Positions 1 through 64,000 of a DNA stretch of 64,000 bases are shown in pieces (the stretch's first letter is position 1; every line of letters starts with the position of its first letter). The stretch is taken from positions 7,556-71,555 of the forward strand of contig JAHKAP010000071.1 in the NCBI GenBank assembly GCA_018825985.1. Direction: 5' to 3'. Source of the DNA: Candidatus Omnitrophota bacterium (GTDB lineage: Bacteria > Omnitrophota > Gorgyraeia > Gygaellales > Profunditerraquicolaceae). Made by a program: the position numbers and the translations under genes. Below the pieces are notes generated by a model. That model made no database searches. It had not been told where the DNA came from and saw nothing but the letters and a program-made list of their open reading frames with translations.

Positions 1-267
1 TTCTTATATCCTCTATTAAACCTAAAATTAATATTAAAGTAGCGGCGATAAATACCGGAAAAAAAATAGCCATATCTTTTAAAATAAACATTACCCCGCA
101 AAGTAACCCTAAATAAATACCCGCTCCTCCCAGTAAAGCAGTGGCGTTTTTATGCACTTTCCTTCCCCCCGGCAAGTCCAGGATATTAAAACGAAAAGCT
201 ATTTTTTTCAATATCTGCAGGCTTAAATAAGAAACGAAGAAAGCGATTATCGAAATTATCAGGGTAT
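1..267 (-). CDS. WecA/MraY-like polyprenyl-phosphate sugar-1-phosphate transferase (glycosyltransferase family 4), N-terminal part. The gene continues beyond the window start.
   Basis: Reverse-complement translation from the ATG at 265-267 gives MNTLIISIIAFFVSYLSLQILKKIAFRFNILDLPGGRKVHKNATALLGGAGIYLG.... The LDxPxxRKxHxxxxPxLGG motif is typical of WecA/MraY-family initiating transferases. The reading frame stays open to position 1. Confidence 0.6.
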
Positions 268-888
268 TCATCTTATCTCCCTCAATAAACGGACTGCCTT
301 AAAACCTTCGGCGTATTTGACCCGTCCCTGAAACCCGCGGAAATTCGCGCAAGACTGGGCGCTCTCTAAAATACTCAAATTTTCGACTTTGGTCCTGTAA
401 ACCTGGGAGGTATGCAAATTTAATAATTCCAGCTTCTTAGCTAAAACATCCTCAATATCTACAAAAATATCCGGTTCAAAATGTTGGGTGCTGGGCACTT
501 CATAAAAAAGCACTTCCTTGATATAGCGGGTAGCTGAAACCGCGGCCTGGGCAGCGGAGCGGTGATCCTGATGCACATCCGCCCAAAAGTTTAAAAACAC
601 CACATCCGGCTTAACTTTATAGATAAATTCGTCTATTTTATTGATCAGTTCCCGGTTACAGCTTAATTCCGTGTCCCGGTAACCTCCCCAGCATACTTCT
701 TTCGCCTTTAAGAATACAGCGGCCTGGGTTTGCTCTTTCGACCTGACCTGCGGGTCGCCGCCGAAACTGCCGTCAGTTAAAATCATCAAAAAAATATTGT
801 GCCCCGCTTCAGAGTATTTGATCAATGTCCCTCCGCAGCCAATTTCAATATCATCCGGGTGTGGCCCAATCGCTAAAATATTCATCAT
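268..888 (-). CDS. PIG-L/LmbE-family N-acetylglucosaminyl deacetylase
   Basis: The N-terminal AIGPHPDDIEIGCGGT motif (the conserved PDD and GxGGT motif of this family) and a conserved HxDH zinc-binding region (VHQDH). Confidence 0.8.
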   Translation of the reverse strand: MMNILAIGPHPDDIEIGCGGTLIKYSEAGHNIFLMILTDGSFGGDPQVRSKEQTQAAVFLKAKEVCWGGYRDTELSCNRELINKIDEFIYKVKPDVVFLNFWADVHQDHRSAAQAAVSATRYIKEVLFYEVPSTQHFEPDIFVDIEDVLAKKLELLNLHTSQVYRTKVENLSILESAQSCANFRGFQGRVKYAEGFKAVRLLREIR

Positions 889-1583
889 TACCCCCTTTTA
901 AATATCTCCCTGCTCTTTGGCCCTTCATTCAACAATAGGTCTAAAATTGACATACACGGCATAAAATCTCCCGCGTTTTTCATAAATTGCTGCCTATAAG
1001 CCGGATGCTTAAAATCCTGATATAACAGCTTTATCCCGGCCTGAGGAAATTTAGCCTCCTCCAGGTATTCCTTGCCTCCCGCGCCTGAAAGATAGGTATC
1101 TGCCTTGAGTTTACGGCAAATATCAATTATCCTGTCAGTCGCGGTATTACGGATATCAAGCTCAGACTCCCTATATATAGGTAAGGCTATTGCCAATTGC
1201 TTTAAGATATAGTCAATTATAAAAATATTCAGATCAACCAGGCCCTCACGCTTTTGAGTATATACCTGGTTCAAGAATTCCTTATGTTCATCAAAAAAAT
1301 CAGCCTTGCCGTAACAGCTTTTAAAAGTCTCCAAGTGTTTTCTTTGCCAGGGCAATTCATTATCTACCACTACACTATCAATAACCTGCCTGCCTTTATC
1401 TTTAGAAATCACCGGCACGCTTAACCATAAAGAACCGCTGGCAGCGCGGACCTTGTTACGATTCTGAAATTCCCGCGGTTTATACTGGACCTTATCCAGA
1501 AATACAAAGCAATCGCTTTTAGCTATTTTATCAAAATAACCCAACCAGGGTATATACTGCGGCTGGTGCATCGATATGATCAT
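888..1583 (-). CDS. WbqC-like family protein (polysaccharide-locus protein of unknown function)
   Basis: The N-terminus MIISMHQPQYIPWLGYFDKI matches the characteristic WbqC-like opening (MQPYFFPYIGYF..). It lies in a glycan locus. Confidence 0.55.
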   Translation of the reverse strand: MIISMHQPQYIPWLGYFDKIAKSDCFVFLDKVQYKPREFQNRNKVRAASGSLWLSVPVISKDKGRQVIDSVVVDNELPWQRKHLETFKSCYGKADFFDEHKEFLNQVYTQKREGLVDLNIFIIDYILKQLAIALPIYRESELDIRNTATDRIIDICRKLKADTYLSGAGGKEYLEEAKFPQAGIKLLYQDFKHPAYRQQFMKNAGDFMPCMSILDLLLNEGPKSREIFKRG

Positions 1584-1747
1584 TTACGCTCCGCGCTCAT
1601 GCTTGATTTTATCTTAAAGGCGCAGGTCTGTCCATCTAAAAATCTCCCGCTTATTCCGATATTATATTTATCCTGGCTCTCTCCCGATCCGGGCCTTGGC
1701 CTAAAGCCAGGCCGGGATATATAAATCAGCTTAATAATAAAAATAAT

Positions 1748-2920
1748 TTAACCCGCATATAATTCAGAATAAAGATTAAAGATCTTCTCGGTCATTTTTT
1801 GGGCGCTAAACCTGTCCTTTACCCAAACCCTGCCTGCCTCTCCCATTTCTTTTCTTTTTACCGGGTCCTTAAATAAAGAGCTTATCGCTATAGCCATAGA
1901 CCCGGGATCAGCCGCAGGCACCAGAAGACCGCTGATTCCGTCTTTTACTACCTCGGCGGTTCCCCCTACATCAGCAGCTACTACCGGGATCCCGGATGCC
2001 TGGGCCTCTATAAGCACTATACCCACTGCCTCATTTAAAGAAGGCAAAACTAAGACGTCCAGGACAGAAATAATTTCGGGGACATTATTTCTCCAGCCGG
2101 TAAAAATTATGCTATCTTTCAGGCCTGATTCCTCTACCCTTTTCTCTAATTTAGCCCGTAAAGAGCCTTCGCCGACTAAAAAAAACTTAGCCTGCGTAAA
2201 ATCCTTAATCACTAGCTTGGCCGCCTCTACAAAAAAACCGGGCCCTTTAACTGTCTCCAGCCTCCCGACCATCGCCGCTGTCAATTCGCCGGCAGTAACT
2301 CCTAAGCTATTTTTTATTTGAGGCCGATTAAAATTTTGCTGTAAGAATGGTTCAAGCTCAAGCCCCAAATATATCAGGTTTATTTTATCTTTAGCCGCCA
2401 CCTTAAATTTAATATAATCGCTTCTTTCCAGTTCAGTTAAAGCAATGATCCTGGTTGTAAAAAAAGTAAGGAACTTCTCGATAAATATTATCAGTTTACT
2501 GTATAAACGATTAAAGTACCCGTAAAAATTATGGCCATGAGGAGTATGCACGATCACTTTTACACCGGCAAAATATGCGGCCAGTCTCCCCAATGCCCCG
2601 GCTTTGGCAGTATGGGTATGGACAACATCGAAATTCTCCTCGCGGAATATTAAATAAAGCTTGATAAAAGTTATAAGATCATTAAATAAATTAACATCTC
2701 TTTGCAATTGGCGGATAACTACTACCTTAGCGTTAAAAGAATTAATGAATTCGTTGGTTTTTTGTGTCTGGTTTTTTGTAGGCCCGGTTATCAAAATTAC
2801 TTCCTGGCCCATTGCCAAAAGTTTTTCGCAGGTAAGCCTTACCATATCCGGAGAACCACCCCAATCCATCCTGGTTATAACCTGGGCTATCTTCATTCTC
2901 TTCATTTTATGTTTATACAA
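1748..2920 (-). CDS. Glycosyltransferase family 4 (GT-B fold, retaining)
   Basis: C-terminal E-x7-E type motif GIVLIEAQASGIPVVAADVGGTAEVVKDGISGLLV. 390 aa. Confidence 0.8.
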   Translation of the reverse strand: MYKHKMKRMKIAQVITRMDWGGSPDMVRLTCEKLLAMGQEVILITGPTKNQTQKTNEFINSFNAKVVVIRQLQRDVNLFNDLITFIKLYLIFREENFDVVHTHTAKAGALGRLAAYFAGVKVIVHTPHGHNFYGYFNRLYSKLIIFIEKFLTFFTTRIIALTELERSDYIKFKVAAKDKINLIYLGLELEPFLQQNFNRPQIKNSLGVTAGELTAAMVGRLETVKGPGFFVEAAKLVIKDFTQAKFFLVGEGSLRAKLEKRVEESGLKDSIIFTGWRNNVPEIISVLDVLVLPSLNEAVGIVLIEAQASGIPVVAADVGGTAEVVKDGISGLLVPAADPGSMAIAISSLFKDPVKRKEMGEAGRVWVKDRFSAQKMTEKIFNLYSELYAG

Positions 2921-2946
2921 ATTAACACTAATTTCGTGCCGAAAAA

Positions 2947-4107
2947 TTAATAGCGATACAATTCAGTGCATCTTCCACATACGGCAAAAACCTTATTTTC
3001 TTTTAATATCCGGCGAAACTTTACTGCCTGCTCATTATTCCAGAGTTTAGTAAACTTGACTTTTTTAATATTTCCGTAGGAATAACTAAAATTCAGGCAA
3101 GGGCGGACCTCGCCATCAGGAAAAACATAAGCCACTATCCAGGGGCTTAAGCACCGAAAAGGATAGCCCTTAGGTATATTAGCGGGATCCCGGTAATAAT
3201 CTATGGCTGCCTGGCCGGAAAAATTTGGATAAAAATCCACGCTAAATTTATACCTACCCTTAAGTATCCGGCTGATCATACTATTTAAAATTTCAGGCTC
3301 TATGCCGGGTTCAAAAACAAATCCCTCCCAATTTAATGAATTACAATCCAATATCCGATTATACTCTTTCTGCCTATCTAAGATCTGACGATCGGTAAAT
3401 ATCAGGTTATGAAAAGTCAGGGAATCGGCATCTACTTCTTCGGCTACCCTAATCATCTCTTCTAGATACCTGCAATTGTCCTTATTGATAGTGCACTGTA
3501 GGTTGACAAAAGGCTTCTTAGTCTTTTTTTGTTTTTTTAAATAATCTATATTCTTTAAGCCGCGCGTAATTGTATTATAAAGCCCAGGCAGGCCCCGGAT
3601 ATCATCATGCAGTTGGCTTAAGCCGTCCAGGGAAACATTTAATTCATCCAGGCCGCTTTCTACCAGCTCTAAAGCCCTGGCCTCTAAAAGCGATCCGTTA
3701 GTGATCATTAAGGTGTGCATTTTTTTCCTCTTAATATATCTAATAAGCCCGCTGCAATCAGGATAAAGTAAAGGTTCACCGCCAAAAAGGGTAATGTTTG
3801 GACGAAAAACAGCTACATCGTCTACCAGGGATTTTAATTCCTGTATTGATAGCTCAGATTGCACATACTCAGCACTTTGTTTTTTAGTCACTCCTCCCTC
3901 TCCCCACTGCCCGCACATCCGGCAATGCAGGTTACAGCGGTGGGTAAGAAATAGGGTGATCGCCTCAGGAAAAATACTCTCGCCGTTACCAAAGTAATAG
4001 GCGAGTTGAGCCCGAGTGCGTTTTAAGAAAACGCTATAGGCATAACCAGGTTGCTTGTTTGCCTTATAAAAAAATCTTTTGATATTCCGCAAAGGTATCA
4101 TAATCAA
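2947..4107 (-). CDS. Radical SAM enzyme with C-terminal SPASM-like cysteine-rich domain
   Basis: CNLHCRMC is a canonical CxxxCxxC radical-SAM cluster. Cys-rich C-terminal motifs (..RCLSPW.., ..VRPC.., ..CGRCTE..) are present. It is adjacent to a sugar aminotransferase. Confidence 0.75.
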   Translation of the reverse strand: MIMIPLRNIKRFFYKANKQPGYAYSVFLKRTRAQLAYYFGNGESIFPEAITLFLTHRCNLHCRMCGQWGEGGVTKKQSAEYVQSELSIQELKSLVDDVAVFRPNITLFGGEPLLYPDCSGLIRYIKRKKMHTLMITNGSLLEARALELVESGLDELNVSLDGLSQLHDDIRGLPGLYNTITRGLKNIDYLKKQKKTKKPFVNLQCTINKDNCRYLEEMIRVAEEVDADSLTFHNLIFTDRQILDRQKEYNRILDCNSLNWEGFVFEPGIEPEILNSMISRILKGRYKFSVDFYPNFSGQAAIDYYRDPANIPKGYPFRCLSPWIVAYVFPDGEVRPCLNFSYSYGNIKKVKFTKLWNNEQAVKFRRILKENKVFAVCGRCTELYRY

Positions 4108-4168
4108 ATAATCTTATTGGTTAATGTCTGTTAATTCGATTACTTTAGCAGCTATTGGTAACTATGTA

Positions 4169-5341
4169 CTAAATATTTTTCTTAATAATATCTATCATTT
4201 TTTCTATATCTTGCTCACTGACCAAATGATGGATAGGCAAAGCTAAAAGATGATCCGCAAGATAATTTGCATTGGGAAAATCTTCCGGCTTGTACCCTAG
4301 TTCAAACATATGGTGCAGCGGCCTTTTATAAACCCTGGATGCCTCTAAGCCGCTATGCATGAGTTTCTTCTCAATAATACCCAATTTTGTTGAATCTTTG
4401 AATAAAACCGGCACTTGATTAAAAACCGGATAATCATCTTCAGATATAATGGGAAGGATTAATCCTGTTTCGCTCTTTAAGGACTTGATCAGAAACTTTC
4501 CTTTTTCATACCTGGCTTTTAAAAAAATATCGATTTTTTCTAAACACCTGATGCCTAATCCGGCCTGAATCCGGCTGATCCGGCAAACTTTAAAATCTTT
4601 TGGCGCAACAGTATCCCTAAAACAAGAGATAGCTTGATAGGCTAAACCATAGACATAAGGACGGGTGGCAAAATAAAATGCGGCTATTTTAGCGAATATA
4701 CCCGCGCCGGTATTCTCCGGTAATTGCTTGCATAAAGACTCGATTTTCCCGGATAAATCCGGTGAATTAACCAGTATGCATCCTCCAGAGTAAAGAGGAA
4801 AATTTTTACCGCGGTTAAAGCTAAAGAAAGAGATGTCGGAAAAACTTCCCACTGGCCTTGCCCTGATCCGGCTTCCAAATGCCTGAGCGCAATCCTCGAT
4901 CAAGGTCACGCCTGTTGGCAGGGTCATTTTTATCTGGCTGATACTTCCTATACCTATGCCAAACATGTGCACAGCAACCGCTGCCAGGGTATCATCAGAT
5001 ACGGATTTACTTAAAACTTTGGTGTCCAGATTAAAATCTTCAAGTGATATATCGCAAAGAGCCGGCTTTAACCCGGCCTTCTTTATCGCAACCACCAGGC
5101 TTCCGGCAGTATAAGCCGGCAAAATAACTTCTTTTTTCAAAGAATCATGCTTAAGCGACTCTAATATCAGATAAAATGCTGAAACCCCGGAATTAACCGG
5201 ATAAATGTATTGGGCCTGTAAAAAAACTGTTAAGGATCCGGCGAATTTATCTATCACCTCAGGATCGCCCGCTAGATTTAACGCCGACGATATGTCTTGA
5301 AAATTATAAACCGCAGCTATATTAGGGGTTCTCTTAATCAT
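4169..5341 (-). CDS. DegT/DnrJ/EryC1/StrS-family PLP-dependent sugar aminotransferase
   Basis: Motifs PVNSGVSAFYL, EVILPAYTAGSLVVAIKKAGLKPALCDISLEDFNLD, LIEDCAQAFGS and GSFSDISFFSFNRGKN (PLP lysine) align with the DegT-family consensus. Confidence 0.7.
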   Translation of the reverse strand: MIKRTPNIAAVYNFQDISSALNLAGDPEVIDKFAGSLTVFLQAQYIYPVNSGVSAFYLILESLKHDSLKKEVILPAYTAGSLVVAIKKAGLKPALCDISLEDFNLDTKVLSKSVSDDTLAAVAVHMFGIGIGSISQIKMTLPTGVTLIEDCAQAFGSRIRARPVGSFSDISFFSFNRGKNFPLYSGGCILVNSPDLSGKIESLCKQLPENTGAGIFAKIAAFYFATRPYVYGLAYQAISCFRDTVAPKDFKVCRISRIQAGLGIRCLEKIDIFLKARYEKGKFLIKSLKSETGLILPIISEDDYPVFNQVPVLFKDSTKLGIIEKKLMHSGLEASRVYKRPLHHMFELGYKPEDFPNANYLADHLLALPIHHLVSEQDIEKMIDIIKKNI

Positions 5342-6002
5342 TTTTCTTTGCCTGGTAAACTATTAATGGCGCAAATGCCTTTATAGGAAAGCCTAAATAC
5401 AGCTTATTTTCAACTGTAAATCCGGCCTCTTTTAAAAGGCCTTCTATTTGAGCGCAGCTGTAAGTATTTAAAGGAAGATTTTTCACTGAGGCATCATAAT
5501 AAGGAGCTAGTTTATATTTTATTTTAAGCGCCGGGTTTGCGGAATTACGGATATCAAATATCAATCGGCCGGATTTTTTAGTTACTCGGTTGACTTGGGT
5601 TAAAACTTTTTTAATATTGCCCAAAGAAGGAAGATTAAAAAATACATTGATGCAAATTACAACGTCAAAATAATTATCCGCAAATTCAAGCTTTTCTGCG
5701 TCCTGGCAATCGGCTTCGGCATTATTAAGCCCCATTTCTTTGATCCGCGTTTTAGCTTGCTCCGCGCGGAGAAGGCTATTATCTGCCCCCCGGCATTCTA
5801 ATCCCGGGTGGGCCTTAGCCAGTTGTGTAAGAAAAAGGCCCTCGCCGCAGCCGATCTCAAGTGCTTGACCGGCAGTAATATCCCGGCATAGAAATAATGC
5901 CGCCGCCCTTACTTTATCCTGCCAATTTCCCGCAGAATACTTTCCCTTTTCCTGTGGCCGGGAAATCAGCCGATGAAAAAATTTATAGAGCCTGGAAACC
6001 AT
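5334..6002 (-). CDS. Class I SAM-dependent methyltransferase
   Basis: Motif I is LEIGCGEGLF. 222 aa. Confidence 0.7.
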   Translation of the reverse strand: MVSRLYKFFHRLISRPQEKGKYSAGNWQDKVRAAALFLCRDITAGQALEIGCGEGLFLTQLAKAHPGLECRGADNSLLRAEQAKTRIKEMGLNNAEADCQDAEKLEFADNYFDVVICINVFFNLPSLGNIKKVLTQVNRVTKKSGRLIFDIRNSANPALKIKYKLAPYYDASVKNLPLNTYSCAQIEGLLKEAGFTVENKLYLGFPIKAFAPLIVYQAKKND

Positions 6003-7149
6003 GATCCTTTACCTTTTTTATAATATCCTCTATCTGTTTTGCCCGTAGACTTAAGGAGAATTCATTCTCCGCCCTTAAACGCCCCTGCCTGCCCAACCTT
6101 TCAGCAAGATCCGGTTCTATTAAAAGTTTTCGTATAGCCTCTGCTAATTTATCCGGTTTATCCGGGTCAACCAATAGCCCGGTTATCCCATCAAGGACAG
6201 CATCCCTTACTCCTCCTGAGATACCTCCGATAACCGGCTTAGCGCAGGCCGAAGCCTCAATAAAGGAGATCCCGAAACCTTCCACATTATCATCGGCTTT
6301 AATCTCGGTATTAGGCATAACATATATATCACAGATATTATAATACACCGGCAGGTCTTCGTCCGGTACACGCCCCAGAAAACAAACATCTTTTTCTAAC
6401 CCGGATTCTTTGGCCTGTTTTTTTAAATTATCCTCCTCCTCTCCTGAACCCACAACCAGATATACCAATTCCGGAAAGTCCTTCTTTAATTTTTTTAGGG
6501 CCTCAATAACCAGGTGTACGCCCTTACGTTTTACCAGCCTGGCTACGGTTAAGAGTATCTGTTTATTTTCTAATTTTAAATAATTATTTATTTTACCGGT
6601 ATCATCATCCGGCTTGAATTTATTTATATCCACTCCGGGAGTAACTATATAAACCAGATCTTGTTTTAGCCCGAATTTTCCGGCCTCGGCCCGGGAAAAT
6701 TCACTGATAGTGATAACAAAATCGGCATTTTTCATTATCTTATTTAAAACCGGCCATAATATCCGGTTTTCTTTAAATTTACTATACTCCCCCCCATAAT
6801 AAAATACACCATAAGGAAGCTTAAATATCAACTTAAAGATCAGCCCGATACAGCCTAAACTGAGCGGAACGCTGCAAAAAACAAGATTTATTTTATTTTT
6901 GATTAAAAAATTAAACGTCAGACAGAATAAAACAATCGTCCTTAAAATCTTGAACCGCGTAAAACCGGGGTAACGAAAAATATTTAATCCGCTTGTTATA
7001 TCAAAACCCTTAGCTGATTTAACCGCCGGGGCAAGAATATAATTGTCATTCTTATAAAGATCCTTCCAGATACCGGACAAATATGTCCCGATCCCGGTTA
7101 CCTGGGGAGGAAAATCAAAAGTTATTAAAAGGCTTTTTTTATCCTTCAT
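5983..7149 (-). CDS. Glycosyltransferase family 4
   Basis: EGFGISFIEASACAKPVIGGISGGVRDAVLDGITGLLV. It is a paralogue of the CDS at 14916-16106. Confidence 0.8.
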   Translation of the reverse strand: MKDKKSLLITFDFPPQVTGIGTYLSGIWKDLYKNDNYILAPAVKSAKGFDITSGLNIFRYPGFTRFKILRTIVLFCLTFNFLIKNKINLVFCSVPLSLGCIGLIFKLIFKLPYGVFYYGGEYSKFKENRILWPVLNKIMKNADFVITISEFSRAEAGKFGLKQDLVYIVTPGVDINKFKPDDDTGKINNYLKLENKQILLTVARLVKRKGVHLVIEALKKLKKDFPELVYLVVGSGEEEDNLKKQAKESGLEKDVCFLGRVPDEDLPVYYNICDIYVMPNTEIKADDNVEGFGISFIEASACAKPVIGGISGGVRDAVLDGITGLLVDPDKPDKLAEAIRKLLIEPDLAERLGRQGRLRAENEFSLSLRAKQIEDIIKKVKDHGFQAL

Positions 7150-8383
7150 TGCTGGTCCTTAATAAGCTGCCTAAAAGTATAAACAACAGGATATAACCGA
7201 TACCCTTAAAAGACAATAAAAAAGCAAACGGCCCGCTCCAGGCGCTAGGGAAACTGGTAATCGCGTACTTCAATCCCAAAATAAGATATGCAATAATAAA
7301 TAAAATAATCGATGATTTTTTAACCGGACCTTTGATTATGTAGAACCAGCAGATTACCAGCGGCAAAAATAAGACTACCAGATGAGTTTCATGCACCCAG
7401 GGACATACCATATAACACAAAGTTATAAAAAAAGAAAATTCTAAAGCCATTTTATCCGGATTGGTTCCAACCCTTTTCCCATACCTAACCCTGAAAGCCA
7501 GAGTTAAAACAATCAAATTTATCAAAATAGTCAGTGCCTGGACAAACTTTATGCCGGCGATACTAAAAAATAAGTTGTATAATAAATAAAAGATGCTCAG
7601 GCTGGAAATATCCCTGTATTCACCGGCTGCTACCTGGCCGGAGAAAAACCTTAACTGGTAAGTCCAATAAGAAATCTCTTTATCTATCCCAAAGCTAAAA
7701 ATAGCTGCCAGTTTAATCAGGAAAATAACACAAATCGCGCTTATTAATGCCTTCCAATATCTCTTACACAGGCAAAATAAAAGGACCGGAATAAATAACT
7801 CTTTGATCTGCACGCCTAAACCTAAAAAAATACCGGCTAAAAATATCTTCTTATTTTTAAAGCATAAAAGCGCCAGGGTAAAGAATAATAGGATCAGTAA
7901 GTTCGGCTGCCCGATAAAAAGATCTTCCCTTAGTGGCCAGAACATAAAAACCAGGAATAATCCTGAAATGACCTTGTAAATATCCAGATTGCCGAAGATT
8001 TTAGTCAAGACTAACCATGTGGAAATAATTAATGCTGCCTGGCAGGTTATTACCCACAAAACAGATGCTAAGTTAAATCCCATAAAGGTAAAAGGCGAAA
8101 AGATCAGAAAAAAATTCATAGAATGCAAAACGCTGGCATAATTGCTATAACCGGTCTTCGTTATCATTGAATTTTCGTAACTTAAATATTCCTGAGGCGA
8201 GATCTTCCAGACGTCAACTCCCTGCTGCAACAGCTTTGAATTGACATAATAATGCCGGGTATCAATAAAATCGCTGGTAAATATGGCTTTGGTCAAATCA
8301 TGCAAATAGGTAAAAAGAACGAATAAAACAACCAGGTAAATAAAATATTTCAGATACGCCGCTTTAGAGGCATCGTTATCCAT
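7139..8383 (-). CDS. Polytopic integral membrane protein. Possibly a GT-C/DUF2029-like glycosyltransferase or a polymerase.
   Basis: About 11 predicted hydrophobic helices. It sits in the glycan locus. No soluble catalytic motif was recognised. Confidence 0.35.
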   Translation of the reverse strand: MDNDASKAAYLKYFIYLVVLFVLFTYLHDLTKAIFTSDFIDTRHYYVNSKLLQQGVDVWKISPQEYLSYENSMITKTGYSNYASVLHSMNFFLIFSPFTFMGFNLASVLWVITCQAALIISTWLVLTKIFGNLDIYKVISGLFLVFMFWPLREDLFIGQPNLLILLFFTLALLCFKNKKIFLAGIFLGLGVQIKELFIPVLLFCLCKRYWKALISAICVIFLIKLAAIFSFGIDKEISYWTYQLRFFSGQVAAGEYRDISSLSIFYLLYNLFFSIAGIKFVQALTILINLIVLTLAFRVRYGKRVGTNPDKMALEFSFFITLCYMVCPWVHETHLVVLFLPLVICWFYIIKGPVKKSSIILFIIAYLILGLKYAITSFPSAWSGPFAFLLSFKGIGYILLFILLGSLLRTSNEG

Positions 8384-8437
8384 TTTTTAAATCAACCTCC
8401 TTGTATAATTACCAATGTATAGTCATTAATTATACAT

Positions 8438-8471
8438 GATTACAGCGATTCTTAAAAAGATTACAGCGATT
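8438..8471. repeat. GATTACAGCGATT direct-repeat element (2 copies, 21-bp period)
   Basis: gattacagcgatt-cttaaaaa-gattacagcgatt. Intergenic. Confidence 0.8.
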
Positions 8472-8871
8472 AAAACATTAAACGCCGTACTTGACAACTC
8501 TTATTACCAAAGTTTATCAATAAACCAACCTTGTGACACGTAACTTTCAAATAAGATAAAACTTGTGCTTCAAATACTAAAGGCATATTTCCAGTAACTG
8601 CCTTAACTTCTATAATTACTTTATTCTCAACTATCAAATCAACCCTAAAAAAACCGGCTTGTTTAGATTGATAAATTACTTTAAACTCCTTTTCTGTATC
8701 ATATTTCAAACCTTCTTCTTTTAAGGCTATCCTTAAAGCGTTATGATAAATCTTTTCAATGAAACCAGGCCCTAATTCTGAATGAACCCTATAAGCGCAA
8801 GCGATTATACGCTCTGTAAGGGGATCCCTATCTTTAATCTCTGGAATCTGATTTTTAATCTCTGTAATCAT
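8470..8871 (-). CDS. GxxExxY family protein (PD-(D/E)xK-like)
   Basis: LTERIIACAYRVHSELGPGFIEKIYHNAL...RVDLIVENKVIIEVKAV...EAQVLSYLKVTCHKVGLLINFG matches the GxxExxY family signature almost residue for residue. Confidence 0.8.
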   Translation of the reverse strand: MITEIKNQIPEIKDRDPLTERIIACAYRVHSELGPGFIEKIYHNALRIALKEEGLKYDTEKEFKVIYQSKQAGFFRVDLIVENKVIIEVKAVTGNMPLVFEAQVLSYLKVTCHKVGLLINFGNKSCQVRRLMF

Positions 8872-8874
8872 AAT

Positions 8875-9948
8875 CTATCTTTGATCTATAGCTCTTATCC
8901 CGAGCTTGCCCATAACCGATTTTACTTTTTCAAAAACTTCTTCCACATTTACTAATTCCATGCATTTATGATCCCAGCAGCTGCCTTTTGAGCATGGGCT
9001 GCATAATAGATCCTTGCGGATAACTTTCTGATTGATGCCTTTAGGCCACCATAGTATAGGATCAGCCGGCCCCATAATTGAAATTGTCGGCACGCCCAAT
9101 GCGGCTGCCAAATGCATTGGCCCGGAATTATTACATATTAATAATGAACACCCCTTCAAAAAAATAGCAAACTCCTTGAGCCCGGACATTAGCGATTCGG
9201 CATTAGGATTATTTATGCCCTGGACAATATAATTAACAATTTTTTCATCGTTAGAAGCTCCCACAATTTTTAATTTTACCCTATATGACGCTAATATTTT
9301 TTTTGCCAATAAAACAAATTTATCTTTACTCCATCTCTGGGAATCATAAAACCCGCCCGGATGCATGGCTATAAATATCCCCTCAGGCGCATCATCAGAG
9401 TCTAAAATAAGTTTGGGAATAATTTCTTTTTTAGGGATACCCAATAAATCTAAAAGCCGCAATTGCAGCCTACCCATATCATCATAAGGATGATTTATTG
9501 GATTAACAACTCTATTAAGAAATAATTCTCGAAAACCCCAGGAAAATCCCAGGCGGATTGGCGCGCCACAGAGATACGCTAAAATCGCCGGCCTTATCTT
9601 ATAATCATAAAGCAGATCAAAAACAGCGTCATACTTCTCCCTCTTTAATCTCCTGGCAGTAGAAATTAAATTATCGTAAATAATTACTTTATTTACTGAT
9701 TTAACCAACCCGGCCAGCTCTTTCAGATAAGGCCTGACTAAAACATCTATAATTGCATCCGGATATTCCAGCCGGATATTTTCAATCACTGGTATTGACA
9801 CCACAAAATCACCCATCCGGTCTATTCTAATAATCAGAAACCTGGACAATCGCTTAGGTAATGAAACTCGGGAAGGAAATAGTATGCGGCTAAACAGTAT
9901 AAAAATCAACCTTAGCCAAAAATATAAATTTAGAAGTATTTTCTTCAT
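8875..9948 (-). CDS. Glycosyltransferase family 9 (heptosyltransferase-like)
   Basis: RFLIIRIDRMGDFVVSIPVIENIR at the N-terminus and CNNSGPMHLAAALGVPTISIMGP at the C-terminus are GT9 hallmarks. Confidence 0.75.
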   Translation of the reverse strand: MKKILLNLYFWLRLIFILFSRILFPSRVSLPKRLSRFLIIRIDRMGDFVVSIPVIENIRLEYPDAIIDVLVRPYLKELAGLVKSVNKVIIYDNLISTARRLKREKYDAVFDLLYDYKIRPAILAYLCGAPIRLGFSWGFRELFLNRVVNPINHPYDDMGRLQLRLLDLLGIPKKEIIPKLILDSDDAPEGIFIAMHPGGFYDSQRWSKDKFVLLAKKILASYRVKLKIVGASNDEKIVNYIVQGINNPNAESLMSGLKEFAIFLKGCSLLICNNSGPMHLAAALGVPTISIMGPADPILWWPKGINQKVIRKDLLCSPCSKGSCWDHKCMELVNVEEVFEKVKSVMGKLGIRAIDQR

Positions 9949-10703
9949 TGTTTTAATAATACCCCTATACCTGCTCCGGATTGCCCGCGATTTTCAATGA
10001 TCTCATTATGCTGATAATTATTTTTTATCTCGTTCCAGAATTTATTTACCTGTGCTCCCGGCTCCGGCGGATTCGGGGCAATATCATGAAACGCTATCAG
10101 CGCGCGGTTATTAAGCAGCGCGGAATACATTTCAAAATCTTCTTTTACCCCCTCATAAGTATGGTCACCGTCTATATAAAGGCAATCTACCTTTCTTCCG
10201 TTTAAGATATTCTCCAACTTATGCAATATACTTTCCTGGTGCGAATCGCCCCTGATCAGATATAACTTTTGCCGCTTAAAGGCAAATGACCTATAAAAAG
10301 GCGCCCTCCAGACTGGATATCCCCCGCCGAATTTGCCATAACTCAGGTCTATGCTCACGATAATAGCGTTATCTGCGGCAGCCCGGCTTAAAAGAAAAAG
10401 CGTCCCGCCGCAGGCAGTGCCGATCTCAACTACCACTTCCGGCCTGGCCCTGGCAACAGCTTTAATAAACTCCAGGAGTTCACTTTTGACCTGAAAAGGC
10501 CTGATTAAACCATGGCAACGGTTAAACACAAAATCAACCAGTTCTTCTAAACTATAATTACGGGTTATATCTTTAAGCGTAAATGAATAATAAAACGCTA
10601 ACACTATGTTAACCGGATAACCGATCACTTTTATTAACAGGCCAAAAATCCCTTTTTTCATAACGATCAAGGTTGCCTGCCGGAAAGAATATCCCATGGC
10701 CAT
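9945..10703 (-). CDS. Class I SAM-dependent methyltransferase (Methyltransf_24/CmcI-like, probable sugar O-methyltransferase)
   Basis: VVVEIGTACGGTLFLLS ... IVSIDLSY ... LYIDGDHTYEGV is the CmcI/TylF-like architecture. Confidence 0.55.
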   Translation of the reverse strand: MAMGYSFRQATLIVMKKGIFGLLIKVIGYPVNIVLAFYYSFTLKDITRNYSLEELVDFVFNRCHGLIRPFQVKSELLEFIKAVARARPEVVVEIGTACGGTLFLLSRAAADNAIIVSIDLSYGKFGGGYPVWRAPFYRSFAFKRQKLYLIRGDSHQESILHKLENILNGRKVDCLYIDGDHTYEGVKEDFEMYSALLNNRALIAFHDIAPNPPEPGAQVNKFWNEIKNNYQHNEIIENRGQSGAGIGVLLKQ

Positions 10704-10710
10704 TTACCTC

Positions 10711-11553
10711 TTAAGGTAAAAAATCATTGTTTCTGCCCAAATTGCCCCTCAGCCCGTCCCATATGCCTCTAAAAACTGCTCTTATTTGCCCTTTATACTT
10801 GCTTCTGCCGCAAAATCCGAATAATAATATTGCCTTCATGGCATAAGCAAAAACCATTGCCAGATTATAATAATCCCGGTATTCCAGGTATACATTTACC
10901 TGATTTCGATGGGCATAATAAATCCGGAACGCGTCTTCATAGATTATACCCTTAATACCGCCGACGCTGAATTTTATTTTATCAGTTGATCGCCTCTCTA
11001 TTACTATGCTTTTAGGTGCCCAAAAAATTACATAGCCGTGTTTATTCATCCGCATAGAATATTCGACATCCTCGGCATATAAAAAATATTCTTGTCTAGG
11101 CAGACCGATATCATTAATGAGCTCTCTTGATATCATTGTCCCGCGCCAGGCAAAACCTTTAGTCCTGATCGGCAGGCTGCCGGGTAATTGGCCGGCGCAG
11201 CTTCTTATCGCGCCCAGCCGGATATAATCCTGCCATTTTAAAAGCATTTCTAAAGCATCGGCTTTTACTGAAACATCATCATCCAACAACCAAATCAAAT
11301 CATTGTTTTCACAGGCGACCTTCACCCCCTCGCAATAACCTCCTGCGCTTCCCATATTAGATTCCAGTCGGGCGTAGCGCGCTAACCCCGACATCCCATT
11401 TACAATCTCTTTAGTATTATCATCAGAAGCATTATCAATAACAATTATTTCATTTGGCTTTAAGGTCTGGTTAGCAAGTTCAACTAAAAGGCTTCTTAAC
11501 ATATCCGCGTTGTTATAAGTTACAATTACCACGCCTACTTTTGCCAATCTCAC
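10711..11553 (-). CDS. Glycosyltransferase family 2
   Basis: VGVVIVTYNNADMLRSLL...IIVIDNASDDNT is the GT-A N-terminal signature. Confidence 0.75.
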   Translation of the reverse strand: MRLAKVGVVIVTYNNADMLRSLLVELANQTLKPNEIIVIDNASDDNTKEIVNGMSGLARYARLESNMGSAGGYCEGVKVACENNDLIWLLDDDVSVKADALEMLLKWQDYIRLGAIRSCAGQLPGSLPIRTKGFAWRGTMISRELINDIGLPRQEYFLYAEDVEYSMRMNKHGYVIFWAPKSIVIERRSTDKIKFSVGGIKGIIYEDAFRIYYAHRNQVNVYLEYRDYYNLAMVFAYAMKAILLFGFCGRSKYKGQIRAVFRGIWDGLRGNLGRNNDFLP

Positions 11554-11562
11554 TCCTTTTTC

Positions 11563-11623
11563 TTAGGGACAGCGACTATTTTTCTTCATTATATCGATAG
11601 AAAAATAGTCGCTGTCCCTAATT
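11563..11623. repeat. REP element pair (inverted, hairpin-forming): TTAGGGACAGCGACTATTTTT...AAAAATAGTCGCTGTCCCTAA
   Basis: Perfect 21-bp inverted repeat with a 19-bp spacer. Read directly from the sequence. Confidence 0.9.
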
Positions 11624-12738
11624 AAAATCTTTATATACAAGCCTGTGATTAACTCTAGTTGCCTCTGGACAGTATAAAACTGTTCAACCTTTTTTATTCC
11701 TTCGCTGATGATACTGTCTCTTAAGTCCGCATCGCTTAGAATTTTTTTAACCGCTTCTTTTATTGCCTCCGGGTTTTTGGATTGAACTAAAATCCCGGAT
11801 ACGCCGTCCTCGATTATCTCTCTTAACCCCCCGATATCTGAGGCTACGACAGGCACGCCAATGGCCATCCCTTCAATAGCTATACGGCCAAAACCTTCAG
11901 TCTTGAGGCCTTTTTTGCTTTTTATCTCTATTGATGGTATTACCAGGATATCTAATGCCGCGATAACATTAAATATATTTTCCTTAAAACCCGTAAAGTA
12001 AAAATATTCCCGCATATTTAGATCACTGACCCGCTTTTTTAAATAAGTGAGGTAATCCTCTTCTGCCTGATTGCCTATGAATATATCTCCAATTATAAAA
12101 AAAACAGCGCCAGGGATCTCTTTCTTTAATAAATAGGCTGATTCTATAAAATATTCATACCCTTTCCAGGGGTCTATTCTGCCCACACTGCCGATTAGCA
12201 ATACATCTTTATTAAGAGAATATTCCTGCCTTAATCCAGCAGGGACGATGGGTCCCGGCGCCTCCACGGCATTCGGTATGATAATAAATTTATCTTTATA
12301 TCCAACAAATCTCTTTGTAAATTCTTCAACCACCGCTTTTGAAACCGCAATAACTTTCCGGGAAAGCCCAACAAATAAACAATCCCTCCAGGTAAAAGGA
12401 AATATTACCCTGAGATGCCCGATAAAAGGAACGCCGCTTAAATAAGCAGCTATCCCAGAGCGCATATCCAGGGAATTTACATGCAATAAATCTATCCTGT
12501 ATTTTTTTATATAACGGATAATCCTTATTATGACCATGAGATCCTTAAGAAAACAATGACTGTTAAAAATACTCACATCTATATTAAGTTCCTGTATTCT
12601 TTTTATAAGCGGACCATCGGTATAACTTATTACGCAGGGTGAAAACTGGCTCCGGTCCAAATTCTTTAAAATAGATAGAAGGCTTACCTCTCCTCCGCCG
12701 ATCTGTCCGAATAATGAAATATATAATATATTCCTCAT
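11563..12738 (-). CDS. Glycosyltransferase family 4
   Basis: EGFGRIAIEGMAIGVPVVASDIGGLREIIEDGVSGILV. The last codons and the stop lie inside a REP element. Confidence 0.8.
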   Translation of the reverse strand: MRNILYISLFGQIGGGEVSLLSILKNLDRSQFSPCVISYTDGPLIKRIQELNIDVSIFNSHCFLKDLMVIIRIIRYIKKYRIDLLHVNSLDMRSGIAAYLSGVPFIGHLRVIFPFTWRDCLFVGLSRKVIAVSKAVVEEFTKRFVGYKDKFIIIPNAVEAPGPIVPAGLRQEYSLNKDVLLIGSVGRIDPWKGYEYFIESAYLLKKEIPGAVFFIIGDIFIGNQAEEDYLTYLKKRVSDLNMREYFYFTGFKENIFNVIAALDILVIPSIEIKSKKGLKTEGFGRIAIEGMAIGVPVVASDIGGLREIIEDGVSGILVQSKNPEAIKEAVKKILSDADLRDSIISEGIKKVEQFYTVQRQLELITGLYIKILIRDSDYFSIDIMKKNSRCP

Positions 12739-12740
12739 AA

Positions 12741-13427
12741 TTACTCTTTAGCAAAACGTAAAATGAATAATACCCACAACGCCGCTACCCCATCCCTCCA
12801 AGAGATCTTCTTGCCATCTTCCTTAGTCCGGGGAAAATAAGAAATAGGCACTTCTTTAATATTGACCCCCCGCTTTAGGAGTTTAGCAGTAACTTCAGGG
12901 CAAAACTCAAACCCCCGGCATTTAAGCTGTAAAGATTTTAACAAGCTTGCCTCAATAACCTTGTAACAGGTCGGCTCATCGGTAATCCTTGAACCATAAA
13001 GAAAATTAGTCCACCAGCTCACTAATCGTCCTCCCCAGTAAAAATGCTTATAGGAATAACTATTGGACCGTTTAAGTATCCGCGAACCATAAACAACTTT
13101 TGATTCCCCGGATAGTATCGGCTGTATAAGCGCAGGGTAATCCTGAGGGCTGTATTCTAAATCCGCGTCTTGGATCAATATAATATCACCCGTTGTATCC
13201 TGAATCCCCCTTCTTATAGCCGCGCCCTTGCCCATGTTTTTTGCCAGGTTAAGGCAGATTACCTCAAAGCCGGAATTCTTGACCTTATCCAGCGTAGCAT
13301 CCGTTGAACCGTCATTAACCACTATAACCTCAAAATCAAAACCCAACCTTAAGTCAAATATCTGTTTTAAAACCTCACCTATTGTCCTTTCTTCATTATA
13401 TGCCGGGATAATAATGCTAAGTTTCAC
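12741..13427 (-). CDS. GT2 polyprenyl-phosphate sugar synthase (DPM1/ArnC-like)
   Basis: MKLSIIIPAYNEERTIGEVL...VIVVNDGSTDAT...NMGKGAAIRRGI...LIQDADLEYSP is the DPM1/ArnC-like motif set. Confidence 0.75.
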   Translation of the reverse strand: MKLSIIIPAYNEERTIGEVLKQIFDLRLGFDFEVIVVNDGSTDATLDKVKNSGFEVICLNLAKNMGKGAAIRRGIQDTTGDIILIQDADLEYSPQDYPALIQPILSGESKVVYGSRILKRSNSYSYKHFYWGGRLVSWWTNFLYGSRITDEPTCYKVIEASLLKSLQLKCRGFEFCPEVTAKLLKRGVNIKEVPISYFPRTKEDGKKISWRDGVAALWVLFILRFAKE

Positions 13428-13429
13428 TT

Positions 13430-14926
13430 TTAACCTTTCACTCTATAAATATAAGTCTTGGGTTCGATATCAGACTCATAGACCATCTCAAATTTATCTT
13501 TATATGCACTGACTAAAGGAAGTAAATAATCCCTGGATGAATCCCGGTATATCCTGCCGGCGTCAATTATAACATAATCAACTTTATTCCCCTGAATATA
13601 TTGATACTGTATTTTTGTATCTTTAGTCCTGATAAATGTCCTCACCCTCCGCCTATCAGCATAAACAAAAAGCCAGGCCGGCCTGCGGGATAAAATAATA
13701 CTTTTTTCGGGAGTATTTTTTTTGACCCAATCCGCAGCCTGGAGAAAAGACATCTCAACCGGAGTGAAAAATGGCTTTCTTTTGACTATCAACCATCGGA
13801 TATCCCCTGCGATATTAAGCAAAAGCATAAAAAACAACACCACATAAACCATCTTTTTCTTAGGCATTACTCTCTTTATCCCCAGGATAAGATAATATGT
13901 TATAAAAAATAGGATTGGCATGACATACCTTCCGCCATGATGGGTCCAGGAAAGGCAAAATACAAAAAAATAGATCACGCTATATACGTCCATTAAACCG
14001 AGGCCTTCTTTTCGCACTTTAACTATAAACCCAACCGCTATTAACAAAGCCAGGAGGCATCCTATCGCGAATTTAATGATAAATATCTTATCGTACGGAT
14101 CAATAAACGACAAAAAAGGATACGAATATAGGTCAGGCAACTCTTTGCCTATGGTAGCAGCCAGATTATAAAACCAGCGGTGAACAAAACCAAATAAATT
14201 TCCTGTTCTTAAGGCGAATTCTGAAACATAAGGCAGACGTCTTAAGAATACATTGGAAACCACCCAAAACACCGCAAAAACCAGAACAATAATAAAACAA
14301 ATTACTGACTTCTTGAATTCTTTTCTTAATAAAAAGAATACCGGAATAGATATTATCAAGGCCAGGCCCACCAGCCTGATATAATATGAAATAAATACCG
14401 CCAGTGTTCCAGCCAGCAGATATACAAATTTTTTCGATGAATTTATATCGGCATAGCGGCTGATAAGATATATTGCAATGGTGCTGAATAATATATAGGG
14501 TATCTCAGTCCGAAACTCGGCGGAATAATATACGATCTGTGGACTCAGGGCGATCAGGGGTATTACGAAAACCGTAAATTCATCTTTAAATAAGGCTTTA
14601 GGTATATAAAAAATAAAAAAAACAAAAATAAGCGATAGAATAAATGTCAGGAGCCTTAAAACATAATAATTCTTGGGAAAAAAATGCACCAAAGGCGCTA
14701 ACAAGGCTGGAAAACCATGCGGATAATTATTGATCATTGATTTAGTATGCTGATCGCTGTAACTATCGGCTTTGCCGGGAAGCATGGAATCCGCCATCAT
14801 AACATATATAGCGTCATCCTCATTCATGCCCAAAATGTTATTTAAGCCTGCGGAATAGAATATTCCCGCCAATATCAAAATCAATAAGCTTAAAGAAATT
14901 TTATGCCTATCTATCCTATTCGGCAT
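13430..14926 (-). CDS. GT-C superfamily membrane glycosyltransferase (ArnT/PMT GT39/GT83-like)
   Basis: About 12 TM helices. The first extracytoplasmic loop carries MNEDDAIYV (a DE/DD motif typical of GT-C). It is adjacent to the DPM1-like GT2. Confidence 0.5.
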   Translation of the reverse strand: MPNRIDRHKISLSLLILILAGIFYSAGLNNILGMNEDDAIYVMMADSMLPGKADSYSDQHTKSMINNYPHGFPALLAPLVHFFPKNYYVLRLLTFILSLIFVFFIFYIPKALFKDEFTVFVIPLIALSPQIVYYSAEFRTEIPYILFSTIAIYLISRYADINSSKKFVYLLAGTLAVFISYYIRLVGLALIISIPVFFLLRKEFKKSVICFIIVLVFAVFWVVSNVFLRRLPYVSEFALRTGNLFGFVHRWFYNLAATIGKELPDLYSYPFLSFIDPYDKIFIIKFAIGCLLALLIAVGFIVKVRKEGLGLMDVYSVIYFFVFCLSWTHHGGRYVMPILFFITYYLILGIKRVMPKKKMVYVVLFFMLLLNIAGDIRWLIVKRKPFFTPVEMSFLQAADWVKKNTPEKSIILSRRPAWLFVYADRRRVRTFIRTKDTKIQYQYIQGNKVDYVIIDAGRIYRDSSRDYLLPLVSAYKDKFEMVYESDIEPKTYIYRVKG

Positions 14927-16106
14927 CCAGGATACCCTTAATACTCTCGCTTAATTTATCGGTGCTTAACGTTTCTTCCACCCTCTTGCGTGAATTTTCA
15001 CCCAGGCGTTTCCTGAATTCATCGTCAGAAAGAAGTTTTATTATCCCCGAAGATATTGCCTCAACATCCAATGGGTCTACCAGAATACCGGTAACCCCAT
15101 CCAAGACAGCGTCGGATATGCCGCCGCTCTTTCCGGCAATCACTGCTTTTGAGCAGGCAGCTGCCTCTAAAAATACGATCCCAAAACCCTCGACCTCCCC
15201 GCGTTCAGGGATCTCTCTACTAACTAAAACAAATATGTCGCAGGAATAATAATATCCTGGCAGTTCTTCATCTGCGATATTTCCCTCAAATACCACTTTA
15301 TCCTTAAGGCCTAAATCAGCAACTATTTGCCGCAGGCTTTGTTCGGCCGGGCCATCGCCGACTATATGATACATTGCCTCCGGGATCGCTTTAATTACAT
15401 TGGGCATTGCCCGGATCACTGATTCGTGATTCTTACTCTCTACCAGCCTGCCGACAGTTAAAATCACTTTTTTATTTTCTGATACACTATTTATCCGGCC
15501 GAAAAAAAACTCAAAACGACTCAGGTCAACTACCGGATTTAATACCATTGAATTTAACCCTTTTATTTCCCTTCCTAACAGATCCCGGGTATAACGGCTA
15601 ATGGCAAGGACTAAAGATGAATTTCGTAAAACAAGTTTCATTAGCCACATTGCCTTTTTATCTTTTAATGGCGCGTAAACATCCAGGCCATGAGCAAAAA
15701 CAAAATATGGTATGCTAAATATTTTACTTAATACCAGGGCTGCCGGGCCTATCAGAGACCAGGTATTGACAAAAACAGCCCTGACCGGATGAGATAAACA
15801 ATAAATAAAACCATAGATAAAGAAAATAAGCAGGCTGCGGAAATAATGGTCGAAGCACCTGCCCGCCCTTACCCCCTTCAGGCGTATGACCCGCAGGCCT
15901 GTTTTATCTTCATACTTTTCTGACACGCTTACTCCGGAAGTTATAACGGTTACCTCTTCCCCGGCGCCTTTAATTGCCCGGGCAATATCAAGGCTGTGCC
16001 TGGCCATACCTCCGCTCATCGGCGGAAAATCTATCGTAAGAAAAATAATTTGGCCTATTTTTTTCGGCATACCAGTAACTTCATTAAAGAGTTCTCTAGC
16101 GGACAA
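14916..16106 (-). CDS. Glycosyltransferase family 4
   Basis: EGFGIVFLEAAACSKAVIAGKSGGISDAVLDGVTGILV. Confidence 0.8.
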   Translation of the reverse strand: MSARELFNEVTGMPKKIGQIIFLTIDFPPMSGGMARHSLDIARAIKGAGEEVTVITSGVSVSEKYEDKTGLRVIRLKGVRAGRCFDHYFRSLLIFFIYGFIYCLSHPVRAVFVNTWSLIGPAALVLSKIFSIPYFVFAHGLDVYAPLKDKKAMWLMKLVLRNSSLVLAISRYTRDLLGREIKGLNSMVLNPVVDLSRFEFFFGRINSVSENKKVILTVGRLVESKNHESVIRAMPNVIKAIPEAMYHIVGDGPAEQSLRQIVADLGLKDKVVFEGNIADEELPGYYYSCDIFVLVSREIPERGEVEGFGIVFLEAAACSKAVIAGKSGGISDAVLDGVTGILVDPLDVEAISSGIIKLLSDDEFRKRLGENSRKRVEETLSTDKLSESIKGILDAE

Positions 16107-16807
16107 TAAAAGCTATCAACCCAATAGCTGATTATTACACCCAATTCAGTCGCCGCAGCTGAAACCTTTTGCAACATTTCATTTTTAAAATATGCGAATA
16201 ACGTTCTCCCCATACAATTATAAATTGGAACAATTTCGATTATATCAATCGACTCTTCCTTAAATATACGCCTGTATTCATCTAATCTGCGATAGCGCAC
16301 ATGAGCCGCAGAGCCTGCAACAGGATTTAATGAATCAGTGACCAGTATCCAGGCGCCGGACTTTGCGGATAAGCCGATATTTTTAAGCGCCGAATTAAAT
16401 CCCTGATCATCTACAATATGATAAAGCACATCAAAGATATTGATTATATCAAATTTATCCATCCCTGGATACGGCTCAAGGCTTATATCAACCTGATGAA
16501 ACTCCTGCCCGGGAAATCTTTGCCGCAAAAGCTTAACACTGATATCGGTAATGTCTATTCCGGATACTGACTTAGCTCCTTTTTTTAAGTAATATTCAAT
16601 AAAAAAACCCGTGCCGCAGCCAATGTCTAAGACCTTGGCCCCTTTTACCGCTACGTCATGCCTGGCCAGGCCAAAGCTTAACTTTTTAGCTTTTAGTCTG
16701 TACATATAATAATTATGCACCCGGCTAAAGCCGGTATGCCCTGACCCTAAAAGCGAAAAATCTTTCTTAAACCTCTCCTGCCAAAAATCCTTTGCTTGAT
16801 AAACCAT
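16055..16807 (-). CDS. Class I SAM-dependent methyltransferase
   Basis: Motif I is VLDIGCGTGFF. Confidence 0.7.
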   Translation of the reverse strand: MVYQAKDFWQERFKKDFSLLGSGHTGFSRVHNYYMYRLKAKKLSFGLARHDVAVKGAKVLDIGCGTGFFIEYYLKKGAKSVSGIDITDISVKLLRQRFPGQEFHQVDISLEPYPGMDKFDIINIFDVLYHIVDDQGFNSALKNIGLSAKSGAWILVTDSLNPVAGSAAHVRYRRLDEYRRIFKEESIDIIEIVPIYNCMGRTLFAYFKNEMLQKVSAAATELGVIISYWVDSFYCPLENSLMKLLVCRKK

Positions 16808-16864
16808 ATTTAGGCTTTCGCTGGACCTGAAAAATAAAATGTTTTGATTCCAATGATTACCATA

Positions 16865-16970
16865 AGATTACAAAGATTAAATCGCCGGAATCTTATTTTC
16901 CCGCTACTTAACATAGTCAGCGGGATCCCGCCTACTATTAGATTTGCTTGCGGGAAAAATCTCTGTAATC
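16865..16970. repeat. Degenerate GATTACA(A/G)AGATT copies in inverted orientation flanking a nested hairpin
   Basis: aagattacaaagatt at 16865-16879 and aatctctgtaatc at 16958-16970. Between them lies the hairpin ttttcccgc..cccgct-N12-agcggg..gcgggaaaa. Confidence 0.5.
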
Positions 16971-17008
16971 CTAATACTTATTTTGTACTTGTCTTTATAA
17001 GAACTTTC

Positions 17009-17914
17009 TTAGCTCTTAAATGCCAAAAGCGCCAGGTCTGAATTGAATTGATTAGTATAACCAGGCTTAATTGGCTTGATACTGAACAAATCCCTGGCTT
17101 GCGAAAGCCTATCCCGCAAATAAAGCCTGACATCTTCAGCGCTGCCCTGATCATCTATTCTTTTTGCCGCGAGTCCCGTTTTCCATCCTTTGATAATATT
17201 TCGTATCGGCCAAGGCAGGATATCTCCGACAGCAGATACAAAACCCCTGGCATAATACTTAAAGTCACCCGACCATTCGCCATTATGTATAACGTAATGG
17301 CTTTTAAAACCCGCCTTTTCCGACATAATATTCAATTCCCGAGCTGAAAAAGGAACCTCAACGTCGATCTCCCAGGTTTTAGTCAGCATACGGAAAAGCC
17401 TCACAATTTGATACCAGGGACAAGCTTTATTAGGCACGCTGATATGGGCAAAACCTCCGGTTTTAAGCAGGTCTTTATGGTATATAAGGCATTGTATCCT
17501 TAAATTGCCGCTAAAATGCTCCATAAGCCCGGATGAGACCACCAGATCAAAATTTTCCCTTAGTTTATCCTCAGGGACCTGAAGACAATCAGCGTTTATT
17601 AATTCCGGCTGGCAGCCATACATCTGATATATAGCTTTTGCCAACCCTAGAGCCTTTTGGTTAAAATCTATCAAAGTAACAGATGAACCCATAAGCGCGA
17701 AGGAAAGCGCTGTTGTCCCTGTGCCACAGCCTACTTCAGCAATCCTTAATTTATCCAATGAGATCCCTTTTTCTATAATAATCCTTATTGCCTCCATCCA
17801 ACTCCTCTGGGATGCCATATTTTTAATCCGTATATTCATCATGTCAAACGACATATTTAATTTAGGATCCCAAATTGATTTTTTAGTTTGACTATTCATG
17901 GGCCAAAAACTCAA
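17009..17914 (-). CDS. Class I SAM-dependent methyltransferase
   Basis: Motif I is IAEVGCGTGTTALSFA. Confidence 0.7.
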   Translation of the reverse strand: MSFWPMNSQTKKSIWDPKLNMSFDMMNIRIKNMASQRSWMEAIRIIIEKGISLDKLRIAEVGCGTGTTALSFALMGSSVTLIDFNQKALGLAKAIYQMYGCQPELINADCLQVPEDKLRENFDLVVSSGLMEHFSGNLRIQCLIYHKDLLKTGGFAHISVPNKACPWYQIVRLFRMLTKTWEIDVEVPFSARELNIMSEKAGFKSHYVIHNGEWSGDFKYYARGFVSAVGDILPWPIRNIIKGWKTGLAAKRIDDQGSAEDVRLYLRDRLSQARDLFSIKPIKPGYTNQFNSDLALLAFKS

Positions 17915-18729
17915 TCTCTCCTGGCGATTATGCCGCCATATTCCTTGATGCTGTTGATTGGTTCACCCTTTAAATTATCAATCCGGTAACCTGAGCTTTT
18001 TAGAATTGATATGATTGCCAAGTCTGTTGTGCCATAATCTTTCCAGGCATAGGGGTGCATCTCAATAAAGATTGCCCTGGGAAAACCCTGGCCCCTACGC
18101 AATATATTTTGCGCGCCCATCAGGACCTTTTCCTCATAACCCTCAACATCGATTTTAATTATATCTAGTTTCTCTCCGGAAAAAAAATCATCCAGGGTCG
18201 TGCACGCAACTTCGGTCGCCTTTTTTGTTTTAAGCTTTTCATTAGCAATAACCGCGGAGGTAGATGCAGACAGATTATTAAATTTTATCCTTCCGGGGCG
18301 ATCGCCCACGGCTAAACCCGCTATTTCCAAGGTAGAGCTGAATTTATATCTTTTAACAATCTTTTTTAAGAATTTCAGGTTAGCCGGATCAGGCTCAAAA
18401 GCCACAACCTTCCCATTAGCCCCCGCCCGTTTGGCTAAGGCAAAGGTATAGAATCCGAAAAAAGCGCCTACATCGGCTATGGTGTCCCCCGGCCGCACCT
18501 GCCGCATCATCCCATTCCAAAACTCAGTCTCATACTTTTCTGTAAAATGCCTTAAATAATGGGGTATATAAATAATATCGGTTTTGCTTATTTTACGCTG
18601 CAATAGATCGCCATAGATCAACTTAAGTGAGTATTCGTATGCCGGAGTAATCAGCCTCCAGAAAAAATTAAGTTTTCTTAATACCGGTAAATTCCTGATC
18701 ATCCTGGCAGATTTTTCGATAATATACAT
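17911..18729 (-). CDS. FkbM-family methyltransferase
   Basis: IADVGAFFGFYTFALAK...VVAFEPDPANLKFL...IDVEGYEEKVL is the FkbM domain pattern. Confidence 0.75.
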   Translation of the reverse strand: MYIIEKSARMIRNLPVLRKLNFFWRLITPAYEYSLKLIYGDLLQRKISKTDIIYIPHYLRHFTEKYETEFWNGMMRQVRPGDTIADVGAFFGFYTFALAKRAGANGKVVAFEPDPANLKFLKKIVKRYKFSSTLEIAGLAVGDRPGRIKFNNLSASTSAVIANEKLKTKKATEVACTTLDDFFSGEKLDIIKIDVEGYEEKVLMGAQNILRRGQGFPRAIFIEMHPYAWKDYGTTDLAIISILKSSGYRIDNLKGEPINSIKEYGGIIARRD

Positions 18730-19652
18730 TATTTATTGTTCAAGTAAGTCTTAACGCCCTTTATTTTACCGGTCAGCGCGTAGATGGATTCCAAAAACTT
18801 TTGGGGCCTTAGGTGCCTTATCCCGTAAAAGATAACCGGAAAAATACCCGGGCATGTTTTATCACCCAGGAATAATTCACAACAAACCATAGCTATCTTT
18901 CTTAGGCCCTTAAAGTGTTTTAGCTTGACATAAATACTGTTATGATGAAGCCCGATTATCATCTCTTTAGTCTTATCAACAACGGACTCTCTGTCCGTAG
19001 TAACCTGGTGATGGAATACTCTCACCTTTGGATCGGATATTATTTTATATCCTTTGCCTCTGATAGTTAAACAAACATCATCTTCAAACCTGCGCCAGTA
19101 AGGCAAAAGGTTTTCATCAAAAAATCCCAGCAATTCACGTTTAAAACTCATGTTCGCTCCCCTGAGAGAATAGACCTCTTCAAGCCTATAGGGAATCTTA
19201 TCGGTATTATTATTGCGCCTGCCCCACCAGCTCATCCGGGCAAAAGAATCCGTATATTTTATTACCGCAGCGCCGTCAATAAAGGGGATAATCGGGCCCC
19301 CTACGCCTCCGGTATTAGGATCCGATTCAAAATCAACTACTATTGAGCTTATCCAATCATCAGGCGCAAAGGCATCATCATCAATGAAACAAACAATTTC
19401 ACCCCGGGCTATTTCTAAACCATGGTTCTCGGCGTAGACTATATTTTGTTTATCAACAACAACTTGCTGGATAACCCCTGAGTTATCAACGCTCTCCCGG
19501 ATTTCCTCTATGGCCGCGCAGGTTTCCTGATCATCGGCAGAAATGGCTAGAATGATCTCTAACGGATGATAAACTTGCTTTAGCAATGACTCCAGGCATC
19601 TTCTAAGGTATTGGGAGCGCTTATATGTCGGGACGATCACTGAAACATTCAT
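18729..19652 (-). CDS. Glycosyltransferase family 2
   Basis: MNVSVIVPTYKRSQYLRRCLESLLKQ...CFIDDDAF. Confidence 0.7.
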   Translation of the reverse strand: MNVSVIVPTYKRSQYLRRCLESLLKQVYHPLEIILAISADDQETCAAIEEIRESVDNSGVIQQVVVDKQNIVYAENHGLEIARGEIVCFIDDDAFAPDDWISSIVVDFESDPNTGGVGGPIIPFIDGAAVIKYTDSFARMSWWGRRNNNTDKIPYRLEEVYSLRGANMSFKRELLGFFDENLLPYWRRFEDDVCLTIRGKGYKIISDPKVRVFHHQVTTDRESVVDKTKEMIIGLHHNSIYVKLKHFKGLRKIAMVCCELFLGDKTCPGIFPVIFYGIRHLRPQKFLESIYALTGKIKGVKTYLNNK

Positions 19653-19681
19653 TTACAGGCCTTTAAAATATAATCCTATCC

Positions 19682-20830
19682 TCAAACTCGCCTCTTACTA
19701 ATAACTTCATTATAAAGTTCTACAGTCCTGGCGGCAACCTTATCATAACTGAATTCATTAGTATATTCCTTAACACCAGCAATAAGTTTGGCTATACGGC
19801 CGGCATCAGTCATTAACCTGTTTATTTTATCCAAAAGATCCTTATAATCTTCGTGACGGAAAAGCTCGAGGCAGTTGATCCGGGAATTGATCTCCTGATG
19901 GCTGTCTATATCTGATGCAATAATGGGTTTATTATAACCTATATATAAGCTTAATGCCCCTGAACCGTTCACAGATTTAAACGGAGCCAGGCATATATCC
20001 GTTGCTGCCATAACCAGCGGGATATCCTCAAGGCCAAGGTATCCGGTTATCTTTACCCTGTCTCCCAGCTGGCTTGCGGATATCTTCTTAAACAGGTTAT
20101 CGTAATATCCAAGGTTATCATATTTATCCGTCATCCTGCCTCCGGCAATCAACAAAACCACATTATCCGGTAATTCCCGCAATGAATCTAAAGCAGTACC
20201 ATAGTCTTTCCTATTGTTGATAAAACCAAAAATAGTCAGGACGAATTTGCCGTTTATGCCAAATTTGCTTTTCGCTTCATCTGACGGTAAACACTTATCC
20301 CCGTCAGATACGTACGGGATCCCATGCGGCATAACCGCCACTTTATCCTTATGGCCGATCAATCCTATTATTAAATCCGCCTGCTGCCTGGTATGCGCCA
20401 AGACCCTGTCGGAGAGATTATACATCCTCTTATGATTATTCAAGGAAAGCCTATTCCAGAAGAATAATGTCCGGTTAAACAATTCCCGCTTGATCCTGCT
20501 GGTAATATGCAGAGGAAGCGGTTTTGCCTCAATCCCTATTTCGTGTATAGTCATAACCAGGGGTACTTTTAAATATTTAGCAAATGTAAAAAATCTGTTA
20601 TTGTAGAGCATGCTTCCGTTAAAATACAGGTAGTTAAACTGGACATGACAGATATCCGCGTTATTCGCTTCTTTGGCCTTACCGGCATAATAATCGCTGT
20701 CGGCTATATAGCTATCCAGGCCAACATATATTAAATCAACGTATTTTTTAAGCCCTGCGCTTAGATACCCTGAATAATCGGAAATGCCGTCTTTTGGTTT
20801 ATCAAAAGCTGAACATAAAGAAACTTTCAT
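19682..20830 (-). CDS. Glycosyltransferase, GT1/GT4-like (GT-B)
   Basis: Rossmann-like C-terminal half (VLTIFGFINNRKDYGTALDSLRELPDNVVLLIAGG). The assignment is weak. Confidence 0.45.
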   Translation of the reverse strand: MKVSLCSAFDKPKDGISDYSGYLSAGLKKYVDLIYVGLDSYIADSDYYAGKAKEANNADICHVQFNYLYFNGSMLYNNRFFTFAKYLKVPLVMTIHEIGIEAKPLPLHITSRIKRELFNRTLFFWNRLSLNNHKRMYNLSDRVLAHTRQQADLIIGLIGHKDKVAVMPHGIPYVSDGDKCLPSDEAKSKFGINGKFVLTIFGFINNRKDYGTALDSLRELPDNVVLLIAGGRMTDKYDNLGYYDNLFKKISASQLGDRVKITGYLGLEDIPLVMAATDICLAPFKSVNGSGALSLYIGYNKPIIASDIDSHQEINSRINCLELFRHEDYKDLLDKINRLMTDAGRIAKLIAGVKEYTNEFSYDKVAARTVELYNEVISKRRV

Positions 20831-20831
20831 C

Positions 20832-21713
20832 TTAAGCTGACTTTTTTAAAGGCGTGGCGTGCAATATTTTATCGGTTAAATACTTAACCCTGTACCCATG
20901 AGAACTAAGGAAATCTACCGCCTCATATCTTCCGATATTTAAAGGTTCCATCCGGCCAAGGTTTTCTTCAAAAAAAATGTGCCTGATCCTTTTTTCTCTT
21001 AGCAACTTTTCCGCGCCAAAGATTACCCAGGTATCCGCTCCTTCAACGTCAATCTTCAGAACATCTATATACCCGGACCTATCAATAACGTTATAGATAC
21101 TATCCAGGCGCTCTACCTGAACCTCAACCTGTCTTTTGTCATCAGTAATAACCAGCCCTCCCCATCCGGTCTGCCCCGGTAAACCTAAAAAAAATCCGCA
21201 AACCCCATTTTCTTTTCCTAATGCCATCTCTTTTACTTGAATCCTCTGGTTAAACCCGTTCTTATTGATGTTAAATTTAAAGTGTGGTATGCATATCGGA
21301 GACGGTTCGAATGCGATAACCCGATTACCGGGATTAACCCCGGCCCAAAGACAGGAATAGTAACCAAAATTTGCTCCGGCATCCACCAATACTCCGCCTT
21401 TTTTAGCCAGTTTAGCGATAATCAAAGAAAGGGATAATTCATAGAAACCGGTAAGCGCGATCCAGCGATGACTGACATCAGTAGATATAAGCCCCAAACT
21501 TACCTTAGGCGCCAAGGCCAAACTGGCATTCCGGTATAAATATTGGAATTTATCCGCCCTCGCCCCGTAGTATCTATAGTAGAGCCTTTCCCTCATAGTT
21601 AAATACGGGATCCTCATTGGCCAAGGCCTAATTTGCAGATTATTATCCATTTTTCTTCCAGACCAAAAAAATAAAAGTGTATTTTTTACCGCGCCATTCA
21701 ATAACCGGATCAT
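20832..21713 (-). CDS. FkbM-family methyltransferase
   Basis: VLVDAGANFGYYS...VIAFEPSPICIPHF...VLKIDVEGADTWV. Confidence 0.7.
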   Translation of the reverse strand: MIRLLNGAVKNTLLFFWSGRKMDNNLQIRPWPMRIPYLTMRERLYYRYYGARADKFQYLYRNASLALAPKVSLGLISTDVSHRWIALTGFYELSLSLIIAKLAKKGGVLVDAGANFGYYSCLWAGVNPGNRVIAFEPSPICIPHFKFNINKNGFNQRIQVKEMALGKENGVCGFFLGLPGQTGWGGLVITDDKRQVEVQVERLDSIYNVIDRSGYIDVLKIDVEGADTWVIFGAEKLLREKRIRHIFFEENLGRMEPLNIGRYEAVDFLSSHGYRVKYLTDKILHATPLKKSA

Positions 21714-22356
21714 TACAATCTAAATCTACCGGTTCAATAAGCGATAGATTAGAATTACCCGCCTGGCTAATTAATTTTTCGATATCTTCTTTAGAAAGAA
21801 TATTCCAGGTTAAACCATAAGGCATGATTCCGGAAGTATCTACATATTCAGGCCAATAATCGCAAGAGGTAATTAAATGCCCTCCCGGTTTAAGGAGCCT
21901 CGCCATCTCCTGGCAATACAATTGAAGATCAATGCCGTGTTCTATGACCGAGATACTGGTAATAAAATCAAAGTAAGCCGAAGGATAATCGGTCTTTTGC
22001 AAATCCTGCCGGCTTAAACGTATAGGACCCCGGCCTAGAACCGATTTAAATAAATCCAATAAATTCTTCTTAAGCCAAAAGGTGTAAATTAAATGCCTGT
22101 ATTCAATACGCCTGATATCGCAGCCGTATAATCTTTTATACCCCTTAAAATAAAGCAATTCCAATATCCGGCATCCGTATGTCCCTACATCTAAAATTAC
22201 TGCTTTCTTATCTCCCTGGGCGACTATGAAATTAAATGCTTTCCAGAGATCCCAGGCCTTAGGGCCGATTTCACCAACCGCAAGTTTCAATTTTTTAAAC
22301 TCATTGCCGGCATCCGCATACTCTTTAGTTCCCAGTAAAACTGAATTAATCTTCAT
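21643..22356 (-). CDS. Putative SAM-dependent methyltransferase
   Basis: AVILDVGTYGCRILELL is glycine-rich and motif-I-like. The assignment is weak. It overlaps the downstream gene by about 70 bp. Confidence 0.4.
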   Translation of the reverse strand: MKINSVLLGTKEYADAGNEFKKLKLAVGEIGPKAWDLWKAFNFIVAQGDKKAVILDVGTYGCRILELLYFKGYKRLYGCDIRRIEYRHLIYTFWLKKNLLDLFKSVLGRGPIRLSRQDLQKTDYPSAYFDFITSISVIEHGIDLQLYCQEMARLLKPGGHLITSCDYWPEYVDTSGIMPYGLTWNILSKEDIEKLISQAGNSNLSLIEPVDLDCNDPVIEWRGKKYTFIFLVWKKNG

Positions 22357-22375
22357 CTGCCCAATTATTGGTTAT

Positions 22376-23476
22376 TTATTCACTTGAATGAGTTTTTATG
22401 CCTTCAATAAATGATTTTATGATTTGCGCGGTATAGCGATTCCCTAATTGATTCATATGGCTATCTGCCCTGTTCCAAAGCAATTTGTTCTCTTTAAGAT
22501 ATATATTTCTGGCAATCGGGTCAAGTTTAGCCTCTAAATCTAAAAAGGGTATATTATTCTCTTCAGCTGCTCTCTGGAGAGTTTTTAAATTTACCCGCAT
22601 TGAAACTGTTGCGGAATTTATACTTTTATTAATCAGCCATTCGTATTGTTGAGGCTTTGTAGGAAAAGCTGCCATCGCCAGTACACAGTTATTGTTAGCT
22701 GCGACTTCCTGAATTCTTTTTAAAGCCCAGGTTAATTTTAAATATTCATTATGGGAAAATTTAACCTCCCGATACAAACCCTCTAAATCCGGCAGATAGA
22801 ATAATTCATCTCTTGGCCCGATATTGATTACCTTGATTAATGGATTGTAGATATTTTCAAATTGGTATCCCAAATAATAGAAGAGCTTAGTCATTGGGGT
22901 ACGCAGCAATTTATGAAAATCAAAAATCGCGTTCCTATAAGCACGGATGCCTTCCTCTAAATCCCCCAGGTTCTTAAAATCTCTGGTCTTACGCTCGGTA
23001 AGGTCAGCCCATAATAATATCGCTTTTTTATTTTTATTAATCTGGGTGTAATCGGCAATGAGCGGTATAGAATTAGCCAACGGATAATCGGCCGGCGCAT
23101 TCAACACCGATTTGCAAATCTTAAATCCATAGTCAAGTTTTAACATTTCAACCCAACCAGTCTCTCCTACGCTTGAGCCAAAAACAATAATATCATAAGG
23201 GCCATGCCTGGCCATTTCTTTAACTGAACTATACATCTGAAAATTATATCTTTTATCAAAAGGGGTATTGACTGCCAAACCGTTTAATTTCAGGTGGCGA
23301 AATATACTTTCAGCTATAAACAAGTCCCCCTCTCCCATACGGCAGGATTTAAAAATATGCAGTAAGCCGAGTGAACCCAGTTCTAATAAAAATATTAAGA
23401 ATACCGCTAGGGTAGCGGCTTTAGGAAGCCGCTTAAAACTGAAAGTAAATGAATTCCCTGCCATCTCTAGCTCCAT
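22376..23476 (-). CDS. Hypothetical membrane-anchored protein. Possibly an AlgJ/DltD-like partner of the adjacent MBOAT O-acyltransferase.
   Basis: N-terminal signal anchor (LAVFLIFLLELGSLGLL). It lies immediately downstream of the MBOAT gene. No catalytic motif was recognised. Confidence 0.3.
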   Translation of the reverse strand: MELEMAGNSFTFSFKRLPKAATLAVFLIFLLELGSLGLLHIFKSCRMGEGDLFIAESIFRHLKLNGLAVNTPFDKRYNFQMYSSVKEMARHGPYDIIVFGSSVGETGWVEMLKLDYGFKICKSVLNAPADYPLANSIPLIADYTQINKNKKAILLWADLTERKTRDFKNLGDLEEGIRAYRNAIFDFHKLLRTPMTKLFYYLGYQFENIYNPLIKVINIGPRDELFYLPDLEGLYREVKFSHNEYLKLTWALKRIQEVAANNNCVLAMAAFPTKPQQYEWLINKSINSATVSMRVNLKTLQRAAEENNIPFLDLEAKLDPIARNIYLKENKLLWNRADSHMNQLGNRYTAQIIKSFIEGIKTHSSE

Positions 23477-24857
23477 ATATCAAAAGTGAAAAATAAAGAA
23501 TTACGTAAATTACCGAACGCACCCAGACTGGAAATTCAAAAAGCGCTTTAAGGTTATTCCTTTTATAGCAGAAAAACTCGATAAATAACAATAACCAAAC
23601 AGATGATATTAAAGTCTTCAAACCGAATCCGGATGTAAAATTAAAATTTAAAAAAATCGCTTTAGTCATTTCATAAACCTGGGCCAGGGATTGGGCCCTA
23701 AACAAAAGCCAGCCAAAACATACTACATGGAAAAAAAACAATATTCTGATTATGAGCCAGCATTTTCGCGGTAGATCGCTATTAAAGCTAAAGCGCCATT
23801 TGAACAACTCATTGAACAATTTGTGTGCCATCAATAATAAACCATGATAAGCGCCCCAGGCCACGAATGTCCAGTTGGCCCCGTGCCACAAACCACCCAA
23901 GAACATAGTAAGCCCGAGGTTACGATAAGTATTAAATCTTCCTTTTCGATTCCCGCCTAGGGGAATATAAAGATAATCCCTGAGCCAGGTGGACAAACTG
24001 ATATGCCATCTCCTCCAAAAATCAGTCGGGTTCCGGGCAAAATACGGCAGATTAAAATTGACCATTATCTCAAAACCCATACACTTGCCTAAACCCCTGG
24101 CTATACTGGAATAACCGGCAAAATCCCCGTAGATCTGAAAAGCAAAGGCATAAACAGCGATCAAAACAGCAAACCCGTTATAAGGGGGGTGCGCAGAAAA
24201 AACCGGCTCAACTATTTTTGCCAGGTTATCAGCAATAAAGATCTTTAAGAAAAGCCCCCAAAAGATCAAATAGCAACCTTCGAAAAACTTTTCCCGGTTT
24301 AATATCCTGGGCTGAATAACCTGGGGAAGAAGGTGGGTTCCCCGCTCAATCGGCCCGGCAACCAGCTGGGGAAAATACGTAACATATAAAGCAAAATCCA
24401 ATAAGTTTTTTACCGGTTTTAACTGTTTACGGTATACATCAATAGTATAACTCATGCTTTGAAAGGTATAAAACGATATGCCCACGGGCAGGATAATATT
24501 AAGCAGCGACGGGTGAACATTAAAACCAAACAGATTGAGAAAATCCCTAAAACTGGCAGCAAAAAAATTAAAGTATTTAAAAAAACCTAATATGCCTAAG
24601 TTAGCAAAAATACTAAAAGCCAGAAAATATTTCCTCTTCTTAAAGTTTTCAGCAGCCTCAATTTTAAGAGCTACAAAATAATCAACGATTATGGTTATAA
24701 AAAGAAGTGATAAAAACCGCCAATCCCAGGAGCCGTAAAATATCACGCTGGCAATTAAGAGCATCCGGTTTTGGGCTTTCAGCTTAGACCTAAGCAGGAT
24801 ATAAAGACAGTAAACAATGATAAAAAATATTAAGAATACCTGAGAATTAAACAGCAT
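23433..24857 (-). CDS. MBOAT-family membrane O-acyltransferase (AlgI/DltB-like)
   Basis: WRRWHISLSTWLRDYLYIPLGG...FLGGLWHGANWTFVAWGAYHG contains the conserved MBOAT histidine. The start was moved to M27 (MLFNSQVFL). This is the typical MBOAT N-terminus and removes the overlap with the upstream GT4. Confidence 0.85.
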   Translation of the reverse strand: MLFNSQVFLIFFIIVYCLYILLRSKLKAQNRMLLIASVIFYGSWDWRFLSLLFITIIVDYFVALKIEAAENFKKRKYFLAFSIFANLGILGFFKYFNFFAASFRDFLNLFGFNVHPSLLNIILPVGISFYTFQSMSYTIDVYRKQLKPVKNLLDFALYVTYFPQLVAGPIERGTHLLPQVIQPRILNREKFFEGCYLIFWGLFLKIFIADNLAKIVEPVFSAHPPYNGFAVLIAVYAFAFQIYGDFAGYSSIARGLGKCMGFEIMVNFNLPYFARNPTDFWRRWHISLSTWLRDYLYIPLGGNRKGRFNTYRNLGLTMFLGGLWHGANWTFVAWGAYHGLLLMAHKLFNELFKWRFSFNSDLPRKCWLIIRILFFFHVVCFGWLLFRAQSLAQVYEMTKAIFLNFNFTSGFGLKTLISSVWLLLFIEFFCYKRNNLKALFEFPVWVRSVIYVILYFSLLIYGARDGREFIYFQF

Positions 24858-24858
24858 T

Positions 24859-26004
24859 TTAAGCCTTAACCTCCTTATATACCGCCAGCGTATTTTCCGC
24901 GGTCTTCTTCCAGGTAAAATCATTTGCTCGGGCAAAGCCCTTGCTCTTTAGATCCTGGCGCAATCCTTGATCAGAGATCAGTTTTGATAAAACCGAAGAT
25001 ATTTCACCTGGATCAGCAGGATTAAAAAAAAGCGCTGCGTCATGGGCTACTTCAGGCATGCCTCCGCAACTTGAAACAGCTACCGGAACACCACAAGCCA
25101 TTGCCTCTATTATGGGAATGCCAAAACCCTCGTAGAAAGAAGGTAAAACAAAAACTAAGGCCCTGTTGTAGATAAATGGGAGTTCTGAGTGCGGGATAAA
25201 ATCCGTAAAAATAACCCCGGAACCCAAACCTAACTCTTCGGATTCCTGGATTATCTTTCGATAGGCTATATCGATCTTACCCGCCAGGACCAAACACACA
25301 TCTTCCGCTTGAGCCTGAAGCCGGATATTAGCAAAAGCCCTTAATAACCCGGAAAGGTTTTTATTCTTCTCGGCTGCTCCTACATAAAGGATATATCTTT
25401 TCCCTGATAGCCCATATTTTTTTAATACTGCCTCAATCTTTAATTTATCCTCCATAAGTTTAAAATCATCACTAACACCGTAATAAACCACTTTGATTTT
25501 ATCTTCCGGTATTTTAACTTTCCCCATTAAATCTTTTTTGACATTCTCAGAGACCGCTATCACCTGGTCCGCTCTTTTAGCGATAATCTGATACCATTGA
25601 TTTATTTTTCTAACATCAAATGCCTCCCACATCTTCGCCGGATCACCTGCGCCGTTAAATGTCGCGATCATCAAGGCTCTCGAAGGTATCGGGGTATAGT
25701 GGGTAAAATTAAAGTTAAAGGGACTGTGAAAAACATCAACTCCTCCGATCAGATATTCTATCGGAGGAAAATTTAAACCTGGCCAAGAAGATCTTAATAC
25801 CCTGCCAGGGATCCTGCACCAGATTTGCTTTAAATTAGTCTCTCTTTCGGGAAAGGCAAAACTCCCTTTTTTAAAACCATTATAAAAAAGCACGTATTCA
25901 TTATCCTGGTCTATCTCTAATAAGTTTTTTACCAGGTAATACAAATACTGCCCCTGCCCGCGCATTTCACCTTGTAATACCCTGGCATCGATTCCAATAC
26001 GCAT
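24859..26004 (-). CDS. Glycosyltransferase family 4
   Basis: The N-terminus MRIGIDARVL..GQGQYLYYL and C-terminus FYEGFGIPIIEAMACGVPV are GT4 features. Confidence 0.75.
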   Translation of the reverse strand: MRIGIDARVLQGEMRGQGQYLYYLVKNLLEIDQDNEYVLFYNGFKKGSFAFPERETNLKQIWCRIPGRVLRSSWPGLNFPPIEYLIGGVDVFHSPFNFNFTHYTPIPSRALMIATFNGAGDPAKMWEAFDVRKINQWYQIIAKRADQVIAVSENVKKDLMGKVKIPEDKIKVVYYGVSDDFKLMEDKLKIEAVLKKYGLSGKRYILYVGAAEKNKNLSGLLRAFANIRLQAQAEDVCLVLAGKIDIAYRKIIQESEELGLGSGVIFTDFIPHSELPFIYNRALVFVLPSFYEGFGIPIIEAMACGVPVAVSSCGGMPEVAHDAALFFNPADPGEISSVLSKLISDQGLRQDLKSKGFARANDFTWKKTAENTLAVYKEVKA

Positions 26005-26008
26005 TTTT

Positions 26009-26998
26009 TTATCGCCTAAAGAATAACGTTCTGATAATTAAGACCCAAAGGTATGCCACATTTAAACCGCTGGGGTTATTTTTAAATTTCTCGGGCATAG
26101 CCATCCGGTTATCCCTTTCGCACCCCATCAGTCCTGACCATAAGCCGTCTAATACCGCGCCTGCCGCTTCGGGATTAGCCAGCCCGGAAAGCTCAGCTGA
26201 TTTTTTCAAGGCTGAATTTAAATAATAAAAACTAAACTGGATTTTTCTTAAAACCCCGCTGTGCTTACGGATAAAATAAAGCCGGTTTCGGATTAAATAA
26301 AAATACACGGTTGGAGAATAGGCGCCGCCAGAGGACTGTAAACCCTTATGAAATACCAAAACCTTGGGATAAAGCTTAGGCCTAAATCCATTTTTTTTAC
26401 ACCTGAAACTCCAGTCAATGTCCTCGTAATAAGCGAAATATCTCTCATCCAGTAAGCCTGATTTTTCAACGGCCTCAGGCTTAAAAAAAACCGCGCAACC
26501 GCTGGCGTAATCGATATCCAACAATCCCTTAGCCGATAAAACATCTTCGCTCTTATACTGGGCGAAATAACCGCCGTTGCCTAAGTCAATTTTTGCGCCT
26601 AAGAAATTAAGCCGCCGACGGTCCTGGTAAAAAGCGATTAACGGGCTGAGGATAATTTTACCGGTAAATGTATCCATTGCTACCTTGAGCTCATTGAGAA
26701 TAGAAGGCTCTACGATAGTATCATTATTTAAGATTAATAAATACTCTGCCCCGCGCTTTAAGGCATAGCTGATCCCGATATTATTGCCCCGGCAAAACCC
26801 CGTATTCTCCTTATTTTCAATTATTATTGTTTTGTTAAAACGCTCTCTTATGGCCTCAAGAGAACCATCAACGGATCCGTTGTCAACAACTATAACCTCA
26901 AAATTAGAGTAATCAATTCTCTCAACCGAAGCCAAACATTCCAAAAGATCATTTTTCCCGTTCCAATTCAGGATTACTATGATTACTTTTGATTCCAT
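26009..26998 (-). CDS. Glycosyltransferase family 2
   Basis: VIIVILNWNGKNDLLECLASV...VIVVDNGSVDGS. Confidence 0.75.
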   Translation of the reverse strand: MESKVIIVILNWNGKNDLLECLASVERIDYSNFEVIVVDNGSVDGSLEAIRERFNKTIIIENKENTGFCRGNNIGISYALKRGAEYLLILNNDTIVEPSILNELKVAMDTFTGKIILSPLIAFYQDRRRLNFLGAKIDLGNGGYFAQYKSEDVLSAKGLLDIDYASGCAVFFKPEAVEKSGLLDERYFAYYEDIDWSFRCKKNGFRPKLYPKVLVFHKGLQSSGGAYSPTVYFYLIRNRLYFIRKHSGVLRKIQFSFYYLNSALKKSAELSGLANPEAAGAVLDGLWSGLMGCERDNRMAMPEKFKNNPSGLNVAYLWVLIIRTLFFRR

Positions 26999-27660
26999 TA
27001 TTTAGAAAGTAATAATAAATCAATAACTTTGTGGAAATAATATCTTAGATCCTCCCTTAATCCCATAATTTTTACCTTCCAACGGCAAGAAATATCATCG
27101 GGTATTTCTATAATCCTGCGACCGCGAATTATCGAATATAAATCAAAATTAGCGATATCTTTCTCGATGAAATTATCAGGTTTTACGCACTTGATAAATG
27201 CGCCTTTATAGTTGGCTTTTTCTAAATTTTCGATTTTAAAATCGCCAAATATATACTCCATATCTTTTAGCTCATACCTCCAGTAGTCATAGGGAAACCC
27301 ATGGTACGCAAAACCGATAGAGCATGTAGTAATCAGGATTGTGCCGCCCGGTTTACATACTGTCTTCATATTATGAATCGCCTGCCTCCATTCCCGGACA
27401 TGCTCCAAAAGCTCGGTAGACACCACCAGCTCAAAACTGTTTTCGCCGAATCTAGATATCAGGCTTGTCACGTCGCATTTTATATCTACCCCTGGGCCTT
27501 CGCTTATGTCAACGCCGATATATTCTTTAGGGTTATACTTTTCAATCAATGGCCTAATGCTTCCGTTTACATTATACGAACCGACCTCCAGCACCCTCTT
27601 GCCATAGATTTCCTGGCTTCCGAGATTTATTGCCGCAAAAAGAATGCAATCACCGGTCAT
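26998..27660 (-). CDS. Class I SAM-dependent methyltransferase
   Basis: RVLEVGSYNVNGS...IGVDISEG...KPGGTILITT are motifs I, II and post-I. Confidence 0.5.
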   Translation of the reverse strand: MTGDCILFAAINLGSQEIYGKRVLEVGSYNVNGSIRPLIEKYNPKEYIGVDISEGPGVDIKCDVTSLISRFGENSFELVVSTELLEHVREWRQAIHNMKTVCKPGGTILITTCSIGFAYHGFPYDYWRYELKDMEYIFGDFKIENLEKANYKGAFIKCVKPDNFIEKDIANFDLYSIIRGRRIIEIPDDISCRWKVKIMGLREDLRYYFHKVIDLLLLSK

Positions 27661-27662
27661 AA

Positions 27663-29282
27663 TTAACTCCTCCTACCCCTGGGTAGTAAAAATTTAATCA
27701 TACTGTAAACTTTGGGAAACTTCAGCTCTATGAATTCACTATCATAAACATCAAGCAGTCGGGCAAAATATATTATCCCCAAATAAACTCCGTTAAAAAT
27801 CAAAGCTTGAATAAATAATAAAATCATGGCGCTAAAACGGCTCAAATCTAAATTAAATAACATCAATATTTTATCTGTGCCGTAGATAACCATCCCGGCA
27901 AAAATAGCCGACAATAAATACGGTGTAACCGCACCGAAAATCCTCCAAACCGGGACTTTAAGGCTCTTATGCAGCCTTACCATAAAATAAAATGCTCCGA
28001 TATTAACTGCCAAAGCTGTTCCCCAGGCTGCGCCGTAAAAACCAAATTTCTTTATTAAAACTATGCTTAAGGTTATATTTAAAAGGGTTATTAATACCGC
28101 GGGGGCGGCTAATAATTGAGGCTTATTGATAGCAATGCTCAACGATTCAGCTGACTGGACTATGGTCCGGAACATCCAGGCTATTGCCAATATTTGAATA
28201 ATTAAACTGGCTTTTTCATATCCTAATCCCATCCACATAAACATAATCCGCGAGCTAGCTACGAACAAAAAAATAAATACAGGAATAACGACCATAGCAA
28301 GATATTTGGTGCTTTTCAGGTAGGCCTTGATCAAAGTGGCTATTTCGCCTTTGGCCTCTAACTCGGAAAAAACCGGCATTAAGGCCGAACCCAACAGAGA
28401 AGATAGTATTATAGCGCAGTTTATTATGTAGCTTCCCAATTGATAAAAAGTAACTAAACCTAAGGATAAAAAATTAGCCAGGATAATTTTATCAGTCTGG
28501 TTTGAGACTACTCCTGAAACCTTAGCTATCTGTATCTTCCAGCCAAAATTGAATAATTTCCTGAACATCTCTTTGTTAAATCTAAAAATGTTAAATTTAA
28601 ATTCAGGAAATATTTTATAGCAGGCGGCGATGGTGACCAGGGCGCTGATAATAAAAATAATTATGTTATTAACCATCAGGCCTGGCAGGCCGTAGCCTTT
28701 TTCCAAAAAGAATATTGTGCCCAGTATGTTAGGTATCGAAACCAAAATAGCCAGTTTGTTAGCCAGGGCCATCCGCTGCAAACCAAAAACAACAGCGCCG
28801 ACGGAACCGATAGCGTTGGTAGCCAGAAAAAGAATTATTCCTGTTAAAAAAACAAATTTTGCTTCGCCTAAAAGCTCAAGCGGGACTTTAAACAGGCCGA
28901 GAAGCGGATTAATAAAAATAAGGGTAAGGGTAATAATAAATATTGCGAATAAGAGGTAAAAAATAATTCCGCAATTAACTACATCGTTGATTTTCGAGTA
29001 CTCTTTTTTAGTGTAGAATTCGGCAATATATTTTACAAAAGACAATCCTATCCCAAAATCAAGCAGGCCGAAATAACCGGTTATAATAGCGACGATTGCC
29101 CAAACGCCGAATCTCTCGACGCCGATGTGTTGAATTATATAGGGGGTTAAAAAAATAGTGACCAGAACACCCCAGAACTTACCATAAATATTATAAAGGG
29201 TATTCCTGACTAATTTCTTAGATAGACTGTTATTTTCAGGTAACATCAATGCTGTCATATTTAACATTCTCCTGTATAACAA
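27663..29282 (-). CDS. Wzx-like oligosaccharide flippase (polysaccharide biosynthesis protein, MOP superfamily)
   Basis: 539 aa with about 14 TM helices. The N-terminal region is typical of PST-family flippases. It is adjacent to the Wzy-like gene. Confidence 0.7.
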   Translation of the reverse strand: MLYRRMLNMTALMLPENNSLSKKLVRNTLYNIYGKFWGVLVTIFLTPYIIQHIGVERFGVWAIVAIITGYFGLLDFGIGLSFVKYIAEFYTKKEYSKINDVVNCGIIFYLLFAIFIITLTLIFINPLLGLFKVPLELLGEAKFVFLTGIILFLATNAIGSVGAVVFGLQRMALANKLAILVSIPNILGTIFFLEKGYGLPGLMVNNIIIFIISALVTIAACYKIFPEFKFNIFRFNKEMFRKLFNFGWKIQIAKVSGVVSNQTDKIILANFLSLGLVTFYQLGSYIINCAIILSSLLGSALMPVFSELEAKGEIATLIKAYLKSTKYLAMVVIPVFIFLFVASSRIMFMWMGLGYEKASLIIQILAIAWMFRTIVQSAESLSIAINKPQLLAAPAVLITLLNITLSIVLIKKFGFYGAAWGTALAVNIGAFYFMVRLHKSLKVPVWRIFGAVTPYLLSAIFAGMVIYGTDKILMLFNLDLSRFSAMILLFIQALIFNGVYLGIIYFARLLDVYDSEFIELKFPKVYSMIKFLLPRGRRS

Positions 29283-30615
29283 GTTCTGGCAGAACTACCA
29301 CTATCGCCATCAAAAACCAAAAAGGCTCCATAACCCGGATAAGGATAAAGGTAGCGGCGCTTAACGAATGCACCAGGATGCCGCAAAATCCGGCTAATAA
29401 TCCTATACTAACACCCTGGGCAAAGTTATTACCTGCAGTTTGCCAAAAGATCCGCAAAATCACTACAAATATAGTTATTAAAAACCATATAAATACGGCA
29501 AACCCGACTAATCCGGTTTCAATCAATACCCGGCTATACTGGTTATCAACAACTCCCATAGTTGGCACTCCATAACCAACCACGGGCTTTCTCTGCATTA
29601 AATTCCAAGCTATCCCCACCATATCCAGCCTGGCCGCAGCTGATTCGGATATGCCGATACGTCTTCCCAGAACCTCATAAGTCTTTTCCGCGGCAAAAGT
29701 ATCTCTCACCCGTTTATGCACCCTTTCCGGCATCATAGCCGGTAAAAATATACCTACCACTATTATAAGAAGTATGAGCCAAAGCCTGTAGCGTTTATTA
29801 AAAATTATCATAGCTACTACCATTGGAAAAAAAGAGAGCCAACCGCCACGGGACATGGTCATCATAAAAGGAATCAAGGTAATAGAAAAAAGTCCCATCA
29901 AGGCCAGCCTTTTTTTTGAGTTTTCAGCGTATAAAATACATCCCAGGATCACCCCCATCAATAGGATCAGGTAAGCCGCAAAAGTATTCGGTTCTCCTCC
30001 TTCTGACTCAAAAGGGGCGGTTACGCGCGCGCCCGTTGGTATTTGCCACAAGGAGATAACGCTGACCAAAAAACACGTTATCAGCATAAATAAAATATAC
30101 CGCCTTGCCTGTTTCATGGTTCTGATAGAATTCAGAACCATAAAAAACAAAAGATAATACTCGATATACTTAAGCATAAAGAAAAAGAAATCTTTGAATT
30201 TTATATAGCCTTCGATCATCCCTAATGCAGAAGAAACCAGGCAGATAACGACATATAAACCCATCGGCAGGTTTAAAGCCGTCTTTTGAATAAGCCCCAG
30301 CTCCTTATTCACCGCCATCTTGGCAAACCATCCTAACAGAATAAAAGAAAGAAAAATGTCATCGGCCCTTATCAAAACGTTCCGAGTACTTGTCCCGCCT
30401 GCCGAGATCTCCGGAGATAATAACATTGAAAAGATCAATATAATTAACCCCAGATCGGTATTGATAAATGAAATGATGCAGATTATACAGGCGATCATTA
30501 TGATCACAGAGTAATTTACCGGGATGCCTGCAAAAAAGGTGAGAATCAATATTGCGGATATGATTATGAGGAAAAAAACCGAGCTTATTATACCCTGGCC
30601 TTTTTGATTAAGCAT
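29236..30615 (-). CDS. O-antigen ligase/polymerase family protein (Wzy_C domain)
   Basis: Polytopic membrane protein. The MSRGGWLSFF motif in a large loop is typical of the Wzy_C / O-antigen ligase domain. Confidence 0.55.
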   Translation of the reverse strand: MLNQKGQGIISSVFFLIIISAILILTFFAGIPVNYSVIIMIACIICIISFINTDLGLIILIFSMLLSPEISAGGTSTRNVLIRADDIFLSFILLGWFAKMAVNKELGLIQKTALNLPMGLYVVICLVSSALGMIEGYIKFKDFFFFMLKYIEYYLLFFMVLNSIRTMKQARRYILFMLITCFLVSVISLWQIPTGARVTAPFESEGGEPNTFAAYLILLMGVILGCILYAENSKKRLALMGLFSITLIPFMMTMSRGGWLSFFPMVVAMIIFNKRYRLWLILLIIVVGIFLPAMMPERVHKRVRDTFAAEKTYEVLGRRIGISESAAARLDMVGIAWNLMQRKPVVGYGVPTMGVVDNQYSRVLIETGLVGFAVFIWFLITIFVVILRIFWQTAGNNFAQGVSIGLLAGFCGILVHSLSAATFILIRVMEPFWFLMAIVVVLPELVIQENVKYDSIDVT

Positions 30616-30703
30616 ATTTTAAATAAAATAGGGCTTCACAAAAATCGTTTCGCCCTTGATTACGGAGATTAATAATAGATTCCAGAGATTAATGCTTGAT
30701 GAC

Positions 30704-30736
30704 AAATCACTGTAATCTTTTTAAAATCGCTGTAAT
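30704..30736. repeat. GATTACAG(C/T)GATT direct-repeat element (2 copies, opposite orientation to the 8438 copy)
   Basis: aatcactgtaatc-tttttaaa-aatcgctgtaatc. It is followed by the hairpin cagccctcgag..gaagggctg (30740-30769). Confidence 0.8.
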
Positions 30737-30768
30737 CAACAGCCCTCGAGTGAATTTCGTGAAGGGCT

Positions 30769-30805
30769 GTAAATAAAACAAAAGGGGGTCGTTTCATACC
30801 CCCTT
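30769..30805 (-). terminator. Rho-independent terminator downstream of wzc
   Basis: The stem aaggggg/ccccctt (30782-30788/30799-30805) is followed on the minus strand by TTGTTTTATTT. It lies 27 nt after the wzc stop codon. Confidence 0.5.
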
Positions 30806-30831
30806 AGTTCAAATCAATAATATTCCTATTT

Positions 30832-32775
30832 TTAAACTGTCTCTTTTTTCTTTCCCGGGATTTTTGATTTTCCATCCTGGCTTTCATCTCTGCCATAATA
30901 CCTGTACCTGTAATGATAATACGGATACGCGGAAATAGATTCGGTTTGAGGCCGGGTATGATTTAAGATAACTCCGGCGATTTTCCCCCCTGCTGACTCC
31001 ATCTGGACCTTGGCCCTCATTAACGCCTCCCTGCTGGTCCTGCCTATTTCATATACCAGGACAACACAATCCATATTCGGGGCTAAGATGCTGGCGTCGG
31101 TAACCGGCAAAACCGGCGGTGAGTCAAAAATAATAACGTCAAATCGTGCACTAACCTTTTCGATCATGTCTTTCATTCTTTTAGATTCCAATATCTCTAC
31201 CGGGTTAGCCGGATGCTTACCCGAAGGCATTATCCAGATATTTTCAATACCCGGGGTCTTCCTCACTTCCTCAAATTTCATCTCTCCCAGCATAATATCG
31301 GTAATATTCATCAATATGGAATCTAAATCCACAGTGCCCATAAAAAATTCGTTTAACCCGGGTTCTTTTTTAATTCCGAATGTCCTGGACAATGCCGGCC
31401 TCCTTAAATCAGTAGAGACCAAAAGAGTTTTTAAACCTACCTGCCCCATTACTATACCTAAGTTACAGACTACGCAGCTTTTTCCCTCTTGCGGGCCGGA
31501 ACTGGTGACCATGATTGTTTTTCGGGAAGAACCAAGCTTTAGGTTAGTATTAATATTACGGTAAGACTCGGCTATCGGAGACTGAGGTTTATAATGAGAA
31601 ATCAGGCGGCAATATCTGGATTCTTCTTCGGTCTTATTTCTGGTCCAGAATCTATCTTTAAAATTAGCCAACAGGCTCTTTTTAATATTGGGATCGCGAT
31701 CTAAAGAAGGCACAACGCCTAAGACCGGCAACTTGATCACATTCTCTACGTCTTCTATGGTCCCGATCGAAGTATCCAGGGTTTCACTGATAAAAGCAAA
31801 AGCTATACCTAATATCACACCCAATATAGCGCCGATCAGGATCTTGACCCGGTTATCCTTTGGTATAGTCGCGACAGCGGTAACCGCCGGATCAACTATA
31901 GATACATCGCTTACTTTCTGGGCCTCAGTTATCCTTGCCTCCTCAAGCCTTTCTTTAAGCGTGCCATAGAGCTTCCTATTAACTTCTGCCTCCCGGCTGT
32001 ACCTAGCGTAATCAATATCCTGGCTGGAGAAACCTTGCATTTGCTTCTCTAGCTCTTTAATCTGCTCCTTAGTTTGTATCACTTTAGGGTGTTTAGCAGT
32101 ATAGCGCTGCTGCATCTCCGCCAATTGAAATTCCAAGTCCTGGAGCTTCTGCTGAGTTGGCTCAGATAACCTGACATTCCTGGCGCCCTTACCTAAGGTC
32201 TTAAGGCCATCCTCAGCATCTTTTATCCTCTTCTCTAAAGCTGCCAACTGTTCTGCAATAAATATTCTGGCCTGACTGGCTTGCTTGGATTTTTCTTTCA
32301 GATTCTCTTCAATATAAGATTCGGCGACTATATTAGCCAGGTTAACCGCTCCTTTAGCGGTTGAAGCGATAGCCGTAATCCTGATCATATTCGTGTCGCT
32401 GACCTTCTCAACTTCAATACTTTTTTGTAATTCAGTTATTGCTTCATTAATGTCCTCCATTGATGAATCAGGCCTGACTTTGCCCAGCCTAAGGACGACA
32501 TTTTTCATAACCGGAAAACCTTTAATCGTCCTGGCTTCCGACGCCATAATATTAGCGGGATTATACGCGATCCACTCAGTAAGTAAGCCGGCGATGGTCT
32601 TGCCCTGTTCTATTTTAATGGTTATACTGGAATGATATATCACGCTCTCTTTGGAAAACCCAATACTGAATATGCTGATAATAGTAACCAGTAAAAAAAT
32701 TGCCAGGATGGTATATTTTCTTTTGCGGAAGATGCGTAGATAATCTCTAAGATTTAACTCATATTGGGCCATCAA
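30832..32775 (-). CDS. Wzc/GumC-like polysaccharide co-polymerase with BY-kinase domain
   Basis: Wzz-like N-terminal TM and periplasmic domain, a coiled coil, Walker A SSGPQEGKS, Walker A-prime VLVSTDLRRP, and a C-terminal tyrosine cluster YPYYHYRYRYYG. Confidence 0.85.
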   Translation of the reverse strand: MMAQYELNLRDYLRIFRKRKYTILAIFLLVTIISIFSIGFSKESVIYHSSITIKIEQGKTIAGLLTEWIAYNPANIMASEARTIKGFPVMKNVVLRLGKVRPDSSMEDINEAITELQKSIEVEKVSDTNMIRITAIASTAKGAVNLANIVAESYIEENLKEKSKQASQARIFIAEQLAALEKRIKDAEDGLKTLGKGARNVRLSEPTQQKLQDLEFQLAEMQQRYTAKHPKVIQTKEQIKELEKQMQGFSSQDIDYARYSREAEVNRKLYGTLKERLEEARITEAQKVSDVSIVDPAVTAVATIPKDNRVKILIGAILGVILGIAFAFISETLDTSIGTIEDVENVIKLPVLGVVPSLDRDPNIKKSLLANFKDRFWTRNKTEEESRYCRLISHYKPQSPIAESYRNINTNLKLGSSRKTIMVTSSGPQEGKSCVVCNLGIVMGQVGLKTLLVSTDLRRPALSRTFGIKKEPGLNEFFMGTVDLDSILMNITDIMLGEMKFEEVRKTPGIENIWIMPSGKHPANPVEILESKRMKDMIEKVSARFDVIIFDSPPVLPVTDASILAPNMDCVVLVYEIGRTSREALMRAKVQMESAGGKIAGVILNHTRPQTESISAYPYYHYRYRYYGRDESQDGKSKIPGKKKETV

Positions 32776-32783
32776 TCACCTTT

Positions 32784-32845
32784 ATTAGGGACAGCGACTA
32801 TTTTTAAATTTAATATTATTTAAGAAAAATAGTCGCTGTCCCTAT
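32784..32845. repeat. REP element pair (inverted)
   Basis: ATTAGGGACAGCGACTATTTTT ... AAAAATAGTCGCTGTCCCTATT. It lies between wzc and the nucleotidyltransferase gene. Confidence 0.9.
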
Positions 32846-32867
32846 TATCACCTAACATACCATAAAA

Positions 32868-33944
32868 TCAACGAGTTAGCAATCTTTTTCTCAGTAGAAA
32901 TACCGCTTTTAGCGTTAATTTATAAACATCCTGGATCTTATTTTGGAGAAGTATATAGATAAGGCAGGGAAGGCCATAAAACTTTAATTTTTTTTGAATC
33001 AAGAATAGAATTGCCTTTCTTTGATAATCCGCATTGATCGTCTTCAGCCTAATTTGTTTAGGATCACGCGGTTTTAATGACCGGTAAGTATAATATAAAC
33101 AGTATGATAAAGTTCCTTCCAGGCCGAGTAATTTTGCCTCTTCTCTGGCGTCATTCCAGTCAATTCTATCTTGATAATTCCGGACGAATTCAAAGATATC
33201 TGTAAGGAGTATGAGCCTCTCAAAAGAGTGGCTGAAACTATGCAGGCACAGATGAAATAAATGATGCTGGCAGGATAGCGCCAGGGCGTTCGCTCCTGCT
33301 ATGTTAACGCTGGAAGCTTCGGACCAGATCTTTTCCGGGTTTACCCTACCGGCAATAAAACTCCTCATCCAGGTCGAAGTCAGAATATCCCAATGCAAAT
33401 CAATAGATATAGAAATACTTCTGAGGCGGTCGACTTTCGCGAACAAAACAGAATAAGATAATGGGTCATTAAAAGAAGTATTGATGCTATCAGCAGCGCT
33501 ATATCCTGAATCCAGCAGAACTTTGCCTATCCTGAAAAAGTCATCCTTTTTGATAAGAATATCCATATCCGACATCTGCCTTAAGGCGATATTTTTATAA
33601 ACAGCCTCGGCCAGAAAGATACCTTTCAAAAGGATAACCTTAATTTGACTTTGCTCAAAAATACTCAGCAGCCTTGCCAATTCCTCGTATATTAATGTAT
33701 TCCTGGCGCAGTTATTATAGTAAATTGATTCCAACTCCTTAAAAATCGCTGGCGGCAGATAGCCTTGAAAACCAAACCGGTTTAAATGATAATAAAGCAG
33801 ACAGGCAACGCCATGTTGTTTGGAGACCTTAAGCAGATAATCCCAATCAAGTCCTGACTTTAGTAATTCTTCGGCTTTAGTCAGCCTTGATTTATCGGGA
33901 TCGATAACAGAAAACAAAATAACTATCCGCTCTTCAATTCTCAT
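32868..33944 (-). CDS. Uncharacterised nucleotidyltransferase family protein (PF14907-like)
   Basis: ALRQMSDMDILIKKDDF carries a DxD nucleotidyltransferase motif. The overall length and pattern match the nucleotidyltransferases found beside HprK-like kinases in RiPP clusters. Confidence 0.55.
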   Translation of the reverse strand: MRIEERIVILFSVIDPDKSRLTKAEELLKSGLDWDYLLKVSKQHGVACLLYYHLNRFGFQGYLPPAIFKELESIYYNNCARNTLIYEELARLLSIFEQSQIKVILLKGIFLAEAVYKNIALRQMSDMDILIKKDDFFRIGKVLLDSGYSAADSINTSFNDPLSYSVLFAKVDRLRSISISIDLHWDILTSTWMRSFIAGRVNPEKIWSEASSVNIAGANALALSCQHHLFHLCLHSFSHSFERLILLTDIFEFVRNYQDRIDWNDAREEAKLLGLEGTLSYCLYYTYRSLKPRDPKQIRLKTINADYQRKAILFLIQKKLKFYGLPCLIYILLQNKIQDVYKLTLKAVFLLRKRLLTR

Positions 33945-33954
33945 ATTTTCTCAG

Positions 33955-34028
33955 GGACACCCTTGCAACTAAAGCTAAGGGTGTCCCCAATAGGGGACAC
34001 CCTGCCGATTAGCTGCGAGGGTGTCCCT
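33955..34028. repeat. Tandem GGGACACCC/GGGTGTCCC hairpins
   Basis: Hairpin 1 has stems at 33956-33964 and 33980-33988. Hairpin 2 has stems at 33994-34003 and 34020-34028. Together they fill the gap between the ABC exporter stop codon and the nucleotidyltransferase start codon. Confidence 0.8.
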
Positions 34029-34032
34029 GGGT

Positions 34033-35766
34033 TTACTGGGTGCCGAATAAATCGCGGAATCCGGGATCTTGTTTAATCAGGATTTGAGGTTTATCTATTA
34101 TAATAGCTCCGGGCCCGGATAAATAATAAACCGCATCCATACCCATAACAGTGGATAATCTATGGGAGACTACGATCAAAGTCATATCGGGCTGGGCCTG
34201 TTTAAGGTTGGATATTATCCTCTCCTCACTTAATGAATCCATTGCCGCAAAAGCTTCATCCAGGATCATGATCTTCGGTTTTTTTATCGCTGCCCGGGCC
34301 ATCGCGATCTTTTGCTTCTGGCCCTCGGAAATCCTGCAGGCATTCTCGCCGATAACTGTGTCAAAACCCGCGGTTAAATTGCTTGCTAAATCATCCACGC
34401 CACAGAGCCTGGCAGCCTCGGTCATTTCTTCTGTGCCCGCCTGATCCAAGCCATATTTGATATTATTGGCTATACTATCATTCCAAAGAAATGGTTCTTG
34501 CAAAGCAAAACCAACCTGGCTTTTTAACGTGCCAGGGTCTATTTCTCTGATATTATGGCCATCAATAAATATATCCCCTTCCCAGAGATCATACAACCCC
34601 AGGATCAAACTTAGAATTGTGGTTTTACCGCAGCCTGATCTACCGGCAATGGCTATCCGGCTGGCACCCGGCAGAGTAAAACTTAAATTTTTTAATATAC
34701 TCCTACCCGGACAATAGCCGAAACTGACATTTCTAAATATAATCTCTCCTTTTTTGAATATTGGCTTTGAGGTATTACTCCGGGCTGATGTATCCTGGTC
34801 GTCATTCAAAATTTTATCTATTCTTTCACAGGATATTAACCCGGTTAAAGCAGACTGGAAAAAACGGGCTAATTCATTTTCCAGGCCCACTAACTGGCCA
34901 AAATATACCATTATAGCGGTTAAACTGCCCAAAGACATCCTCCCCTTTATAACCTGATAACCGCCGTAAAACGTGATTATCCCGACCGCAGCCTTGCTTA
35001 ACATTTCGACCAAAAAACCAGATACAGTTTCCAATTTAAGGCTTTTAAGGCTGATCCCTGCGTAACTGATCAGCTTCTCCAGGTATGATCTTATGCTGGC
35101 TGTTTCTCTGCCGAATACCTTAATCAGTTGTATATGTGAGAAGGTTTCTTCTAAATACCGGTATATATTCTCAGAACTCCTGATTAGATCTTCAATGATT
35201 AAACGCATCTTCCTACCGAAATAACGGCTGGGTAAGAATAAAAAAGGAGAAATTAAAAACGAAATAAGAGTCATCTTCCAATTAAGATGAATAACAATTA
35301 CCAAGATGAGCAATAACCTGAATAAAACAAAAAAGATGGCCGGCACCCTGATAGTGATAAATTCCGCGATATTATCTATATCATAATTAAGTTTATAGAT
35401 ATGCTCAGCGCTTGTCTTATCTTTAAACCAGCCTAGGGAAAAACTCTGCAGGCGGATAAATACCGATTTATTCAGCTCATAATTGGCTTTAATTCTTATA
35501 TTGCGGTAGAAATAATCCTTGATTCTATTTGCTAAATCCGCGGCTAAATAGATCACACACCCTAACAGCGTAAGTATAGCGAAAGACTTAAAATCTTTTT
35601 TAACCAGGCCGACGTCAATAATAAACTTAGCCAGATAGGGGTTGATCAGGCTTAAAATTATACCGATATTGCTTAAAACAACCAGCCAAAACCAGAGCTT
35701 CTTATAGGGCGAGATATATTTAAAAAATTTTAATAATAATCTTAGGTTGGTGAATTTAAATTTCAT
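34033..35766 (-). CDS. ABC exporter, fused permease and ATPase, with no peptidase domain
   Basis: Six TM helices at the N-terminus. Walker A GRSGCGKTT, signature SEGQKQK, Walker B IMILDEA. Confidence 0.85.
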   Translation of the reverse strand: MKFKFTNLRLLLKFFKYISPYKKLWFWLVVLSNIGIILSLINPYLAKFIIDVGLVKKDFKSFAILTLLGCVIYLAADLANRIKDYFYRNIRIKANYELNKSVFIRLQSFSLGWFKDKTSAEHIYKLNYDIDNIAEFITIRVPAIFFVLFRLLLILVIVIHLNWKMTLISFLISPFLFLPSRYFGRKMRLIIEDLIRSSENIYRYLEETFSHIQLIKVFGRETASIRSYLEKLISYAGISLKSLKLETVSGFLVEMLSKAAVGIITFYGGYQVIKGRMSLGSLTAIMVYFGQLVGLENELARFFQSALTGLISCERIDKILNDDQDTSARSNTSKPIFKKGEIIFRNVSFGYCPGRSILKNLSFTLPGASRIAIAGRSGCGKTTILSLILGLYDLWEGDIFIDGHNIREIDPGTLKSQVGFALQEPFLWNDSIANNIKYGLDQAGTEEMTEAARLCGVDDLASNLTAGFDTVIGENACRISEGQKQKIAMARAAIKKPKIMILDEAFAAMDSLSEERIISNLKQAQPDMTLIVVSHRLSTVMGMDAVYYLSGPGAIIIDKPQILIKQDPGFRDLFGTQ

Positions 35767-36751
35767 GTTTTTTAAATAACCGTGTTAATCGACAGTAATA
35801 ATCCAGCGGTTTTTCCTTGCCGCCGGTTTCTAAATAGGCCTTTCCGGGGCACCAGCCGCATAAGGGCCTGAGGTTACAATCCCGGCATTTAGAATCAGTT
35901 TTAAACTCTTCCTTGGCCATATAAGATGATAACCTATTCAAACCTGACTTAATATCCGCCCTTAAAAGGTTTACTTTAGGCTTTCTTAATAAATCACACA
36001 AAAACATATTTCCGTAGGGATCAACGTAAATCCCGTCTGCGCTTGAGATCACGCAGGGATAGAAGCGGGATTCAATGTTTCGGGATGAAGAACCTTCGCA
36101 GCCATCATTACTTTGTTTTTTAAAATGGTATAACCCCAATACCTGTTCAGGGGTAATCCTTAGTTTGCAAGGCGCGATATCCCCATTTAAATTTGGATAT
36201 AAAATATGATTGGGGGTAAAATTTGAGCCTATCCCCTTGAGGTATTTTTTTATTTGCGGCAGGTGCTTAAAATTATCCTTAGTCACCTGGGTTTTGATTT
36301 TAAATTGCAGACATGAATCTAAAATTAACCCTATTCCGCGCATTGTTTTCGCAAACGAACCCTGTATTCGGGAGATTTTCTCGTATAGATCCTTGTCAAC
36401 CGCATTTAAGGTTATCTCAATTACAAATGGGGGATTTTTTTTTAGATATTTGATTATCCTACGATTCAAAGAATAACCATTGGTAAAAATAGTGGTGATA
36501 AAACCTTTTTTCCTGGCATAAGCGTAGATCTCCAGAAAATCATCCCTGACAATGGGGTCTCCGCCAGATAAACAGAGCCAGATAACCCCAGCGCAGGCAA
36601 GCCTGTCTAAAACAAATTTTACTTCTTTAGTAGTTAATTCCTTTTTAGAATAGGCTTTTTTGTTAAAACAATCGGTATAACAATGCCGGCAATGAAGGAC
36701 GCATCTAAAGGTTAATTCGAACCGGCAGGCGCTCGGCCGGTTAAGGCTCAT
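35756..36751 (-). CDS. Radical SAM / SPASM-domain peptide-modifying enzyme (paralogue 1)
   Basis: CVLHCRHC is the CxxxCxxC cluster. The C-terminal CRDCNLRPLCGWCPGKAYLETG is a SPASM motif. About 35% identical to 37735-38793. Confidence 0.8.
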   Translation of the reverse strand: MSLNRPSACRFELTFRCVLHCRHCYTDCFNKKAYSKKELTTKEVKFVLDRLACAGVIWLCLSGGDPIVRDDFLEIYAYARKKGFITTIFTNGYSLNRRIIKYLKKNPPFVIEITLNAVDKDLYEKISRIQGSFAKTMRGIGLILDSCLQFKIKTQVTKDNFKHLPQIKKYLKGIGSNFTPNHILYPNLNGDIAPCKLRITPEQVLGLYHFKKQSNDGCEGSSSRNIESRFYPCVISSADGIYVDPYGNMFLCDLLRKPKVNLLRADIKSGLNRLSSYMAKEEFKTDSKCRDCNLRPLCGWCPGKAYLETGGKEKPLDYYCRLTRLFKKHEI

Positions 36752-36798
36752 ATTTTTTAGATGGGTTTTTAAACTAAAATCTTTATACCGGGTTTCTT

Positions 36799-37731
36799 TC
36801 AGATCGACCTCACGAATGGAATAATGCTTTTACTCTTGATTAAACCTAAACTCAAACACGGCATATTCTTGACTAAATCCAAGCCTAAAAAAATAATATT
36901 TTCGGTTAATTTTCTATCCCAGAAATTCGGAAAAATATTCGGATAGAGGAGTTTGAATGCCTCAGCGGATGATATGGCTTTAACCGTATTATTCGTATAC
37001 TGGTAAATAAAAAAAAGCTTGTCTAACTCGGCCCGGCCAATATAAGAATTCTGAAAACCCCGGAATTCGCCGCACCAGGGAGAGCCGTAAATAAAAAACC
37101 TCCCCTTTACCTTGCGGACAATGACGTGGTCATCATTTAATACTTCGGCCCGGCTGTGCTCATGCCAAGTCCTGGCTAAAGTCGTCTTTCCCGCGCCTGA
37201 TCTGCCCATAAATACCAGGCCCTTGCCATTGCTATCCCTTATCCCTGCTCCGTGCAAGAAAATCCCTGATTTCCTTTGCGCGAAATAATTTATAAAAAGC
37301 ACCTGCAGAAAATCATAGGTCAGGTCAGCCACATTCCAAACCAGGCCTTTATCTTTTTTAGGGAGCACATAAACCCGGGCCCGGTCAAAAGCCTTATTAA
37401 AATAGGTTACCTGCTCTTTATCCTTTGCCACAGTCTTATAGATATAAAACCCATTTTTTTTAAGGACCTGCCAATTCTCAGTCCGATCCTGGGGATGGAT
37501 GACTTTAAATACATCAATCGCACCTGAAAGCTTTGGCAGGAAATTCTCAACCTCTACATCTATTTTTATATCGGATTTAACATTTTCCCTACTGACAAAA
37601 TTACTAAAGAATTGTTTAAACCAAGGGTTCTCTTCGCCCTTATGAAAAGCCTCATGGTAAAAAGCGCTTTTTATCTCAACTGTTACGCCGGCGATTTTAA
37701 GCCGGACCTTATTTGATTTTTTATCGAACAT
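36799..37731 (-). CDS. HprK-related P-loop kinase (HPr kinase C-terminal domain-like)
   Basis: LHGAGIRDSNGKGLVFMGRSGAGKTTLA...VLNDDHVIV aligns to the HPr kinase C-terminal domain ([25 protein letters not shown]...LVADD). Confidence 0.65.
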   Translation of the reverse strand: MFDKKSNKVRLKIAGVTVEIKSAFYHEAFHKGEENPWFKQFFSNFVSRENVKSDIKIDVEVENFLPKLSGAIDVFKVIHPQDRTENWQVLKKNGFYIYKTVAKDKEQVTYFNKAFDRARVYVLPKKDKGLVWNVADLTYDFLQVLFINYFAQRKSGIFLHGAGIRDSNGKGLVFMGRSGAGKTTLARTWHEHSRAEVLNDDHVIVRKVKGRFFIYGSPWCGEFRGFQNSYIGRAELDKLFFIYQYTNNTVKAISSAEAFKLLYPNIFPNFWDRKLTENIIFLGLDLVKNMPCLSLGLIKSKSIIPFVRSI

Positions 37732-37734
37732 CTT

Positions 37735-38793
37735 TTAATTTAAAACACCTGATTTTGCCAATTCGCAAAAGAACCTGACTGGTTTTTCCCGCTCTCCGGC
37801 CTCTAAATAAGCCCGGGCCGGGCACCAACGGCAAACCGGCCTTAACGCGCAATCCTGGCATTTGGAATCAGAATTAAACTCCTGGCTTAAGACCCTGGGA
37901 TTGATAGTTGAAAAACTTTTTTTTAAAGAAGCATCTCTTAAATTTACGCTGTATTCCTGGAAAAATACACAATACCTAAGCCTGCCGAATGGATCAATAA
38001 ATACTTTATTCTTACCGGCGTCGCATTGAAAGAGGTATTTCCTCTGCCTCGGTAATTCCGGGGCATCTTTAAACCTGCCATCTTGGCATTCGCTTGAGAT
38101 ATCCTGGTCCTGTTTAAAAACCGCAAAAATTTCTTTAGGGGAGAGCCGGTATTTACAAGGCGTTTTATCACCGTTAAGCCGGGGATATATCAATGGGTCA
38201 CATTTAAAATAATGCTTATTACCCGGTTTACCTAATACCTTTTCTGCCCATTGCTTAATCCCGGCTATCTCGTTTTTATTGCGCTTAAGCAAGTTAGATT
38301 TAATGATCACCGGAAGTTTTCTTTGGATCAAAAAGGCGATATTCATCATGGCCAAAGAAAAAGAACCATTTACCCGGGTTATCTTTTCATAGTTTTCTTT
38401 GTTAATACTGTTTACGGTTATTTCTATCGCGTACGGCGGGGATTTAGTTAGATAATCGATGGTCTTTTTATTAAAACCCAAGGCATTGGTAAATAAAGTG
38501 ACCAGAAATCCTTTTTCCCGGGCATAAACGTAAATATCTAAAAAATCCTCTCTTATTAAAGGCTCTCCTCCGGTTAAAGTCAACCAGATACAGCCTTCCC
38601 TGCGCAGGCTGCTGATCAGCCTCTTGATCTGCGTGGTATTGAGCTCATTTCCCTTATTTTCCGACCCCTTGCAAAAACAATGCGGGCATTTCAGATTACA
38701 CCGGTAGGTCAACTCAAGATGGGCGCTAAGAGGAAAGGATATTTTTTTAGTATTGAGTTTTTGATAAAAAAAATCGAGGTTGCGGCTCTTCAT
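37735..38793 (-). CDS. Radical SAM / SPASM-domain peptide-modifying enzyme (paralogue 2)
   Basis: CNLKCPHC is the cluster. The C-terminal CQDCALRPVCRWCPARAYLEAG is a SPASM motif. Confidence 0.8.
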   Translation of the reverse strand: MKSRNLDFFYQKLNTKKISFPLSAHLELTYRCNLKCPHCFCKGSENKGNELNTTQIKRLISSLRREGCIWLTLTGGEPLIREDFLDIYVYAREKGFLVTLFTNALGFNKKTIDYLTKSPPYAIEITVNSINKENYEKITRVNGSFSLAMMNIAFLIQRKLPVIIKSNLLKRNKNEIAGIKQWAEKVLGKPGNKHYFKCDPLIYPRLNGDKTPCKYRLSPKEIFAVFKQDQDISSECQDGRFKDAPELPRQRKYLFQCDAGKNKVFIDPFGRLRYCVFFQEYSVNLRDASLKKSFSTINPRVLSQEFNSDSKCQDCALRPVCRWCPARAYLEAGEREKPVRFFCELAKSGVLN

Positions 38794-38806
38794 TCTCAGA
38801 AATAGA

Positions 38807-38866
38807 ATTAGGGACAGCGACTATTTTTTTAACTGTAAAATTAAAAAATAGTCGCTGTCCCTAATT
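38807..38866. repeat. REP element pair (inverted)
   Basis: ATTAGGGACAGCGACTATTTTTTT ... AAAAAATAGTCGCTGTCCCTAATT. It lies between the radical-SAM gene and the precursor ORF. Confidence 0.9.
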
Positions 38867-38869
38867 AAT

Positions 38870-39073
38870 TTAACTATATTGCCCGCCGCTAGACCATTTT
38901 TGGCTGGATAAAACGACCTTGGTAGCAGGGGTCGTCCCCTCGCAAATATTTTGCTTTGGGGCACTATTACCGGCCATATATCCGGTGTTATAACAGGGGC
39001 AGACCAGGATAGCCTGTTCAGGGTTTAGTTTTATCCGGGTTATCGCAGGATTAAATTTCTTTTTTGCGCTCAT
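38870..39073 (-). CDS. Candidate RiPP precursor peptide (67 aa)
   Basis: The small ORF MSAKKKFNPAITRIKLNPEQAILVCPCYNTGYMAGNSAPKQNICEGTTPATKVVLSSQKWSSGGQYS is preceded by a perfect Shine-Dalgarno sequence (AAAGGAGG, 7 nt upstream of the ATG). It sits between the PqqD-like and radical-SAM genes and is flanked by REP hairpins. Confidence 0.45.
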   Translation of the reverse strand: MSAKKKFNPAITRIKLNPEQAILVCPCYNTGYMAGNSAPKQNICEGTTPATKVVLSSQKWSSGGQYS

Positions 39074-39087
39074 CTTCCCCTCCTTTA

Positions 39088-39111
39088 ATTAGGGACAGCG
39101 ACTATTTTTTT
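39088..39111. repeat. REP element (single copy)
   Basis: ATTAGGGACAGCGACTATTTTTTT. It lies between the precursor ORF and the PqqD-like gene. Confidence 0.85.
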
Positions 39112-39394
39112 AATAACTGATCGCTTTAGCCTCTTTTAAATCACTAAGGAATCCTGATAGAGTTTTATCAATCTGTTCGGCTGGGCCGTCAAATTCATCC
39201 AATATTTGTTTTTTCACCTGGGCAATGGTATTTTTGCCGTTTAGCATCTTCCAGATCAAAGAACCTGTTTCATTTAAAGAATAAATACAATTGATATCGT
39301 CAGAGTGTTTATATATAGGCACCAGGATGGTTTCACCTGCGATATCCCTGGCGACCATATTAGGATTCTTCTTAATTACCGTATTTGGCTTCAT
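39110..39394 (-). CDS. PqqD-family protein (RiPP recognition element)
   Basis: 94 aa. VARDIAGETILVP...YSLNETGSLIWKMLNG...IAQVKKQILDEF matches the PqqD/RRE fold pattern. Confidence 0.65.
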   Translation of the reverse strand: MKPNTVIKKNPNMVARDIAGETILVPIYKHSDDINCIYSLNETGSLIWKMLNGKNTIAQVKKQILDEFDGPAEQIDKTLSGFLSDLKEAKAISY

Positions 39395-39407
39395 TTTAAT
39401 TAGGGAC

Positions 39408-39442
39408 AGCGGCTATTTTCTTAATTAAATAGTCGCTGTCCC
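39408..39442. repeat. REP element pair (inverted, short spacer, one copy with G-to-A variant)
   Basis: ATTAGGGACAGCGGCTATTTTC..AAATAGTCGCTGTCCCC. It overlaps the stop codon of the S24 peptidase gene. Confidence 0.85.
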
Positions 39443-39813
39443 CTCTCTATTAACCAAGCGATTAATGGCGCGATTATAACTATAGCCCTGTAAAGAAACT
39501 GCTGATTTTCGGCGCCACAGTTGATTAATTTATCATTTTTTATTATACCACAAACCCGGCCTAAAAGCATTTCTTCAGTTATTTTTTCCGGCGCTGATAA
39601 TGAAAGGTCTCCCCGGGTATAAAGTAAGTAATTTTCCCCGGGTTTATCTTTTCTTATCAAGCGATGGCAAACAATCTGATTGCCGGAATTATATAAGAGC
39701 AAATCCCCTGTTTTTAAATCCTTAAGGGGAGTTTTTCTGACAATTACCTTCTGGCCTGACTTTAAGAAAGGCCACATACTTTGCCCGCTAACCTCAAAAA
39801 ACAATAAATCCAT
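39421..39813 (-). CDS. S24/S26-family (LexA / signal peptidase I-like) serine peptidase domain protein
   Basis: EVSGQSMWPFL is the Ser nucleophile box. IVCHRLIRK is the Lys general-base region. 130 aa, standalone. Confidence 0.55.
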   Translation of the reverse strand: MDLLFFEVSGQSMWPFLKSGQKVIVRKTPLKDLKTGDLLLYNSGNQIVCHRLIRKDKPGENYLLYTRGDLSLSAPEKITEEMLLGRVCGIIKNDKLINCGAENQQFLYRAIVIIAPLIAWLIERGQRLFN

Positions 39814-39837
39814 ATTAATAGGGACAGCGACTATTTT

Positions 39838-40515
39838 CTATTCTTCCTTCGGCCTGCCTACTGGCAATTGAAACAACCTTTTGTGAAGATTTTTCTCTAG
39901 CGTTTCTATAAACCCGCTTGTTCCCAAAGGACGACCGGTAAGTGTGTATTTTCTAATATTTTGTAAGATATTACCTTCTTCCGAATAATCAATATAATTT
40001 CGCCAATAGTTATAGGACATACCTGTTATTTCAAAAAAATTTTCAAACTCAAAAATCTTATCTTTTTGTTGGTTGGTATGAGCCAATGCACTCGACCATT
40101 CCCATTCCCATGGCTTTTTTACCAATCCCGCACGCACTGGGTTTCGTTCAACATAACGAACAGCTAGTATCAAATGAGCTTCATCTAAAGCGCATGAATA
40201 AAAACGGCCTTGCCATAGATGCCCGCGTTGCTGCAGTTTTTTGTTAAAATATTGCGCATATCGCATATGGGCAATATTAAATGTCTTGGCCAATGAATCA
40301 TTTTCTGCAGGAATACCCACAAAATGAACATGATTTTGCATTAAACAATAGGCTAAAATACAAAGGCCATATTGTTTGCTATATTCTTTTATCCATTCAA
40401 GGTATTGTTTCCTATCATGAACATCAGAGAAAACATCCTGTTGATAATTCCCTCTCTGGGTAATGTGATGTGGCAACCCTCTCGCTACAACTCTTGCAAT
40501 TCTAGTCATATTCAA
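39838..40515 (-). CDS. REP-associated tyrosine transposase (RAYT, IS200/IS605-like HuH Y1 transposase)
   Basis: The HuH motif is MQNHVHFV and the catalytic Tyr lies in LAVRYVERNPVRAGLV. It is flanked on both sides by REP copies in inverted orientation (39818-39839 and 40592-40612). Confidence 0.8.
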   Translation of the reverse strand: MNMTRIARVVARGLPHHITQRGNYQQDVFSDVHDRKQYLEWIKEYSKQYGLCILAYCLMQNHVHFVGIPAENDSLAKTFNIAHMRYAQYFNKKLQQRGHLWQGRFYSCALDEAHLILAVRYVERNPVRAGLVKKPWEWEWSSALAHTNQQKDKIFEFENFFEITGMSYNYWRNYIDYSEEGNILQNIRKYTLTGRPLGTSGFIETLEKNLHKRLFQLPVGRPKEE

Positions 40516-40591
40516 TCCCTCCTCTCTACTATTAATAGACGTAGAGAAAAAGAATTTCTAACTAAAATATTTCACATATTTCAAAGAACAA

Positions 40592-40612
40592 TAAAATAGT
40601 CGCTGTCCCTAT
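40592..40612. repeat. REP element (single copy) upstream of RAYT
   Basis: AAAATAGTCGCTGTCCCTATT. Confidence 0.85.
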
Positions 40613-40687
40613 TAAATATTCAAAAAACAATAAATTATTCATTTTCTATTTAAGAGATAGTCCATCTCATAGTTAATGATTGACGGA

Positions 40688-41611
40688 CTATTGGCCAGTT
40701 GAAACTTTCGTAGATACGCCCCAGGTCTGAGATTCTTTATAAGTATACGCGCCCTTGGATATAGGATCGAGAACTTGGCTAAGGAAATAGCTTAAATCAG
40801 AGACGAATTTTCTGGGTACAAAGACAATATCCTGGGACTGCAGAATAACGTTCTGGCGCAAATCACCCTTAAAGACCTTGGCGACATTTATCCTCTGTAT
40901 ATTGGGGGCATTAAATCCTCCCCGGATCAAAACTGTGCTGGAGGGCACGCCATCCCGGGTCAAGCCACCGGCCATAGAGATCGCTTCCATCAGGGTCCGG
41001 GCGCCGGTAACTGAATAAAGGCCGGGCGCGTTAACCTGGCCCAATATCATGACCCTGGCCCCTCCCATCTTCTTTAAAGAAATAGAAACCTCAGGATATT
41101 TAATGAAATCTTTTAGCTTTTCAGTAATAACCTCATCCAGTCCCGGGATGGTCAGGCCGGCAGCCTGGATATCTCCAACCAGAGGAAAAGAGATCTTTCC
41201 GTCAGGGCGGACAATCACATCCTGATCAAGGTCCTGATTCTGCCATACCGTAATACGCAGGTTATCGTCCTCTCCGATCAGATACTGGTTTACATTAGCC
41301 GGGGTTTGAGCCTTAATAGCTACAATCAGATCAGCTGTTTTTTCCAAGGATTGATTTTTATTATCGGAAACTGCAGGCTTAACAATAGCTTTATTCGGCT
41401 CAGGTTTTAGCGGATTAGCCAAATTCATAGCCTGATTGTATTCGTCTTCGGCATCCTTAAACTTTCCCTGTTGATAATAAAGGTTACCCCTTAAATAATG
41501 CTCCCTTATCATATCCTGGGTATCATTATACTCGGAATAAACCGGACCCCAGATTAAAACAATAAATAATACGGTTATATAAATATTATTTTTGATGAGG
41601 CGCAATGGCAT
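40688..41611 (-). CDS. Wza/GumB-like outer-membrane polysaccharide export protein (PES motif and SLBB domains)
   Basis: LRITVWQNQDLDQDVIVRPDGKISFPLVGDIQAAGLT (Poly_export) and MILGQVNAPGLYSV...LMEAISMAGGL (SLBB). The start was moved to M13 to remove the overlap. Confidence 0.75.
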   Translation of the reverse strand: MPLRLIKNNIYITVLFIVLIWGPVYSEYNDTQDMIREHYLRGNLYYQQGKFKDAEDEYNQAMNLANPLKPEPNKAIVKPAVSDNKNQSLEKTADLIVAIKAQTPANVNQYLIGEDDNLRITVWQNQDLDQDVIVRPDGKISFPLVGDIQAAGLTIPGLDEVITEKLKDFIKYPEVSISLKKMGGARVMILGQVNAPGLYSVTGARTLMEAISMAGGLTRDGVPSSTVLIRGGFNAPNIQRINVAKVFKGDLRQNVILQSQDIVFVPRKFVSDLSYFLSQVLDPISKGAYTYKESQTWGVSTKVSTGQ

Positions 41612-41612
41612 T

Positions 41613-43127
41613 TTAGTTTTGCTTATCCGATTCCAGGATGACTTCAATCTTGCGTTTCAGATCATCGGATTTCTGTTTTACTTTGGGATCAATCGCTGAA
41701 CCGGTTATGGACTGCCCGGAGGGAGAATTTCTTTCCTGAAGGGCGGCATTAAGTTTCAACACGGTAGACAGGTCATCCAGGGTTTTCCTTTGACGAGCCC
41801 TGTTTTCAGCCAGTTCTTTCTCTAGCTCAGCTGAACGCAATCTTAAGCTAGCCACCTCATCCCTTAAAGTATCCATTTCTTTTCTGCGGTCGGAGAGTTC
41901 TTTTTCTTTCGCAGCCACAAAATCAGAAAGCTGATTCACCTGCATTTTTAAACTGTTAAAAGACAGGTCGGTTTCCTGCAGCCTGGCCAGTTTAAGCTGA
42001 AGCGATTTATTTTCATCTTCAAATTTAGTCAACTGTTGGGTAAGGTAATTAAGGTTTTTCTGAAGGGAATCAGCCAGATCGTTCTTTTTAGCCAGTTCAT
42101 CTTTCATATCCCGCAGCCGGTATTGAGAAGAGACTTTTTCCGCCTCAACCTCTTTAAATTTATCCCGGTCGATCTGAGCCTCGCTTAAATTCTTCTCTAA
42201 AACAGTTATCCTGTTCTGCAGGGCGGTTATTTTAGCTATTGATTCTTTGGCCTCTTTTTTGGCCTGGTCCAGATCCAGTTCTTTCCTGGCTAAGATCTCG
42301 GATAGCCTGGTCAACTGCAAAGAGCCGTTAGCTTCGCCTGGTTCTTTGAGATTACTTGGCAGTCTGCCTGCTTTAGCCCGGGATACCTCGGATTCCAGGC
42401 TCCTGACCTGATTTTCTTTTTCAGCCAGGCTCGCCTTTAATTTATTTATATTATCAATAAAAGCCTGGGTTGCATTACCCCTGTCGCTAGTATCTTTCTT
42501 GGAAACGCCCAGCCTCACCTGTAATTCTTTATTGGCGTCCATCAAAATCACCTGGGCCTGCTTTAACTTGGCCAATTCATTTTTCTGCTTATCTATCTCA
42601 TCATCCTTTATAAGGGCAGCTTTCTCAAACTCTTCCATTTTTTTCTTTAAGGGAGAGATGAATTTCTTATCCACATTACCCAGATCATCCTTCACCCGCC
42701 TTGACTCTTCTAATATCTGGCTGAATTCCCTGGTTAGATTCTGCAGGCGGCTTGAGATACTTAAGTTTGTCTCTTGTAATGCGGATTTTTCAGTCCTTAA
42801 CCGGTCGATCTCACGGCTAAGCTGCTCGATCGTGCCCTGGGAATTACTTAAAGCAGACTTGATCCCCTGGATATCGCGCAGCTCATTCAGGCGTTTTTCT
42901 TTTTCTATCAATGATGATTTTACCTCTTCTTTTTCTTTGAGCGCTTTTTTCAATGAATCATTGAGCCTGGACCTTTCAGCCTTAAACTTAACTGAAACGG
43001 TAGAAAAAAATAAGACGAATGCTATAATGACAATTACCAGATAAACAAACTTTCCGTATTTTGACGCACGCATAGCAAGCCACAATCCAAACATTATTTT
43101 TATCCCTCTTTTAAGTATTCCAGGCAA
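41613..43127 (-). CDS. Membrane-anchored coiled-coil protein
   Basis: N-terminal TM helix (FVYLVIVIIAFVLFF) followed by about 450 aa of heptad-rich E/K/L/Q sequence. Confidence 0.5.
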   Translation of the reverse strand: MPGILKRGIKIMFGLWLAMRASKYGKFVYLVIVIIAFVLFFSTVSVKFKAERSRLNDSLKKALKEKEEVKSSLIEKEKRLNELRDIQGIKSALSNSQGTIEQLSREIDRLRTEKSALQETNLSISSRLQNLTREFSQILEESRRVKDDLGNVDKKFISPLKKKMEEFEKAALIKDDEIDKQKNELAKLKQAQVILMDANKELQVRLGVSKKDTSDRGNATQAFIDNINKLKASLAEKENQVRSLESEVSRAKAGRLPSNLKEPGEANGSLQLTRLSEILARKELDLDQAKKEAKESIAKITALQNRITVLEKNLSEAQIDRDKFKEVEAEKVSSQYRLRDMKDELAKKNDLADSLQKNLNYLTQQLTKFEDENKSLQLKLARLQETDLSFNSLKMQVNQLSDFVAAKEKELSDRRKEMDTLRDEVASLRLRSAELEKELAENRARQRKTLDDLSTVLKLNAALQERNSPSGQSITGSAIDPKVKQKSDDLKRKIEVILESDKQN

Positions 43128-44161
43128 TCTTCGATATAAAGCACTGGGTTCCCGGCCAGGTCAATCTTTTTTACTTCTTTTAAGGGTTTACCAAAAGCAT
43201 CCTGAATAATATTAACCACCGGCCTAAGAGGCAAGGCTTCATTCTCTTCTATCACTACCCCTATTTCTTTGGTATTTAAACTCACCTTTATGCCTACCGG
43301 AAAAATACCGACCCTTTCAATCAGAACCTTGATTATCCTGGAATTAAACTCACCCTTATTGTTTAAAATAACATTTATAGCCTGTAAAGGAGTATTTTTT
43401 TTCCGGTACGGACGGTCATGGATCATTGCCTCATAAACATCAGCTACTGCCAGTATTTGAGCATACTCGTTTATCTCGTTTCCTTTTAAGCCTGACGGGT
43501 AACCCGAACCGTCACAGCGCTCATGCTCCTGGCGCACCGTTTCAAGCACCTTTTGGCCTAAACCTTTACAATAATTACTTAAAATGTCCGAACCAACCGC
43601 AGGATGCTCCTTAATGATTTTAAACTCCTCAGCGCTTAACTTTTTAGGCATATTAATTATATCCATATACTTGGTTATTCCGATATCATGCAAGAGCGAT
43701 GCGTTGCCGAGTTCAATTAATTGCGGCTTATCATAACCTAACCCCATGCCTAAATCTAAGGAAATAATAGAGGAATTTAATACATGATAAAAGAGATAAT
43801 CTTCGGGAATGGGATAATCATAAAGACACTGCCGTAAAAGTTCTTTGCGAACCCGATTCCGGGCCAGGATAGCGTTTATCCTTTCTAACAGGCTCTCAAT
43901 TCCCGGATCAATACTAAAAGACTTACCCAGGTCCGCGCTATATATCTGTTTAATCTTAGCTAATACCTCTTCGTAAAGAATATGGCTGTCCTCAATCTTT
44001 TCTTCCGGAACATCCTTATTCAATACCGAAGCTATATTTACCTCCTGAATCGGTTCCTTTTTAGGAGGCGGAATTTCTTTAGGGCCTGGATCATTAACCA
44101 TCCGGGCTTCTTTAGCTTTTTCCTCTTTGTTCTTTTTCAGGATATCGGATAAATTGAACAT
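43100..44161 (-). CDS. HD-GYP domain c-di-GMP phosphodiesterase
   Basis: HDIGITKY (HD), KEHPAVGSDIL, HERCDGSGYPSGLKG (the HHExxDGxGYP motif). Confidence 0.8.
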   Translation of the reverse strand: MFNLSDILKKNKEEKAKEARMVNDPGPKEIPPPKKEPIQEVNIASVLNKDVPEEKIEDSHILYEEVLAKIKQIYSADLGKSFSIDPGIESLLERINAILARNRVRKELLRQCLYDYPIPEDYLFYHVLNSSIISLDLGMGLGYDKPQLIELGNASLLHDIGITKYMDIINMPKKLSAEEFKIIKEHPAVGSDILSNYCKGLGQKVLETVRQEHERCDGSGYPSGLKGNEINEYAQILAVADVYEAMIHDRPYRKKNTPLQAINVILNNKGEFNSRIIKVLIERVGIFPVGIKVSLNTKEIGVVIEENEALPLRPVVNIIQDAFGKPLKEVKKIDLAGNPVLYIEDCLEYLKEG

Positions 44162-44162
44162 T

Positions 44163-45038
44163 TTATATATCTAATTTCTTACCCTGCCCGTCGGAATAAG
44201 CAGATGGGGTTGAAGAAGTGGGAACATCGGATTCCGAGTATTTCAAGTCTTCGGTTATCTTTACAATGGTTTTTCTATCAATTATCTTTAAACCGCTGCC
44301 GAAACCGATTAATAAAGCCAAATCACAAACAGTATTGATCTTACGAGGGGTGCCGCTGGCAGCCAGATATATTTCTCTAAAACAATCGTCTTCAAATACC
44401 GGCCGGGTTGAACCAGCCACCTCTAAACGATGAAGGATATATTCCCTGGTCTCAAACTCATCCAGCTTGGTCAAATGGTATTTGACCGCCATCCTTTGGG
44501 TCAACTGGGGAAGGTTAGCGATTACGCTTTTTAATTCAGGCTGGCCGATCATGATGATAGTCAGAAGAAACGCGTTATCCAGCTGAAAATTCAGGAGCAG
44601 TCTTAATTCCTCAAAAATATCGGTCCCTTGTATGGCCTGGGCTTCATCAATGACTATAACGGTGTGCTTATCGACGTTAAAATTGGAGTAAAATATCTTA
44701 TGCAGTTGATGAAACAATTCAACCTTGGAATCGCTGACCTGGCCTCCGGTCAGTTGATGAGTAATCTCCTGTATAAATTCTAAGGCGGTTAAACGGGGAT
44801 TAAGAATAAAAACCGCGTGGTAGCGGTTTTCCTGCTGTAACTCATGCCAGAGGACCCGGCTTAAAAGGGTTTTTCCGCTGCCGAATTCTCCGGTCAAAAG
44901 AGCGGCGCCTTTATGTTCCCTGACCACATACAAAAGCCTGGCCAGCGCCTCCTTGTGTTTCTGGGAATAATAAATAAAACGCGGGTCCGGCGTATTCTCA
45001 AAAGGCTTTTCTTTTAATCCCCAAAAGTCCTCATACAT
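44163..45038 (-). CDS. ExeA/GspA-like AAA+ ATPase (module 1)
   Basis: MYEDFWGLKEKPFENTPDPRFIYYSQKHKEALARLLYVV...LLTGEFGSGKTLLSR. The N-terminal ExeA signature and the Walker A motif are both present. Confidence 0.85.
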   Translation of the reverse strand: MYEDFWGLKEKPFENTPDPRFIYYSQKHKEALARLLYVVREHKGAALLTGEFGSGKTLLSRVLWHELQQENRYHAVFILNPRLTALEFIQEITHQLTGGQVSDSKVELFHQLHKIFYSNFNVDKHTVIVIDEAQAIQGTDIFEELRLLLNFQLDNAFLLTIIMIGQPELKSVIANLPQLTQRMAVKYHLTKLDEFETREYILHRLEVAGSTRPVFEDDCFREIYLAASGTPRKINTVCDLALLIGFGSGLKIIDRKTIVKITEDLKYSESDVPTSSTPSAYSDGQGKKLDI

Positions 45039-45043
45039 ACTTT

Positions 45044-45646
45044 TTATTTAGCGGGAGCGGAAACAAGCGCTTTTTTGCTTACAGCGACGAATGAAAAATC
45101 CTTAGTGGTCTTTTCATCAATGTGATAGCTAAGCATGCCTTTCATATTCTGGGCATCAGCGCTGACCTCTCCCCGCCAGAAAACTACTGTAGCCGGGGAT
45201 TTTTCAGAAGTCTGCATGGTCTCCCACACTGCCGAGCCATCAGGCTGGGGGCTTAAGGTATAATTAGTGGGAGGAAAATGCAAGCCGATATAACCCGACA
45301 CAGAGATCTGATTATTCCTTAAGACCAGTATTTCGGTCTCTTTTTTCACTTTTTGCGCGGTTGTAACCGGAGTCAATTCCAGGATCCACTCGGTATTATT
45401 CAATTCCGCGCGCATCTTATCGATTAAGGCCTTCCGGGCATTGATCAACTCAACCTGAGCTTTATTATCCGCTTTTTTTACCGCATCAGGCGCTCTGACC
45501 GGCTCTGCTTTTTTTACTTCGGCCTGAATTGTTGGCGCTACTTTTACCGGTTCTTCTTTCTTCTTTCCCCACCAGCTAGCTTCGGCAATCGGTAAATTAA
45601 CCATTAATAACCCAACCACTAATGACCCTATTACGAACTTCATCAT
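45044..45646 (-). CDS. Hypothetical secreted protein
   Basis: Signal peptide MMKFVIGSLVVGLLMVNLPIAEA. No recognisable domain. Confidence 0.35.
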   Translation of the reverse strand: MMKFVIGSLVVGLLMVNLPIAEASWWGKKKEEPVKVAPTIQAEVKKAEPVRAPDAVKKADNKAQVELINARKALIDKMRAELNNTEWILELTPVTTAQKVKKETEILVLRNNQISVSGYIGLHFPPTNYTLSPQPDGSAVWETMQTSEKSPATVVFWRGEVSADAQNMKGMLSYHIDEKTTKDFSFVAVSKKALVSAPAK

Positions 45647-45663
45647 CTCCCTCCTCCTATTTT

Positions 45664-46623
45664 TTAATCAACCGGTTTCTTCCCTTCCCAGGTCTGCCAG
45701 GTAAGAATATACTTCTTTACCCAGTCGACATCTTTATCTTCAGCTTTAGCTAATTTTAGAAACTTACGGAAATTCTCAATAGCCTTAGGCCTGTTGCCTA
45801 AATACTCGGCATAAATATAACCCAGGTTATAATGAGAATACGGGTCATCCGGATTCAACTCAATAGCTTTTTCAAATTCAGCCGTGGCCCTAGAAAATTC
45901 TTTACTCTGAGTATAAAACACGCCCAGGTTGTAATGCATAAGCGCGGTCTCTTTTATTAAAACCTTGTTTTCGCGGGCTAATTCCGCGAATTTCGCGGGG
46001 ATCTGAGCGATCTTTTGTTCTAAAGACCGGTTTTTTGCCAGCGCGCCTTCATAAAGCTTCTTGGAATCGTTTAATTGCCGTCGATAGATCTCAACCTGGG
46101 CATAAGCGTCCAGCTTTTGTTCATCCAAAAGTTTTACTTTCTGCTCCAGTATTTTAAAACGCCGGATTAAATCGGTATTTTCTTTTTGGAGATCAGCTAT
46201 CTTCTTGCGCGTTTCAGGAACTATTCTATACTCAATTTTGATTTTTTCAAGAGAATTCTTTAGGTTTTCTTTCTCCTGAACCAATTGAGCCTGAGCACTT
46301 TCCAACTCTTCGAGCCTCTGTTGTAAAAGCGCGCTCTGTTCAAGCCTGGCCTGAAGTTCCTTCTGCAACCTATCCTTTTCTATTTGAACCTTACGGTCAT
46401 CAGCCTCCTTATTGTCAAATTTGTTCTTATATTCATAGAGGTTTTTGATCTGGATCAAAAGATTATCCCGGTCAGCGACTACCTCCTGGTTTTGATTTTT
46501 CAGGTCCTCATATTTTTTCTCCCAGCTCTCCTGGGCTAATGCTGTATTAATAATAGAAAAGGTAAAGGTAGAGGTATAGGTAAAGATAAATACAAAAAAT
46601 ATTCTGTTAAAGATCTTTTTCAT
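45664..46623 (-). CDS. Secreted coiled-coil protein with C-terminal TPR domain (short paralogue of the giant 48656-52348 protein)
   Basis: Signal peptide, about 200 aa of coiled coil, and a C-terminal LMHYNLGVFYTQSKEFSRATAEFEKAIELNPDDPYSHYNLGYIYAEY...YILTWQTWE that is homologous to the C-terminus of the 1230-aa protein. Confidence 0.5.
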   Translation of the reverse strand: MKKIFNRIFFVFIFTYTSTFTFSIINTALAQESWEKKYEDLKNQNQEVVADRDNLLIQIKNLYEYKNKFDNKEADDRKVQIEKDRLQKELQARLEQSALLQQRLEELESAQAQLVQEKENLKNSLEKIKIEYRIVPETRKKIADLQKENTDLIRRFKILEQKVKLLDEQKLDAYAQVEIYRRQLNDSKKLYEGALAKNRSLEQKIAQIPAKFAELARENKVLIKETALMHYNLGVFYTQSKEFSRATAEFEKAIELNPDDPYSHYNLGYIYAEYLGNRPKAIENFRKFLKLAKAEDKDVDWVKKYILTWQTWEGKKPVD

Positions 46624-48422
46624 TTTTCCCCCTCGGAAATTCTTGCCGGCTTTATGTCAATGGTTCTTTCTTCTATTTTACGCTCTGGATAATCCTGGAA
46701 AGCCTTGGGCGCGCCCGCTTCAGACTCTTCATTTATAGGCTTATAGTTTTGATATTCTTTATCTAAACGATACTGTAGATCGCGGTCATAGCCGGTTATA
46801 AACTCATCCCCTTTTATAATATGCGGGGTAATTAAAACCAGTAATTCGGTCCGGACGACTTTGGTGCTATCCTGGGAAAAAGCCTTACCTAAAAAAGGTA
46901 TCTTGCTTAAAAAAGGAGTTGCCTGCGAGTCTTTAACTTTCTCTTCCTTGCTTAACCCTCCGACTAGAATAGTCGTACCCTGTTTAACCATAACCGTGGT
47001 CTCAGCGGTAGAGGTATCGATTATAGGAATTTTATTCCCCTGGCTGGTCTCCAGGTAACTAAGAACGCTGCTGATCTCAGGCTTTATCTTTAATGTGACA
47101 AAACCTTCATCATTGATAGTGGGGGTCAGAAATAACTGCAGGCCTACATCGATATAAGTAACCGCCTCTGAGATGGTATCGGTGCTCTGGCTTTTGGTGG
47201 TAGTAGTCGTAATATATGCCTGCTTCTCGCCAACATGGATCTTGGCCTCCTGATTATTTATTACCGCTAATTTCGGATTAGAAAGTATCCGGGTCTCGCC
47301 TAATGTTTGCAGATATTTGATTATCGTATCAAAATCCTGGTCCTTAGTTACCATCCCAAGATGCATCTCCTGAGTCCCGATACTTTGTTTACCGCCGGCA
47401 AAATCAGCTGTGCTGGTCCCGGAAAAAGGATAGGAACCTACGGCATTTTGTTGATTCAGGGTCGCCAGCCTGGATTGCCAACCGGTAGTTGTGCTATTGA
47501 CTACATAACTAAAAGGATAAGCGCCAAGATAGGTTAAACCGCTATTAATTCCCAGGTCGAATAAACCCTCCCACTGTATACCGCTGCTTAATTGATTATT
47601 TAGCTTGACTTGAACTATCTTAGCGTCAATAAGGACTTGCTTGGTTTTTCCATCCAAACCATCTATCAATTTACTTATCTGCTCCATACGCTCAGGCAAG
47701 GTCTGAACAATAACTTGATTAGTCCGCTCGTCTGCCTTGATGTATCCGACTTTTTTTAAGTCCAGCTGAACCTGCAGCTGCGTCTCTACTTCTTTGGCCC
47801 GGGCGTACTTTAAATTAAATATCCGGATATCACTCATCTTCTCCATTGCCTTTACCGCCTCTTCCATATCGGATATCTTCTCCGGGGTATCTATGATCAA
47901 CACTGCTCCCGAATCAGCATCGATCATGACCTTGCCTACTTCGCTTTTAAAGGCATTGAGTAAAGTTGTGGCGTTTTCCGGTATAGTATAATTAATATGC
48001 AATACTTTGACCTGTCGCAGATCGGTAAAATTCTTTCCGTAACGGGCTTTAAATTCTTTTTCGGTCATTACGTTATAGATACTGCCTTGTTTATCATAGG
48101 CCAGGCTATTGCTGCGCAGCATTATATCAAATACATCTTTAACCGGGACATTGTCTACCATTAGAGTAATTCTGCCCCCCACATCCTTGGTTGGTATGAT
48201 ATTCAAGTTAGCCTTGCCGGCCAGAAATTTTAGGGCCTCATTCACCTCAATATCCCGCAGGTCCAAAGAGATGATTTTATCATTAAACTCCGGGGTCGGC
48301 GTAGACTGAGGGCCCATACCGATTAAAGCTGCCAGATGTTTATTATCATCCGCTGCCCGGGTAAAACCCAAAGTCAAATGGGCCGCAATAATTACAAATA
48401 TTATTACCCTTAATAACTTCAT
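46620..48422 (-). CDS. Secretin (GspD/PilQ family), module 1
   Basis: C-terminal secretin motif LVGGLSKEEKVKDSQATPFLSKIPFLGKAF...ELLVLITPHII. N0-like and N1-like domains are upstream. Signal peptide. Confidence 0.85.
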   Translation of the reverse strand: MKLLRVIIFVIIAAHLTLGFTRAADDNKHLAALIGMGPQSTPTPEFNDKIISLDLRDIEVNEALKFLAGKANLNIIPTKDVGGRITLMVDNVPVKDVFDIMLRSNSLAYDKQGSIYNVMTEKEFKARYGKNFTDLRQVKVLHINYTIPENATTLLNAFKSEVGKVMIDADSGAVLIIDTPEKISDMEEAVKAMEKMSDIRIFNLKYARAKEVETQLQVQLDLKKVGYIKADERTNQVIVQTLPERMEQISKLIDGLDGKTKQVLIDAKIVQVKLNNQLSSGIQWEGLFDLGINSGLTYLGAYPFSYVVNSTTTGWQSRLATLNQQNAVGSYPFSGTSTADFAGGKQSIGTQEMHLGMVTKDQDFDTIIKYLQTLGETRILSNPKLAVINNQEAKIHVGEKQAYITTTTTKSQSTDTISEAVTYIDVGLQLFLTPTINDEGFVTLKIKPEISSVLSYLETSQGNKIPIIDTSTAETTVMVKQGTTILVGGLSKEEKVKDSQATPFLSKIPFLGKAFSQDSTKVVRTELLVLITPHIIKGDEFITGYDRDLQYRLDKEYQNYKPINEESEAGAPKAFQDYPERKIEERTIDIKPARISEGEK

Positions 48423-48650
48423 CTATATGCCCACCAACTTTTTACGGATCAACACAAGAGGATAACCTTCGCTCGTAAGCGCGGATATCTTCTTAATGGA
48501 TTTATCCACCTGCTCCCGCTTATAAAAACGGATATTACTCTTTTTAAAAGCTATCCTTAACAAACCCACGCTGGTATATCGATTTATGGTCTGATAAGAA
48601 ATACGGTACTTTTTTTCTATATCTTTCGCGTCAATATATTTATTATTCAT
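48423..48650 (-). CDS. Small excisionase/MerR-type HTH DNA-binding protein (module 1)
   Basis: 75 aa. ISYQTINRYTSVGLLRIAFKKSNIRFYKREQV fits the HTH_17/excisionase pattern. It is a paralogue of 57047-57307. Confidence 0.5.
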   Translation of the reverse strand: MNNKYIDAKDIEKKYRISYQTINRYTSVGLLRIAFKKSNIRFYKREQVDKSIKKISALTSEGYPLVLIRKKLVGI

Positions 48651-48655
48651 CTTTT

Positions 48656-51600
48656 CTATTTCTGGTCAAAAGTCTCCCAGGTAACAATATACTTTCTTAC
48701 TTTTTCAGCATCCCCGTCTTTAGGCGAAATCACTAAATATTTCTTAAAATAATTAAGGGCCTTAGGCCTATCGTTTAAGTATTCGCCGTAAATCACACCC
48801 AGGTTATAGAGGCTTTCCGCGTCATTCTCCTTTACCTCCAGGACCTTCTCAAATTCAGCGATCGCCCTCTGATATTCCTGATTTTGGGTATATAAAACTC
48901 CCAGGTTATAATGCAAAGTCGCATTCTCCTGAGGCAATTTGCTATACCTCTTTTTAAGGTTCCGGTTCTGGTCGTTTAGCGATTTATACTTTTCTTCCAT
49001 TTGTATATAATCATGCTTCAGCTTAATAAACTCCTCCTGCATCGATTTAACTTGTCCTTCAAGCTCCTGTTTTCCTTTTACCTTCTGCTGATAATCCTGG
49101 TTCTGTTTGCTGTATTCCTGGCTTTTTAATATCAAGGCCTGCTGGGCGGCCTCGGATTCCCTGAATCTCTTTTCTGTCTGCTCTAAGGTATCCTGGAGCT
49201 TCTCTTTCACGGCCACCAAATCCAAATATTGCTGCCTTAAATTAGTAGTCTTCTGGGAACCATTAACATATTCATCCTTTAAAAACGCGTTCTGCTGGAC
49301 TAATTTTTTATTTTCATCCTCCAGCATGATCTTTTGGCTTTCCAAACCCTTGAGCTGCTCAGTGATCTGCTTTTGCTGAGACTGAAAAGATTCTTTATCC
49401 TGGGTCAATTGCTTAATCAAATCCTGAGAGAATTCAATGTCTTTCTGCAGTTTAGCGATCCTTTCATTTAAAACCTGGTTTTCGGAATCTCTCTGGGATT
49501 TCAGCTGAGCCAATTGGACGCTCGCCTGGCTGTATTGTTCTTTTAATTGTATACTCAGCGCTGAGGACTCCTCATATTGTTTATTGACTTTCAGGTACTG
49601 ATCCTTAGTCTGACTCATCCCGCCTTCAGTTTTAGCCAATTGCTGACGCAATTGCTCGGATTCCCTATCCTGCTCATAAAGTTTAGCTGAAAGTTCCTGC
49701 TTCTGCTGACTCAAGCTGGATACCTGATTTTGCAAGGAATTGATACTTTCATTAAGCTTAGAAAAGTCGCGTTCCAGATTCTGACTTTTAAGGGTCGCAG
49801 TTTGAGAATCTCTCTCCAGGCTGTTTTTCTGATTAGTTAACTCCTTAACCCTATTATTAAGCTGAGCCTGCTGACTAAGCAGGTTATCTTTATCAACAGT
49901 TAATTGCCGGGATAGATCCTGGAAGAATTTTACATCATTTAAAGCCCGGCCGGATTTCTCCATAATAACAGCCAACTCTTTATCCTTATCCAGTTTTAGC
50001 TGATTTAACTGAGTTTCTTTTTCAGTTCGGAACTTTATCAAGGCATCCTCATAAAGGTTAAGCCTGGCTTTTTGATCCGAGAGGTCCTTATTTAAAGACT
50101 TTACTTGGTCTTCAGACTTCTTTTTCGATTCCTGGCTAGAATTCAATAATTGGGTGATCTGCTCAAGCTGGGACTGGGAAGCCTTAAGGGCGTCATTGAG
50201 TTTAGAGCGCTCAGCGTCAAGAGACTGTTCCTTGGCTAAGAGCGATTGATTCTGTTTACTGAGCTGGTTGAATTCAGCGTCTTTCTGGGCCTTAAGCTCA
50301 GTGAGTTCTTTTTCTTTCTGGGATTTAAGCTGAGTGAATTGGTCATTTGCCAGGGCGAGCTCTTTCTCCTTCTGAGATTTTAAATCTAAGAGGTCCTTCT
50401 CTTTCTGGCTGGCCAAGGCGCTTAGCTCTTTATCTTTCTGGGATTTAAGCTGAGTGAGCTGGTTACTTAAATTATCCAGTTGTTTCTTAAGGTTAGCGGA
50501 TTCATTTATTGCGCTGGATTTAGTCTCATCAACCTTGGCTAACTGTTTACTGATCTGCTCAAGCTGGGACTGGGAAGCCTTAAGGGCGTCATTGAGTTTA
50601 GAGCGCTCCGCGTCAAGAGACTGTTCCTTGGCTAAGAGCGATTGGTTCTGTTTACTGAGCTGGTTGAATTCAGCGTCTTTCTGGGCCTTAAGCTCAGAGA
50701 GTTCTTTTTCTTTCTGGGCCTGAAACTTTTCCAGTTGCGAATCTTTTTGAGTCTTAAGATTAGCCAGTGTATTCTGGTAAATATTTAGGTTATCCTTAGC
50801 CTCCTGGTACTGTTTTTTCAAAACATTATAATCATTCTGGGCCAGGGTGAGCGCGTCCTGAGAAACTTGAGTATCTCTCTGCAGAGCAGCAACCTTATCT
50901 TTAAGGCTGATTAGTTCCGGCTCCTTTGAATTTTTATATAATGTAAATTGTTCATTCAATTTAGCTAATTCAGCGTCTTTTTGGGATTTTATCTGTTCGG
51001 CCTGGCCGCTTACCCTATCCAGATCTTTCTCTCTCTGAGCCTTAAGTTGAGTGAACTGGGAAGTCAAATCATCAATCTGCTTAAGCAGACGGCTATTATC
51101 TTCTTTTAAGCGGGCTGAATCTTGTTTCAGTTGAACAGCCTCTTGATCTTTCTTGGACTTGGCCTGATTTATTGCTTCTTCTTTTTGGCGGTCATAATCC
51201 GACAATAGAGCGTGTAATTGAACCAGCTGGCCGTCTAATACCGTTAATTCATCTTCTTTCTGAGCTTTGATCGCTTCGATATCTTTATCTTTTTGAGCTT
51301 TCGATTGAACAAACTGAACATTCAGCTCATTCAACTGTTGTTTTAAACGGGAATTTTCTCCTAAGGCCTGAGCCTGATACGCCTCTAACCCGGAAACCTT
51401 TTGTTTAACCTGCTCAAACTGCTGCTGGGTATTACGCAGCTGTTCTTCTAATGGCTGGTATTTTTTATTTAAATCTTGATTCTCCCGCTCTAAAGATATC
51501 TTTTGCTCATAAAGGGAGTTTGATTGTTCATTTAATTTATAATATTCTTTTTTAAGCTTTTCATATTCCTCGCTAATCTTAGGGTCGGATTGTTTACTTT

Positions 51601-52348
51601 TTTCTGCCAATTTGGCATTCTTCGATTCCAATTCTTTAGCAATCTTATTCTTTGTCTCCTCAACATTTGCCAAGTCACTAAGGGCCTGCTGAAGAGTATC
51701 GTTGAGCTCCTTGCCCTGTTTATCCAGATCGCTTACCTGGGCGAGCAGCCTCTGCTTCTCCTGGTCTGACTGAGCTAATTCCTTATTTAACTGCTTTAGT
51801 TTCTGGTCGCTTTGGGCATTCAGATCCTCATACCTTCCGGTTAGCTCATCCTGCTGCTTCCTGAGTTTATTCAATTCCTCGCGCATTTGATCAAGCTGCT
51901 TCTGACGCTCCTGAAGTTGTTTGGTAAAATCTTCGGCCTTGCCGGCAGATTCCTGATCAACCCTAACATTAGCTAACTGTTCAGAAAGAGTGGCATATTC
52001 ATTCTGGAGGTTCTGGCGCTCTCGCTCGATCGCTTGTTTATCTTTTTCCAAAGCTAGCCTCTGGGCATGCAATTCTTTCAATTGGGAGGATAATTGTTTC
52101 TGTTGAGCTTCAAGAACCTCCTTCTCCCCGATCAATTGCCGGTTTAGTTCTTTAGACGTCCGAAGGTCTTTTTCCAGCTGATTGGTTTTAGCGCCTTGAG
52201 CCTCCTGTTTAGAAACCTGGCCTGAAGTATCAGTCTGGGCAAAAGCCTGCCTGCCAGCAGGTAATCCAACCTGTTGGAATATTAAACCGATAAAAACGAA
52301 TAGCCGGATAAAATTCTGAATAAGTAAATCGCGCATTTTTTTCCTCAT
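48656..52348 (-). CDS. Giant secreted coiled-coil protein (1230 aa) with internal tandem repeats and C-terminal TPR domain
   Basis: N-terminal signal/anchor, then more than 1100 aa of Q/K/E/L-rich heptads with repeated QLKSQKEKEL and SLLAKEQSLDAERSKLNDALKASQSQLEQI blocks. The C-terminus is TPR-like (NLGVLYTQNQEYQRAIAEFEKVLE...YIVTWETF). Confidence 0.6.
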   Translation of the reverse strand: MRKKMRDLLIQNFIRLFVFIGLIFQQVGLPAGRQAFAQTDTSGQVSKQEAQGAKTNQLEKDLRTSKELNRQLIGEKEVLEAQQKQLSSQLKELHAQRLALEKDKQAIERERQNLQNEYATLSEQLANVRVDQESAGKAEDFTKQLQERQKQLDQMREELNKLRKQQDELTGRYEDLNAQSDQKLKQLNKELAQSDQEKQRLLAQVSDLDKQGKELNDTLQQALSDLANVEETKNKIAKELESKNAKLAEKSKQSDPKISEEYEKLKKEYYKLNEQSNSLYEQKISLERENQDLNKKYQPLEEQLRNTQQQFEQVKQKVSGLEAYQAQALGENSRLKQQLNELNVQFVQSKAQKDKDIEAIKAQKEDELTVLDGQLVQLHALLSDYDRQKEEAINQAKSKKDQEAVQLKQDSARLKEDNSRLLKQIDDLTSQFTQLKAQREKDLDRVSGQAEQIKSQKDAELAKLNEQFTLYKNSKEPELISLKDKVAALQRDTQVSQDALTLAQNDYNVLKKQYQEAKDNLNIYQNTLANLKTQKDSQLEKFQAQKEKELSELKAQKDAEFNQLSKQNQSLLAKEQSLDAERSKLNDALKASQSQLEQISKQLAKVDETKSSAINESANLKKQLDNLSNQLTQLKSQKDKELSALASQKEKDLLDLKSQKEKELALANDQFTQLKSQKEKELTELKAQKDAEFNQLSKQNQSLLAKEQSLDAERSKLNDALKASQSQLEQITQLLNSSQESKKKSEDQVKSLNKDLSDQKARLNLYEDALIKFRTEKETQLNQLKLDKDKELAVIMEKSGRALNDVKFFQDLSRQLTVDKDNLLSQQAQLNNRVKELTNQKNSLERDSQTATLKSQNLERDFSKLNESINSLQNQVSSLSQQKQELSAKLYEQDRESEQLRQQLAKTEGGMSQTKDQYLKVNKQYEESSALSIQLKEQYSQASVQLAQLKSQRDSENQVLNERIAKLQKDIEFSQDLIKQLTQDKESFQSQQKQITEQLKGLESQKIMLEDENKKLVQQNAFLKDEYVNGSQKTTNLRQQYLDLVAVKEKLQDTLEQTEKRFRESEAAQQALILKSQEYSKQNQDYQQKVKGKQELEGQVKSMQEEFIKLKHDYIQMEEKYKSLNDQNRNLKKRYSKLPQENATLHYNLGVLYTQNQEYQRAIAEFEKVLEVKENDAESLYNLGVIYGEYLNDRPKALNYFKKYLVISPKDGDAEKVRKYIVTWETFDQK
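50156..50719. repeat. Intragenic near-identical tandem repeat (about 168 bp, period 396 bp) within the giant coiled-coil gene
   Basis: gatctgctcaagctgggactgggaagccttaagggcgtcattgag...ttctttttctttctggg occurs at 50156-50323 and 50552-50719 with about 3 mismatches. Confidence 0.85.
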
Positions 52349-52386
52349 AAATACTCCGTTTTTTGAAATATTAAAAGTATACTTAT

Positions 52387-52469
52387 CACGGATTACCGCG
52401 GATTATTTCACGGATTTACACGGATATATCCGTGCCTATCCGCTATTTTGATCCGTGTTTATCCGTGCC
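52387..52469. promoter_or_regulatory. Mirrored array of CACGGAT / ATCCGTG motifs (4 + 4) in the putative promoter region of the giant coiled-coil operon
   Basis: tcacggatta ccgcggatta tttcacggat ttacacggat at|atccgtgc ctatccgcta ttttgatccgtg tttatccgtg. Confidence 0.35.
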
Positions 52470-52486
52470 ATAAAATCAATTTTAGA

Positions 52487-54304
52487 TTATCTTTTCTTCA
52501 TCCCCTTTACCGTTAGAGCATTTTTGCCAGCCGGAATAAAAACTTTTGAAGCTGGATCCGGTTTCTCCTGAATTTCGATCTCTTTAAAATCCAAGTCTTT
52601 ATATTCCTTTATGTTTTTGATAGATTCCTTATCTGTTCCCTTACCACTGACGCCGGTAACCAGATAATCGCCGCTGATTATTTTAGGGGTGAGTAAAATC
52701 AACAACTCAGTCGTGTCCTTATCATGCGACCTGACTTTGAACAAATTCCCCAGGAAAGGAATACTTCCTAAGAAAGGCGTTTGTTGCGAACTGCTCGTCT
52801 CCTGTTCCTTACGCAATCCGCCGATAACTATAGTCGAACCATCCTTTACCATAACTGTAGTCTCCGCCAAAGAAGTATCAAGAATCGGGATCTCGTTCTT
52901 AGTGGGCGTGATCAATGTATCAATAACAGAATTAACTTCGGCCTTTACTTTCAAAGTAATAAAACCCTCATCATTAATATTAGGAACAACGGAAAGCAAA
53001 ACCCCGGTATCAATAAAATTAACCTGTTCGGCAACGGTATTTGGGCCAGTGCTGCCGGTAGTCGTAGTAGTAGTGACATAGGCATCTTTAGTCCCGACGT
53101 GGATCTTAGCCTCCTGGTTATTAACCACTACTAATTTAGGGCTGGAAAGGATTTTAGTATCTCCCAAAGTAAGTATATATTTAAAGATCACATCAAAATC
53201 CTGTTTACCTACATTACCGATATGCAACTCCTGGGCGCCGATACTCTGTTTGCCTGCCGCATAATTCGAAGCTGTCCCGGTAAAAGGGTACGAACCGGCA
53301 CCAGTGGAATTAGCCCAGACTGTACTCCTGGAGCGCCAGGCATCAGTCGCGGCTTGCACCGCGCTAAACGGATACGCGCCCACATAAGACATACCGTATT
53401 TCCTGGCTACATCAAATATACCCTCCCACTGCGTGCCGACACTTCCTCCGCGGGATAATTTGATTTGGATCACCCGGGTATCGATCATGACTTCTTTAGT
53501 CTGCCGGTCAAGGCCCCTTACCAATTCCTCGACCTGTTTCATCCTCTCAGGCAAAGTTTGAATAATGATATTATTGCCCCGGTCGTCCGATTTGACCAGG
53601 CCTACCCTCTTCCCATCCAGCTGAAATTTAATGGTATCTTCTATGTCTTTAGCCCTGGCGTAATTTATTCTAATGATTTTAACTATATTATTTTCCTCAA
53701 ACCCCTGCATAGCCTGTTGAATTATCTCTATCCTATCCGGAGTATCTATAATCAAAACATTGCCTGATTCAGGGTCAACCAGTATCCTGCCCACTTCGCT
53801 TTTTAGGGTATCCAGAAAGCTAAAGGCCTGTTCAGGAATGGCATATTTCAATTTAAAAACCTTGACCTGGCGCACATCCGAAAAATTCTTTCCGTAAAGC
53901 GCTTTATACTCTTCCTGGGTCATAACATTATAGATATCGCCTTTTTTATCAAAAGCCAGGTTATTGCTGCGCAACATCACGTCGAAAACGTCTTTGACAA
54001 TAGCGTTTTCCACATTCAGGGTGATCCTTCCGCTAACCGACTTATTAGTGATCAGATTTACCCCGGTCTTTACTGATAAATATTTCAGGGCATCCACGAT
54101 ATCAATATTGCGCAGGTCCAGGGTAACCTTGCCTTCTATCCCTAAGCTTAAAGGGATAATCCTTGGTTCTGGAGCAGTAGCCGAAACAGCAGGAGCCGCA
54201 GGAATAGCCGCCTGGGCCAGGTTCTTAACAGCGTCTTCCTGCGCAGGTAGATTATTTACTAAAAAAATAAACACCCAAGCGTTCAGGATAAAAAACCTTT
54301 TCAC
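52487..54304 (-). CDS. Secretin (GspD/PilQ family), module 2
   Basis: IVIGGLRKEQETSSSQQTPFLGSIPFLGNLFKVRSHDKDTTELLILLTPKII. A paralogue of 46620-48422, collinear along the whole length. Confidence 0.85.
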   Translation of the reverse strand: MKRFFILNAWVFIFLVNNLPAQEDAVKNLAQAAIPAAPAVSATAPEPRIIPLSLGIEGKVTLDLRNIDIVDALKYLSVKTGVNLITNKSVSGRITLNVENAIVKDVFDVMLRSNNLAFDKKGDIYNVMTQEEYKALYGKNFSDVRQVKVFKLKYAIPEQAFSFLDTLKSEVGRILVDPESGNVLIIDTPDRIEIIQQAMQGFEENNIVKIIRINYARAKDIEDTIKFQLDGKRVGLVKSDDRGNNIIIQTLPERMKQVEELVRGLDRQTKEVMIDTRVIQIKLSRGGSVGTQWEGIFDVARKYGMSYVGAYPFSAVQAATDAWRSRSTVWANSTGAGSYPFTGTASNYAAGKQSIGAQELHIGNVGKQDFDVIFKYILTLGDTKILSSPKLVVVNNQEAKIHVGTKDAYVTTTTTTGSTGPNTVAEQVNFIDTGVLLSVVPNINDEGFITLKVKAEVNSVIDTLITPTKNEIPILDTSLAETTVMVKDGSTIVIGGLRKEQETSSSQQTPFLGSIPFLGNLFKVRSHDKDTTELLILLTPKIISGDYLVTGVSGKGTDKESIKNIKEYKDLDFKEIEIQEKPDPASKVFIPAGKNALTVKGMKKR

Positions 54305-55035
54305 TTTAATTCCATCTCCTCTTTATCGTAACTTAAAATTATCTTATCCTTAAAAACAGCCTGGACCTTGATCTCTCCGATGGACTGCCCTCTCTTAACA
54401 AAAAAAGTCCTTTTAGTGCCGGTATCTTCAATCATTACATCCGGGTCATCCGACCAAGATATGCCTACCAACTTCAGGTTTTTAGTCAATTCCACTATCT
54501 TTAACGGCTGTTTCTCTTCATCCTTTTGCATTGGTCCCATTTTAAAAATATCCCTCTGGCGTACTTTCTCAAGATAATATGATGAGGGTTTAATAGGAGA
54601 TAGTCCAGCCAGTCCTACCGGATTGGCAACCGCTGACTGAACCTTAAAATCCATTTGAGGGATTTTATTAACATTGATCATTGAAAATGAGAAATTTCCG
54701 GCAAAGTATACAGCCAGGATAAAAATCCCTAAATACATAAATCTATTAACTAACTTTATAACATCGGACTGGGATTGACCGACTTTAGACCATTTCTTAA
54801 ATTGGCCTTTAAAAAAAGAGAGCCTACCAATCCAGGCCTCTACGGAAAACAAACTAAGATTACGGTGCTGGAGAGCATAATCCTCAGCGGTCTTGGCAAT
54901 AATTTTCGGCTTAAGGCTAGACCCGTCTTCTATTATCGCCGCAGCGGGAGAAACCGCTTTTTTATTCTGCGATTCCTGCCCTTCTATAAGGCTTAATAAC
55001 TGTTTTTCTGGACTAAGGGATTTGTCTTGTGCCAT
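54301..55035 (-). CDS. Bitopic inner-membrane protein with GspC-HR/PilP-like C-terminal domain (putative secretin-interacting protein)
   Basis: One TM helix (YLGIFILAVYFAGNF). The C-terminal LKLVGISWSDDPDVMIEDTGTKRTFFVKRGQSIGEIKVQAVFKDKIILSY resembles the GspC HR/PilP domain pattern (L-x-G-I...A-I-I-E...G-x-x-I-G-x-x-x-V..I....V-L). Confidence 0.4.
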   Translation of the reverse strand: MAQDKSLSPEKQLLSLIEGQESQNKKAVSPAAAIIEDGSSLKPKIIAKTAEDYALQHRNLSLFSVEAWIGRLSFFKGQFKKWSKVGQSQSDVIKLVNRFMYLGIFILAVYFAGNFSFSMINVNKIPQMDFKVQSAVANPVGLAGLSPIKPSSYYLEKVRQRDIFKMGPMQKDEEKQPLKIVELTKNLKLVGISWSDDPDVMIEDTGTKRTFFVKRGQSIGEIKVQAVFKDKIILSYDKEEMELK

Positions 55036-55868
55036 CCTGATTTAACCTCATCATCTATAAGTTCTTTGGCCAACGCTGCGTCTACCACAAATTTATTTTG
55101 CAGCACCATATGCTTTAAGGCCTTGTGGCAAAACATGGTGATCTGGCGCGGATATCCTCGGCTGTATTGATAGATCTCCTTTATCGCCTCATCAAGAAAA
55201 ATATGCATATTTGACTTATATCCTGCCTGCCTGATCCGGAATTCTATCATCTCCCTTACTTCATCAATATCTAAAGGGTTTAAGGTATATTTAAAACTGA
55301 TCCGATCAAAAAAATTGGGCATACTGATTATTTTAGCGTGAAGTTCCAGCTGGCCCAAAAGGACAAGTTGCAGCAGTTTATATGAATTAGTCTCGTAATT
55401 AAGCAGGACTCTCAAAACCTCCATTGAGCTCTCGCTCAATTTCTGGGCCTCATCGACGATCAGGGTAACGATCTTATTTTCAGTTACGCCCTTCTGGAAA
55501 AGAAAACGCTCGAAAGACTCTCTTAGGTCCAATATATTTACCGGTTTACCCTCTAACACGGGATTATTTATTTCAAAATCCCTGGCCAGAGATGTAAGAA
55601 AAAGTTCCTCGCTTTCAAAAGTAGGATCAAGCACAATATTAAATATAAAATCATCCCGGTCCTTCAGCTCCTGGATCAATTTACGGGAGAGGGTAGTCTT
55701 GCCGGTCCCGATATCGCCCAAAATTACGCTCAAACCCCTTCTTAAGCGTAATTCTATTAAAATATTGGTCATTGCCCGCTCGTGCTCTTTTGACAGATAA
55801 AAGAACTCCGGGTCAGGACTAGTAGAAAACGGCTCTTTTTCAAAACCCAATATTTTAAAATAACTCAT
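54993..55868 (-). CDS. ExeA/GspA-like AAA+ ATPase (module 2)
   Basis: MSYFKILGFEKEPFSTSPDPEFFYLSKEHERAMTNILIE...ILGDIGTGKTTLSRKL. Confidence 0.85.
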   Translation of the reverse strand: MSYFKILGFEKEPFSTSPDPEFFYLSKEHERAMTNILIELRLRRGLSVILGDIGTGKTTLSRKLIQELKDRDDFIFNIVLDPTFESEELFLTSLARDFEINNPVLEGKPVNILDLRESFERFLFQKGVTENKIVTLIVDEAQKLSESSMEVLRVLLNYETNSYKLLQLVLLGQLELHAKIISMPNFFDRISFKYTLNPLDIDEVREMIEFRIRQAGYKSNMHIFLDEAIKEIYQYSRGYPRQITMFCHKALKHMVLQNKFVVDAALAKELIDDEVKSGWHKTNPLVQKNSY

Positions 55869-55902
55869 ATTTTTAACAAAGCGCTGAAAAAATAACTTTT
55901 GG

Positions 55903-55982
55903 CACGGATATACACGGATATAAATAACGGATCGACACGGATAATCCGCGGGAATCCGTTAATAGATCAGTGTACATCCGTG
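55903..55982. promoter_or_regulatory. Second mirrored CACGGATA / TATCCGTG-type array, upstream of the ExeA-like (module 2) gene
   Basis: ggcacggata tacacggata taaataacggatc gacacggata|atccgcgg gaatccgtt ...gtacatccgtgt. Confidence 0.35.
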
Positions 55983-56008
55983 TAAAAAATAATTTATTGA
56001 TCATCTCT

Positions 56009-57043
56009 TTAACTAATCTGCCAGACAGGACTTATCCTGGCCTCTTCTTGTAACTTCTGGATCCAAGCTCCCAGGCCTTCATATTTCTTGCGGTTTTCAA
56101 CTTTTTTATAATACCCATCCCGCACCTTTGTAAATTCATTCTCATCGGCAACCTTTTTATCCAAAATCCGGAAAACCCCGTACCCCTTGTATATCGGTGT
56201 AGGCGGATAAACAGAATAAATCTCCATTTTAATCATTTTATACAAATCTTCCGAAGGCACTTTCCACATATCTATAAGGAATTCAAAAGCCACAAATCCC
56301 AGCCGCTTGGAAAATTTAGGGTTGGATTTAGCCTCCTGATCCCAAAGAGCCGAATCTTTCATTTTACCATAAAAATCCTGGGCGCTCTTGAGGTCCTCAA
56401 ACTGCACCAATTCCAGGCCGATAGTGTTATACTCGTTTCTGAATTCCTGGCGCAATTCATCTTCACTGATCTCGGGTTTTATGCTATCCAGGACCTGCTT
56501 GCGCAACTTATCCAACTGAATAAGATGCCGCAATTGGTTTTCAAATACCTCCACCGGCTCTCTCAACTTATCACTGACCCACATCGTATAGGCGTTACGG
56601 TTCTGTTTCCAATTAAAATTAATCTTGGAATTATCCAATACCCTAGTGATCTGTTCCTCCAGTTCCTGGGGCTCAACATTAATACCCCTGCGGAATGCCT
56701 CAAAAGAAAGAAGCAATTGCTCCCATATCTGGTTCTCTAACTCTTCATCATTATTAACCGGAGTACCCCATTGATTTCCAAATACTAATATCGCGCCCTT
56801 TATAAAATTATAATTATTGGCCGGGATTTTTATCCCCCAGCCTATGAATTCGCCGGCAAAGGTATTCTCAACATTAAGCTGGGCTGCCGGTTTACTTTCA
56901 GCAGGCTTCTCTGGTTTTACTGCTACCGAAGAAGATATATTATCCTCACTCCTGCCAGTAACAGAGTTATTCTCTTGCGCAAATGCTGCGCTCTTGGTAA
57001 ATAAAATAACCAGAAATATTGCTAAAGCGGATTTGATCATCAT
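56009..57043 (-). CDS. Hypothetical secreted protein
   Basis: Signal peptide MMIKSALAIFLVILFTKSAAFA. No confident domain call. Confidence 0.35.
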   Translation of the reverse strand: MMIKSALAIFLVILFTKSAAFAQENNSVTGRSEDNISSSVAVKPEKPAESKPAAQLNVENTFAGEFIGWGIKIPANNYNFIKGAILVFGNQWGTPVNNDEELENQIWEQLLLSFEAFRRGINVEPQELEEQITRVLDNSKINFNWKQNRNAYTMWVSDKLREPVEVFENQLRHLIQLDKLRKQVLDSIKPEISEDELRQEFRNEYNTIGLELVQFEDLKSAQDFYGKMKDSALWDQEAKSNPKFSKRLGFVAFEFLIDMWKVPSEDLYKMIKMEIYSVYPPTPIYKGYGVFRILDKKVADENEFTKVRDGYYKKVENRKKYEGLGAWIQKLQEEARISPVWQIS

Positions 57044-57046
57044 AAA

Positions 57047-57307
57047 CTAAACTCCCAACAATTTCCTGCGGATCAGATATAAAGAATAACCTTCGCTGGC
57101 TAAACGGGTTATAACCGAAAGCCTTTTCCTAACCTGGCAGGAATCGTAAAAACGGATATTCCCTTTTTTAAGGGCAACTGAGAATAAACCTAGGTCGGTA
57201 TAGTGATTTACTGTCTGGTAAGATATGTGGTATTTATTGATTATTTCTTTGACTGAGATGTTCTTATGATTCTTTTGGTTTTTGGTTTTATACATTGGCA
57301 AAGGCAA
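57047..57307 (-). CDS. Small excisionase/MerR-type HTH DNA-binding protein (module 2)
   Basis: ISVKEIINKYHISYQTVNHYTDLGLFSVALKKGNIRFYDSCQV. A paralogue of 48423-48650. Confidence 0.5.
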   Translation of the reverse strand: MPLPMYKTKNQKNHKNISVKEIINKYHISYQTVNHYTDLGLFSVALKKGNIRFYDSCQVRKRLSVITRLASEGYSLYLIRRKLLGV

Positions 57308-57489
57308 ATTTAGCCCGCGCCTTTTTGGTGCTTAATCGCATTAAACATTCTCCTGATTTATAACAATTTAAGTATATAAAAGGTGCGCAGCTTATCATAA
57401 CTACCATAAGTCTAATATATATCAAATATTTTGGTTTTGTCAAGCCTAAAATACTTATTTTTCAATAAGATAGGTAAATTTGCCTAAAG

Positions 57490-58308
57490 CTAAAAATCAG
57501 GGATAAAATCAGATAAACTCGCGAAACTATCCAGGCTAAGGTCCTGAGGCCGGATGTTAGGATCAATATTATGCTCAGCGAAAAAAATATTCAAGTTATC
57601 TTGTGTCGCTAAATTTTCCAGGCTGTTTCTTAACGTCTTCCTTCTTTGATTAAACGCGGCCCGGATTATCGTGAAAAGCTTTTCTTCATTTTTTACATTT
57701 ACCGCAGGGGTTGCGCGAATATCCAGCCGTATTAGACAAGAATCAACTTTTGGCATAGGCCGAAAACATGACCTTTTAATCATAAAAACTATTTTTGGGC
57801 AGGTAAAATACTGGATAAAGCAGCTGAGCGATCCATAATCCTTAGAACCTTCTAATGAAACTATCCGCCGGGCAAACTCCTTTTGCACGGTAAGAAAAAC
57901 TACATCTACTTTACTGCGGTTCTCCAGCAGATACTCGATAATTGGAGTAGTGATGTAATAAGGTATATTGCCGAATGCCTTGATCTTAGACTTTGCTGAT
58001 CCAAAGTGCTTCTGGAAATCGAATTTAAGGATATCCTGATTGAACAGCCTTACGTTACTTAAGTTTTTCAGGTTTTCCTTAAGCTGGGGATATAGGTCCC
58101 GGTCGATCTCCAGGGCATATACCGAAGCGGTTTTTTCAGCGACCAGTCCGGTCATCTCACCCTTACCTGCGCCTATCTCCAAAACTATATCCGACGATGA
58201 AAACGCGCAGGACGCGATTATCTTCCTGCGGATATTCTGGTCAACTAGGAAATTCTGCCCAAATCTTTTTTTTGGACGAAAAAATAGGGGGCGTTTCCGT
58301 ATTTTCAT
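57490..58308 (-). CDS. rsmA: 16S rRNA (adenine1518-N6/adenine1519-N6)-dimethyltransferase
   Basis: FGQNFLVDQNIRRKI...VLEIGAGKGEMT...FGNIPYYITTPII. The start was set at MKIRKRP and gives an ATGA overlap with the pdxA stop codon. Confidence 0.85.
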   Translation of the reverse strand: MKIRKRPLFFRPKKRFGQNFLVDQNIRRKIIASCAFSSSDIVLEIGAGKGEMTGLVAEKTASVYALEIDRDLYPQLKENLKNLSNVRLFNQDILKFDFQKHFGSAKSKIKAFGNIPYYITTPIIEYLLENRSKVDVVFLTVQKEFARRIVSLEGSKDYGSLSCFIQYFTCPKIVFMIKRSCFRPMPKVDSCLIRLDIRATPAVNVKNEEKLFTIIRAAFNQRRKTLRNSLENLATQDNLNIFFAEHNIDPNIRPQDLSLDSFASLSDFIPDF

Positions 58309-59330
58309 ATATTGGTTGAGAGAGAAAAAATAGAAACGTCCTTCGTTTTTTTTTCTCTCTGATTCAAGCAGCATTTGAAAGCGAGCTTGATTGCCGCGAT
58401 TAATGAGGACGGGTCTGCTTCGCCCTTGCCGGCAATATCAAAAGCAGTGCCGTGTAAAGGTGAAGTTCGCACAAAAGGCAGGCCTAAAGTTATATTGACT
58501 CCGCTGGAATAACCGCTTAATTTCAAGGCAATCAACGCCTGGTCATGATACATAGCTATAACCGCGTCGTATTCGCCTTTAACCGCCCTTAACATTATAA
58601 CGTCAGCTGATTCCGGGCCGTCTAATCTAAATTTTAACCTAAATTCCCTTATGACCGGTTTTATAACCCTATTCTCCTCATCGCCGATCACCCCATTATC
58701 CGAAGCATGAGGATTCAAACCGCATACTGCCAAGCGCGGATGGGGAATATTGAATGAACTCTTAAGGGAGCGAAAAGTAATCCGGATCGCAGAGCGCAAT
58801 GCGTCCTGGTTCACAATGGAAGACACTTTTCTGATCGGGATATGCCGGGTAACCAGGCTTATCCTTATTTTATTATTTAAAAGCATCATTACAAAATCTT
58901 TGGTACCGGTCTTTTTAGTCAGGTACTCAGTGTGCCCGCCATACTTGAATCCAGCCAAATTTATCGATTCCTTGGATATCGGGCAGGTAACCAGGCAGTC
59001 AATTCTTTTATCCTTGATCAACCGCAAAGCCTCGTCAAGATACTCAATCGAGGCCCGGCCATATTCAGCATTTACCTTTCCAAACATAAAATTTTTATAA
59101 TTGACATTGTTCAAGTCAATAAACTCAAACTTATTATTGATGGGGGATGATGAATAATGAATGGTTTTAAATACTTTGCGGTCGCCAATGATTACTATAT
59201 CAGCCTTAACTTTTAAATGCTTCAGGGCCGCGGCGATTATCTCCGGGCCAATGCCGGAAGGATCTCCCATAGTTAAACCGATCTTTGGCCTAAAAGATCT
59301 TAATATACGCTTTTTTACGCAGATCATCAA
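58305..59330 (-). CDS. pdxA: 4-hydroxythreonine-4-phosphate dehydrogenase
   Basis: IGLTMGDPSGIGPEII, GGHTEYL, GLNPHASDNG, AMYHDQALIALKL, PFVRTSPLHGTAFDIAGKG. The start may be a few codons later. Confidence 0.85.
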   Translation of the reverse strand: MMICVKKRILRSFRPKIGLTMGDPSGIGPEIIAAALKHLKVKADIVIIGDRKVFKTIHYSSSPINNKFEFIDLNNVNYKNFMFGKVNAEYGRASIEYLDEALRLIKDKRIDCLVTCPISKESINLAGFKYGGHTEYLTKKTGTKDFVMMLLNNKIRISLVTRHIPIRKVSSIVNQDALRSAIRITFRSLKSSFNIPHPRLAVCGLNPHASDNGVIGDEENRVIKPVIREFRLKFRLDGPESADVIMLRAVKGEYDAVIAMYHDQALIALKLSGYSSGVNITLGLPFVRTSPLHGTAFDIAGKGEADPSSLIAAIKLAFKCCLNQREKKTKDVSIFSLSTNI

Positions 59331-60210
59331 TAAGCTTGACCATTCCTTCCTGCATTTTCCTCTCCCAGAGTATCCTATAGACCCTATCTTGAACCTCGAA
59401 TAAACTCTGCTGGCGGTATAATGTTATATTGCCTACTTTAAAAATGTAAAAACTATCATCTATTTTTACCGGAGCAGAAACCGCGCCGGCCTTAAGGTTA
59501 AATACCACTTCGTCAATCTCTTTTCTTAACTCGCTGTTTTTCCTGCCGGAATGCTTATTGACTTTAAAAGAATACTTATCCGCCGCTTCGCTCCAATCGC
59601 TTTCCGTTTTTAATTTGTCGATTGCCTCTATGGCTGAAGATTCATCAGAAAAAACTATATACTCAAACTCACGCTGTTCAGACAGTTTGAATTCTTCAAT
59701 ATTCTTATAATAAAAATCCGTTACCTCCTCGGGCTCAATAATAATCTTGCTTCTTACCTTAGATTCAATCAGGGCAAACATCAATAGCTGCTCTTTAACT
59801 TTAGTCTCGATATCCGCCTGGACCAAACCCTGCTGCCTTAACGCAATTTCATATTCAGCCTGGTTATTATACTGTTTTATAGTATCGTTTATCTTATCCT
59901 TGATCCTCTGCGGATCGATTTTGATTTCTTCTTTTTTGTCCTCCTGGACTAAAAGCCGGTCCTCGATCAACCTATCCAGCAGGTCTTTTTTTATTGAATC
60001 CATTTTCTCTTCGATCTTTATTTTGTCGTAATTTTCATTTAAACGCATCCGCGTAAAATTCAGAAAATCATCTAATTCTTTCTGAGTGATTGCTTCATTA
60101 TTGACTATAGCGATGATTTTATCAGCAGCGAATGCGGGAACAGTAGATAGTAGGCAGTATGTAGTAGGTAGTATTACAGAAATTATAAAAATTCTAATAG
60201 ATTTAGGCAT
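59290..60210 (-). CDS. SurA-like periplasmic chaperone / parvulin-type PPIase
   Basis: Signal peptide. The N-terminal IIAIVNNEAITQKELDD is SurA N-domain-like. The C-terminal AGAVSAPVKIDDSFYIFKV is parvulin-like. Its position upstream of pdxA-rsmA matches E. coli. Confidence 0.6.
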   Translation of the reverse strand: MPKSIRIFIISVILPTTYCLLSTVPAFAADKIIAIVNNEAITQKELDDFLNFTRMRLNENYDKIKIEEKMDSIKKDLLDRLIEDRLLVQEDKKEEIKIDPQRIKDKINDTIKQYNNQAEYEIALRQQGLVQADIETKVKEQLLMFALIESKVRSKIIIEPEEVTDFYYKNIEEFKLSEQREFEYIVFSDESSAIEAIDKLKTESDWSEAADKYSFKVNKHSGRKNSELRKEIDEVVFNLKAGAVSAPVKIDDSFYIFKVGNITLYRQQSLFEVQDRVYRILWERKMQEGMVKLIDDLRKKAYIKIF

Positions 60211-62107
60211 GAACTTCGTCTCCGATTTTTTTAAAATTAGCTATGGCTTCTTTTAAAAGCCGGCAATACAGATCAAAGCCGACCGAATTGATGAATCCAT
60301 GTTGCTGGACGCCTAAGAGGTTTCCCGCGCCTCTCATCTCCAGGTCCTCCATCGCGATCTTAAACCCTGCGCCTAAATGCGCGTAATCTTCCAAGGCCTT
60401 CAGCCTTCTCCTGGCGTCATTATCCAAGGTATCTTTGCGAGGGACCACAAAGTAGGCGTAAGCCGGGCGGTTAAACCTTCCTACCCTGCCCCGCAGCTGA
60501 TGCAAATCCGACAAACCGAAAGTATGGGCATTATTAACGATAATGGTATTAGCATTGGGTATATCTATGCCCGATTCAATGATCATTGTGCAAACCAAAA
60601 TATCGATATTCCCTTTTATGAAATCATACATAACCTGTTCAAGGACTTTAGAGGGCATCTGGCCGTGGCCTATAGCTATCCTGGCCCCTTTAGGCAAGCC
60701 TCTGGCAATCCTCTCTTTCACTCTTTCGATGTCCTGTACCCGGTTATGCAAAAAAAATACCTGCCCTTTCCGCCGGATCTCCCTGAGGATCGCCTGGTGG
60801 ATCAAATCGCCATCATATTCTACCATAATGGTTTTGATAGGCAACCTATTTTCCGGCGGAGTATTAATCACAGAGAGGTCCTTTGCCCCCATCAGGCTCA
60901 TATAAAGAGTCCGGGGTATGGGGGTAGCGGTAAGTGTGATTACATCAATAGCCAGTTTTAAAGCCTTTATTTTTTCTTTTGCCCTGACCCCAAAACGCTG
61001 TTCTTCATCAATTATCAACAGGCCCAGATCCTTGAATTTTACGTCATCGGACAAAAGGCGGTGGGTACCGATAACAATGTCCACGTTCCCCCGGCTAAGA
61101 TTCCTGATAATCTCTTTTTGCTCAGACAATGTTTTAAACCTCGAAAGCATCTGGACATTGACCGGAAAATCCAGAAGCCGCTGAGTAAAATTCTGAAAAT
61201 GCTGTTCCGCCAAAATAGTAGTAGGCACGAGATATGCTACCTGCTTATTATCCATCATCGCCTTGAAGGCAGAGCGCATCGCCACTTCAGTCTTGCCGTA
61301 TCCTACATCGCCGCAAAGAAGCCGGTCCATCGGTTTAGAAGATTCCATATCCAATTTAACCTCTTTTACAGCCTTGATCTGATCCGGGGTCTCCTGATAC
61401 GCAAAGGTCTTCTCAAATTCTATCTGCCACTGGCTATCCCCGGAATAATTAAACCCCGATGCGCTCAGGCGCATCGCCTGCAAAGTTAGAAGTTCCCAGG
61501 CCAATTTCTGAACCCCCTTTCTGGCCTTATCTTTGGTCTTTTGCCATTCTTTGCTGGACAAACGGTAAAGCTTAGGCCTGCGGGTTTGGAATGAGATATA
61601 TTTCTGCACCAGGTGCATATCGTTGACCGGAACATAAAGTTTTTCCATCCGGTCATACTCGATCACCAGATAATCCCTGAAGCCATCTTTATCTTTTACT
61701 TTCTGCAGCCCTAAGAACTTTCCTATACCATGCAAGTTATGGACAACATAGTCTCCGGCATTAACATCCACAAAACTGGATAAAGGAAATTCTTCGCTGA
61801 AACTGGCGGTTCTTAAGGTATGGGCCTTTTTTATCGGCAGGATGATCGCTATCTGATGTTCCCAGAGCAATGATCCCTCAGAAGGAACAAACGTCTTTAT
61901 CCAGGCTATTTTGTTTTCCAGTCCTAATTCTATCCTTATCGGTTGCTCGAAAGTAAAGGGAAAAACGTCAATTATATTACCCCTAAGCGCAAAATCACCC
62001 TCTTCCAGAAGATTATTCTGTCTCTTGTAATCAAAATTAATAAGGGTGGTTACGAGGCTTTCCAGGTCCACATAACCACCCTTATAAAGTTTCAGGGATC
62101 GAAACAT
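60203..62107 (-). CDS. mfd: Transcription-repair coupling factor (Mfd)-like SF2 helicase, compact form of 634 aa
   Basis: RGNIIDVFPFTFEQPIRIELG (the UvrB-homology D2 motif), helicase motifs (DEEQRFG, TATPIPRT, QLRGRVGR) and the TRG region DLEMRGAGNLLGVQQHGFINSVGFDLYCRLLKEA. Confidence 0.7.
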   Translation of the reverse strand: MFRSLKLYKGGYVDLESLVTTLINFDYKRQNNLLEEGDFALRGNIIDVFPFTFEQPIRIELGLENKIAWIKTFVPSEGSLLWEHQIAIILPIKKAHTLRTASFSEEFPLSSFVDVNAGDYVVHNLHGIGKFLGLQKVKDKDGFRDYLVIEYDRMEKLYVPVNDMHLVQKYISFQTRRPKLYRLSSKEWQKTKDKARKGVQKLAWELLTLQAMRLSASGFNYSGDSQWQIEFEKTFAYQETPDQIKAVKEVKLDMESSKPMDRLLCGDVGYGKTEVAMRSAFKAMMDNKQVAYLVPTTILAEQHFQNFTQRLLDFPVNVQMLSRFKTLSEQKEIIRNLSRGNVDIVIGTHRLLSDDVKFKDLGLLIIDEEQRFGVRAKEKIKALKLAIDVITLTATPIPRTLYMSLMGAKDLSVINTPPENRLPIKTIMVEYDGDLIHQAILREIRRKGQVFFLHNRVQDIERVKERIARGLPKGARIAIGHGQMPSKVLEQVMYDFIKGNIDILVCTMIIESGIDIPNANTIIVNNAHTFGLSDLHQLRGRVGRFNRPAYAYFVVPRKDTLDNDARRRLKALEDYAHLGAGFKIAMEDLEMRGAGNLLGVQQHGFINSVGFDLYCRLLKEAIANFKKIGDEVHA

Positions 62108-62112
62108 TAATT

Positions 62113-64000
62113 TTATAACTTAACTTTTTTCTTCTGCCAGGCAAGCACCAGAGGCGATGCGATAAAAACAGTAGAATATACGCCGGAGACAAAACCGACT
62201 ACCAGGGTGAACGCAAAATTGCTCAACACCTCTCCGCCGTAAAATAGGATCGCCAATACCACAAACAAAGTTATGCTTGAAGTAAGCACGGTCCTGGCCA
62301 GAGTCTGATTTACGCTTAGGTTAATCAATTCCGCAAGGCTCATTTTGCGGCTATTGCGCATATTCTCTCTTACCCGGTCATAAATAACTATAGTATCGTT
62401 GATAGAATAGCCGGCTATGGTCAGAAACGCGGTTACACTTAAAAGGTCGATCTGCCTTCCGGTCATAACTAAAAACCCTAAAGCCACTAATACATCATGT
62501 ATAAGGGCTATTACGCCGGCAAGCGCGAAATTAATATGTTTGAACCTGAAGCCGACATAGATCAATATACCCGCCAGGGACCAGACAATCGCGTAAAATG
62601 CCTTGCCCTTCAAATGCTTTCCGGCTATCGGGCCGACATGTTCGATCCTGAGCATCTGCACGTCTTCATCAGGAAAAACTTCCCTTAATTTTGACATTAA
62701 AACCTGATTCTTATCAGATTTAGAGCGGATAAGAATAGCCTTAGGATTGTCCCGGAATTGCTGGATCGAGGCATCGCCTAAATCCAAATCTTTAAGCAGC
62801 TGACGGATCTTATCTACCTGGGGCGGATTCTTAAATGAGTATTCCTGCAGTTGGCCGCCGGCAAAATCTATACCAAAAGCATTTGATCCTTTTTGGAAGA
62901 AAACAACTAAACCGGCAATGATCACTACCGCAGAAATAACATAGAATACTTTTCTCTTACCGATAAAATCAAGTTTGGTCTCACCGATAAACTTAAGCAT
63001 CGGGAAAGATTTAAGCCACCCGAATTTAAGTAAAAGTTCAAAAATTGTCCGGGTAACCACAATAGCGGTAAACATACTAGCCATCAAACCGATGGTCAGG
63101 GTTACAGCAAAACCCCTTATCGGCCCGGTGCCGAACTGAAACAAAAGAAAAGCTGCGATCAAAGTAGTAAGGTTAGAATCAAATATCGCGCTAAACGCCC
63201 GGTTATAGCCATTAGCTATCGCAGCCTTTAAATTCCTGCCCAAGGCAAGCTCTTCCCTGATGCGTTCATTAATCAATACATTGGCATCTACTGCCATACC
63301 TAACGCTAACGCCATACCGGCGATACCCGGCAGGGTCAGTGTAGCTGATACCCCGGGAAACATATAAGGCAGCATCCCCAAACAGCCTGTGATTATTAAA
63401 AGGTTGAGGATTAAAGCAATATTAGCCACCAACCCGGCAATCAAATAATAGATCGCCATAAATATAAAAACCATGGCCCCGCCGATAAGCGTGGCTTTTA
63501 CTCCTTTATTTATCGAATCTTGCCCCAGTAACGGGCCGACAGTCCTCTCTTCTTCGATAACCATAGGAGCGGGCAAAGCGCCGATCCTTAAAACTATAGC
63601 CAGGTCCTGAGCCTGTTCAATATCAAACCTTCCGGTTATAATCCCTTCGCCTGAAGGGATCGCGTCTTTTATCCGGGGAGCGGACTGAACCTTGCCATCC
63701 AGAACAATAGCTAAACGCCTGCCAATATTCGCGGCAGTGATCTCGCCGAATTTTTTTGCGCCCTCGGCATTGAATTTTATGGATACCGCGGGCTCATTAA
63801 ACGAACTCTGATCAAAACGCACTTGGGCATCGGCTACAGTATCACCGGTTAAAAGGGCCTGTTTTTCCAGAAGTAACGGCTCATTGTCTTCGGTGGCATA
63901 TTTTAATTCAAAATCCTCGGCGGCTTTACCTTCAATCGCCTCTTTTAATTTATCCGGATCAGCGGAAACTAATTTGAATTCCAGGAGCGCGGTTTTACCG
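62113..64000 (-). CDS. secDF: Protein translocase subunit SecDF (fused). The N-terminus lies beyond the window end.
   Basis: SecD C-terminal TM bundle (GPLLGQDSINKG...LALGMAVDANVLINERIREE) fused to SecF (IGETKLDFIGKRK...). The frame stays open from 63823 to 64000 and still encodes SecD P1-domain sequence. Confidence 0.85.
   Translation of the reverse strand, partial: GKTALLEFKLVSADPDKLKEAIEGKAAEDFELKYATEDNEPLLLEKQALLTGDTVADAQVRFDQSSFNEPAVSIKFNAEGAKKFGEITAANIGRRLAIVLDGKVQSAPRIKDAIPSGEGIITGRFDIEQAQDLAIVLRIGALPAPMVIEEERTVGPLLGQDSINKGVKATLIGGAMVFIFMAIYYLIAGLVANIALILNLLIITGCLGMLPYMFPGVSATLTLPGIAGMALALGMAVDANVLINERIREELALGRNLKAAIANGYNRAFSAIFDSNLTTLIAAFLLFQFGTGPIRGFAVTLTIGLMASMFTAIVVTRTIFELLLKFGWLKSFPMLKFIGETKLDFIGKRKVFYVISAVVIIAGLVVFFQKGSNAFGIDFAGGQLQEYSFKNPPQVDKIRQLLKDLDLGDASIQQFRDNPKAILIRSKSDKNQVLMSKLREVFPDEDVQMLRIEHVGPIAGKHLKGKAFYAIVWSLAGILIYVGFRFKHINFALAGVIALIHDVLVALGFLVMTGRQIDLLSVTAFLTIAGYSINDTIVIYDRVRENMRNSRKMSLAELINLSVNQTLARTVLTSSITLFVVLAILFYGGEVLSNFAFTLVVGFVSGVYSTVFIASPLVLAWQKKKVKL

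Follow-up and report, generated by a model that had tools for sequence, protein, structure and literature searches.

TIRtrons and their TIRYT transposases, together with the shared TIR motif GGGGWSAS, were defined by Di Nocera, De Gregorio & Rocco in 2013 (PMC3733652). TIRYT corresponds to TnpA-Y1 subclass 2.1 (Quentin 2018, PMC6006769), which has the key motifs NHVH, W[EQ], YIELNP or Y[IV]HLNP and an 'SS' tail, a median length of 238 aa and a listing as being without REPs, and to RAYT Group 1, the largest and most widely distributed RAYT group (Bertels 2017, PMC5581495). The kind is already described, albeit little studied, and the locus reported here is a newly found member.

The locus lies in a 64,000-nt stretch of Candidatus Omnitrophota DNA (the window, by which the whole stretch analysed is meant) and is very likely a TIRtron: a 793-bp unit with a TIRYT gene between inverted TIRs, accompanied by non-autonomous solo and head-out dimer copies. 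It shares with described TIRtrons full-length protein homology, the NHVH, WQ, Y..NP and 'SS' tail motifs, TIRs that flank the gene at a fixed short distance, and copies occurring as singles, dimers and clusters. It differs in its hosts, which are uncultivated Omnitrophota, Nitrospirota and other lineages outside the earlier surveys, and in its protein, which has YVE(R/N)NP as its Y motif in place of YIELNP or Y[IV]HLNP and a tail without a Pfam HTH. No report of a 19-mer kept across many phyla, of a promoter abutting the TIR or of filled and empty orthologous sites was found in the TIRtron and TIRYT literature, and a string search of the literature for the repeat motif, on both strands, found no paper.

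Other known systems are similar in part. In the E. coli REPtron (TnpA_REP, 4ER8; REP/BIME), a Y1 HuH gene is likewise bracketed by short repeats presumed to be its substrate, and the repeats are dispersed in intergenic DNA, often as inverted pairs; however, each of its REPs is a palindrome in itself and has a 5' GTAG foot, and its protein has 165 aa, whereas the TIRs here are non-palindromic and the transposase has an extra C-terminal tail of ~80 aa. REPINs (Bertels & Rainey 2011, PMC3116915) are inverted doublets that form long hairpins and, like the dimers here, are presumed to be non-autonomous partners of a single transposase gene, but REPIN doublets are populations copied from each other, whereas each dimer here has its own spacer. 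The IS200/IS605 elements (IS608, ISDra2; TnpA_IS200) share the Pfam Y1_Tnp domain and a unit of ~0.7–0.8 kb carrying the transposase gene only. Their ends, however, are dissimilar subterminal hairpins rather than inverted repeats, their Y motif is Y...Q rather than Y..RNP, their protein is core-only (~150 aa) rather than 223 aa with a tail, and IS200 is usually multicopy and near-identical, whereas one transposase copy and no second was seen in ~84 kb of the source genome here. Bacterial MITEs, too, consist of non-coding TIR pairs in head-out orientation and resemble the termini of an element that does carry a transposase; the dimers here differ in an interior of just 2–21 bp, no evident target-site duplication and association with a HuH/tyrosine enzyme instead of a DDE transposase.

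The transposase unit and its protein

The unit and its immediate surroundings comprise the following features.

39819–40611, minus strand: whole TIRtron, 793 bp (left TIR, ~83-nt leader with SD, TIRYT gene, right TIR); absent from the wza/S24-like junction of a related contig, L190
39838–40509, minus strand: TIRYT, a RAYT-like Y1 HuH tyrosine transposase gene, 223 aa, identified by Pfam Y1_Tnp and catalytic motifs
40593–40611, minus strand: left (upstream) TIR, exact 19-mer, from the motif search of the window
39819–39837, plus strand: right (downstream) TIR, exact 19-mer, directly after the transposase stop codon and ending 5 nt before the ATG of the S24-like ORF
40620–40635, minus strand: upstream copy of the 16-nt direct repeat ATTTATTGTTTTTTGA, just outside the left TIR, a decayed duplicate of the S24-like gene start
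39794–39809, minus strand: downstream copy of ATTTATTGTTTTTTGA, within the genuine 5' end of the S24-like gene

The direct repeat occurs just twice in the window (0 of 200 shuffles) and is peculiar to it; around 60+ TIRtrons, no general target-site duplication was found. The ORF listing starts the transposase gene at a TTG at 40515 (39838–40515). The true start is probably the ATG at 40509 (MTRIARV), giving 223 aa, because relatives begin MPRIAR and an SD precedes that ATG.

The transposase matches Pfam Y1_Tnp over residues 16–125 (E = 1.4e-14). The HuH and tyrosine motifs named in a preliminary description of this DNA are both present (NHVHF and RYVERNP), and HuH and Tyr are invariant in the alignment of relatives. 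Compared by BLASTP with the published TIRYTs (reference sequences from Additional file 5 of Di Nocera 2013), the protein aligns over its full length with E values of 1e-59 to 1e-65, being 45% identical to aba_2776 over 225 aa (E = 4e-65), 44% to gsu_2396 and 39% to pca_3049. Identity to the E. coli RAYT (eco_b228) is 25% over just 95 aa, and to pfs_4255 24%. The subclass 2.1 motifs appear as NHVHF, LWQGRF and WSSA, while YVERNP differs at two of the six positions. Beyond the E. coli RAYT core, the ~80-aa tail has conserved W169, Y172, GRP.G and GRP; it has no Pfam match, and no C-terminal HTH-like domain (Bac_DnaA_C, HTH_23, HTH_28) was found by Pfam. The earlier assignment to a REP-associated RAYT type therefore stands as far as a HuH/Tyr Y1 enzyme of the broad RAYT superfamily is meant, but the protein is a TIRYT (39–45% identity at full length) and not a RAYT of the E. 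coli or Pseudomonas type.

The repeat family in the window

The 19-mer TAGGGACAGCGACTATTTT has 11 matches at three or fewer mismatches in the 64,000-nt window, against an expectation of 0.01; as many matches were seen in 0 of 100 shuffles. The repeat unit is 19–22 bp long with the core (A/G)GGGACAG. Its motif form for scanning is GGGACAGCGAC. The preliminary description had recognized the repeat but counted ten copies, although its own breakdown also sums to 11; that breakdown was recovered in full by the mismatch search, as seven loci comprising three perfect inverted pairs, one degenerate close pair and three singles. Its account of their placement likewise holds. Six of the seven loci lie within 32786–40611 (7.8 kb, given earlier as 8 kb), five of them at most 1.8 kb from the transposase gene, and all 11 copies are intergenic or overlap a gene 3' end. 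The ~84 kb of source genome that was read contains 13 copies, including one further dimer ~3 kb beyond the window start. Away from the ends of the TIRtron, the copies in the window are as follows (strand is given for the solo copy).

11564–11582/11602–11620: perfect head-out TIR dimer (57 bp), making up the final 19 codons of the glycosyltransferase ORF 11563–12738; −25.3 kcal/mol, z = −11.5
32786–32804/32826–32844: perfect head-out TIR dimer of 59 bp, separating the NTP_transf_5 gene from wzc; −22.4 kcal/mol, z = −10.9
38809–38827/38845–38863: perfect head-out TIR dimer of 55 bp, separating the 67-aa ORF from the radical SAM gene and missing from L190; −25.2 kcal/mol, z = −12.6
39090–39108, plus strand: solo TIR, with PqqD on one side and the 67-aa ORF on the other; L190 is empty at the orthologous site (1-nt spacer)
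39401–39419 (one mismatch)/39426–39444 (three mismatches): degenerate head-out TIR dimer, at the 3' end of the S24-like ORF, common to L190; −14.3 kcal/mol

The degenerate dimer spans the final codons of the S24-like ORF (39421–39813) and, being present in L190 too, is older than the other copies. Two independent public assemblies (L186 and L187) both carry the same sequence as the window, at 99.98–99.995% identity, so the locus is real and not an assembly artefact. Between assemblies of the same population, which are 99.98% identical, no repeat polymorphism was found.

Single repeat units show no hairpin (about −0.7 kcal/mol with z of about −0.6, in a range of −0.1 to −0.8 kcal/mol and of z values of +0.6 down to −0.8), and perfect dimers fold very stably (−22 to −25 kcal/mol). 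RNAalifold predicted no consensus structure for 54 distinct left arms, and a fixed-column covariation and pair-count test for a hairpin did not rise above shuffles, which is due to arms that are offset in register and flanks that are rich in A or T. A register-free permutation test gave weak, locus-specific arm complementarity, although relatedness among the sequences can inflate this test. The copies read (A/T)TAGGG, with a G before TAG in 0 copies, and so have no GT[AG]G foot. The arrangement called a classic REP-RAYT-REP in the preliminary description is thus borne out in its geometry, since inverted copies bracket the gene (40593–40611 and 39819–39837), but not in its components, which lack the hairpin and GTAG foot of classical REPs.

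These observations bear on the nearest alternative, a canonical REP/REPIN–RAYT system in which palindromic GTAG-foot REPs and REPIN doublets are copied by a vertically inherited, domesticated single-copy RAYT of Group 2/3. The flanking arrangement and inverted doublets do resemble a REPtron with REPINs, the sole PDB relative of the transposase is E. coli TnpA_REP (4ER8, E = 6e-4), making it the nearest solved structure, and NCBIfam REP_Tyr_transpos (NF047646) is the best model match. That match, however, scores 70.8 bits, below the curated cut-off of 80, and the 25% identity to the E. coli RAYT over 95 aa compares with 45% at full length to TIRYTs. The single units neither fold nor carry a GT[AG]G foot, the doublet spacers are all different, unlike those of REPIN populations, and subclass 2.1 is without REPs according to Quentin 2018 (PMC6006769). 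We consider this alternative unlikely.

Repeat and transposase in related genomes

A genome scan for the 19-mer gave at least 105 stretches (8-kb tiles). Genome bins that contain the exact 19-mer carry the labels of at least nine phyla (Omnitrophota, Planctomycetota including anammox bacteria, Nitrospirota, 'Deltaproteobacteria', WOR-3, Firestonebacteria, Desantisbacteria, Auribacterota and NPL-UPA2), with several repeat-bearing tiles per genome bin among the matches listed. The family proposed earlier is therefore dispersed and not a palindrome specific to this locus, as further copies lie outside the window, ~3 kb from its start, and in numerous other genomes. Even a GC-rich WOR-3 genome contains the exact 19-mer. 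Matches in Firmicutes (16 of the 105 listed stretches, from isolates and bins) share one conserved coding context and were therefore set aside as a chance 19-mer in a conserved gene. A scan of viral contigs gave no matches, and thus no sign of a phage vector, and when the 105 listed 8-kb tiles were searched with an HMM to pick up remoter transposases, nothing beyond the tblastn matches came up.

The same architecture is present at ten genome loci (Omnitrophota, Nitrospirota and a 'Deltaproteobacteria' bin), with transposases that are 50–68% identical. In an unbiased metagenome sample of 80 relatives, most of those with enough flank have inverted repeats, and the core G[GT]GAC is kept. The repeat is cognate to the transposase: the left and right flanks of a locus share one repeat variant, and the variants cluster with transposase clades (NJ tree of relatives). 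Compared with the published GGGGWSAS, the TIR core of the window, AGGGACAG, agrees at seven of eight positions; GGGGACAG, which fits exactly, or GGGGTCAG is found in many relatives and in the P. aeruginosa and R. rubrum plasmid copies. Plasmid-borne relatives of ~32% identity have TIRs reading GGGG(T/A)CAGA, and the R. rubrum plasmid TIR ends 36 nt before the start codon.

Close repeat pairs are head-out in 34 of 39 cases among the matches listed. Dimer sizes cluster at ~40–44 and 55–60 bp, and because every dimer has a different spacer (interior 2–21 bp), they are not just replicas of a single master element. The left repeat adjoins a TTGAC −35 box, and the promoter ends 5–8 nt before the ATG, in 32 of 58 TIRtrons. 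The left TIR of the window itself has no good promoter match, so the idea of a promoter and autoregulation rests on the relatives.

Presence and absence of the elements differ between related genomes. In L190, whose Wza is 84% identical, neither the TIRtron nor the solo TIR nor one of the dimers (38809–38863) is present, but the degenerate dimer is there as in the window; conversely, a 5-nt spacer of the window corresponds to a dimer in L070. The order wza, S24-like ORF, PqqD, small ORF is the same in L190 and in L192/L193 (Wza 56%). L190 is a short contig in which the first cassette genes follow directly after wza without a TIRtron, and L192/L193 continue with radical SAM, ScmC, ABC, NTP_transf_5 and wzc. 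No Y1 transposase was found at this region in L190, L192 or L193. GC content does not change across the cassette.

On this synteny, the SynChlorMet-like RiPP cassette between wza and wzc is ancestral at the site, because relatives keep it there without the transposase and GC content is uniform, and the transposase unit and most repeat copies arrived later. By the same comparison, what is specific to this lineage is confined to the 793-bp TIRtron, a single repeat and a dimer. The earlier suggestion that REP activity shaped or delivered this insertion finds no support, and the repeats did not deliver the cassette: GC content is uniform, and the cassette is kept in L192/L193, and at its start in L190, without a Y1 transposase. 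Repeats near the RiPP-like cassette are best treated as later passengers and not as evidence for horizontal delivery.

The non-syntenic positions also weigh on the view that the 19-mer, rather than being mobile, serves chiefly as an operator or other regulatory site for a DNA-binding protein, or as an RNA hairpin by which EPS/RiPP operon transcripts are terminated or stabilized. The left copy adjoins a −35 box in relatives, window copies lie directly upstream of three start codons, the dimers reach −22 to −25 kcal/mol and the sequence is strongly conserved across phyla, all of which would suit such a role. Yet three sites are empty in L190 and one that is empty in the window is filled in L070, one dimer lies within a coding 3' end, and it is the transposase clade, not the adjacent genes, with which the repeat variants co-vary. 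Moreover, the transcribed strand has no T-tract after the dimers, terminator-like matches do not exceed the shuffled background, and an Rfam scan of the whole window matched no family. A primary role of this type is highly improbable; a secondary effect of the repeats on mRNA may occur. The reading that the 7.8-kb block from 32786 (plus copy) to 40611 (minus copy) is a composite TIR-bounded transposon that delivered the cassette into the EPS locus has outermost copies that are head-out as required and a cassette between wza and wzc, but is rejected as barely credible on synteny (the same cassette in L192/L193 with no transposase, and its start in L190 without the TIRtron), there being no GC discontinuity and, with 11 copies, a chance of ~1 in 4 of a suitable orientation.

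Proposed mechanism and significance

For a TIRtron, cleavage, strand specificity and mobilization are extrapolated from relatives, since no biochemical characterization of a TIRYT was found in the literature searched, where the term is rarely used. By analogy with IS608 TnpA and E. coli TnpA_REP, the enzyme would recognize the repeat, probably on single-stranded DNA during replication, and, as in the HuH Y1 family, would cut and rejoin it via a 5'-phosphotyrosine intermediate. Such reactions could spread or rearrange repeat copies, preferentially near the transposase gene. The head-out dimers (40–60 bp), which look like TIRtrons without the gene, and the solo copies are taken as non-autonomous copies; the TIRtron and most local repeats are secondary insertions into a pre-existing SynChlorMet-like RiPP cassette. 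Judging from the relatives, binding of the enzyme at the left repeat beside the −35 box would plausibly lead to autoregulation of the transposase gene.

The 19-mer is kept in bins labelled as at least nine phyla while the transposases have diverged to ~50% identity, roughly in line with host phylum, and we tentatively raise the possibility, doubtful as it is, that the 19–22-bp repeat is an exceptionally slowly evolving protein–DNA recognition element. If so, TIRtrons would have persisted since ancient times, mostly by vertical descent, with their recognition code frozen; the repeat might also have a function for the host, the gene being expressed in leaderless and autoregulated form from the repeat-adjoining promoter. 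The alternative is a selfish element that has been transferred repeatedly.

TIRYTs and TIRtrons match the largest RAYT group (Bertels 2017, PMC5581495), yet are the least studied. This locus and its relatives offer a testable model, with a defined 22-bp site, a conserved promoter geometry and natural filled and empty sites, and the repeat variants that track transposase clades provide material for dissecting recognition specificity. When genomes of uncultivated PVC bacteria and Nitrospirota are annotated, the motif accounts for many cases in which a short contig breaks off, a gene has an odd 3' end or a ribosome-binding site is missing.

Transposase gene and repeats in the window

The window encodes a Y1 transposase whose start was placed, by comparison with relatives, at the ATG at 40509, giving a protein of 223 amino acids with the N-terminus MTRIARV and a Shine–Dalgarno (SD) sequence ahead of the gene. 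The HuH (NHVHF) and tyrosine (RYVERNP) motifs are invariant across ten relatives and correspond in alignment to the catalytic motifs of the only solved relative, E. coli TnpA_REP (PDB entry 4ER8, E = 6e-4). Together with the Pfam match, these motifs bear out the HuH/tyrosine transposase named in the preliminary description, and the inverted repeat copies that it placed either side of the gene are present, the downstream copy lying immediately after the stop codon. The 19-mer TAGGGACAGCGACTATTTT has 11 matches in the window with at most three mismatches (0.01 expected; no shuffle reaches 11), forming seven loci.

Transposase gene and 19-mer repeat loci in the window
39838–40515, minus strand: Y1 transposase open reading frame (ORF; Pfam Y1_Tnp, E = 1.4e-14)
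11564/11602: perfect inverted pair
32786/32826: perfect inverted pair
38809/38845: perfect inverted pair
39401/39426: degenerate close pair
39090, plus strand: single copy
39819, plus strand: single copy
40593, minus strand: single copy

The earlier breakdown into pairs and singles holds, and its total of ten was a miscount of its own list. Five of the seven loci lie within 1.8 kb of the transposase gene, and no shorter repeat core was found elsewhere in the window. A further 20 kb or so of surrounding sequence contains one additional perfect dimer (close inverted pair), located about 3 kb outside the window, past position 1, in L197 (L197:12352–12410); on the opposite side no more copies occur. 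About 430 bp downstream of that dimer, L197 encodes a second, distinct Y1_Tnp protein of 398 amino acids (12843–14039; HuH motif DHLH, tyrosine motif YIHLNP), with a hydrophobic, possibly membrane-spanning stretch in its C-terminal half. The same sequence as that of the window is present in two independent assemblies ('Candidatus Omnitrophota' bins).

Classification, folding and promoter geometry

RAYT-like genes flanked by terminal inverted repeats (TIRs) that share GGGGWSAS and are not REPs have been named TIRYTs (the proteins) and TIRtrons (the units); in these units the spacing between repeat and gene is constant, and some of the repeats make up moderately abundant families arranged as dimers or clusters (Di Nocera et al. 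2013, PMC3733652). TIRYTs correspond to TnpA-Y1 subclass 2.1, equivalent to Bertels' Group 1, whose members have a median length of 238 amino acids, the motifs NHVH, W[EQ] and YIELNP or Y[IV]HLNP, and 'SS' in the tail; the subclass was scored as lacking REPs (Quentin et al. 2018, PMC6006769). In BLASTP comparisons with reference TIRYTs (Additional file 5 of Di Nocera 2013), the window protein is 45% identical to aba_2776 and 39% to pca_3049 over the full length, and 44% to gsu_2396 over nearly the full length (212 amino acids), with E-values of 1e-59 to 1e-65. Identity to the RAYTs of E. coli and P. fluorescens is 25% over 95 amino acids and 24% over 133 amino acids, respectively. The NCBIfam model for REP-associated transposases gives 70.8 bits and thus misses its curated cut-off of 80. 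At its core the repeat reads GGGGACAG in many relatives and AGGGACAG in the window. The TIRYT matches, the missed cut-off and this core together argue that the window element is a TIRtron. Canonical REPs carry a GT[AG]G foot, whereas the window repeat units have no such foot and do not fold singly. The cognate Y1 transposase and repeat of the preliminary description stand, and its canonical REP/RAYT label gives way to the missing fold and foot and the TIRYT homology.

Single units of the window variant fold at −0.1 to −0.8 kcal/mol, not better than shuffles; a fixed-column covariation test of a short stem around the conserved GACAG loop was not significant, and RNAalifold predicted no structure for the repeat arms. 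In a register-free permutation test, the 5′ and 3′ flanks of each arm complement each other at 4.19 bp, versus 3.39 ± 0.19 for flanks swapped between loci (0 of 5000 permutations as high), and some variants form a clear hairpin, such as AAATAGGG-GACAGCG-CCCTATTT and the R. rubrum plasmid copy AAAAGGGG-TCAGA-CCCCTTTT. The hairpin potential is therefore real, though weak in the window variant. Dimers fold strongly (−22 to −25 kcal/mol, z −11 to −12.6). Their total lengths cluster at about 40–44 and 55–60 bp, with no two spacers alike, and 34 of the 39 close pairs in the window and genome tiles are head-out (TAGGG outward, T-run inward), the orientation of the repeats around the transposase gene.

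A TTGAC-N17–19-TANNNT promoter starts 11–19 nt past the GAC core in 32 of 58 TIRtrons, and its −10 box ends 5–8 nt before the ATG (mode 6). Such proximity implies that the mRNA of these promoter-bearing relatives would be leaderless or near-leaderless, with the repeat touching the −35 box. In the window and in L019, the window's closest relative, the gene is instead preceded by an SD-bearing leader of about 83 nt; no convincing promoter match was found in the window leader. Plasmids of Rhodospirillum, Skermanella, Iodobacter and Pseudomonas carry relatives of about 32% identity. Same-type TIRs are present in both plasmids examined (R. rubrum and P. aeruginosa), that of R. rubrum ending 36 nt before the start codon.

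Distribution of the repeat and its link to the protein

An exact 19-mer scan of one genome per species returned at least 105 stretches. Sixteen of those listed belong to Firmicutes isolates and bins, sit in a common coding context and were set aside as a chance match in a conserved gene, which is probably on a mobile element (Peptoniphilus, Anaerococcus, Streptococcus, Lachnospiraceae; for example, L009, L013, L014, L033). In the remaining listed stretches the 19-mer is intergenic. Among the matches listed, the bins comprise Omnitrophota, Planctomycetota (Kuenenia, Scalindua, Brocadiaceae), Nitrospirota, 'Deltaproteobacteria', WOR-3, Firestonebacteria, Desantisbacteria, Auribacterota, NPL-UPA2 and others, several genomes being represented by several tiles each; the motif is thus not confined to this locus, a point the preliminary description had proposed to check. 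Ten of the listed tiles hold a transposase 50–68% identical to that of the window with the same anatomy: AAATAGGGACAGCGACTATTTT, promoter, a gene of 220–224 codons ending ...GRPKK, and AAAATAGTCGCTGTCCCTATTT.

Because this sample was chosen by motif, a second, unbiased sample of 80 metagenome loci (41–68% identity) was drawn through conserved peptides of the transposase. In most loci with enough flanking DNA an inverted repeat brackets the gene, with one variant in both arms (TAGGGACAGACACCTATTT on either side, for example). The core G[GT]GAC is preserved, G11, G13, A14, C15 and C21 are invariant in 54 distinct arms, and the variants (…GACAGCGAC…, …GACAG[TC]CACC…, …GACGCTACC…) group by clade on a neighbour-joining protein tree. 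Repeat and transposase present the pattern expected of a cognate enzyme–site pair. The 19-mer occurs with at most one mismatch in about 10 of the 80 loci, and the comparisons show a repeat that is slowly evolving and not invariant.

Two further observations concern individual bins. L002 (a Promethearchaeota, Asgard archaeal bin) and L040 (a Clostridia bin) share a nearly identical 30 nt (taccttcggcggaagccgacaagg…) after the exact 19-mer, which could reflect misbinning or a recently shared element. In the GC-rich WOR-3 bin JAUWNN01 (L005, L043, L090, L093), the exact AT-rich repeat precedes a repeated module carrying one of two variant short ORFs; the one found in L005, L093 and a single copy in L043 encodes MKLGELGDLYGLTEDEIAIVEGRTK (26 amino acids). 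The repeat also occurs there as tandem partial copies, and no transposase was found in these 8-kb tiles.

History of the locus

A SynChlorMet-like cassette lies between wza and wzc in the window (32868–39813), in L192 (10969–20128) and in L193; on the short contig L190 (5193–6095) its first three genes come straight after wza. The window version consists of an S24/signal-peptidase-like ORF, PqqD, a precursor-like ORF of 64–67 amino acids, two to three radical SAM/SPASM genes, ScmC, an ABC exporter and NTP_transf_5. The arrangement suggests that the peptide and the exopolysaccharide locus are functionally linked.

Relatives of the locus were found through homologues of the adjacent Wza: L190 (84% identity) and L192/L193 (56%). 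The order wza, S24-like ORF, PqqD and 64–67-amino-acid ORF is kept in all three, followed in L192/L193 by radical SAM genes, ScmC, an ABC transporter, NTP_transf_5 and wzc. No Y1 transposase is present at these loci, and GC content is even across the cassette region of the window. From the conserved order without a transposase and the even GC it follows that the repeats did not bring in the RiPP-like (SynChlorMet-type) cassette, whose place between wza and wzc is ancestral, contrary to the earlier proposal that REP activity had shaped or delivered the insertion.

Alignment with L190 (S24-like gene DNA identity above 90%) reveals the 793-bp TIRtron as an insertion at the wza/S24-like junction. 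L190 has neither the solo repeat at 39090 nor the dimer at 38809–38863, and the degenerate dimer (39401–39444) occupies the same position in both genomes, which makes the perfect copies lineage-specific and the decayed copy older. In L070, whose orthologues of the window genes at 57.5–63.8 kb are 41–76% identical, a dimer separates two genes with only 5 nt between them in the window.

On either side of the TIRtron lies a copy of a 16-nt direct repeat, ATTTATTGTTTTTTGA (40620–40635 and 39794–39809, minus strand), a duplicated, partly decayed 5′ end of the S24-like gene that occurs only twice in the window (0 of 200 shuffles). Target duplication is not an expected outcome of Y1 HuH transposition. 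No similar flanking duplication was seen at more than 60 other TIRtrons, which argues for a local event rather than general target duplication. Neighbouring genes were also altered. The last 19 codons and stop of a glycosyltransferase ORF (11563–12738) are read from the dimer at 11563–11620 (…IRDSDYFSIDIMKKNSRCP, then stop), so the insertion replaced the original C-terminus. The PqqD SD region is lost relative to L190: at 39394–39400, compared with L190:5575–5593, the window lacks 21 nt that include this SD, which places the ATG of PqqD right behind the repeat (CCCTAATTAAAATG).

The comparisons show a cognate pair, dispersed solo and dimeric copies, clustering by the gene, and gain or loss between relatives. 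By analogy with IS608 TnpA and E. coli TnpA_REP, the TIRYT would recognise the repeat on single-stranded DNA, cut and rejoin it through the conserved tyrosine, and so spread copies locally. We hypothesize that the repeat beside the −35 box may allow autoregulation, and a secondary role of dimers as mRNA hairpins in the operon is possible. The motif string was not found in the literature searched, where the term TIRYT appears in only two papers. The kind of element is already known, and the present one comes from uncultivated lineages. It adds an exact 19-mer kept across phyla, a promoter geometry, repeat variants that co-cluster with protein clades, and natural filled and empty sites, none of which contradicts the published picture of TIRtrons.

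Follow-up and report, generated by a model that had tools for sequence, protein, structure and literature searches.

In the exopolysaccharide export locus of an uncultured Omnitrophota bacterium (Candidatus Omnitrophota bacterium, GCA_018825985.1, contig JAHKAP010000071.1, positions 7,556 to 71,555; this whole stretch of 64,000 nucleotides is referred to as the window), an intact cassette of eight co-directional genes lies between genes for Wza- and Wzc-like proteins (Table 1). The gene content and position given in a preliminary description based on the sequence alone were confirmed, although that description had missed the Y1/RAYT-type transposase gene located between wza and the cassette. 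Pfam was run on 52 of the 54 non-nested open reading frames of at least 120 aa in the window and revealed neither an Asn-synthetase-like cyclase nor a transglutaminase-like protease, the two exceptions being the 1230-aa coiled-coil ORF at 48656-52348, which was scanned with NCBIfam only, and the rSAM-1-nested minus-strand ORF 37944-38171.

Table 1. Features of the cassette and its immediate surroundings, in window coordinates. Cut-offs are those of the respective NCBIfam models.
Position	Strand	Feature	Length (aa)	Profile matches
30832-32775	-	Wzc-like chain-length determinant and tyrosine autokinase (downstream neighbour)		GNVR and AAA_31 domains; TIGR01007, 161.9 bits (above cut-off of 108)
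32868-33944	-	PF14907 (NTP_transf_5) nucleotidyltransferase-like enzyme	358	PF14907, 193.4 bits
33952-34029		Nested 37-nt-arm palindrome in the ABC-NTase intergenic gap		
34033-35766	-	MsbA/HlyB-type ABC exporter without a C39 peptidase domain	577	ABC_membrane, 127.9 bits; ABC_tran, 97.2 bits; TIGR02203 and TIGR02204, 282 and 281 bits (below cut-offs)
35756-36751	-	Radical SAM enzyme 2 with SPASM-type cysteines	331	PF04055, 60.2 bits
36799-37731	-	HprK/PEPCK-fold P-loop kinase	310	PF27840 ('ScmC')
37735-38793	-	Radical SAM enzyme 1 with SPASM-type auxiliary cysteines	352	PF04055, 68.8 bits
38806-38866		Perfect 24-nt inverted repeat (REP-type doublet) immediately after the precursor gene		
38870-39073	-	Precursor peptide	67	Family HMM, 66.8 bits
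39110-39394	-	Discrete PqqD-family RiPP recognition element (RRE)	94	PF05402, 52.4 bits; lasso_PqqD_Bac, 34.6 bits (best NCBIfam hit, below cut-off of 80)
39421-39813	-	Archaeal/ER-type signal peptidase I homologue with C-terminal hydrophobic helix; predicted leader peptidase	130	PF00717, 25.9 bits; TIGR02228, 43.9 bits (best NCBIfam hit, below cut-off of 51.85)
39838-40515	-	Y1/RAYT-type transposase gene; local insertion, not part of the cassette		PF01797, 54.6 bits; NF047646, 70.8 bits (below cut-off of 80)
40688-41647	-	Wza-like polysaccharide export protein (upstream neighbour)		Poly_export, 83.9 bits, plus SLBB; TIGR03027, 122.9 bits (below cut-off)

The small open reading frame, MSAKKKFNPAITRIKLNPEQAILVCPCYNTGYMAGNSAPKQNICEGTTPATKVVLSSQKWSSGGQYS, is a real precursor gene. 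It is preceded by AGGAGG 6 nt before the ATG, and homologues of 60-66% identity are encoded at the same position in two related loci (L001 and L002; designations of this type refer to the related loci collected here). A family HMM found members in 78 of 82 related loci, and at least 3063 clusters match in the 5.8-billion-protein set. The leader, which runs to about residue 21, is conserved, while the cores vary but keep their cysteines (Cys25, Cys27 and Cys44 in the window). Leu16, Ala21 and Cys27 are invariant, Lys4, Pro9 and Leu23 are at least 90% conserved, and 97 of 98 full-length members end in Ser or Thr (Ser67 in the window). Of the top 117 database hits, 110 have exactly three cysteines and 102 end in GS or GT. 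The inverted repeat that follows the gene may act as an RNA hairpin or processing barrier (folding energy -36 kcal/mol, z -9.4); however, it belongs to a repeat family with 10 copies in the window and is therefore not cassette-specific. The palindrome between the ABC exporter and nucleotidyltransferase genes has a folding energy of -64 kcal/mol (z -9.3).

We then asked whether the residues expected to be important for function are retained in the encoded proteins. In the peptidase, G10-x-S12-M13-x-P15, H50-R51 and D69 are conserved in 46 homologues, and a profile built from 16 homologues hits human SEC11A at E 1.7e-8, aligned over the SM-P, HR and GD motifs, which corresponds to the Ser/His/Asp residues of LppS (PMC13381572). 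In the PqqD protein, Asn41 is conserved in 68 homologues and position 78 covaries with the leader aromatic residue: Asp at this position is 97% conserved only where the leader has Tyr at P-3, and the 37-residue spacing equals that between N33 and D70 of LppB (PMC13381572). The kinase keeps the His-Lys-Asp-Asp residues (H160, K182, D200 and D201), and G108, D126-x-D128, H184 and D249 of the nucleotidyltransferase-like enzyme are conserved in 41 homologues. The latter belongs to the same Pfam family as LppN, while PsmN is described in its paper only as an uncharacterised NTP transferase.

The two radical SAM enzymes are paralogues with 36% identity over 330 residues, and the stop of the gene for enzyme 2 overlaps the start of the ABC exporter gene by 11 nt. 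Both carry CX3CX2C, followed by CX13-17GX4C, CX2CX5CX2C and a last cysteine; in enzyme 1, CX3CX2C is found at residue 32, CX17GX4C at 257, CX2CX5CX2C at 312 and the last cysteine is C343. The Pfam SPASM model itself gave no hit at E<=0.01. Among NCBIfam models, both score highest against those for the heme enzymes AhbD and NirJ (102-114 bits against cut-offs of 500), and no curated RiPP-maturase cut-off is reached. The best PDB hits of enzyme 1 are SkfB, PqqE, Tes, SuiB and CteB. Enzyme 1 is the counterpart of the single radical SAM enzyme in simpler cassettes, as the enzymes from loci with only one such gene match it best, at E about 1e-70.

We next examined the genetic environment of related cassettes. 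Among 59 loci of at least 12 kb, a radical SAM gene is present in 57, PqqD in 54, the nucleotidyltransferase in 35, the S26 peptidase in 29 and the ABC exporter in 28, all of these being lower bounds from single-sequence phmmer searches. Gene fusions were seen in relatives, namely S26-NTase, NTase-S26, S26-ABC and NTase-Wza. Of the same 59 loci, 31 have a wza, wzc, AAA22 or wzy-type gene within 10 kb. The same cassette lies directly after wza in L001, L002, L033 and L034, and a simpler version with one radical SAM gene is found there in L050 and L082; L050 also shows wzc downstream and so matches the slot between wza and wzc occupied in the window. In other relatives, the cassette lies just upstream of a contiguous wza-wzc pair. 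Linkage to AAA22, HD, Wza and Wzc recurs in Desulfobacterota and Aminicenantes MAGs. Of three loci sampled in other phyla from the peptide side, two have the full AAA22, HD, Wza and Wzc set, while the third (L085) has AAA22 and HD and its contig ends about 350 bp downstream of the peptide gene.

Taken together, we are fairly confident that this is an intact cassette for maturing and exporting a ribosomal peptide and that it is a radical-SAM-bearing relative of the linear polyphosphorylated peptide (LPP) and paeninodin-type phospho-peptide systems. Gene identities, intact catalytic residues, conservation of the precursor and the recurrent gene neighborhood are shown by the analysis, whereas expression in this uncultured organism (a MAG), all chemistry and every step of the following pathway are inferred. 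The precursor would be bound through its N-terminal leader (K-F-x-P-x-I...L...E-Q-A-I/V-L) by the discrete PqqD protein. The two radical SAM enzymes, which have no recognition domain of their own, would modify the core, most probably by cross-linking the three conserved cysteines to other residues as thioethers, although confidence in this chemistry is low to moderate. The kinase would phosphorylate the side chain of the C-terminal Ser67, possibly several times, by analogy with PadeK and PsmK, which phosphorylate the C-terminal Ser of the precursor (PMC6993621; PMC9266682), and in view of the near-universal C-terminal Ser/Thr. In LPP, however, the phosphorylated residue is Ser3 of the core, such that the site could differ here. 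The PF14907 enzyme would add a further group such as a hexose to that phosphate, just as PsmN is needed for hexoses on the phosphate (PMC6993621; PMC9266682), although LppN showed no activity in the heterologous host. The membrane-tethered signal peptidase homologue would remove the leader in an RRE-assisted manner, as does LppS, an RRE-dependent leader peptidase (PMC13381572). The likely site is after the invariant Ala21, but this remains speculative: the -3 residue of the proposed EQA site is Glu and the residue before Cys25 is Val, and neither is a classical signal-peptidase site. Finally, the MsbA-like pump would export the product, most likely a leaderless, probably cysteine-crosslinked peptide phosphorylated on its C-terminal Ser. 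As the cassette is a conserved companion of a Wza/Wzc/Wzy exopolysaccharide locus, its product probably acts with, or on, the cell-surface polysaccharide or biofilm and not as an unrelated antibiotic.

The interpretation offered in the preliminary description is thus partly supported. It correctly proposed a system for ribosomal peptide modification, linked the kinase, PF14907 and PqqD triad to paeninodin-type chemistry, and stated that radical SAM enzymes are present in place of a lasso cyclase and a transglutaminase-like (B2) protease, neither of which was found in the window. The statement that the gene set does not match any characterised RiPP class is not supported or outdated, since archaeal-type signal peptidase, discrete RRE, HprK kinase, NTP_transf_5 and MsbA-like pump, embedded in polysaccharide loci, constitute the defining core of the LPP family published in May 2026 (Popov et al. 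2026, PMC13381572). What is new here is the addition of radical SAM enzymes, the different leader and core, and the occurrence outside Bacillota. The suggestion of an insertion into the exopolysaccharide export operon is likewise not supported.

Among alternative explanations, it is possible, though unlikely, that the cassette makes the peptide part of a peptide-polysaccharide conjugate, in which the phosphorylated C-terminal Ser serves, through the PF14907 enzyme and the many neighboring glycosyltransferases, as the attachment point for a glycan, the conjugate is handled by the Wzx/Wzy/Wzc/Wza machinery or the ABC pump, and the crosslinked peptide would cap, prime or anchor the exopolysaccharide. 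This view is in line with the persistent embedding in exopolysaccharide loci across phyla, with one continuous ORF fusing PF14907, a transmembrane helix and Wza-like domains (L083, a locus sampled from the peptide side), with the PsmN-dependent addition of hexoses on phospho-Ser, with the more than 15 glycosyl- and methyl-transferase genes downstream in the window, and with the fact that the LPP authors could not find the final product and note that surrounding polysaccharide genes may modify it further. On the other hand, only one NTase-Wza fusion was seen among 85 loci, about half of the loci show no exopolysaccharide gene within 10 kb (though contigs are short and the detection method is weak), a dedicated ABC exporter suggests a free peptide product, and there is no direct evidence for any glycan on these peptides.

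Even less likely is an independent RiPP cluster (antibiotic or signal) that was inserted by horizontal transfer between wza and wzc and has no functional tie to the polysaccharide genes. In favor of this reading, the RAYT gene and REP elements lie at and inside the cassette, the position relative to wza differs between relatives, LPP and paeninodin clusters show a patchy, HGT-like distribution in Bacilli, and variable cores and multiple paralogues resemble bacteriocin diversification. However, there is no compositional break (G+C 0.36-0.44 inside against 0.38-0.44 outside), the RAYT gene, which is bracketed by inverted REP copies at 39816-39834 and 40596-40614, is absent from the same slot in L001 and L002, the REP family also occurs 27 kb away at 11561-11623, and the linkage to exopolysaccharide genes recurs as outlined above. 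Only the RAYT gene looks newly arrived.

That the radical SAM enzymes instead modify a sugar or lipid of the polysaccharide pathway and the peptide is only phosphorylated and trimmed, as in LPP, is very unlikely. In favor of this reading, their best HMM scores are to non-peptide enzymes, the window has another radical SAM/SPASM enzyme in a clear sugar-modification context at 2947-4107, and LPP systems work without any such enzyme. However, a radical SAM gene accompanies the kinase in 57 of the 59 loci, the precursor gene lies directly next to one in the loci examined, including the window, their number rises (one, then two or three) as cores get longer and richer in cysteine, the cysteines are the only conserved core residues apart from the C-terminal Ser, the closest solved structures are the peptide maturases SkfB, PqqE, SuiB and CteB, and a discrete PqqD protein is the usual partner of peptide-modifying radical SAM enzymes (PqqE/PqqD, MftC/MftB).

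Among known systems, sactipeptide and ranthipeptide maturation (AlbA, SkfB, PapB, CteB) likewise relies on radical SAM enzymes with seven auxiliary-cluster cysteines, here acting by inference on Cys-containing leader-bearing peptides, and SkfB is the closest solved structure by sequence. However, the enzymes described here have no fused RRE domain and use a discrete PqqD, all curated maturase models are far below cut-off, thioether formation is a proposal only, and phosphorylation, nucleotidyltransferase tailoring and a signal-peptidase-type leader protease are not features of those classes. The SynChlorMet (Scm) cassette of NCBIfam/TIGRFAMs, defined bioinformatically only and without a paper in the literature searched, follows the same four-protein logic of an HprK-like P-loop protein (ScmC), a PqqD protein (ScmD) and two radical SAM/SPASM paralogues (ScmE and ScmF); every window protein scores far below the equivalog cut-offs (ScmC 17 against 125, ScmD 32 against 100, ScmE 61-64 against 400 and ScmF 54-65 against 400).

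Paeninodin/pseudomycoidin-type phosphorylated lasso peptide clusters share the HprK-type kinase with the His-Lys-Asp-Asp motif, a PF14907-type NTP transferase with a DxD motif, a discrete PqqD RRE (the best NCBIfam hit of the window's PqqD is the lasso B1 model), an ABC exporter and precursors with a strictly conserved C-terminal Ser. They differ in that the window has no macrolactam synthetase and no B2 protease, in the predicted removal of the leader by a serine signal-peptidase homologue, and in the presence of radical SAM enzymes and Cys-containing cores. With the LPP clusters of Bacillota (Popov et al., Nat Commun 2026, PMC13381572), the cassette shares, as judged from family assignments, the same five core enzyme families: the archaeal-type signal peptidase (TIGR02228-like), the discrete PqqD RRE, the HprK-like kinase (LppK is a kinase), NTP_transf_5 (PF14907) and the MsbA-like ABC pump. 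Both also have one or more small precursors with a conserved N-terminal leader and a variable C-terminal part, a proline-centered RRE-binding motif with the Asn that fixes it, and a location in polysaccharide biosynthesis loci (capsular polysaccharide loci in the case of LPP). In contrast, two radical SAM enzymes with SPASM-type cysteines are present here, while the LPP co-occurrence table lists none. The leader lacks the YxxPxVLxHQxIxFETxxS consensus beyond the xxPx[I/V] part, cores keep three or more cysteines and a C-terminal Ser/Thr, and Ser3 of the core, the LppK site, is not conserved (Val24 in the window). Finally, the host is a member of the Omnitrophota and relatives of the cassette are common and labelled as several other phyla, mostly outside Bacillota, to which LPPs were reported to be restricted.

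Within the window, every gene from about 268 to 63822 lies on the minus strand, and the segment singled out in the preliminary description, 32868-39813, runs exactly from the stop of a PF14907 gene to the start of a small peptidase gene. The genes listed there were all recovered, and the observation itself is thus confirmed. The source is a Candidatus Omnitrophota MAG, and the G+C content across the cassette (0.36-0.44) is the same as in the flanks. A scan of 32600-41800 for promoters and terminators was uninformative, as the counts were no higher than in shuffled sequences.

Features of the cassette, its flanking genes (in order of transcription), other elements of the window and related loci (L numbers denote loci carrying relatives of the cassette)
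Feature	Coordinates	Size	Main evidence or remark
wza-like gene	40688-41647	319 aa	Poly_export plus SLBB
Y1/RAYT-type transposase gene	39838-40515	225 aa	PF01797, 54.6 bits
S24/S26 peptidase	39421-39813	130 aa	PF00717, 25.9 bits
PqqD	39110-39394	94 aa	PF05402, 52.4 bits (cut-off 23.4)
Small ORF	38870-39073	67 aa	AGGAGG 6 nt before ATG
Radical SAM 1	37735-38793	352 aa	PF04055, 68.8 bits
P-loop kinase-like protein	36799-37731	310 aa	Weak HMM hits, fold match
Radical SAM 2	35756-36751	331 aa	PF04055, 60.2 bits
ABC exporter	34033-35766	577 aa	ABC_membrane plus ABC_tran, no peptidase domain
PF14907 enzyme	32868-33944	358 aa	193 bits
wzc	30832-32775	647 aa	TIGR01007, 161.9 bits
REP-like motif	11561-11623, 32783-32847, 38806-38866, 39087-39105, 39398-39442, 39816-39834, 40596-40614	19 nt (motif)	10 occurrences in the window, 0.02 expected
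Nested palindrome	33952-34029	37-nt arms	RNA folding energy -64 kcal/mol, z -9.3
Third radical SAM enzyme	2947-4107 (minus strand)		Clear Pfam SPASM hit
PD-(D/E)XK nuclease family gene	8470-8871 (minus strand)		PDDEXK_3, 122 bits
Two secretin plus AAA22-ATPase modules	44163-48422 and 52487-55868		
Coiled-coil ORF between these modules	48656-52348	1230 aa	
Domain fusions in relatives	L058:5882-7468, L071:4836-6467, L027:9118-10839, L022:3520-5418, L036:4937-6547, L026:12002-13153, L054:10878-11912, L083:10763-12979		
Toxin-antitoxin-type genes within a one-rSAM cassette	L084:6124-13330		PIN, ParE and two MNT/Polbeta-HepT pairs
Truncated precursor paralogues	L005:4612-4728, L011:2576-2692, L013:3377-3496, L020:8920-9051	38-43 aa	

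The two radical-SAM enzymes of the cassette are paralogues with 36% identity over 330 residues. Both carry a CX3CX2C motif followed by CX13GX4C or CX17GX4C, CX2CX5CX2C and a last cysteine. Set against the seven-cysteine auxiliary pattern of SPASM-domain maturases (CX9-15GX4C ... CX2CX5CX3C ... C), the CX2CX5CX2C motif is one residue shorter than canonical, and the Pfam SPASM model (PF13186) gave no hit at E<=0.01. No NCBIfam maturase model comes near its cut-off. The nearest solved structures by sequence are SkfB, PqqE, Tes, SuiB and CteB; SkfB and AlbA are among the nearest relatives but score below their cut-offs. The enzymes start directly with the SAM-cluster motif, so they have no fused recognition domain. 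The peptidase keeps G-x-S12-M-x-P, H50-R51 and D69 in 46 homologues, and a 16-sequence profile finds the human signal-peptidase catalytic subunits SEC11A and SEC11C at E 1.7e-8 and 3.6e-8, aligned over those motifs. It is therefore an archaeal/ER-type (SipW-like) signal peptidase homologue with a C-terminal hydrophobic helix. The PF14907 enzyme keeps G108, D126-x-D128, H184 and D249. For the kinase, a sequence-only search of the PDB with a profile returned only generic P-loop hits (HprK at E 0.07), and a comparison of folds was needed instead. In NCBIfam scans of both cassette types described below, no curated family reached its cut-off for the peptide, the kinase, the nucleotidyltransferase (NTase) or the radical-SAM enzymes.

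The small ORF is a real precursor. Two homologues of 60-66% identity lie at the same place (wza, peptidase, PqqD, peptide, rSAM and so on) in two other Omnitrophota contigs (L001 and L002). A genome-wide scan with the kinase alignment returned 93 relatives, of which 80 loci were retrieved, and the proteins of the window were mapped onto their ORFs with phmmer. An HMM of the peptide found members in 78 of 82 loci, often as two to six paralogues. L16, A21 and C27 are invariant and K4, P9 and L23 are at least 90% conserved, while the rest of the core is hypervariable; 97 of 98 full-length members end in Ser (86) or Thr (11). The truncated paralogues found in four loci keep the full leader and the C-x-C but stop a few residues later and do not end in Ser; they may be decayed copies or leader-only peptides. 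A profile search of 5.8 billion proteins gave at least 3063 clusters at E<=1e-3. None of the 120 listed hits carries a Pfam domain or any source name beyond ‘hypothetical’, ‘uncharacterized’ or ‘unnamed protein product’, and of the best 117, 110 have exactly three cysteines and 102 end in Gly-Ser or Gly-Thr.

Two cassette architectures emerged from this comparison. In the window type, close relatives, mostly from Omnitrophota, have peptidase, PqqD, peptide(s), rSAM 1, often a third rSAM, kinase, rSAM 2, ABC and NTase. The simpler type occurs in MAGs labelled as Omnitrophota, Aminicenantes, Desulfobacterota/Deltaproteobacteria, Nitrospirota, Nitrospinae, KSB1, WOR-3 and Desantisbacteria, in the order PqqD, one rSAM, a 47-65-aa peptide (Y-x-K-P-x-I-x-x-V-x-L-x-x-E-E-A-V-L-x-x-C-K...C...C...G-S), kinase, peptidase and NTase, and its single rSAM matches rSAM 1 best. 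Gene fusions in relatives tie the parts together: peptidase-NTase in both orders, peptidase-ABC, which is analogous to peptidase-containing bacteriocin exporters, peptidase-GNAT acetyltransferase, and one continuous ORF for an NTase, a transmembrane helix and a Wza-like part. In the 59 loci of at least 12 kb, the kinase co-occurs with an rSAM in 57, PqqD in 54, NTase in 35, peptidase in 29 and ABC in 28, all of which are lower bounds.

The window is one long EPS locus. From position 1 to about 30000 it encodes glycosyltransferases, methyltransferases, MBOAT, DegT, Wzx and Wzy, with the PD-(D/E)XK nuclease family gene in the middle of the glycosyltransferase cluster. The third radical SAM enzyme of the window lies next to DegT aminotransferase, methyltransferase, WbqC and PIG-L genes, so it is probably a sugar-modifying enzyme of the EPS pathway and not part of the peptide cassette. 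Upstream of the cassette lie wza, a coiled-coil protein, an HD-GYP-type protein, an AAA22 ATPase, a TPR protein and a secretin. The two separate secretin plus AAA22-ATPase modules, with the coiled-coil ORF between them, are located upstream of the EPS genes, and the gene order secretin, TPR, 200-aa, AAA22, HD and coiled-coil is conserved in L001 and L050. Membership of the locus in an exosortase/PEP-CTERM system was considered and rejected, as the flanking ATPase (232 bits with the XrtA-associated ATPase model) and Wza score below the XrtA-system cut-offs and no exosortase was found in the window.

The preliminary description had proposed that the cassette was inserted into the EPS export operon, but the cassette is not a recent insertion. 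L050 carries the one-rSAM version between wza and wzc, L082 carries it directly after wza, and both have the same upstream genes. L021, L023, L027, L029 and L039 carry the cassette immediately upstream of a contiguous wza-wzc pair, and 31 of the 59 long loci have an EPS-export gene within 10 kb. Of three loci sampled from the peptide side instead of the kinase side, L083 and L084 show the full AAA22, HD, PqqD, rSAM, peptide, kinase, peptidase, NTase, Wza and Wzc set, in L084 with several toxin-antitoxin-type genes interspersed between the genes of its one-rSAM cassette, whereas L085 shows AAA22, HD, PqqD, rSAM and the peptide before its contig ends. What is locally new is the RAYT gene, which is absent from this slot in L001 and L002. 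It is bracketed by inverted copies of the REP-like motif (ATAGTCGCTGTCCCTAATT), most copies of which form hairpin doublets in intergenic gaps of the cassette. The nested palindrome between the ABC and PF14907 genes, with four copies of AGGGTGTCCC[C/T], is not repeated elsewhere in the window and could be a processing or attenuation site.

The general picture is that of a RiPP-like system with lasso-type tailoring and radical-SAM maturases, as had been proposed, and this main interpretation is largely right, although the accompanying claims of an insertion and of a system matching no characterized class did not hold up, so that the interpretation is supported only in part. Our analysis establishes the identity and intactness of the eight genes, the reality of the precursor family with its conserved features, and the genomic linkage. 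The functional steps, in contrast, are inferred: RRE-dependent delivery of the precursor, binding of auxiliary clusters by the SPASM-type cysteines, radical-SAM modification of the Cys-containing core, for which thioethers are the most likely chemistry although the three conserved core cysteines are only indirect evidence, phosphorylation and its site, further decoration of the phosphate by the PF14907 enzyme, leader removal by the signal-peptidase homologue, and export by the ABC pump. If the Pro of the leader is aligned with LppA P-13, the cut would fall after the invariant Ala21.

The cross-phylum EPS linkage argues against an unrelated antibiotic island and leaves open a role in the matrix or as a peptide-glycan conjugate. 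In the most far-reaching version of the latter, which we consider unlikely but which is not excluded, the cassette would make a cysteine-crosslinked peptide whose phosphorylated C-terminal serine is the covalent attachment point for the exopolysaccharide, or for a glycan built by the surrounding glycosyltransferases. This would be a ribosomal-peptide-primed or peptide-capped polysaccharide, widespread in Omnitrophota, Desulfobacterota, Aminicenantes and other phyla, and it would also explain why LPP and paeninodin clusters sit in capsule loci. A peptide-derived cofactor resembling PQQ or mycofactocin was rejected because the cores are hypervariable and loci often carry several divergent paralogues.

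Literature searches on HprK-related kinases, on RiPPs combining radical SAM enzymes with HPr kinases, on RiPPs of Omnitrophota, on PF14907 and on SynChlorMet found no description of this rSAM-containing cassette. With regard to the SynChlorMet cassette (TIGR04248-TIGR04251), the proteins of the window do not reach the equivalog cut-offs, with scores of 17.4 against 125 for ScmC, 32.2 against 100 for ScmD, 64.2 and 60.8 against 400 for ScmE, and 64.9 and 53.6 against 400 for ScmF. In paeninodin and pseudomycoidin clusters, the HprK-type kinase phosphorylates the side chain of the strictly conserved C-terminal Ser of the precursor, and the uncharacterized NTP transferase PsmN is required for one or two hexoses on that phosphate (PMC6993621; PMC9266682). 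The window shares with paeninodin-type lasso systems a precursor with a C-terminal Ser (Ser67), an HprK-like kinase and a B1-type RRE, for which lasso_PqqD_Bac is the best model, albeit at 34.6 bits against a cut-off of 80. Neither an ATP-dependent macrolactam synthetase (Asn-synthetase homologue) nor a transglutaminase-like B2 leader protease was found when Pfam was run on 52 of the 54 non-nested ORFs of at least 120 aa, the 1230-aa coiled-coil ORF having been scanned with NCBIfam only.

The closest correspondence is with the ‘linear polyphosphorylated peptides’ (LPP) described by Popov et al. (Nat Commun, May 2026, PMC13381572). LPP clusters encode an archaeal-type signal peptidase (TIGR02228), a discrete PqqD RRE, an HprK-like kinase, NTP_transf_5 and an MsbA-like pump, and are embedded in capsular polysaccharide loci. 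Their precursors carry a YxxPxVLxHQxIxFETxxS leader, LppK polyphosphorylates Ser3 of the core, LppS (S29, H68, D93) removes the leader only when the RRE presents it, and LppN was silent in the heterologous host. The family is stated to be restricted to Bacillota, with a final product and role that are unknown; the text and supplements contain no radical-SAM or non-Bacillota entries, and the co-occurrence table lists no radical-SAM domain. The enzyme families of this core are all present in the window. S12, H50 and D69 of the peptidase correspond to the Ser/His/Asp catalytic set, and TIGR02228 is its best NCBIfam hit, although at 43.9 bits against a cut-off of 51.85, while the homologue from L054 passes at 62.9 bits; the discrete PqqD-type RRE, the HprK-like kinase and the PF14907 enzyme are likewise present, and the MsbA-like ABC transporter scores 282 and 281 bits with TIGR02203 and TIGR02204. 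The leader, KKFNPAITRIKLNPEQAIL, does not match the LPP motif: only the Pro and the following Ile fit, Tyr is replaced by Phe one position later, and there is no HQ or FET. Nor is the cassette free of other backbone-modifying enzymes, as a cassette for a linear product would be, since it contains two radical-SAM genes, and the residue equivalent to Ser3 is Val24 and is not conserved as Ser.

One detail supports a shared recognition mechanism. The window family keeps Asn41 in the RRE, and Asp at position 78 is 97% conserved where the leader has Tyr three residues before the Pro, but is relaxed (Glu or Thr) where Tyr is replaced by a Phe one position later. The 41-to-78 spacing of 37 residues equals that of LppB N33 and D70, which bind the leader Pro and Tyr. 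The window changes the picture of the LPP family. The same core of peptidase, RRE, kinase, nucleotidyltransferase and pump exists in a much larger, multi-phylum population with at least 3063 precursor clusters, in which it has recruited one to three radical-SAM enzymes, its precursors keep three cysteines and a C-terminal Ser, and it is linked across phyla to Wza/Wzc-type polysaccharide export genes. This provides a second, independent line of evidence that these phospho-peptides work with surface polysaccharides, supplies thousands of natural sequence variants for working out the chemistry, and points to a probable new combination of modifications, namely radical-SAM crosslinks plus C-terminal phospho-Ser decoration. 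The cassette of the window has the complete LPP enzyme core plus two radical-SAM enzymes, has a different leader and core, and sits in a different phylum.

Follow-up and report, generated by a model that had tools for sequence, protein, structure and literature searches.

A conserved gene for a probable precursor peptide in Candidatus Omnitrophota, probably served by a phospho/radical-SAM RiPP cassette

The 67-codon ORF examined here, in a 64,000-nucleotide stretch of Candidatus Omnitrophota DNA (the window; contig JAHKAP010000071.1), is a real and conserved gene. Its product is probably the precursor of a ribosomally made, post-translationally modified peptide, which the neighbouring enzymes are inferred to cross-link, phosphorylate on its last serine, trim and export. 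It belongs to a large, unnamed peptide family. The enzyme set around it contains the core of the linear polyphosphorylated peptide (LPP) system, which was first described in 2026 and reported as restricted to Bacillota (Popov et al., Nat Commun 2026, PMC13381572), but it also carries two radical-SAM/SPASM-type maturases and a different precursor family.

The observation made in the initial annotation holds. The ORF starts with ATG and encodes MSAKKKFNPAITRIKLNPEQAILVCPCYNTGYMAGNSAPKQNICEGTTPATKVVLSSQKWSSGGQYS, it is preceded at a distance of 5 nt by the Shine-Dalgarno sequence AAAGGAGG, and it lies between a PqqD gene and the first radical-SAM gene (Table 1). One correction is needed, because the annotation had placed REP hairpins on both sides of the ORF. 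REP copies (core TAGTCGCTGTCCCTAATT) occur 10 times in the window, against 0 expected. Downstream of the ORF, two inverted copies (38806-38829 / 38843-38866) form a perfect 24-bp hairpin of -36 kcal/mol (z = -9.4). However, the upstream element is a single REP arm, whose only perfect partner is the downstream arm 38843-38868, 216 nt away, and in the fold of the whole region that arm pairs locally with 38806-38829 instead. A scan for promoters and terminators showed nothing above the shuffled expectation.

Table 1. Positions in the window of the peptide gene, its parts and the neighbouring features.
Position	Strand	Feature
38870..39073	-	Precursor peptide gene (67 aa plus stop)
39079..39086	-	Shine-Dalgarno sequence AAAGGAGG
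39002..39073	-	Leader part (residues 1-24: basic N-terminus, F7-x-P9-x-I11, TRIKLNPEQAILV); exact leader/core boundary not known
38873..39001	-	Core part (residues 25-67): C25-P-C27-Y, C44, then an S/T/G-rich tail
38873..38875	-	Codon of the C-terminal Ser67, the proposed phosphorylation site
39110..39394	-	Discrete RRE (PqqD family, lasso-type)
39421..39813	-	SEC11/archaeal-type signal-peptidase-I-like protease, the proposed leader peptidase
37735..38793	-	Radical-SAM/SPASM-type maturase 1, no fused RRE
36799..37731	-	HprK/PEPCK-superfamily P-loop kinase
35756..36751	-	Radical-SAM/SPASM-type maturase 2
34033..35766	-	MsbA-like ABC exporter (fused permease and ATPase)
32868..33944	-	PF14907 (NTP_transf_5) nucleotidyltransferase
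38806..38866	.	REP inverted pair (hairpin) between the peptide gene and maturase 1; mobile-repeat insertion, not a conserved part of the system
39085..39110	.	Single REP arm immediately upstream of the Shine-Dalgarno sequence

A lack of conservation beside the radical-SAM and PqqD genes in related genomes, or a frame interrupted by stop codons in orthologous loci, had been named in advance as grounds for dismissing the gene, but the comparison went the other way. An identical protein (P0001) is found in a Ca. Omnitrophota MAG, and two orthologues (P0002 and P0003) of 65 and 66 aa lie between PqqD and the first radical-SAM gene in the loci referred to here as L001 and L002. Residues 12-30 (TRIKLNPEQAILVCPCYNT) are invariant in the three peptides. 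In alignment columns 11-30, 8-11 of the 9-13 nucleotide differences per pair fall at third codon positions, and the leader codons differ almost only at synonymous sites, with a pN of 0.08-0.12 against a pS of 0.64-0.92. In the core, pN is 0.37-0.45. The selection pattern hence separates a constrained leader from a free core. A chance ORF created between two REP insertions could be imagined, since the ORF is short and bracketed by a perfect 26-nt inverted REP pair, but this reading is refuted by the leader substitutions, by orthologues that lack the downstream REP, and by the size of the family described below.

The REP elements are copies of a genome-wide mobile repeat located next to a RAYT transposase gene. 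A copy of the upstream arm is present at the same place in L001, where it is followed by a similar AAAGGAG, but the downstream hairpin is absent at this position in both L001 and L002. A role as a conserved attenuator or stabiliser was therefore rejected, and any effect on transcript stability, as the initial annotation had suggested, is incidental to the system and untested.

A word-indexed protein search with the single peptide found only 3 proteins. In contrast, an exhaustive search of a library of 1.84 billion proteins with a profile of the three peptides returned 742 clusters (at 50% identity) at E<=1e-3, all of 60-99 aa, with the match confined to the N-terminal 35-45 residues. Members share the leader KFKPxITR[VI]KLNPEQAVLxCxC, followed by [YFW] in the consensus, and a hypervariable core with 3-4 Cys. 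F, P, L-N-P-E-Q-A and C-x-C are essentially invariant. CxC is present in 144-148 of 148 members, with 1-2 further Cys about 17-25 residues on. The last residue is Ser in 144 of 152 members and Thr in 7, against 10.8% Ser in background ORFs, and in an independent metagenome sample it is Ser in 77 and Thr in 9 of 93. Pfam and NCBIfam scans of the window peptide and 25 relatives gave no family, the only results being faint chance or leader-level hits to lipoprotein models (E about 0.1) and to 'rhodolasso' (E 0.046).

A search for homologous small ORFs beside homologous radical-SAM genes had also been proposed as a check on the gene, and it was positive. Starting from radical-SAM homologues and scanning six-frame ORFs of their loci, related small ORFs were found on the same strand beside the radical-SAM gene in Omnitrophota, WOR-3, Aminicenantia, Aerophobetes, Desantisbacteria, Desulfobacterota/Syntrophaceae, Nitrospirota, Endomicrobia, Clostridia and a Methanophagales archaeon, and nearly all end in Ser or Thr. 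Recognisable relatives thus occur in at least eight named lineages, including one archaeon. Starting from the peptide in metagenomes, 13 of 16 loci of at least 10 kb carry kinase plus radical-SAM genes, while two of the 16 (L123 and L145) carry the peptide without the cassette. Genomic context was examined for about 45 loci only.

The identities of the cassette enzymes rest on profile and structure comparisons. The PqqD protein matches PF05402 at 52.4 bits (cut-off 23.4), its best NCBIfam match is lasso_PqqD_Bac, and its profile hits TbiB1 at 2e-10 and the 'PqqD family protein' 9x8z_B at 3.5e-7. The protease matches TIGR02228 at E 2.2e-11 (43.9 bits, just under the 51.85 cut-off), its profile hits SEC11C/SEC11A at about 3e-10, and S12, H50 and D69 are invariant in 17 homologues; cleavage activity was not assayed. 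Single-sequence PDB searches were uninformative for both proteins, as PqqD gave spurious beta-propeller 'Bagel' repeat hits and the protease gave nothing. The kinase profile hits HPrK/P (1jb1 and 2qmh) at 5e-7 over the H...G.G.L..G.SG.GKS...DD core, family members hit HprK_rel_B at up to 3e-13 and PF07475, and the structural model (pLDDT 89) has ATP-PEPCK and HPrK/P as best folds. The nucleotidyltransferase matches PF14907 at E 6.5e-57, and the exporter matches PF00664, PF00005 and TIGR02203 MsbA (E 9e-84, below cut-off).

Both maturases match PF04055 and are paralogues. More than 285 homologues of maturase 1 were found. Its model (pLDDT 83.7) has SkfB, PqqE and SuiB (TMq 0.70-0.72) and CteB as best PDB folds, and full-length structural matches extend to SuiB, CteB, PqqE and anSME. 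A CxxCx5CxxC motif lies near the C-terminus of both enzymes, consistent with a SPASM/twitch auxiliary-cluster domain, although PF13186 SPASM was not hit at E<=0.01. The NCBIfam hits of maturase 2 are to AhbD, NirJ2 and the mycofactocin maturase, and the NCBIfam scores of both enzymes are far below every curated cut-off. The chemistry of these enzymes is unknown.

The interpretation given in the initial annotation, a RiPP precursor served by the adjacent RRE, radical-SAM enzymes and kinase, is supported. What the comparisons establish is that the gene is conserved, that its roughly 24 N-terminal residues are a strongly constrained leader followed by a hypervariable core, and that it travels with one fixed set of enzymes, whereas the pathway that follows is inferred from what those enzyme families do and is held with fairly good confidence. 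In this view, the discrete RRE would bind the leader through the F-x-P-x-I element, which is YxxPxI in distant relatives. The window peptide has F-x-P rather than the canonical [Y/W]xxP, but distant members carry YxxPx[IVF], the lasso/LPP RRE-binding motif (PMC13381572). The two RRE-less radical-SAM enzymes would modify the Cys-containing core, with Cys-derived thioether cross-links from the three conserved residues C25, C27 and C44 as the most likely product, although no cross-link was assayed here. The HprK-like kinase would phosphorylate the side chain of Ser67, possibly several times, and the PF14907 protein would support a further, hexose-type addition on that phosphate, as PsmN does for pseudomycoidin. 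This last step is the weakest link, because LppN was inactive in the published heterologous system. The protease would remove the leader, with candidate sites after A21 (PEQA|IL) or just before C25, although Val24 is a poor -1 residue for a signal-peptidase-type cut, and the MsbA-like transporter would export the product. Neither expression nor mass-spectrometry data exist for any member. The cassette sits inside an exopolysaccharide export locus here and in relatives, suggesting that the product probably acts at the cell surface or in the biofilm matrix.

The initial annotation also proposed the C-terminal Ser as a phosphorylation site, and this is supported indirectly. The last residue is the only invariant, position-specific Ser in the family, and Thr replaces it in about 5-10% of members, which fits a hydroxyl acceptor. 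HprK-family kinases phosphorylate the C-terminal Ser of paeninodin and pseudomycoidin, and in the latter PsmK acts on this residue while PsmN is needed for hexose addition on the phosphate (PMC6993621). However, LppK phosphorylates core residue Ser3 of LPP, so that the site proposed here rests on conservation only; a terminal Ser in 95% of members is what was observed, and whether it receives phosphate is left undecided by these data. It is possible, though unlikely, that the terminal Ser/Thr serves instead in recognition or attachment, for example for radical-SAM chemistry at the C-terminus, for ester or amide linkage to a polysaccharide or the envelope, or for the exporter, and that the kinase acts elsewhere. 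SPASM enzymes such as MftC act on C-terminal residues, and other hydroxyls are available, since Ser and Thr make up 41% of the last 10 residues, but the two characterised HprK-type peptide kinases from lasso clusters act exactly at the last residue. The suggestion of an MftC/PqqE-like chemistry on the penultimate Tyr was not supported, as this position is N and F in the two orthologues and Y in only 2 of 149 relatives.

A small unmodified protein that merely shares an operon with the enzymes, such as a regulator, a chaperone-like partner or a lipoprotein-like secreted peptide, is very unlikely. No modification has been observed, some copies are orphans, and distant members have a lipobox-like L-x-[AGS]-C after the leader. 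However, no hydrophobic signal segment precedes this motif, which also led to the rejection of a lipoprotein signal peptide. In addition, an unmodified functional protein would not combine an invariant N-terminal third with a hypervariable remainder and an invariant last residue, and the leader carries the RRE-binding motif with a discrete RRE always adjacent.

The closest known system is LPP (lppA-K-B-S-D-N of Paenibacillus alginolyticus), in which LppS, LppB, LppK, LppN and LppD form the same five-gene core. LppK polyphosphorylates a Ser, and the SpI-like LppS cleaves the leader only when the RRE is present (PMC13381572). The supplementary table of that paper lists the same models, NTP_transf_5, PqqD, TIGR02228 and TIGR02203. 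The signal-peptidase-like protease, discrete lasso-type RRE, HprK-like kinase, PF14907 transferase and MsbA-like exporter are all present here, and the two systems also share a precursor with a conserved N-terminus and a highly variable C-terminal part, a position within a polysaccharide locus and the possibility of several precursor genes per cluster. However, the YxxPxVLxHQxIxFETxxS leader motif of LPP is absent: there is no HQxIxFET and no conserved Ser near the junction, only the [Y/W]xxPx[ILV] part recurs, in distant members, and the precursor families are unrelated beyond a [Y/W/F]x(x)Px[ILV] element. The present family has invariant Cys residues and an invariant C-terminal Ser, and is found in Omnitrophota and many other phyla. 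Whereas the LPP product stays linear, two radical-SAM/SPASM-type genes lie inside this cassette, and one to five in relatives, enzymes which are not mentioned for LPP.

Since the LPP core is complete without radical-SAM enzymes, the peptide could be an LPP-type linear phosphopeptide precursor, with the two enzymes acting on something else in the exopolysaccharide pathway, such as a sugar or a cofactor. The polysaccharide setting and the non-peptide enzymes NirJ2, AhbD and MoaA among the closest NCBIfam hits are compatible with this. It is nevertheless considered unlikely, because the radical-SAM gene is the immediate neighbour of the peptide gene in almost every locus across phyla, the family keeps invariant Cys residues that LPP precursors are not reported to have, the best structural matches are peptide maturases (SkfB, PqqE, SuiB and CteB), and both enzymes lack their own RRE while a discrete one is present.

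The C-terminally phosphorylated lasso peptides (paeninodin, PadeK; pseudomycoidin, PsmK/PsmN; PMC6993621) similarly pair an HprK-family kinase and a PF14907-type NTP transferase with a precursor ending in Ser, a lasso-type RRE and an ABC exporter. However, none of the eight cassette proteins matches an Asn-synthetase-like lasso cyclase (C protein) or a transglutaminase-like B2 cysteine protease in Pfam or NCBIfam; all eight genes are otherwise accounted for, and radical-SAM enzymes take the place of the cyclase and a signal-peptidase-like protease that of B2. The SynChlorMet cassette (TIGR04248-04251: ScmC, ScmD, ScmE and ScmF), to which no precursor was assigned, matches in composition, with a PqqD homologue, two radical-SAM/SPASM proteins and the HprK-related ScmC. 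Family members hit ScmC at up to 7e-12 and ScmD at up to 8e-12, but the window proteins hit all four models weakly, far below the curated cut-offs (ScmC 17.4 against 125 bits, ScmD 32.2 against 100, ScmE 60.8-64.2 against 400 and ScmF 53.6-64.9 against 400), indicating a different, sister family. Sactipeptide and ranthipeptide systems (SkfB, CteB, AlbA and PapB) share the type of maturase, a Cys-containing core and a leader recognised through an RRE. However, the RRE is discrete here rather than fused to the enzyme, no thioether has been shown, the kinase, NTP transferase and signal-peptidase-like protease are not part of those systems, and no NCBIfam sacti- or ranthipeptide model is reached. 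Literature searches found no paper combining radical-SAM enzymes with an HPr or HprK-like kinase and PqqD (with or without a nucleotidyltransferase), on SynChlorMet or on the PEQAVL motif, and for RiPPs in Omnitrophota found only general BGC surveys.

A more speculative and unlikely possibility, although not excluded, is that these peptides form a new RiPP class, radical-SAM cross-linked and carrying a (poly)phosphate and sugar on their C-terminal serine, spread across at least eight lineages of mostly uncultured anaerobes and one archaeon. Their role would not be that of an antibiotic but part of exopolysaccharide or capsule assembly, for example as a phosphoglycosylated peptide that primes, anchors or caps the polymer, or that signals its production. 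This would explain why this cassette and the Bacillota LPP and paeninodin clusters all sit inside polysaccharide export loci.

The analysis assigns a probable substrate family to a very widespread cassette of an RRE, radical-SAM enzymes, an HprK-like kinase, an NTP transferase and a signal-peptidase-like protease. The family, which has no model in the Pfam and NCBIfam releases searched, offers hundreds of natural core variants and a simple signature for genome mining, the leader motif plus terminal Ser. The result also makes directly testable what HprK-type peptide kinases and PF14907 transferases do, what the new radical-SAM enzymes install and why these peptides are tied to polysaccharide loci. 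The LPP system is shown to be one branch of a much broader group, which combines peptide phosphorylation, here still inferred, with radical-SAM chemistry.

The observation reported in the initial annotation, a 67-codon ATG-initiated ORF with a strong ribosome-binding site and REP elements on both sides, held with one correction. The ORF encodes MSAKKKFNPAITRIKLNPEQAILVCPCYNTGYMAGNSAPKQNICEGTTPATKVVLSSQKWSSGGQYS and sits between a gene of the PqqD family and a radical-SAM gene, with AAAGGAGG located 5 nt before the ATG. The repeat that had been called REP has the core TAGTCGCTGTCCCTAATT and occurs 10 times in the window, against 0 expected. Downstream of the ORF, two inverted copies form a perfect 24-bp hairpin of -36 kcal/mol (z = -9.4), but the upstream element, which had also been described as a hairpin, is a single arm. 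Its perfect partner is the arm just after the stop codon, 216 nt away and, in the fold of the whole region, that arm pairs with its close neighbour instead.

Coordinates of the features discussed, in the window and in comparison loci (L numbers)
Sequence	Coordinates	Strand	Feature
Window	38870-39073	-	Peptide ORF
Window	39079-39086		AAAGGAGG, before the ATG of the peptide ORF
Window	39110-39394		PqqD-family gene, 94 aa; PF05402, 52 bits
Window	37735-38793		First radical-SAM gene, 352 aa
Window	36799-37731	-	Kinase-like protein, 310 aa
Window	38806-38829 and 38843-38866		Inverted REP copies forming the hairpin downstream of the ORF
Window	39085-39110		Single REP arm upstream of the ORF
Window	39838-40515	-	REP-associated tyrosine transposase (RAYT) gene; NF047646, E 1e-19
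Window	39815-39837 and 40593-40615		REP copies flanking the RAYT gene
Window	11561, 11606, 32783, 32830, 38806, 38849, 39087, 39398, 39427		Other REP copies
Window	39424-39442		REP copy encoding the end of the signal-peptidase-like protein
Window	40688-48422 and 52490-55958	-	Polysaccharide/secretion-type locus
Window	2950-4113	-	Third radical-SAM ORF
L001	9668-9690 and 9966-9990		REP sequence in intergenic gaps
L002	5520-5575		REP sequence in intergenic gaps
L002	about 5520-5545		End of the orthologous signal-peptidase-like protein
L006	6290-6985		RAYT gene inside the cassette
L010	6239-6778 and 9834-10367		PqqD domain and family peptide in one reading frame
L003	3-263		PqqD domain and family peptide in one reading frame
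L014	1517-1675		Distant family member with lipobox-like motif
L016	8037-8198		Distant family member with lipobox-like motif
L019	4673-4840		Distant family member with lipobox-like motif
L030	7902-8060		Distant family member with lipobox-like motif
L034	8084-8236		Distant family member with lipobox-like motif
L040	8147-8326		Distant family member with lipobox-like motif
L123	3273-3473		Orphan peptide gene
L145	about 9001-9108		Orphan peptide gene

The REP elements are not part of the system, but copies of a mobile repeat with its RAYT next door. The RAYT gene sits between the Wza-like gene and the cassette and is itself flanked by perfect 23-nt inverted REP copies. REP copies lie before the start codons of at least five neighbouring genes. 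Minus-orientation copies are found 3-15 nt upstream of the start codons of six genes, i.e., the S24-like, PqqD, peptide, rSAM1 and Wzc-like genes and one near position 11540, hence nearly every intercistronic gap of this operon is a REP insertion. The hairpin after the peptide gene is missing in both orthologous loci (L001 and L002), although the same REP sequence is present in their intergenic gaps while their proteins are only about 50-60% identical and, in L001, it sits directly before the SD of the peptide gene, as in the window. A stabilising effect on the precursor transcript, which had been suggested from the sequence, remains possible in this particular genome but is untested. A RAYT gene also lies inside the cassette in locus L006. 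In addition, the last seven codons of the signal-peptidase-like protein (ERGQRLFN, then stop) are encoded by a REP copy and the orthologue in L002 ends the same way (ERGQRLFY, then stop), indicating that the repeat has become part of a coding sequence.

The absence of the small ORF next to the radical-SAM and PqqD genes of related genomes had been named in advance as an outcome that would count against the precursor peptide, but the opposite was found. The peptide is identical to a hypothetical protein of a Candidatus Omnitrophota MAG, and two homologues of 65 and 66 aa, at 58-67% identity, both lie in exactly the same place, between PqqD and the first radical-SAM gene. Their loci otherwise have the same gene order (AAA_22, HD-GYP, a coiled-coil protein, Poly_export, S24-like, PqqD, peptide, rSAM, kinase, rSAM, ABC, NTP_transf_5). 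Residues 12-30 (TRIKLNPEQAILVCPCYNT), C44, T48-P-A50, K52 and the final Ser are invariant. In alignment columns 11-30, 8-11 of the 9-13 nucleotide differences per pair are at third codon positions. Across the leader, pN is 0.08-0.12 while synonymous sites are near saturation (pS 0.64-0.92), whereas pN reaches 0.37-0.45 in the remainder. This is the signature of a translated gene with a constrained N-terminal part and a freely evolving C-terminal part.

The peptide belongs to a very large, unnamed family. A profile of the three peptides, searched against 1.84 billion cluster representatives, finds 742 proteins at E<=1e-3 and 51 at E<=1e-10. All of the best 150 are 38-99 aa long, mostly 62-87 aa, and the match is confined to their first 30-60 residues. 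Among 152 members, the consensus is (K/R)-K-x-K-F-K-P-x-I-T-R-[VI]-K-L-N-P-E-Q-A-V-L-x-C-x-C-[YFW], and F, P, L-N-P-E-Q-A and the first Cys are present in 145-148 of the 148 that could be anchored on the motif. The part after the motif is about 51 residues at the median, is rich in Ser, Gly and Thr and has 3-4 Cys in 132 of 148 members, with a third Cys 17-25 residues after CxC and a tail of about 19 residues after the last Cys. The last residue is Ser in 144, Thr in 7 and Ala in 1 of 152, compared with 10.8% Ser among background ORFs of similar length. By contrast, the penultimate residue is not conserved (S 79, V 16, I 11, T 11 and Y only 2 in the 149 counted), so that the penultimate Tyr, which had been likened to the C-terminal Tyr chemistry of MftC and PqqE, has no family support. 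Neither Pfam-A nor NCBIfam release 20 has a model that recognises the window peptide or 25 diverse relatives.

A search for homologous small ORFs next to homologous radical-SAM genes had likewise been proposed beforehand as a test, and it came out in favour of a precursor. Loci were fetched from one genome per species using an alignment of radical-SAM homologues, gene context being inspected for about 45 informative loci over the whole analysis. Family peptides appear on the same strand beside the rSAM gene in all the close Omnitrophota loci that are long enough, sometimes in two copies. In more distant lineages (WOR-3, Aminicenantia, Aerophobetes, Desantisbacteria, Syntrophaceae/Desulfobacterota, Nitrospirota/Thermodesulfovibrionales, Endomicrobia, Clostridia and one Methanophagales archaeon), a small ORF sits directly after or before the rSAM gene. 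It has the form M-(K-rich)-Y-x-x-P-x-[IVLF]-x-x-[VI]-x-L-x-x-E-E-x-x-L-x-x-C, followed by a Cys-containing core ending in G-S, G-T or S-S. Of the 16 convincing ORFs in one scan of these loci, 12 end in Ser, 3 in Thr and 1 in Ala, while the eight minus-strand pattern matches used as a control end in neither Ser nor Thr. Distant members in six loci (L014, L016, L019, L030, L034 and L040) read L-[TAMW]-[AGS]-C directly after the leader, a lipobox-like motif without any preceding hydrophobic segment, which may simply mark the protease site before the first Cys. In loci L010 and L003 (Omnitrophota MAG BS750m-G22), a PqqD domain and a family peptide (containing AYKTPEIAKVKMQPEQAVLACC and, further on, VIT) lie in one uninterrupted reading frame, which may be a natural fusion of the RRE with its own substrate, although an internal Met start is also possible.

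The usual order in these loci is PqqD, rSAM, peptide, kinase, S24-like, NTP_transf_5 and (ABC), and Wza-, Wzc-, AAA_22- or HD-GYP-type polysaccharide-locus genes are often adjacent. In the window, the cassette is embedded in a long polysaccharide/secretion-type locus containing a Wza-like Poly_export gene, a 504-aa coiled-coil protein, HD-GYP, an AAA_22 ATPase, secretin-like and TPR genes, and a second copy of the 600-aa and AAA_22 genes further upstream. The same upstream block is conserved in L001, L002 and two further loci, L084 and L159. A third radical-SAM ORF lies far outside the cassette, but its similarity to the cassette enzymes is weak (E 8e-9) and it is probably unrelated.

An independent scan of metagenome contigs anchored on the peptide identified 79 loci holding 95 family ORFs, with 1-4 per locus. 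Of the 93 that are complete, 77 end in Ser and 9 in Thr. Of the 16 loci of at least 10 kb, 13 carry both the kinase and rSAM genes and 12 carry PqqD. Two loci hold orphan copies far from any cassette: that of L123 is beside two PilZ-domain genes, a DUF4416 gene and an unrelated radical-SAM gene, and that of L145 is beside cytochrome c oxidase genes. Scattered extra precursor genes are common for RiPP families, but these copies do show that linkage is not absolute.

Regarding the neighbouring proteins, the best NCBIfam match of the PqqD protein is the lasso-type chaperone and, as a profile, it hits the lasso RRE TbiB1 (2e-10), then 9x8z_B (PqqD family protein) and 9x90_B (lasso peptide biosynthesis PqqD family chaperone). 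The 130-aa S24 protein hits the archaeal-type signal peptidase I model TIGR02228 at 2e-11 and, as a profile, the eukaryotic SEC11 catalytic subunits at about 3e-10, with Ser12, His50 and Asp69 invariant in 17 homologues. The 310-aa protein has only weak single-sequence hits. However, a profile hits HPr kinase/phosphorylase at 5e-7 over the catalytic P-loop core, family members hit HprK_rel_B, ScmC, HprK_rel_A and PF07475, and a confident structural model (pLDDT 89) matches ATP-PEPCK and HPrK/P. Homologues of this kinase carry the precomputed Pfam label PF27840.1, absent from the Pfam copy searched here, hence a family has recently been defined for this protein. The two rSAM proteins carry CxxxCxxC at the N-terminus and CxxCx5CxxC near the C-terminus. 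The model of the first (pLDDT 83.7) matches the peptide maturases SkfB, PqqE, SuiB (TMq 0.70-0.72) and CteB, and also anSME. At 331-352 aa, they have no room for the fused RRE of SuiB or CteB, which fits the presence of a discrete PqqD. The last two genes encode an MsbA-like ABC exporter and a PF14907 nucleotidyltransferase (E 6.5e-57).

Among the open-access papers searched, the best match is the LPP family (Popov et al. 2026, PMC13381572), which was found by following an archaeal-type signal peptidase in Bacilli capsule loci. Its conserved core comprises SpI (LppS), a discrete RRE (LppB), an HprK-like kinase (LppK), an uncharacterised NTP transferase (LppN) and an MsbA-like pump (LppD), and its supplementary table lists TIGR02228, PqqD, NTP_transf_5 and TIGR02203, the very models that hit the window proteins. 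In that system, LppK puts up to four phosphates on one Ser, while LppS cleaves the leader only with the RRE present and prefers the phosphorylated precursor. The LPP precursors have a conserved N-terminus (YxxPxVLxHQxIxFETxxS) and variable C-termini, and the authors state that LPPs and paeninodins are restricted to Bacillota. Radical SAM enzymes are not mentioned in the main text and were not found in the supplementary text examined. In the related lasso peptides paeninodin and pseudomycoidin, the HprK-type kinase phosphorylates the side chain of the C-terminal Ser, and the NTP transferase PsmN is required to add one or two hexoses to that phosphate (PMC6993621). The SynChlorMet cassette of NCBIfam (ScmC, D, E, F) has the same composition of PqqD, two rSAM/SPASM proteins and an HprK-related protein, but the window proteins score far below its cut-offs.

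The comparisons establish that the gene is real, that it has a leader/core architecture, that it has an invariant terminal Ser/Thr (with the exceptions counted here) and invariant Cys, and that it is linked to the cassette. All enzymatic steps, on the other hand, are inferred, and no chemistry has been demonstrated for any member. In the most likely mechanism, the RRE would bind the leader through the [Y/W/F]x(x)Px[ILV] element and the RRE-less rSAM/SPASM enzymes would modify the Cys-containing core, thioether cross-links being the most economical guess given the SkfB and CteB-like folds and the conserved Cys. The HprK-like kinase would phosphorylate Ser67, PF14907 would support a further addition to the phosphate, and the signal-peptidase-like protease would remove the leader. 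If the F7-x-P9 of the window peptide is aligned with the Y-x-x-P of LPP, the LPP cleavage register points to the PEQA/IL bond (cleavage after A) but, alternatively, the small residue before the first Cys in most members fits a -1 position. The ABC pump would then export the product.

The main interpretation of the initial annotation, a precursor peptide served by the adjacent RRE, radical-SAM enzymes and kinase, is thus supported, and the case is stronger than could have been known from the sequence alone. The ORF is a member of a large, unannotated precursor family for a cassette that joins the recently described LPP machinery to radical-SAM maturases. The constant association with polysaccharide export genes, here and in Bacilli, suggests a role at the cell surface or in the matrix.
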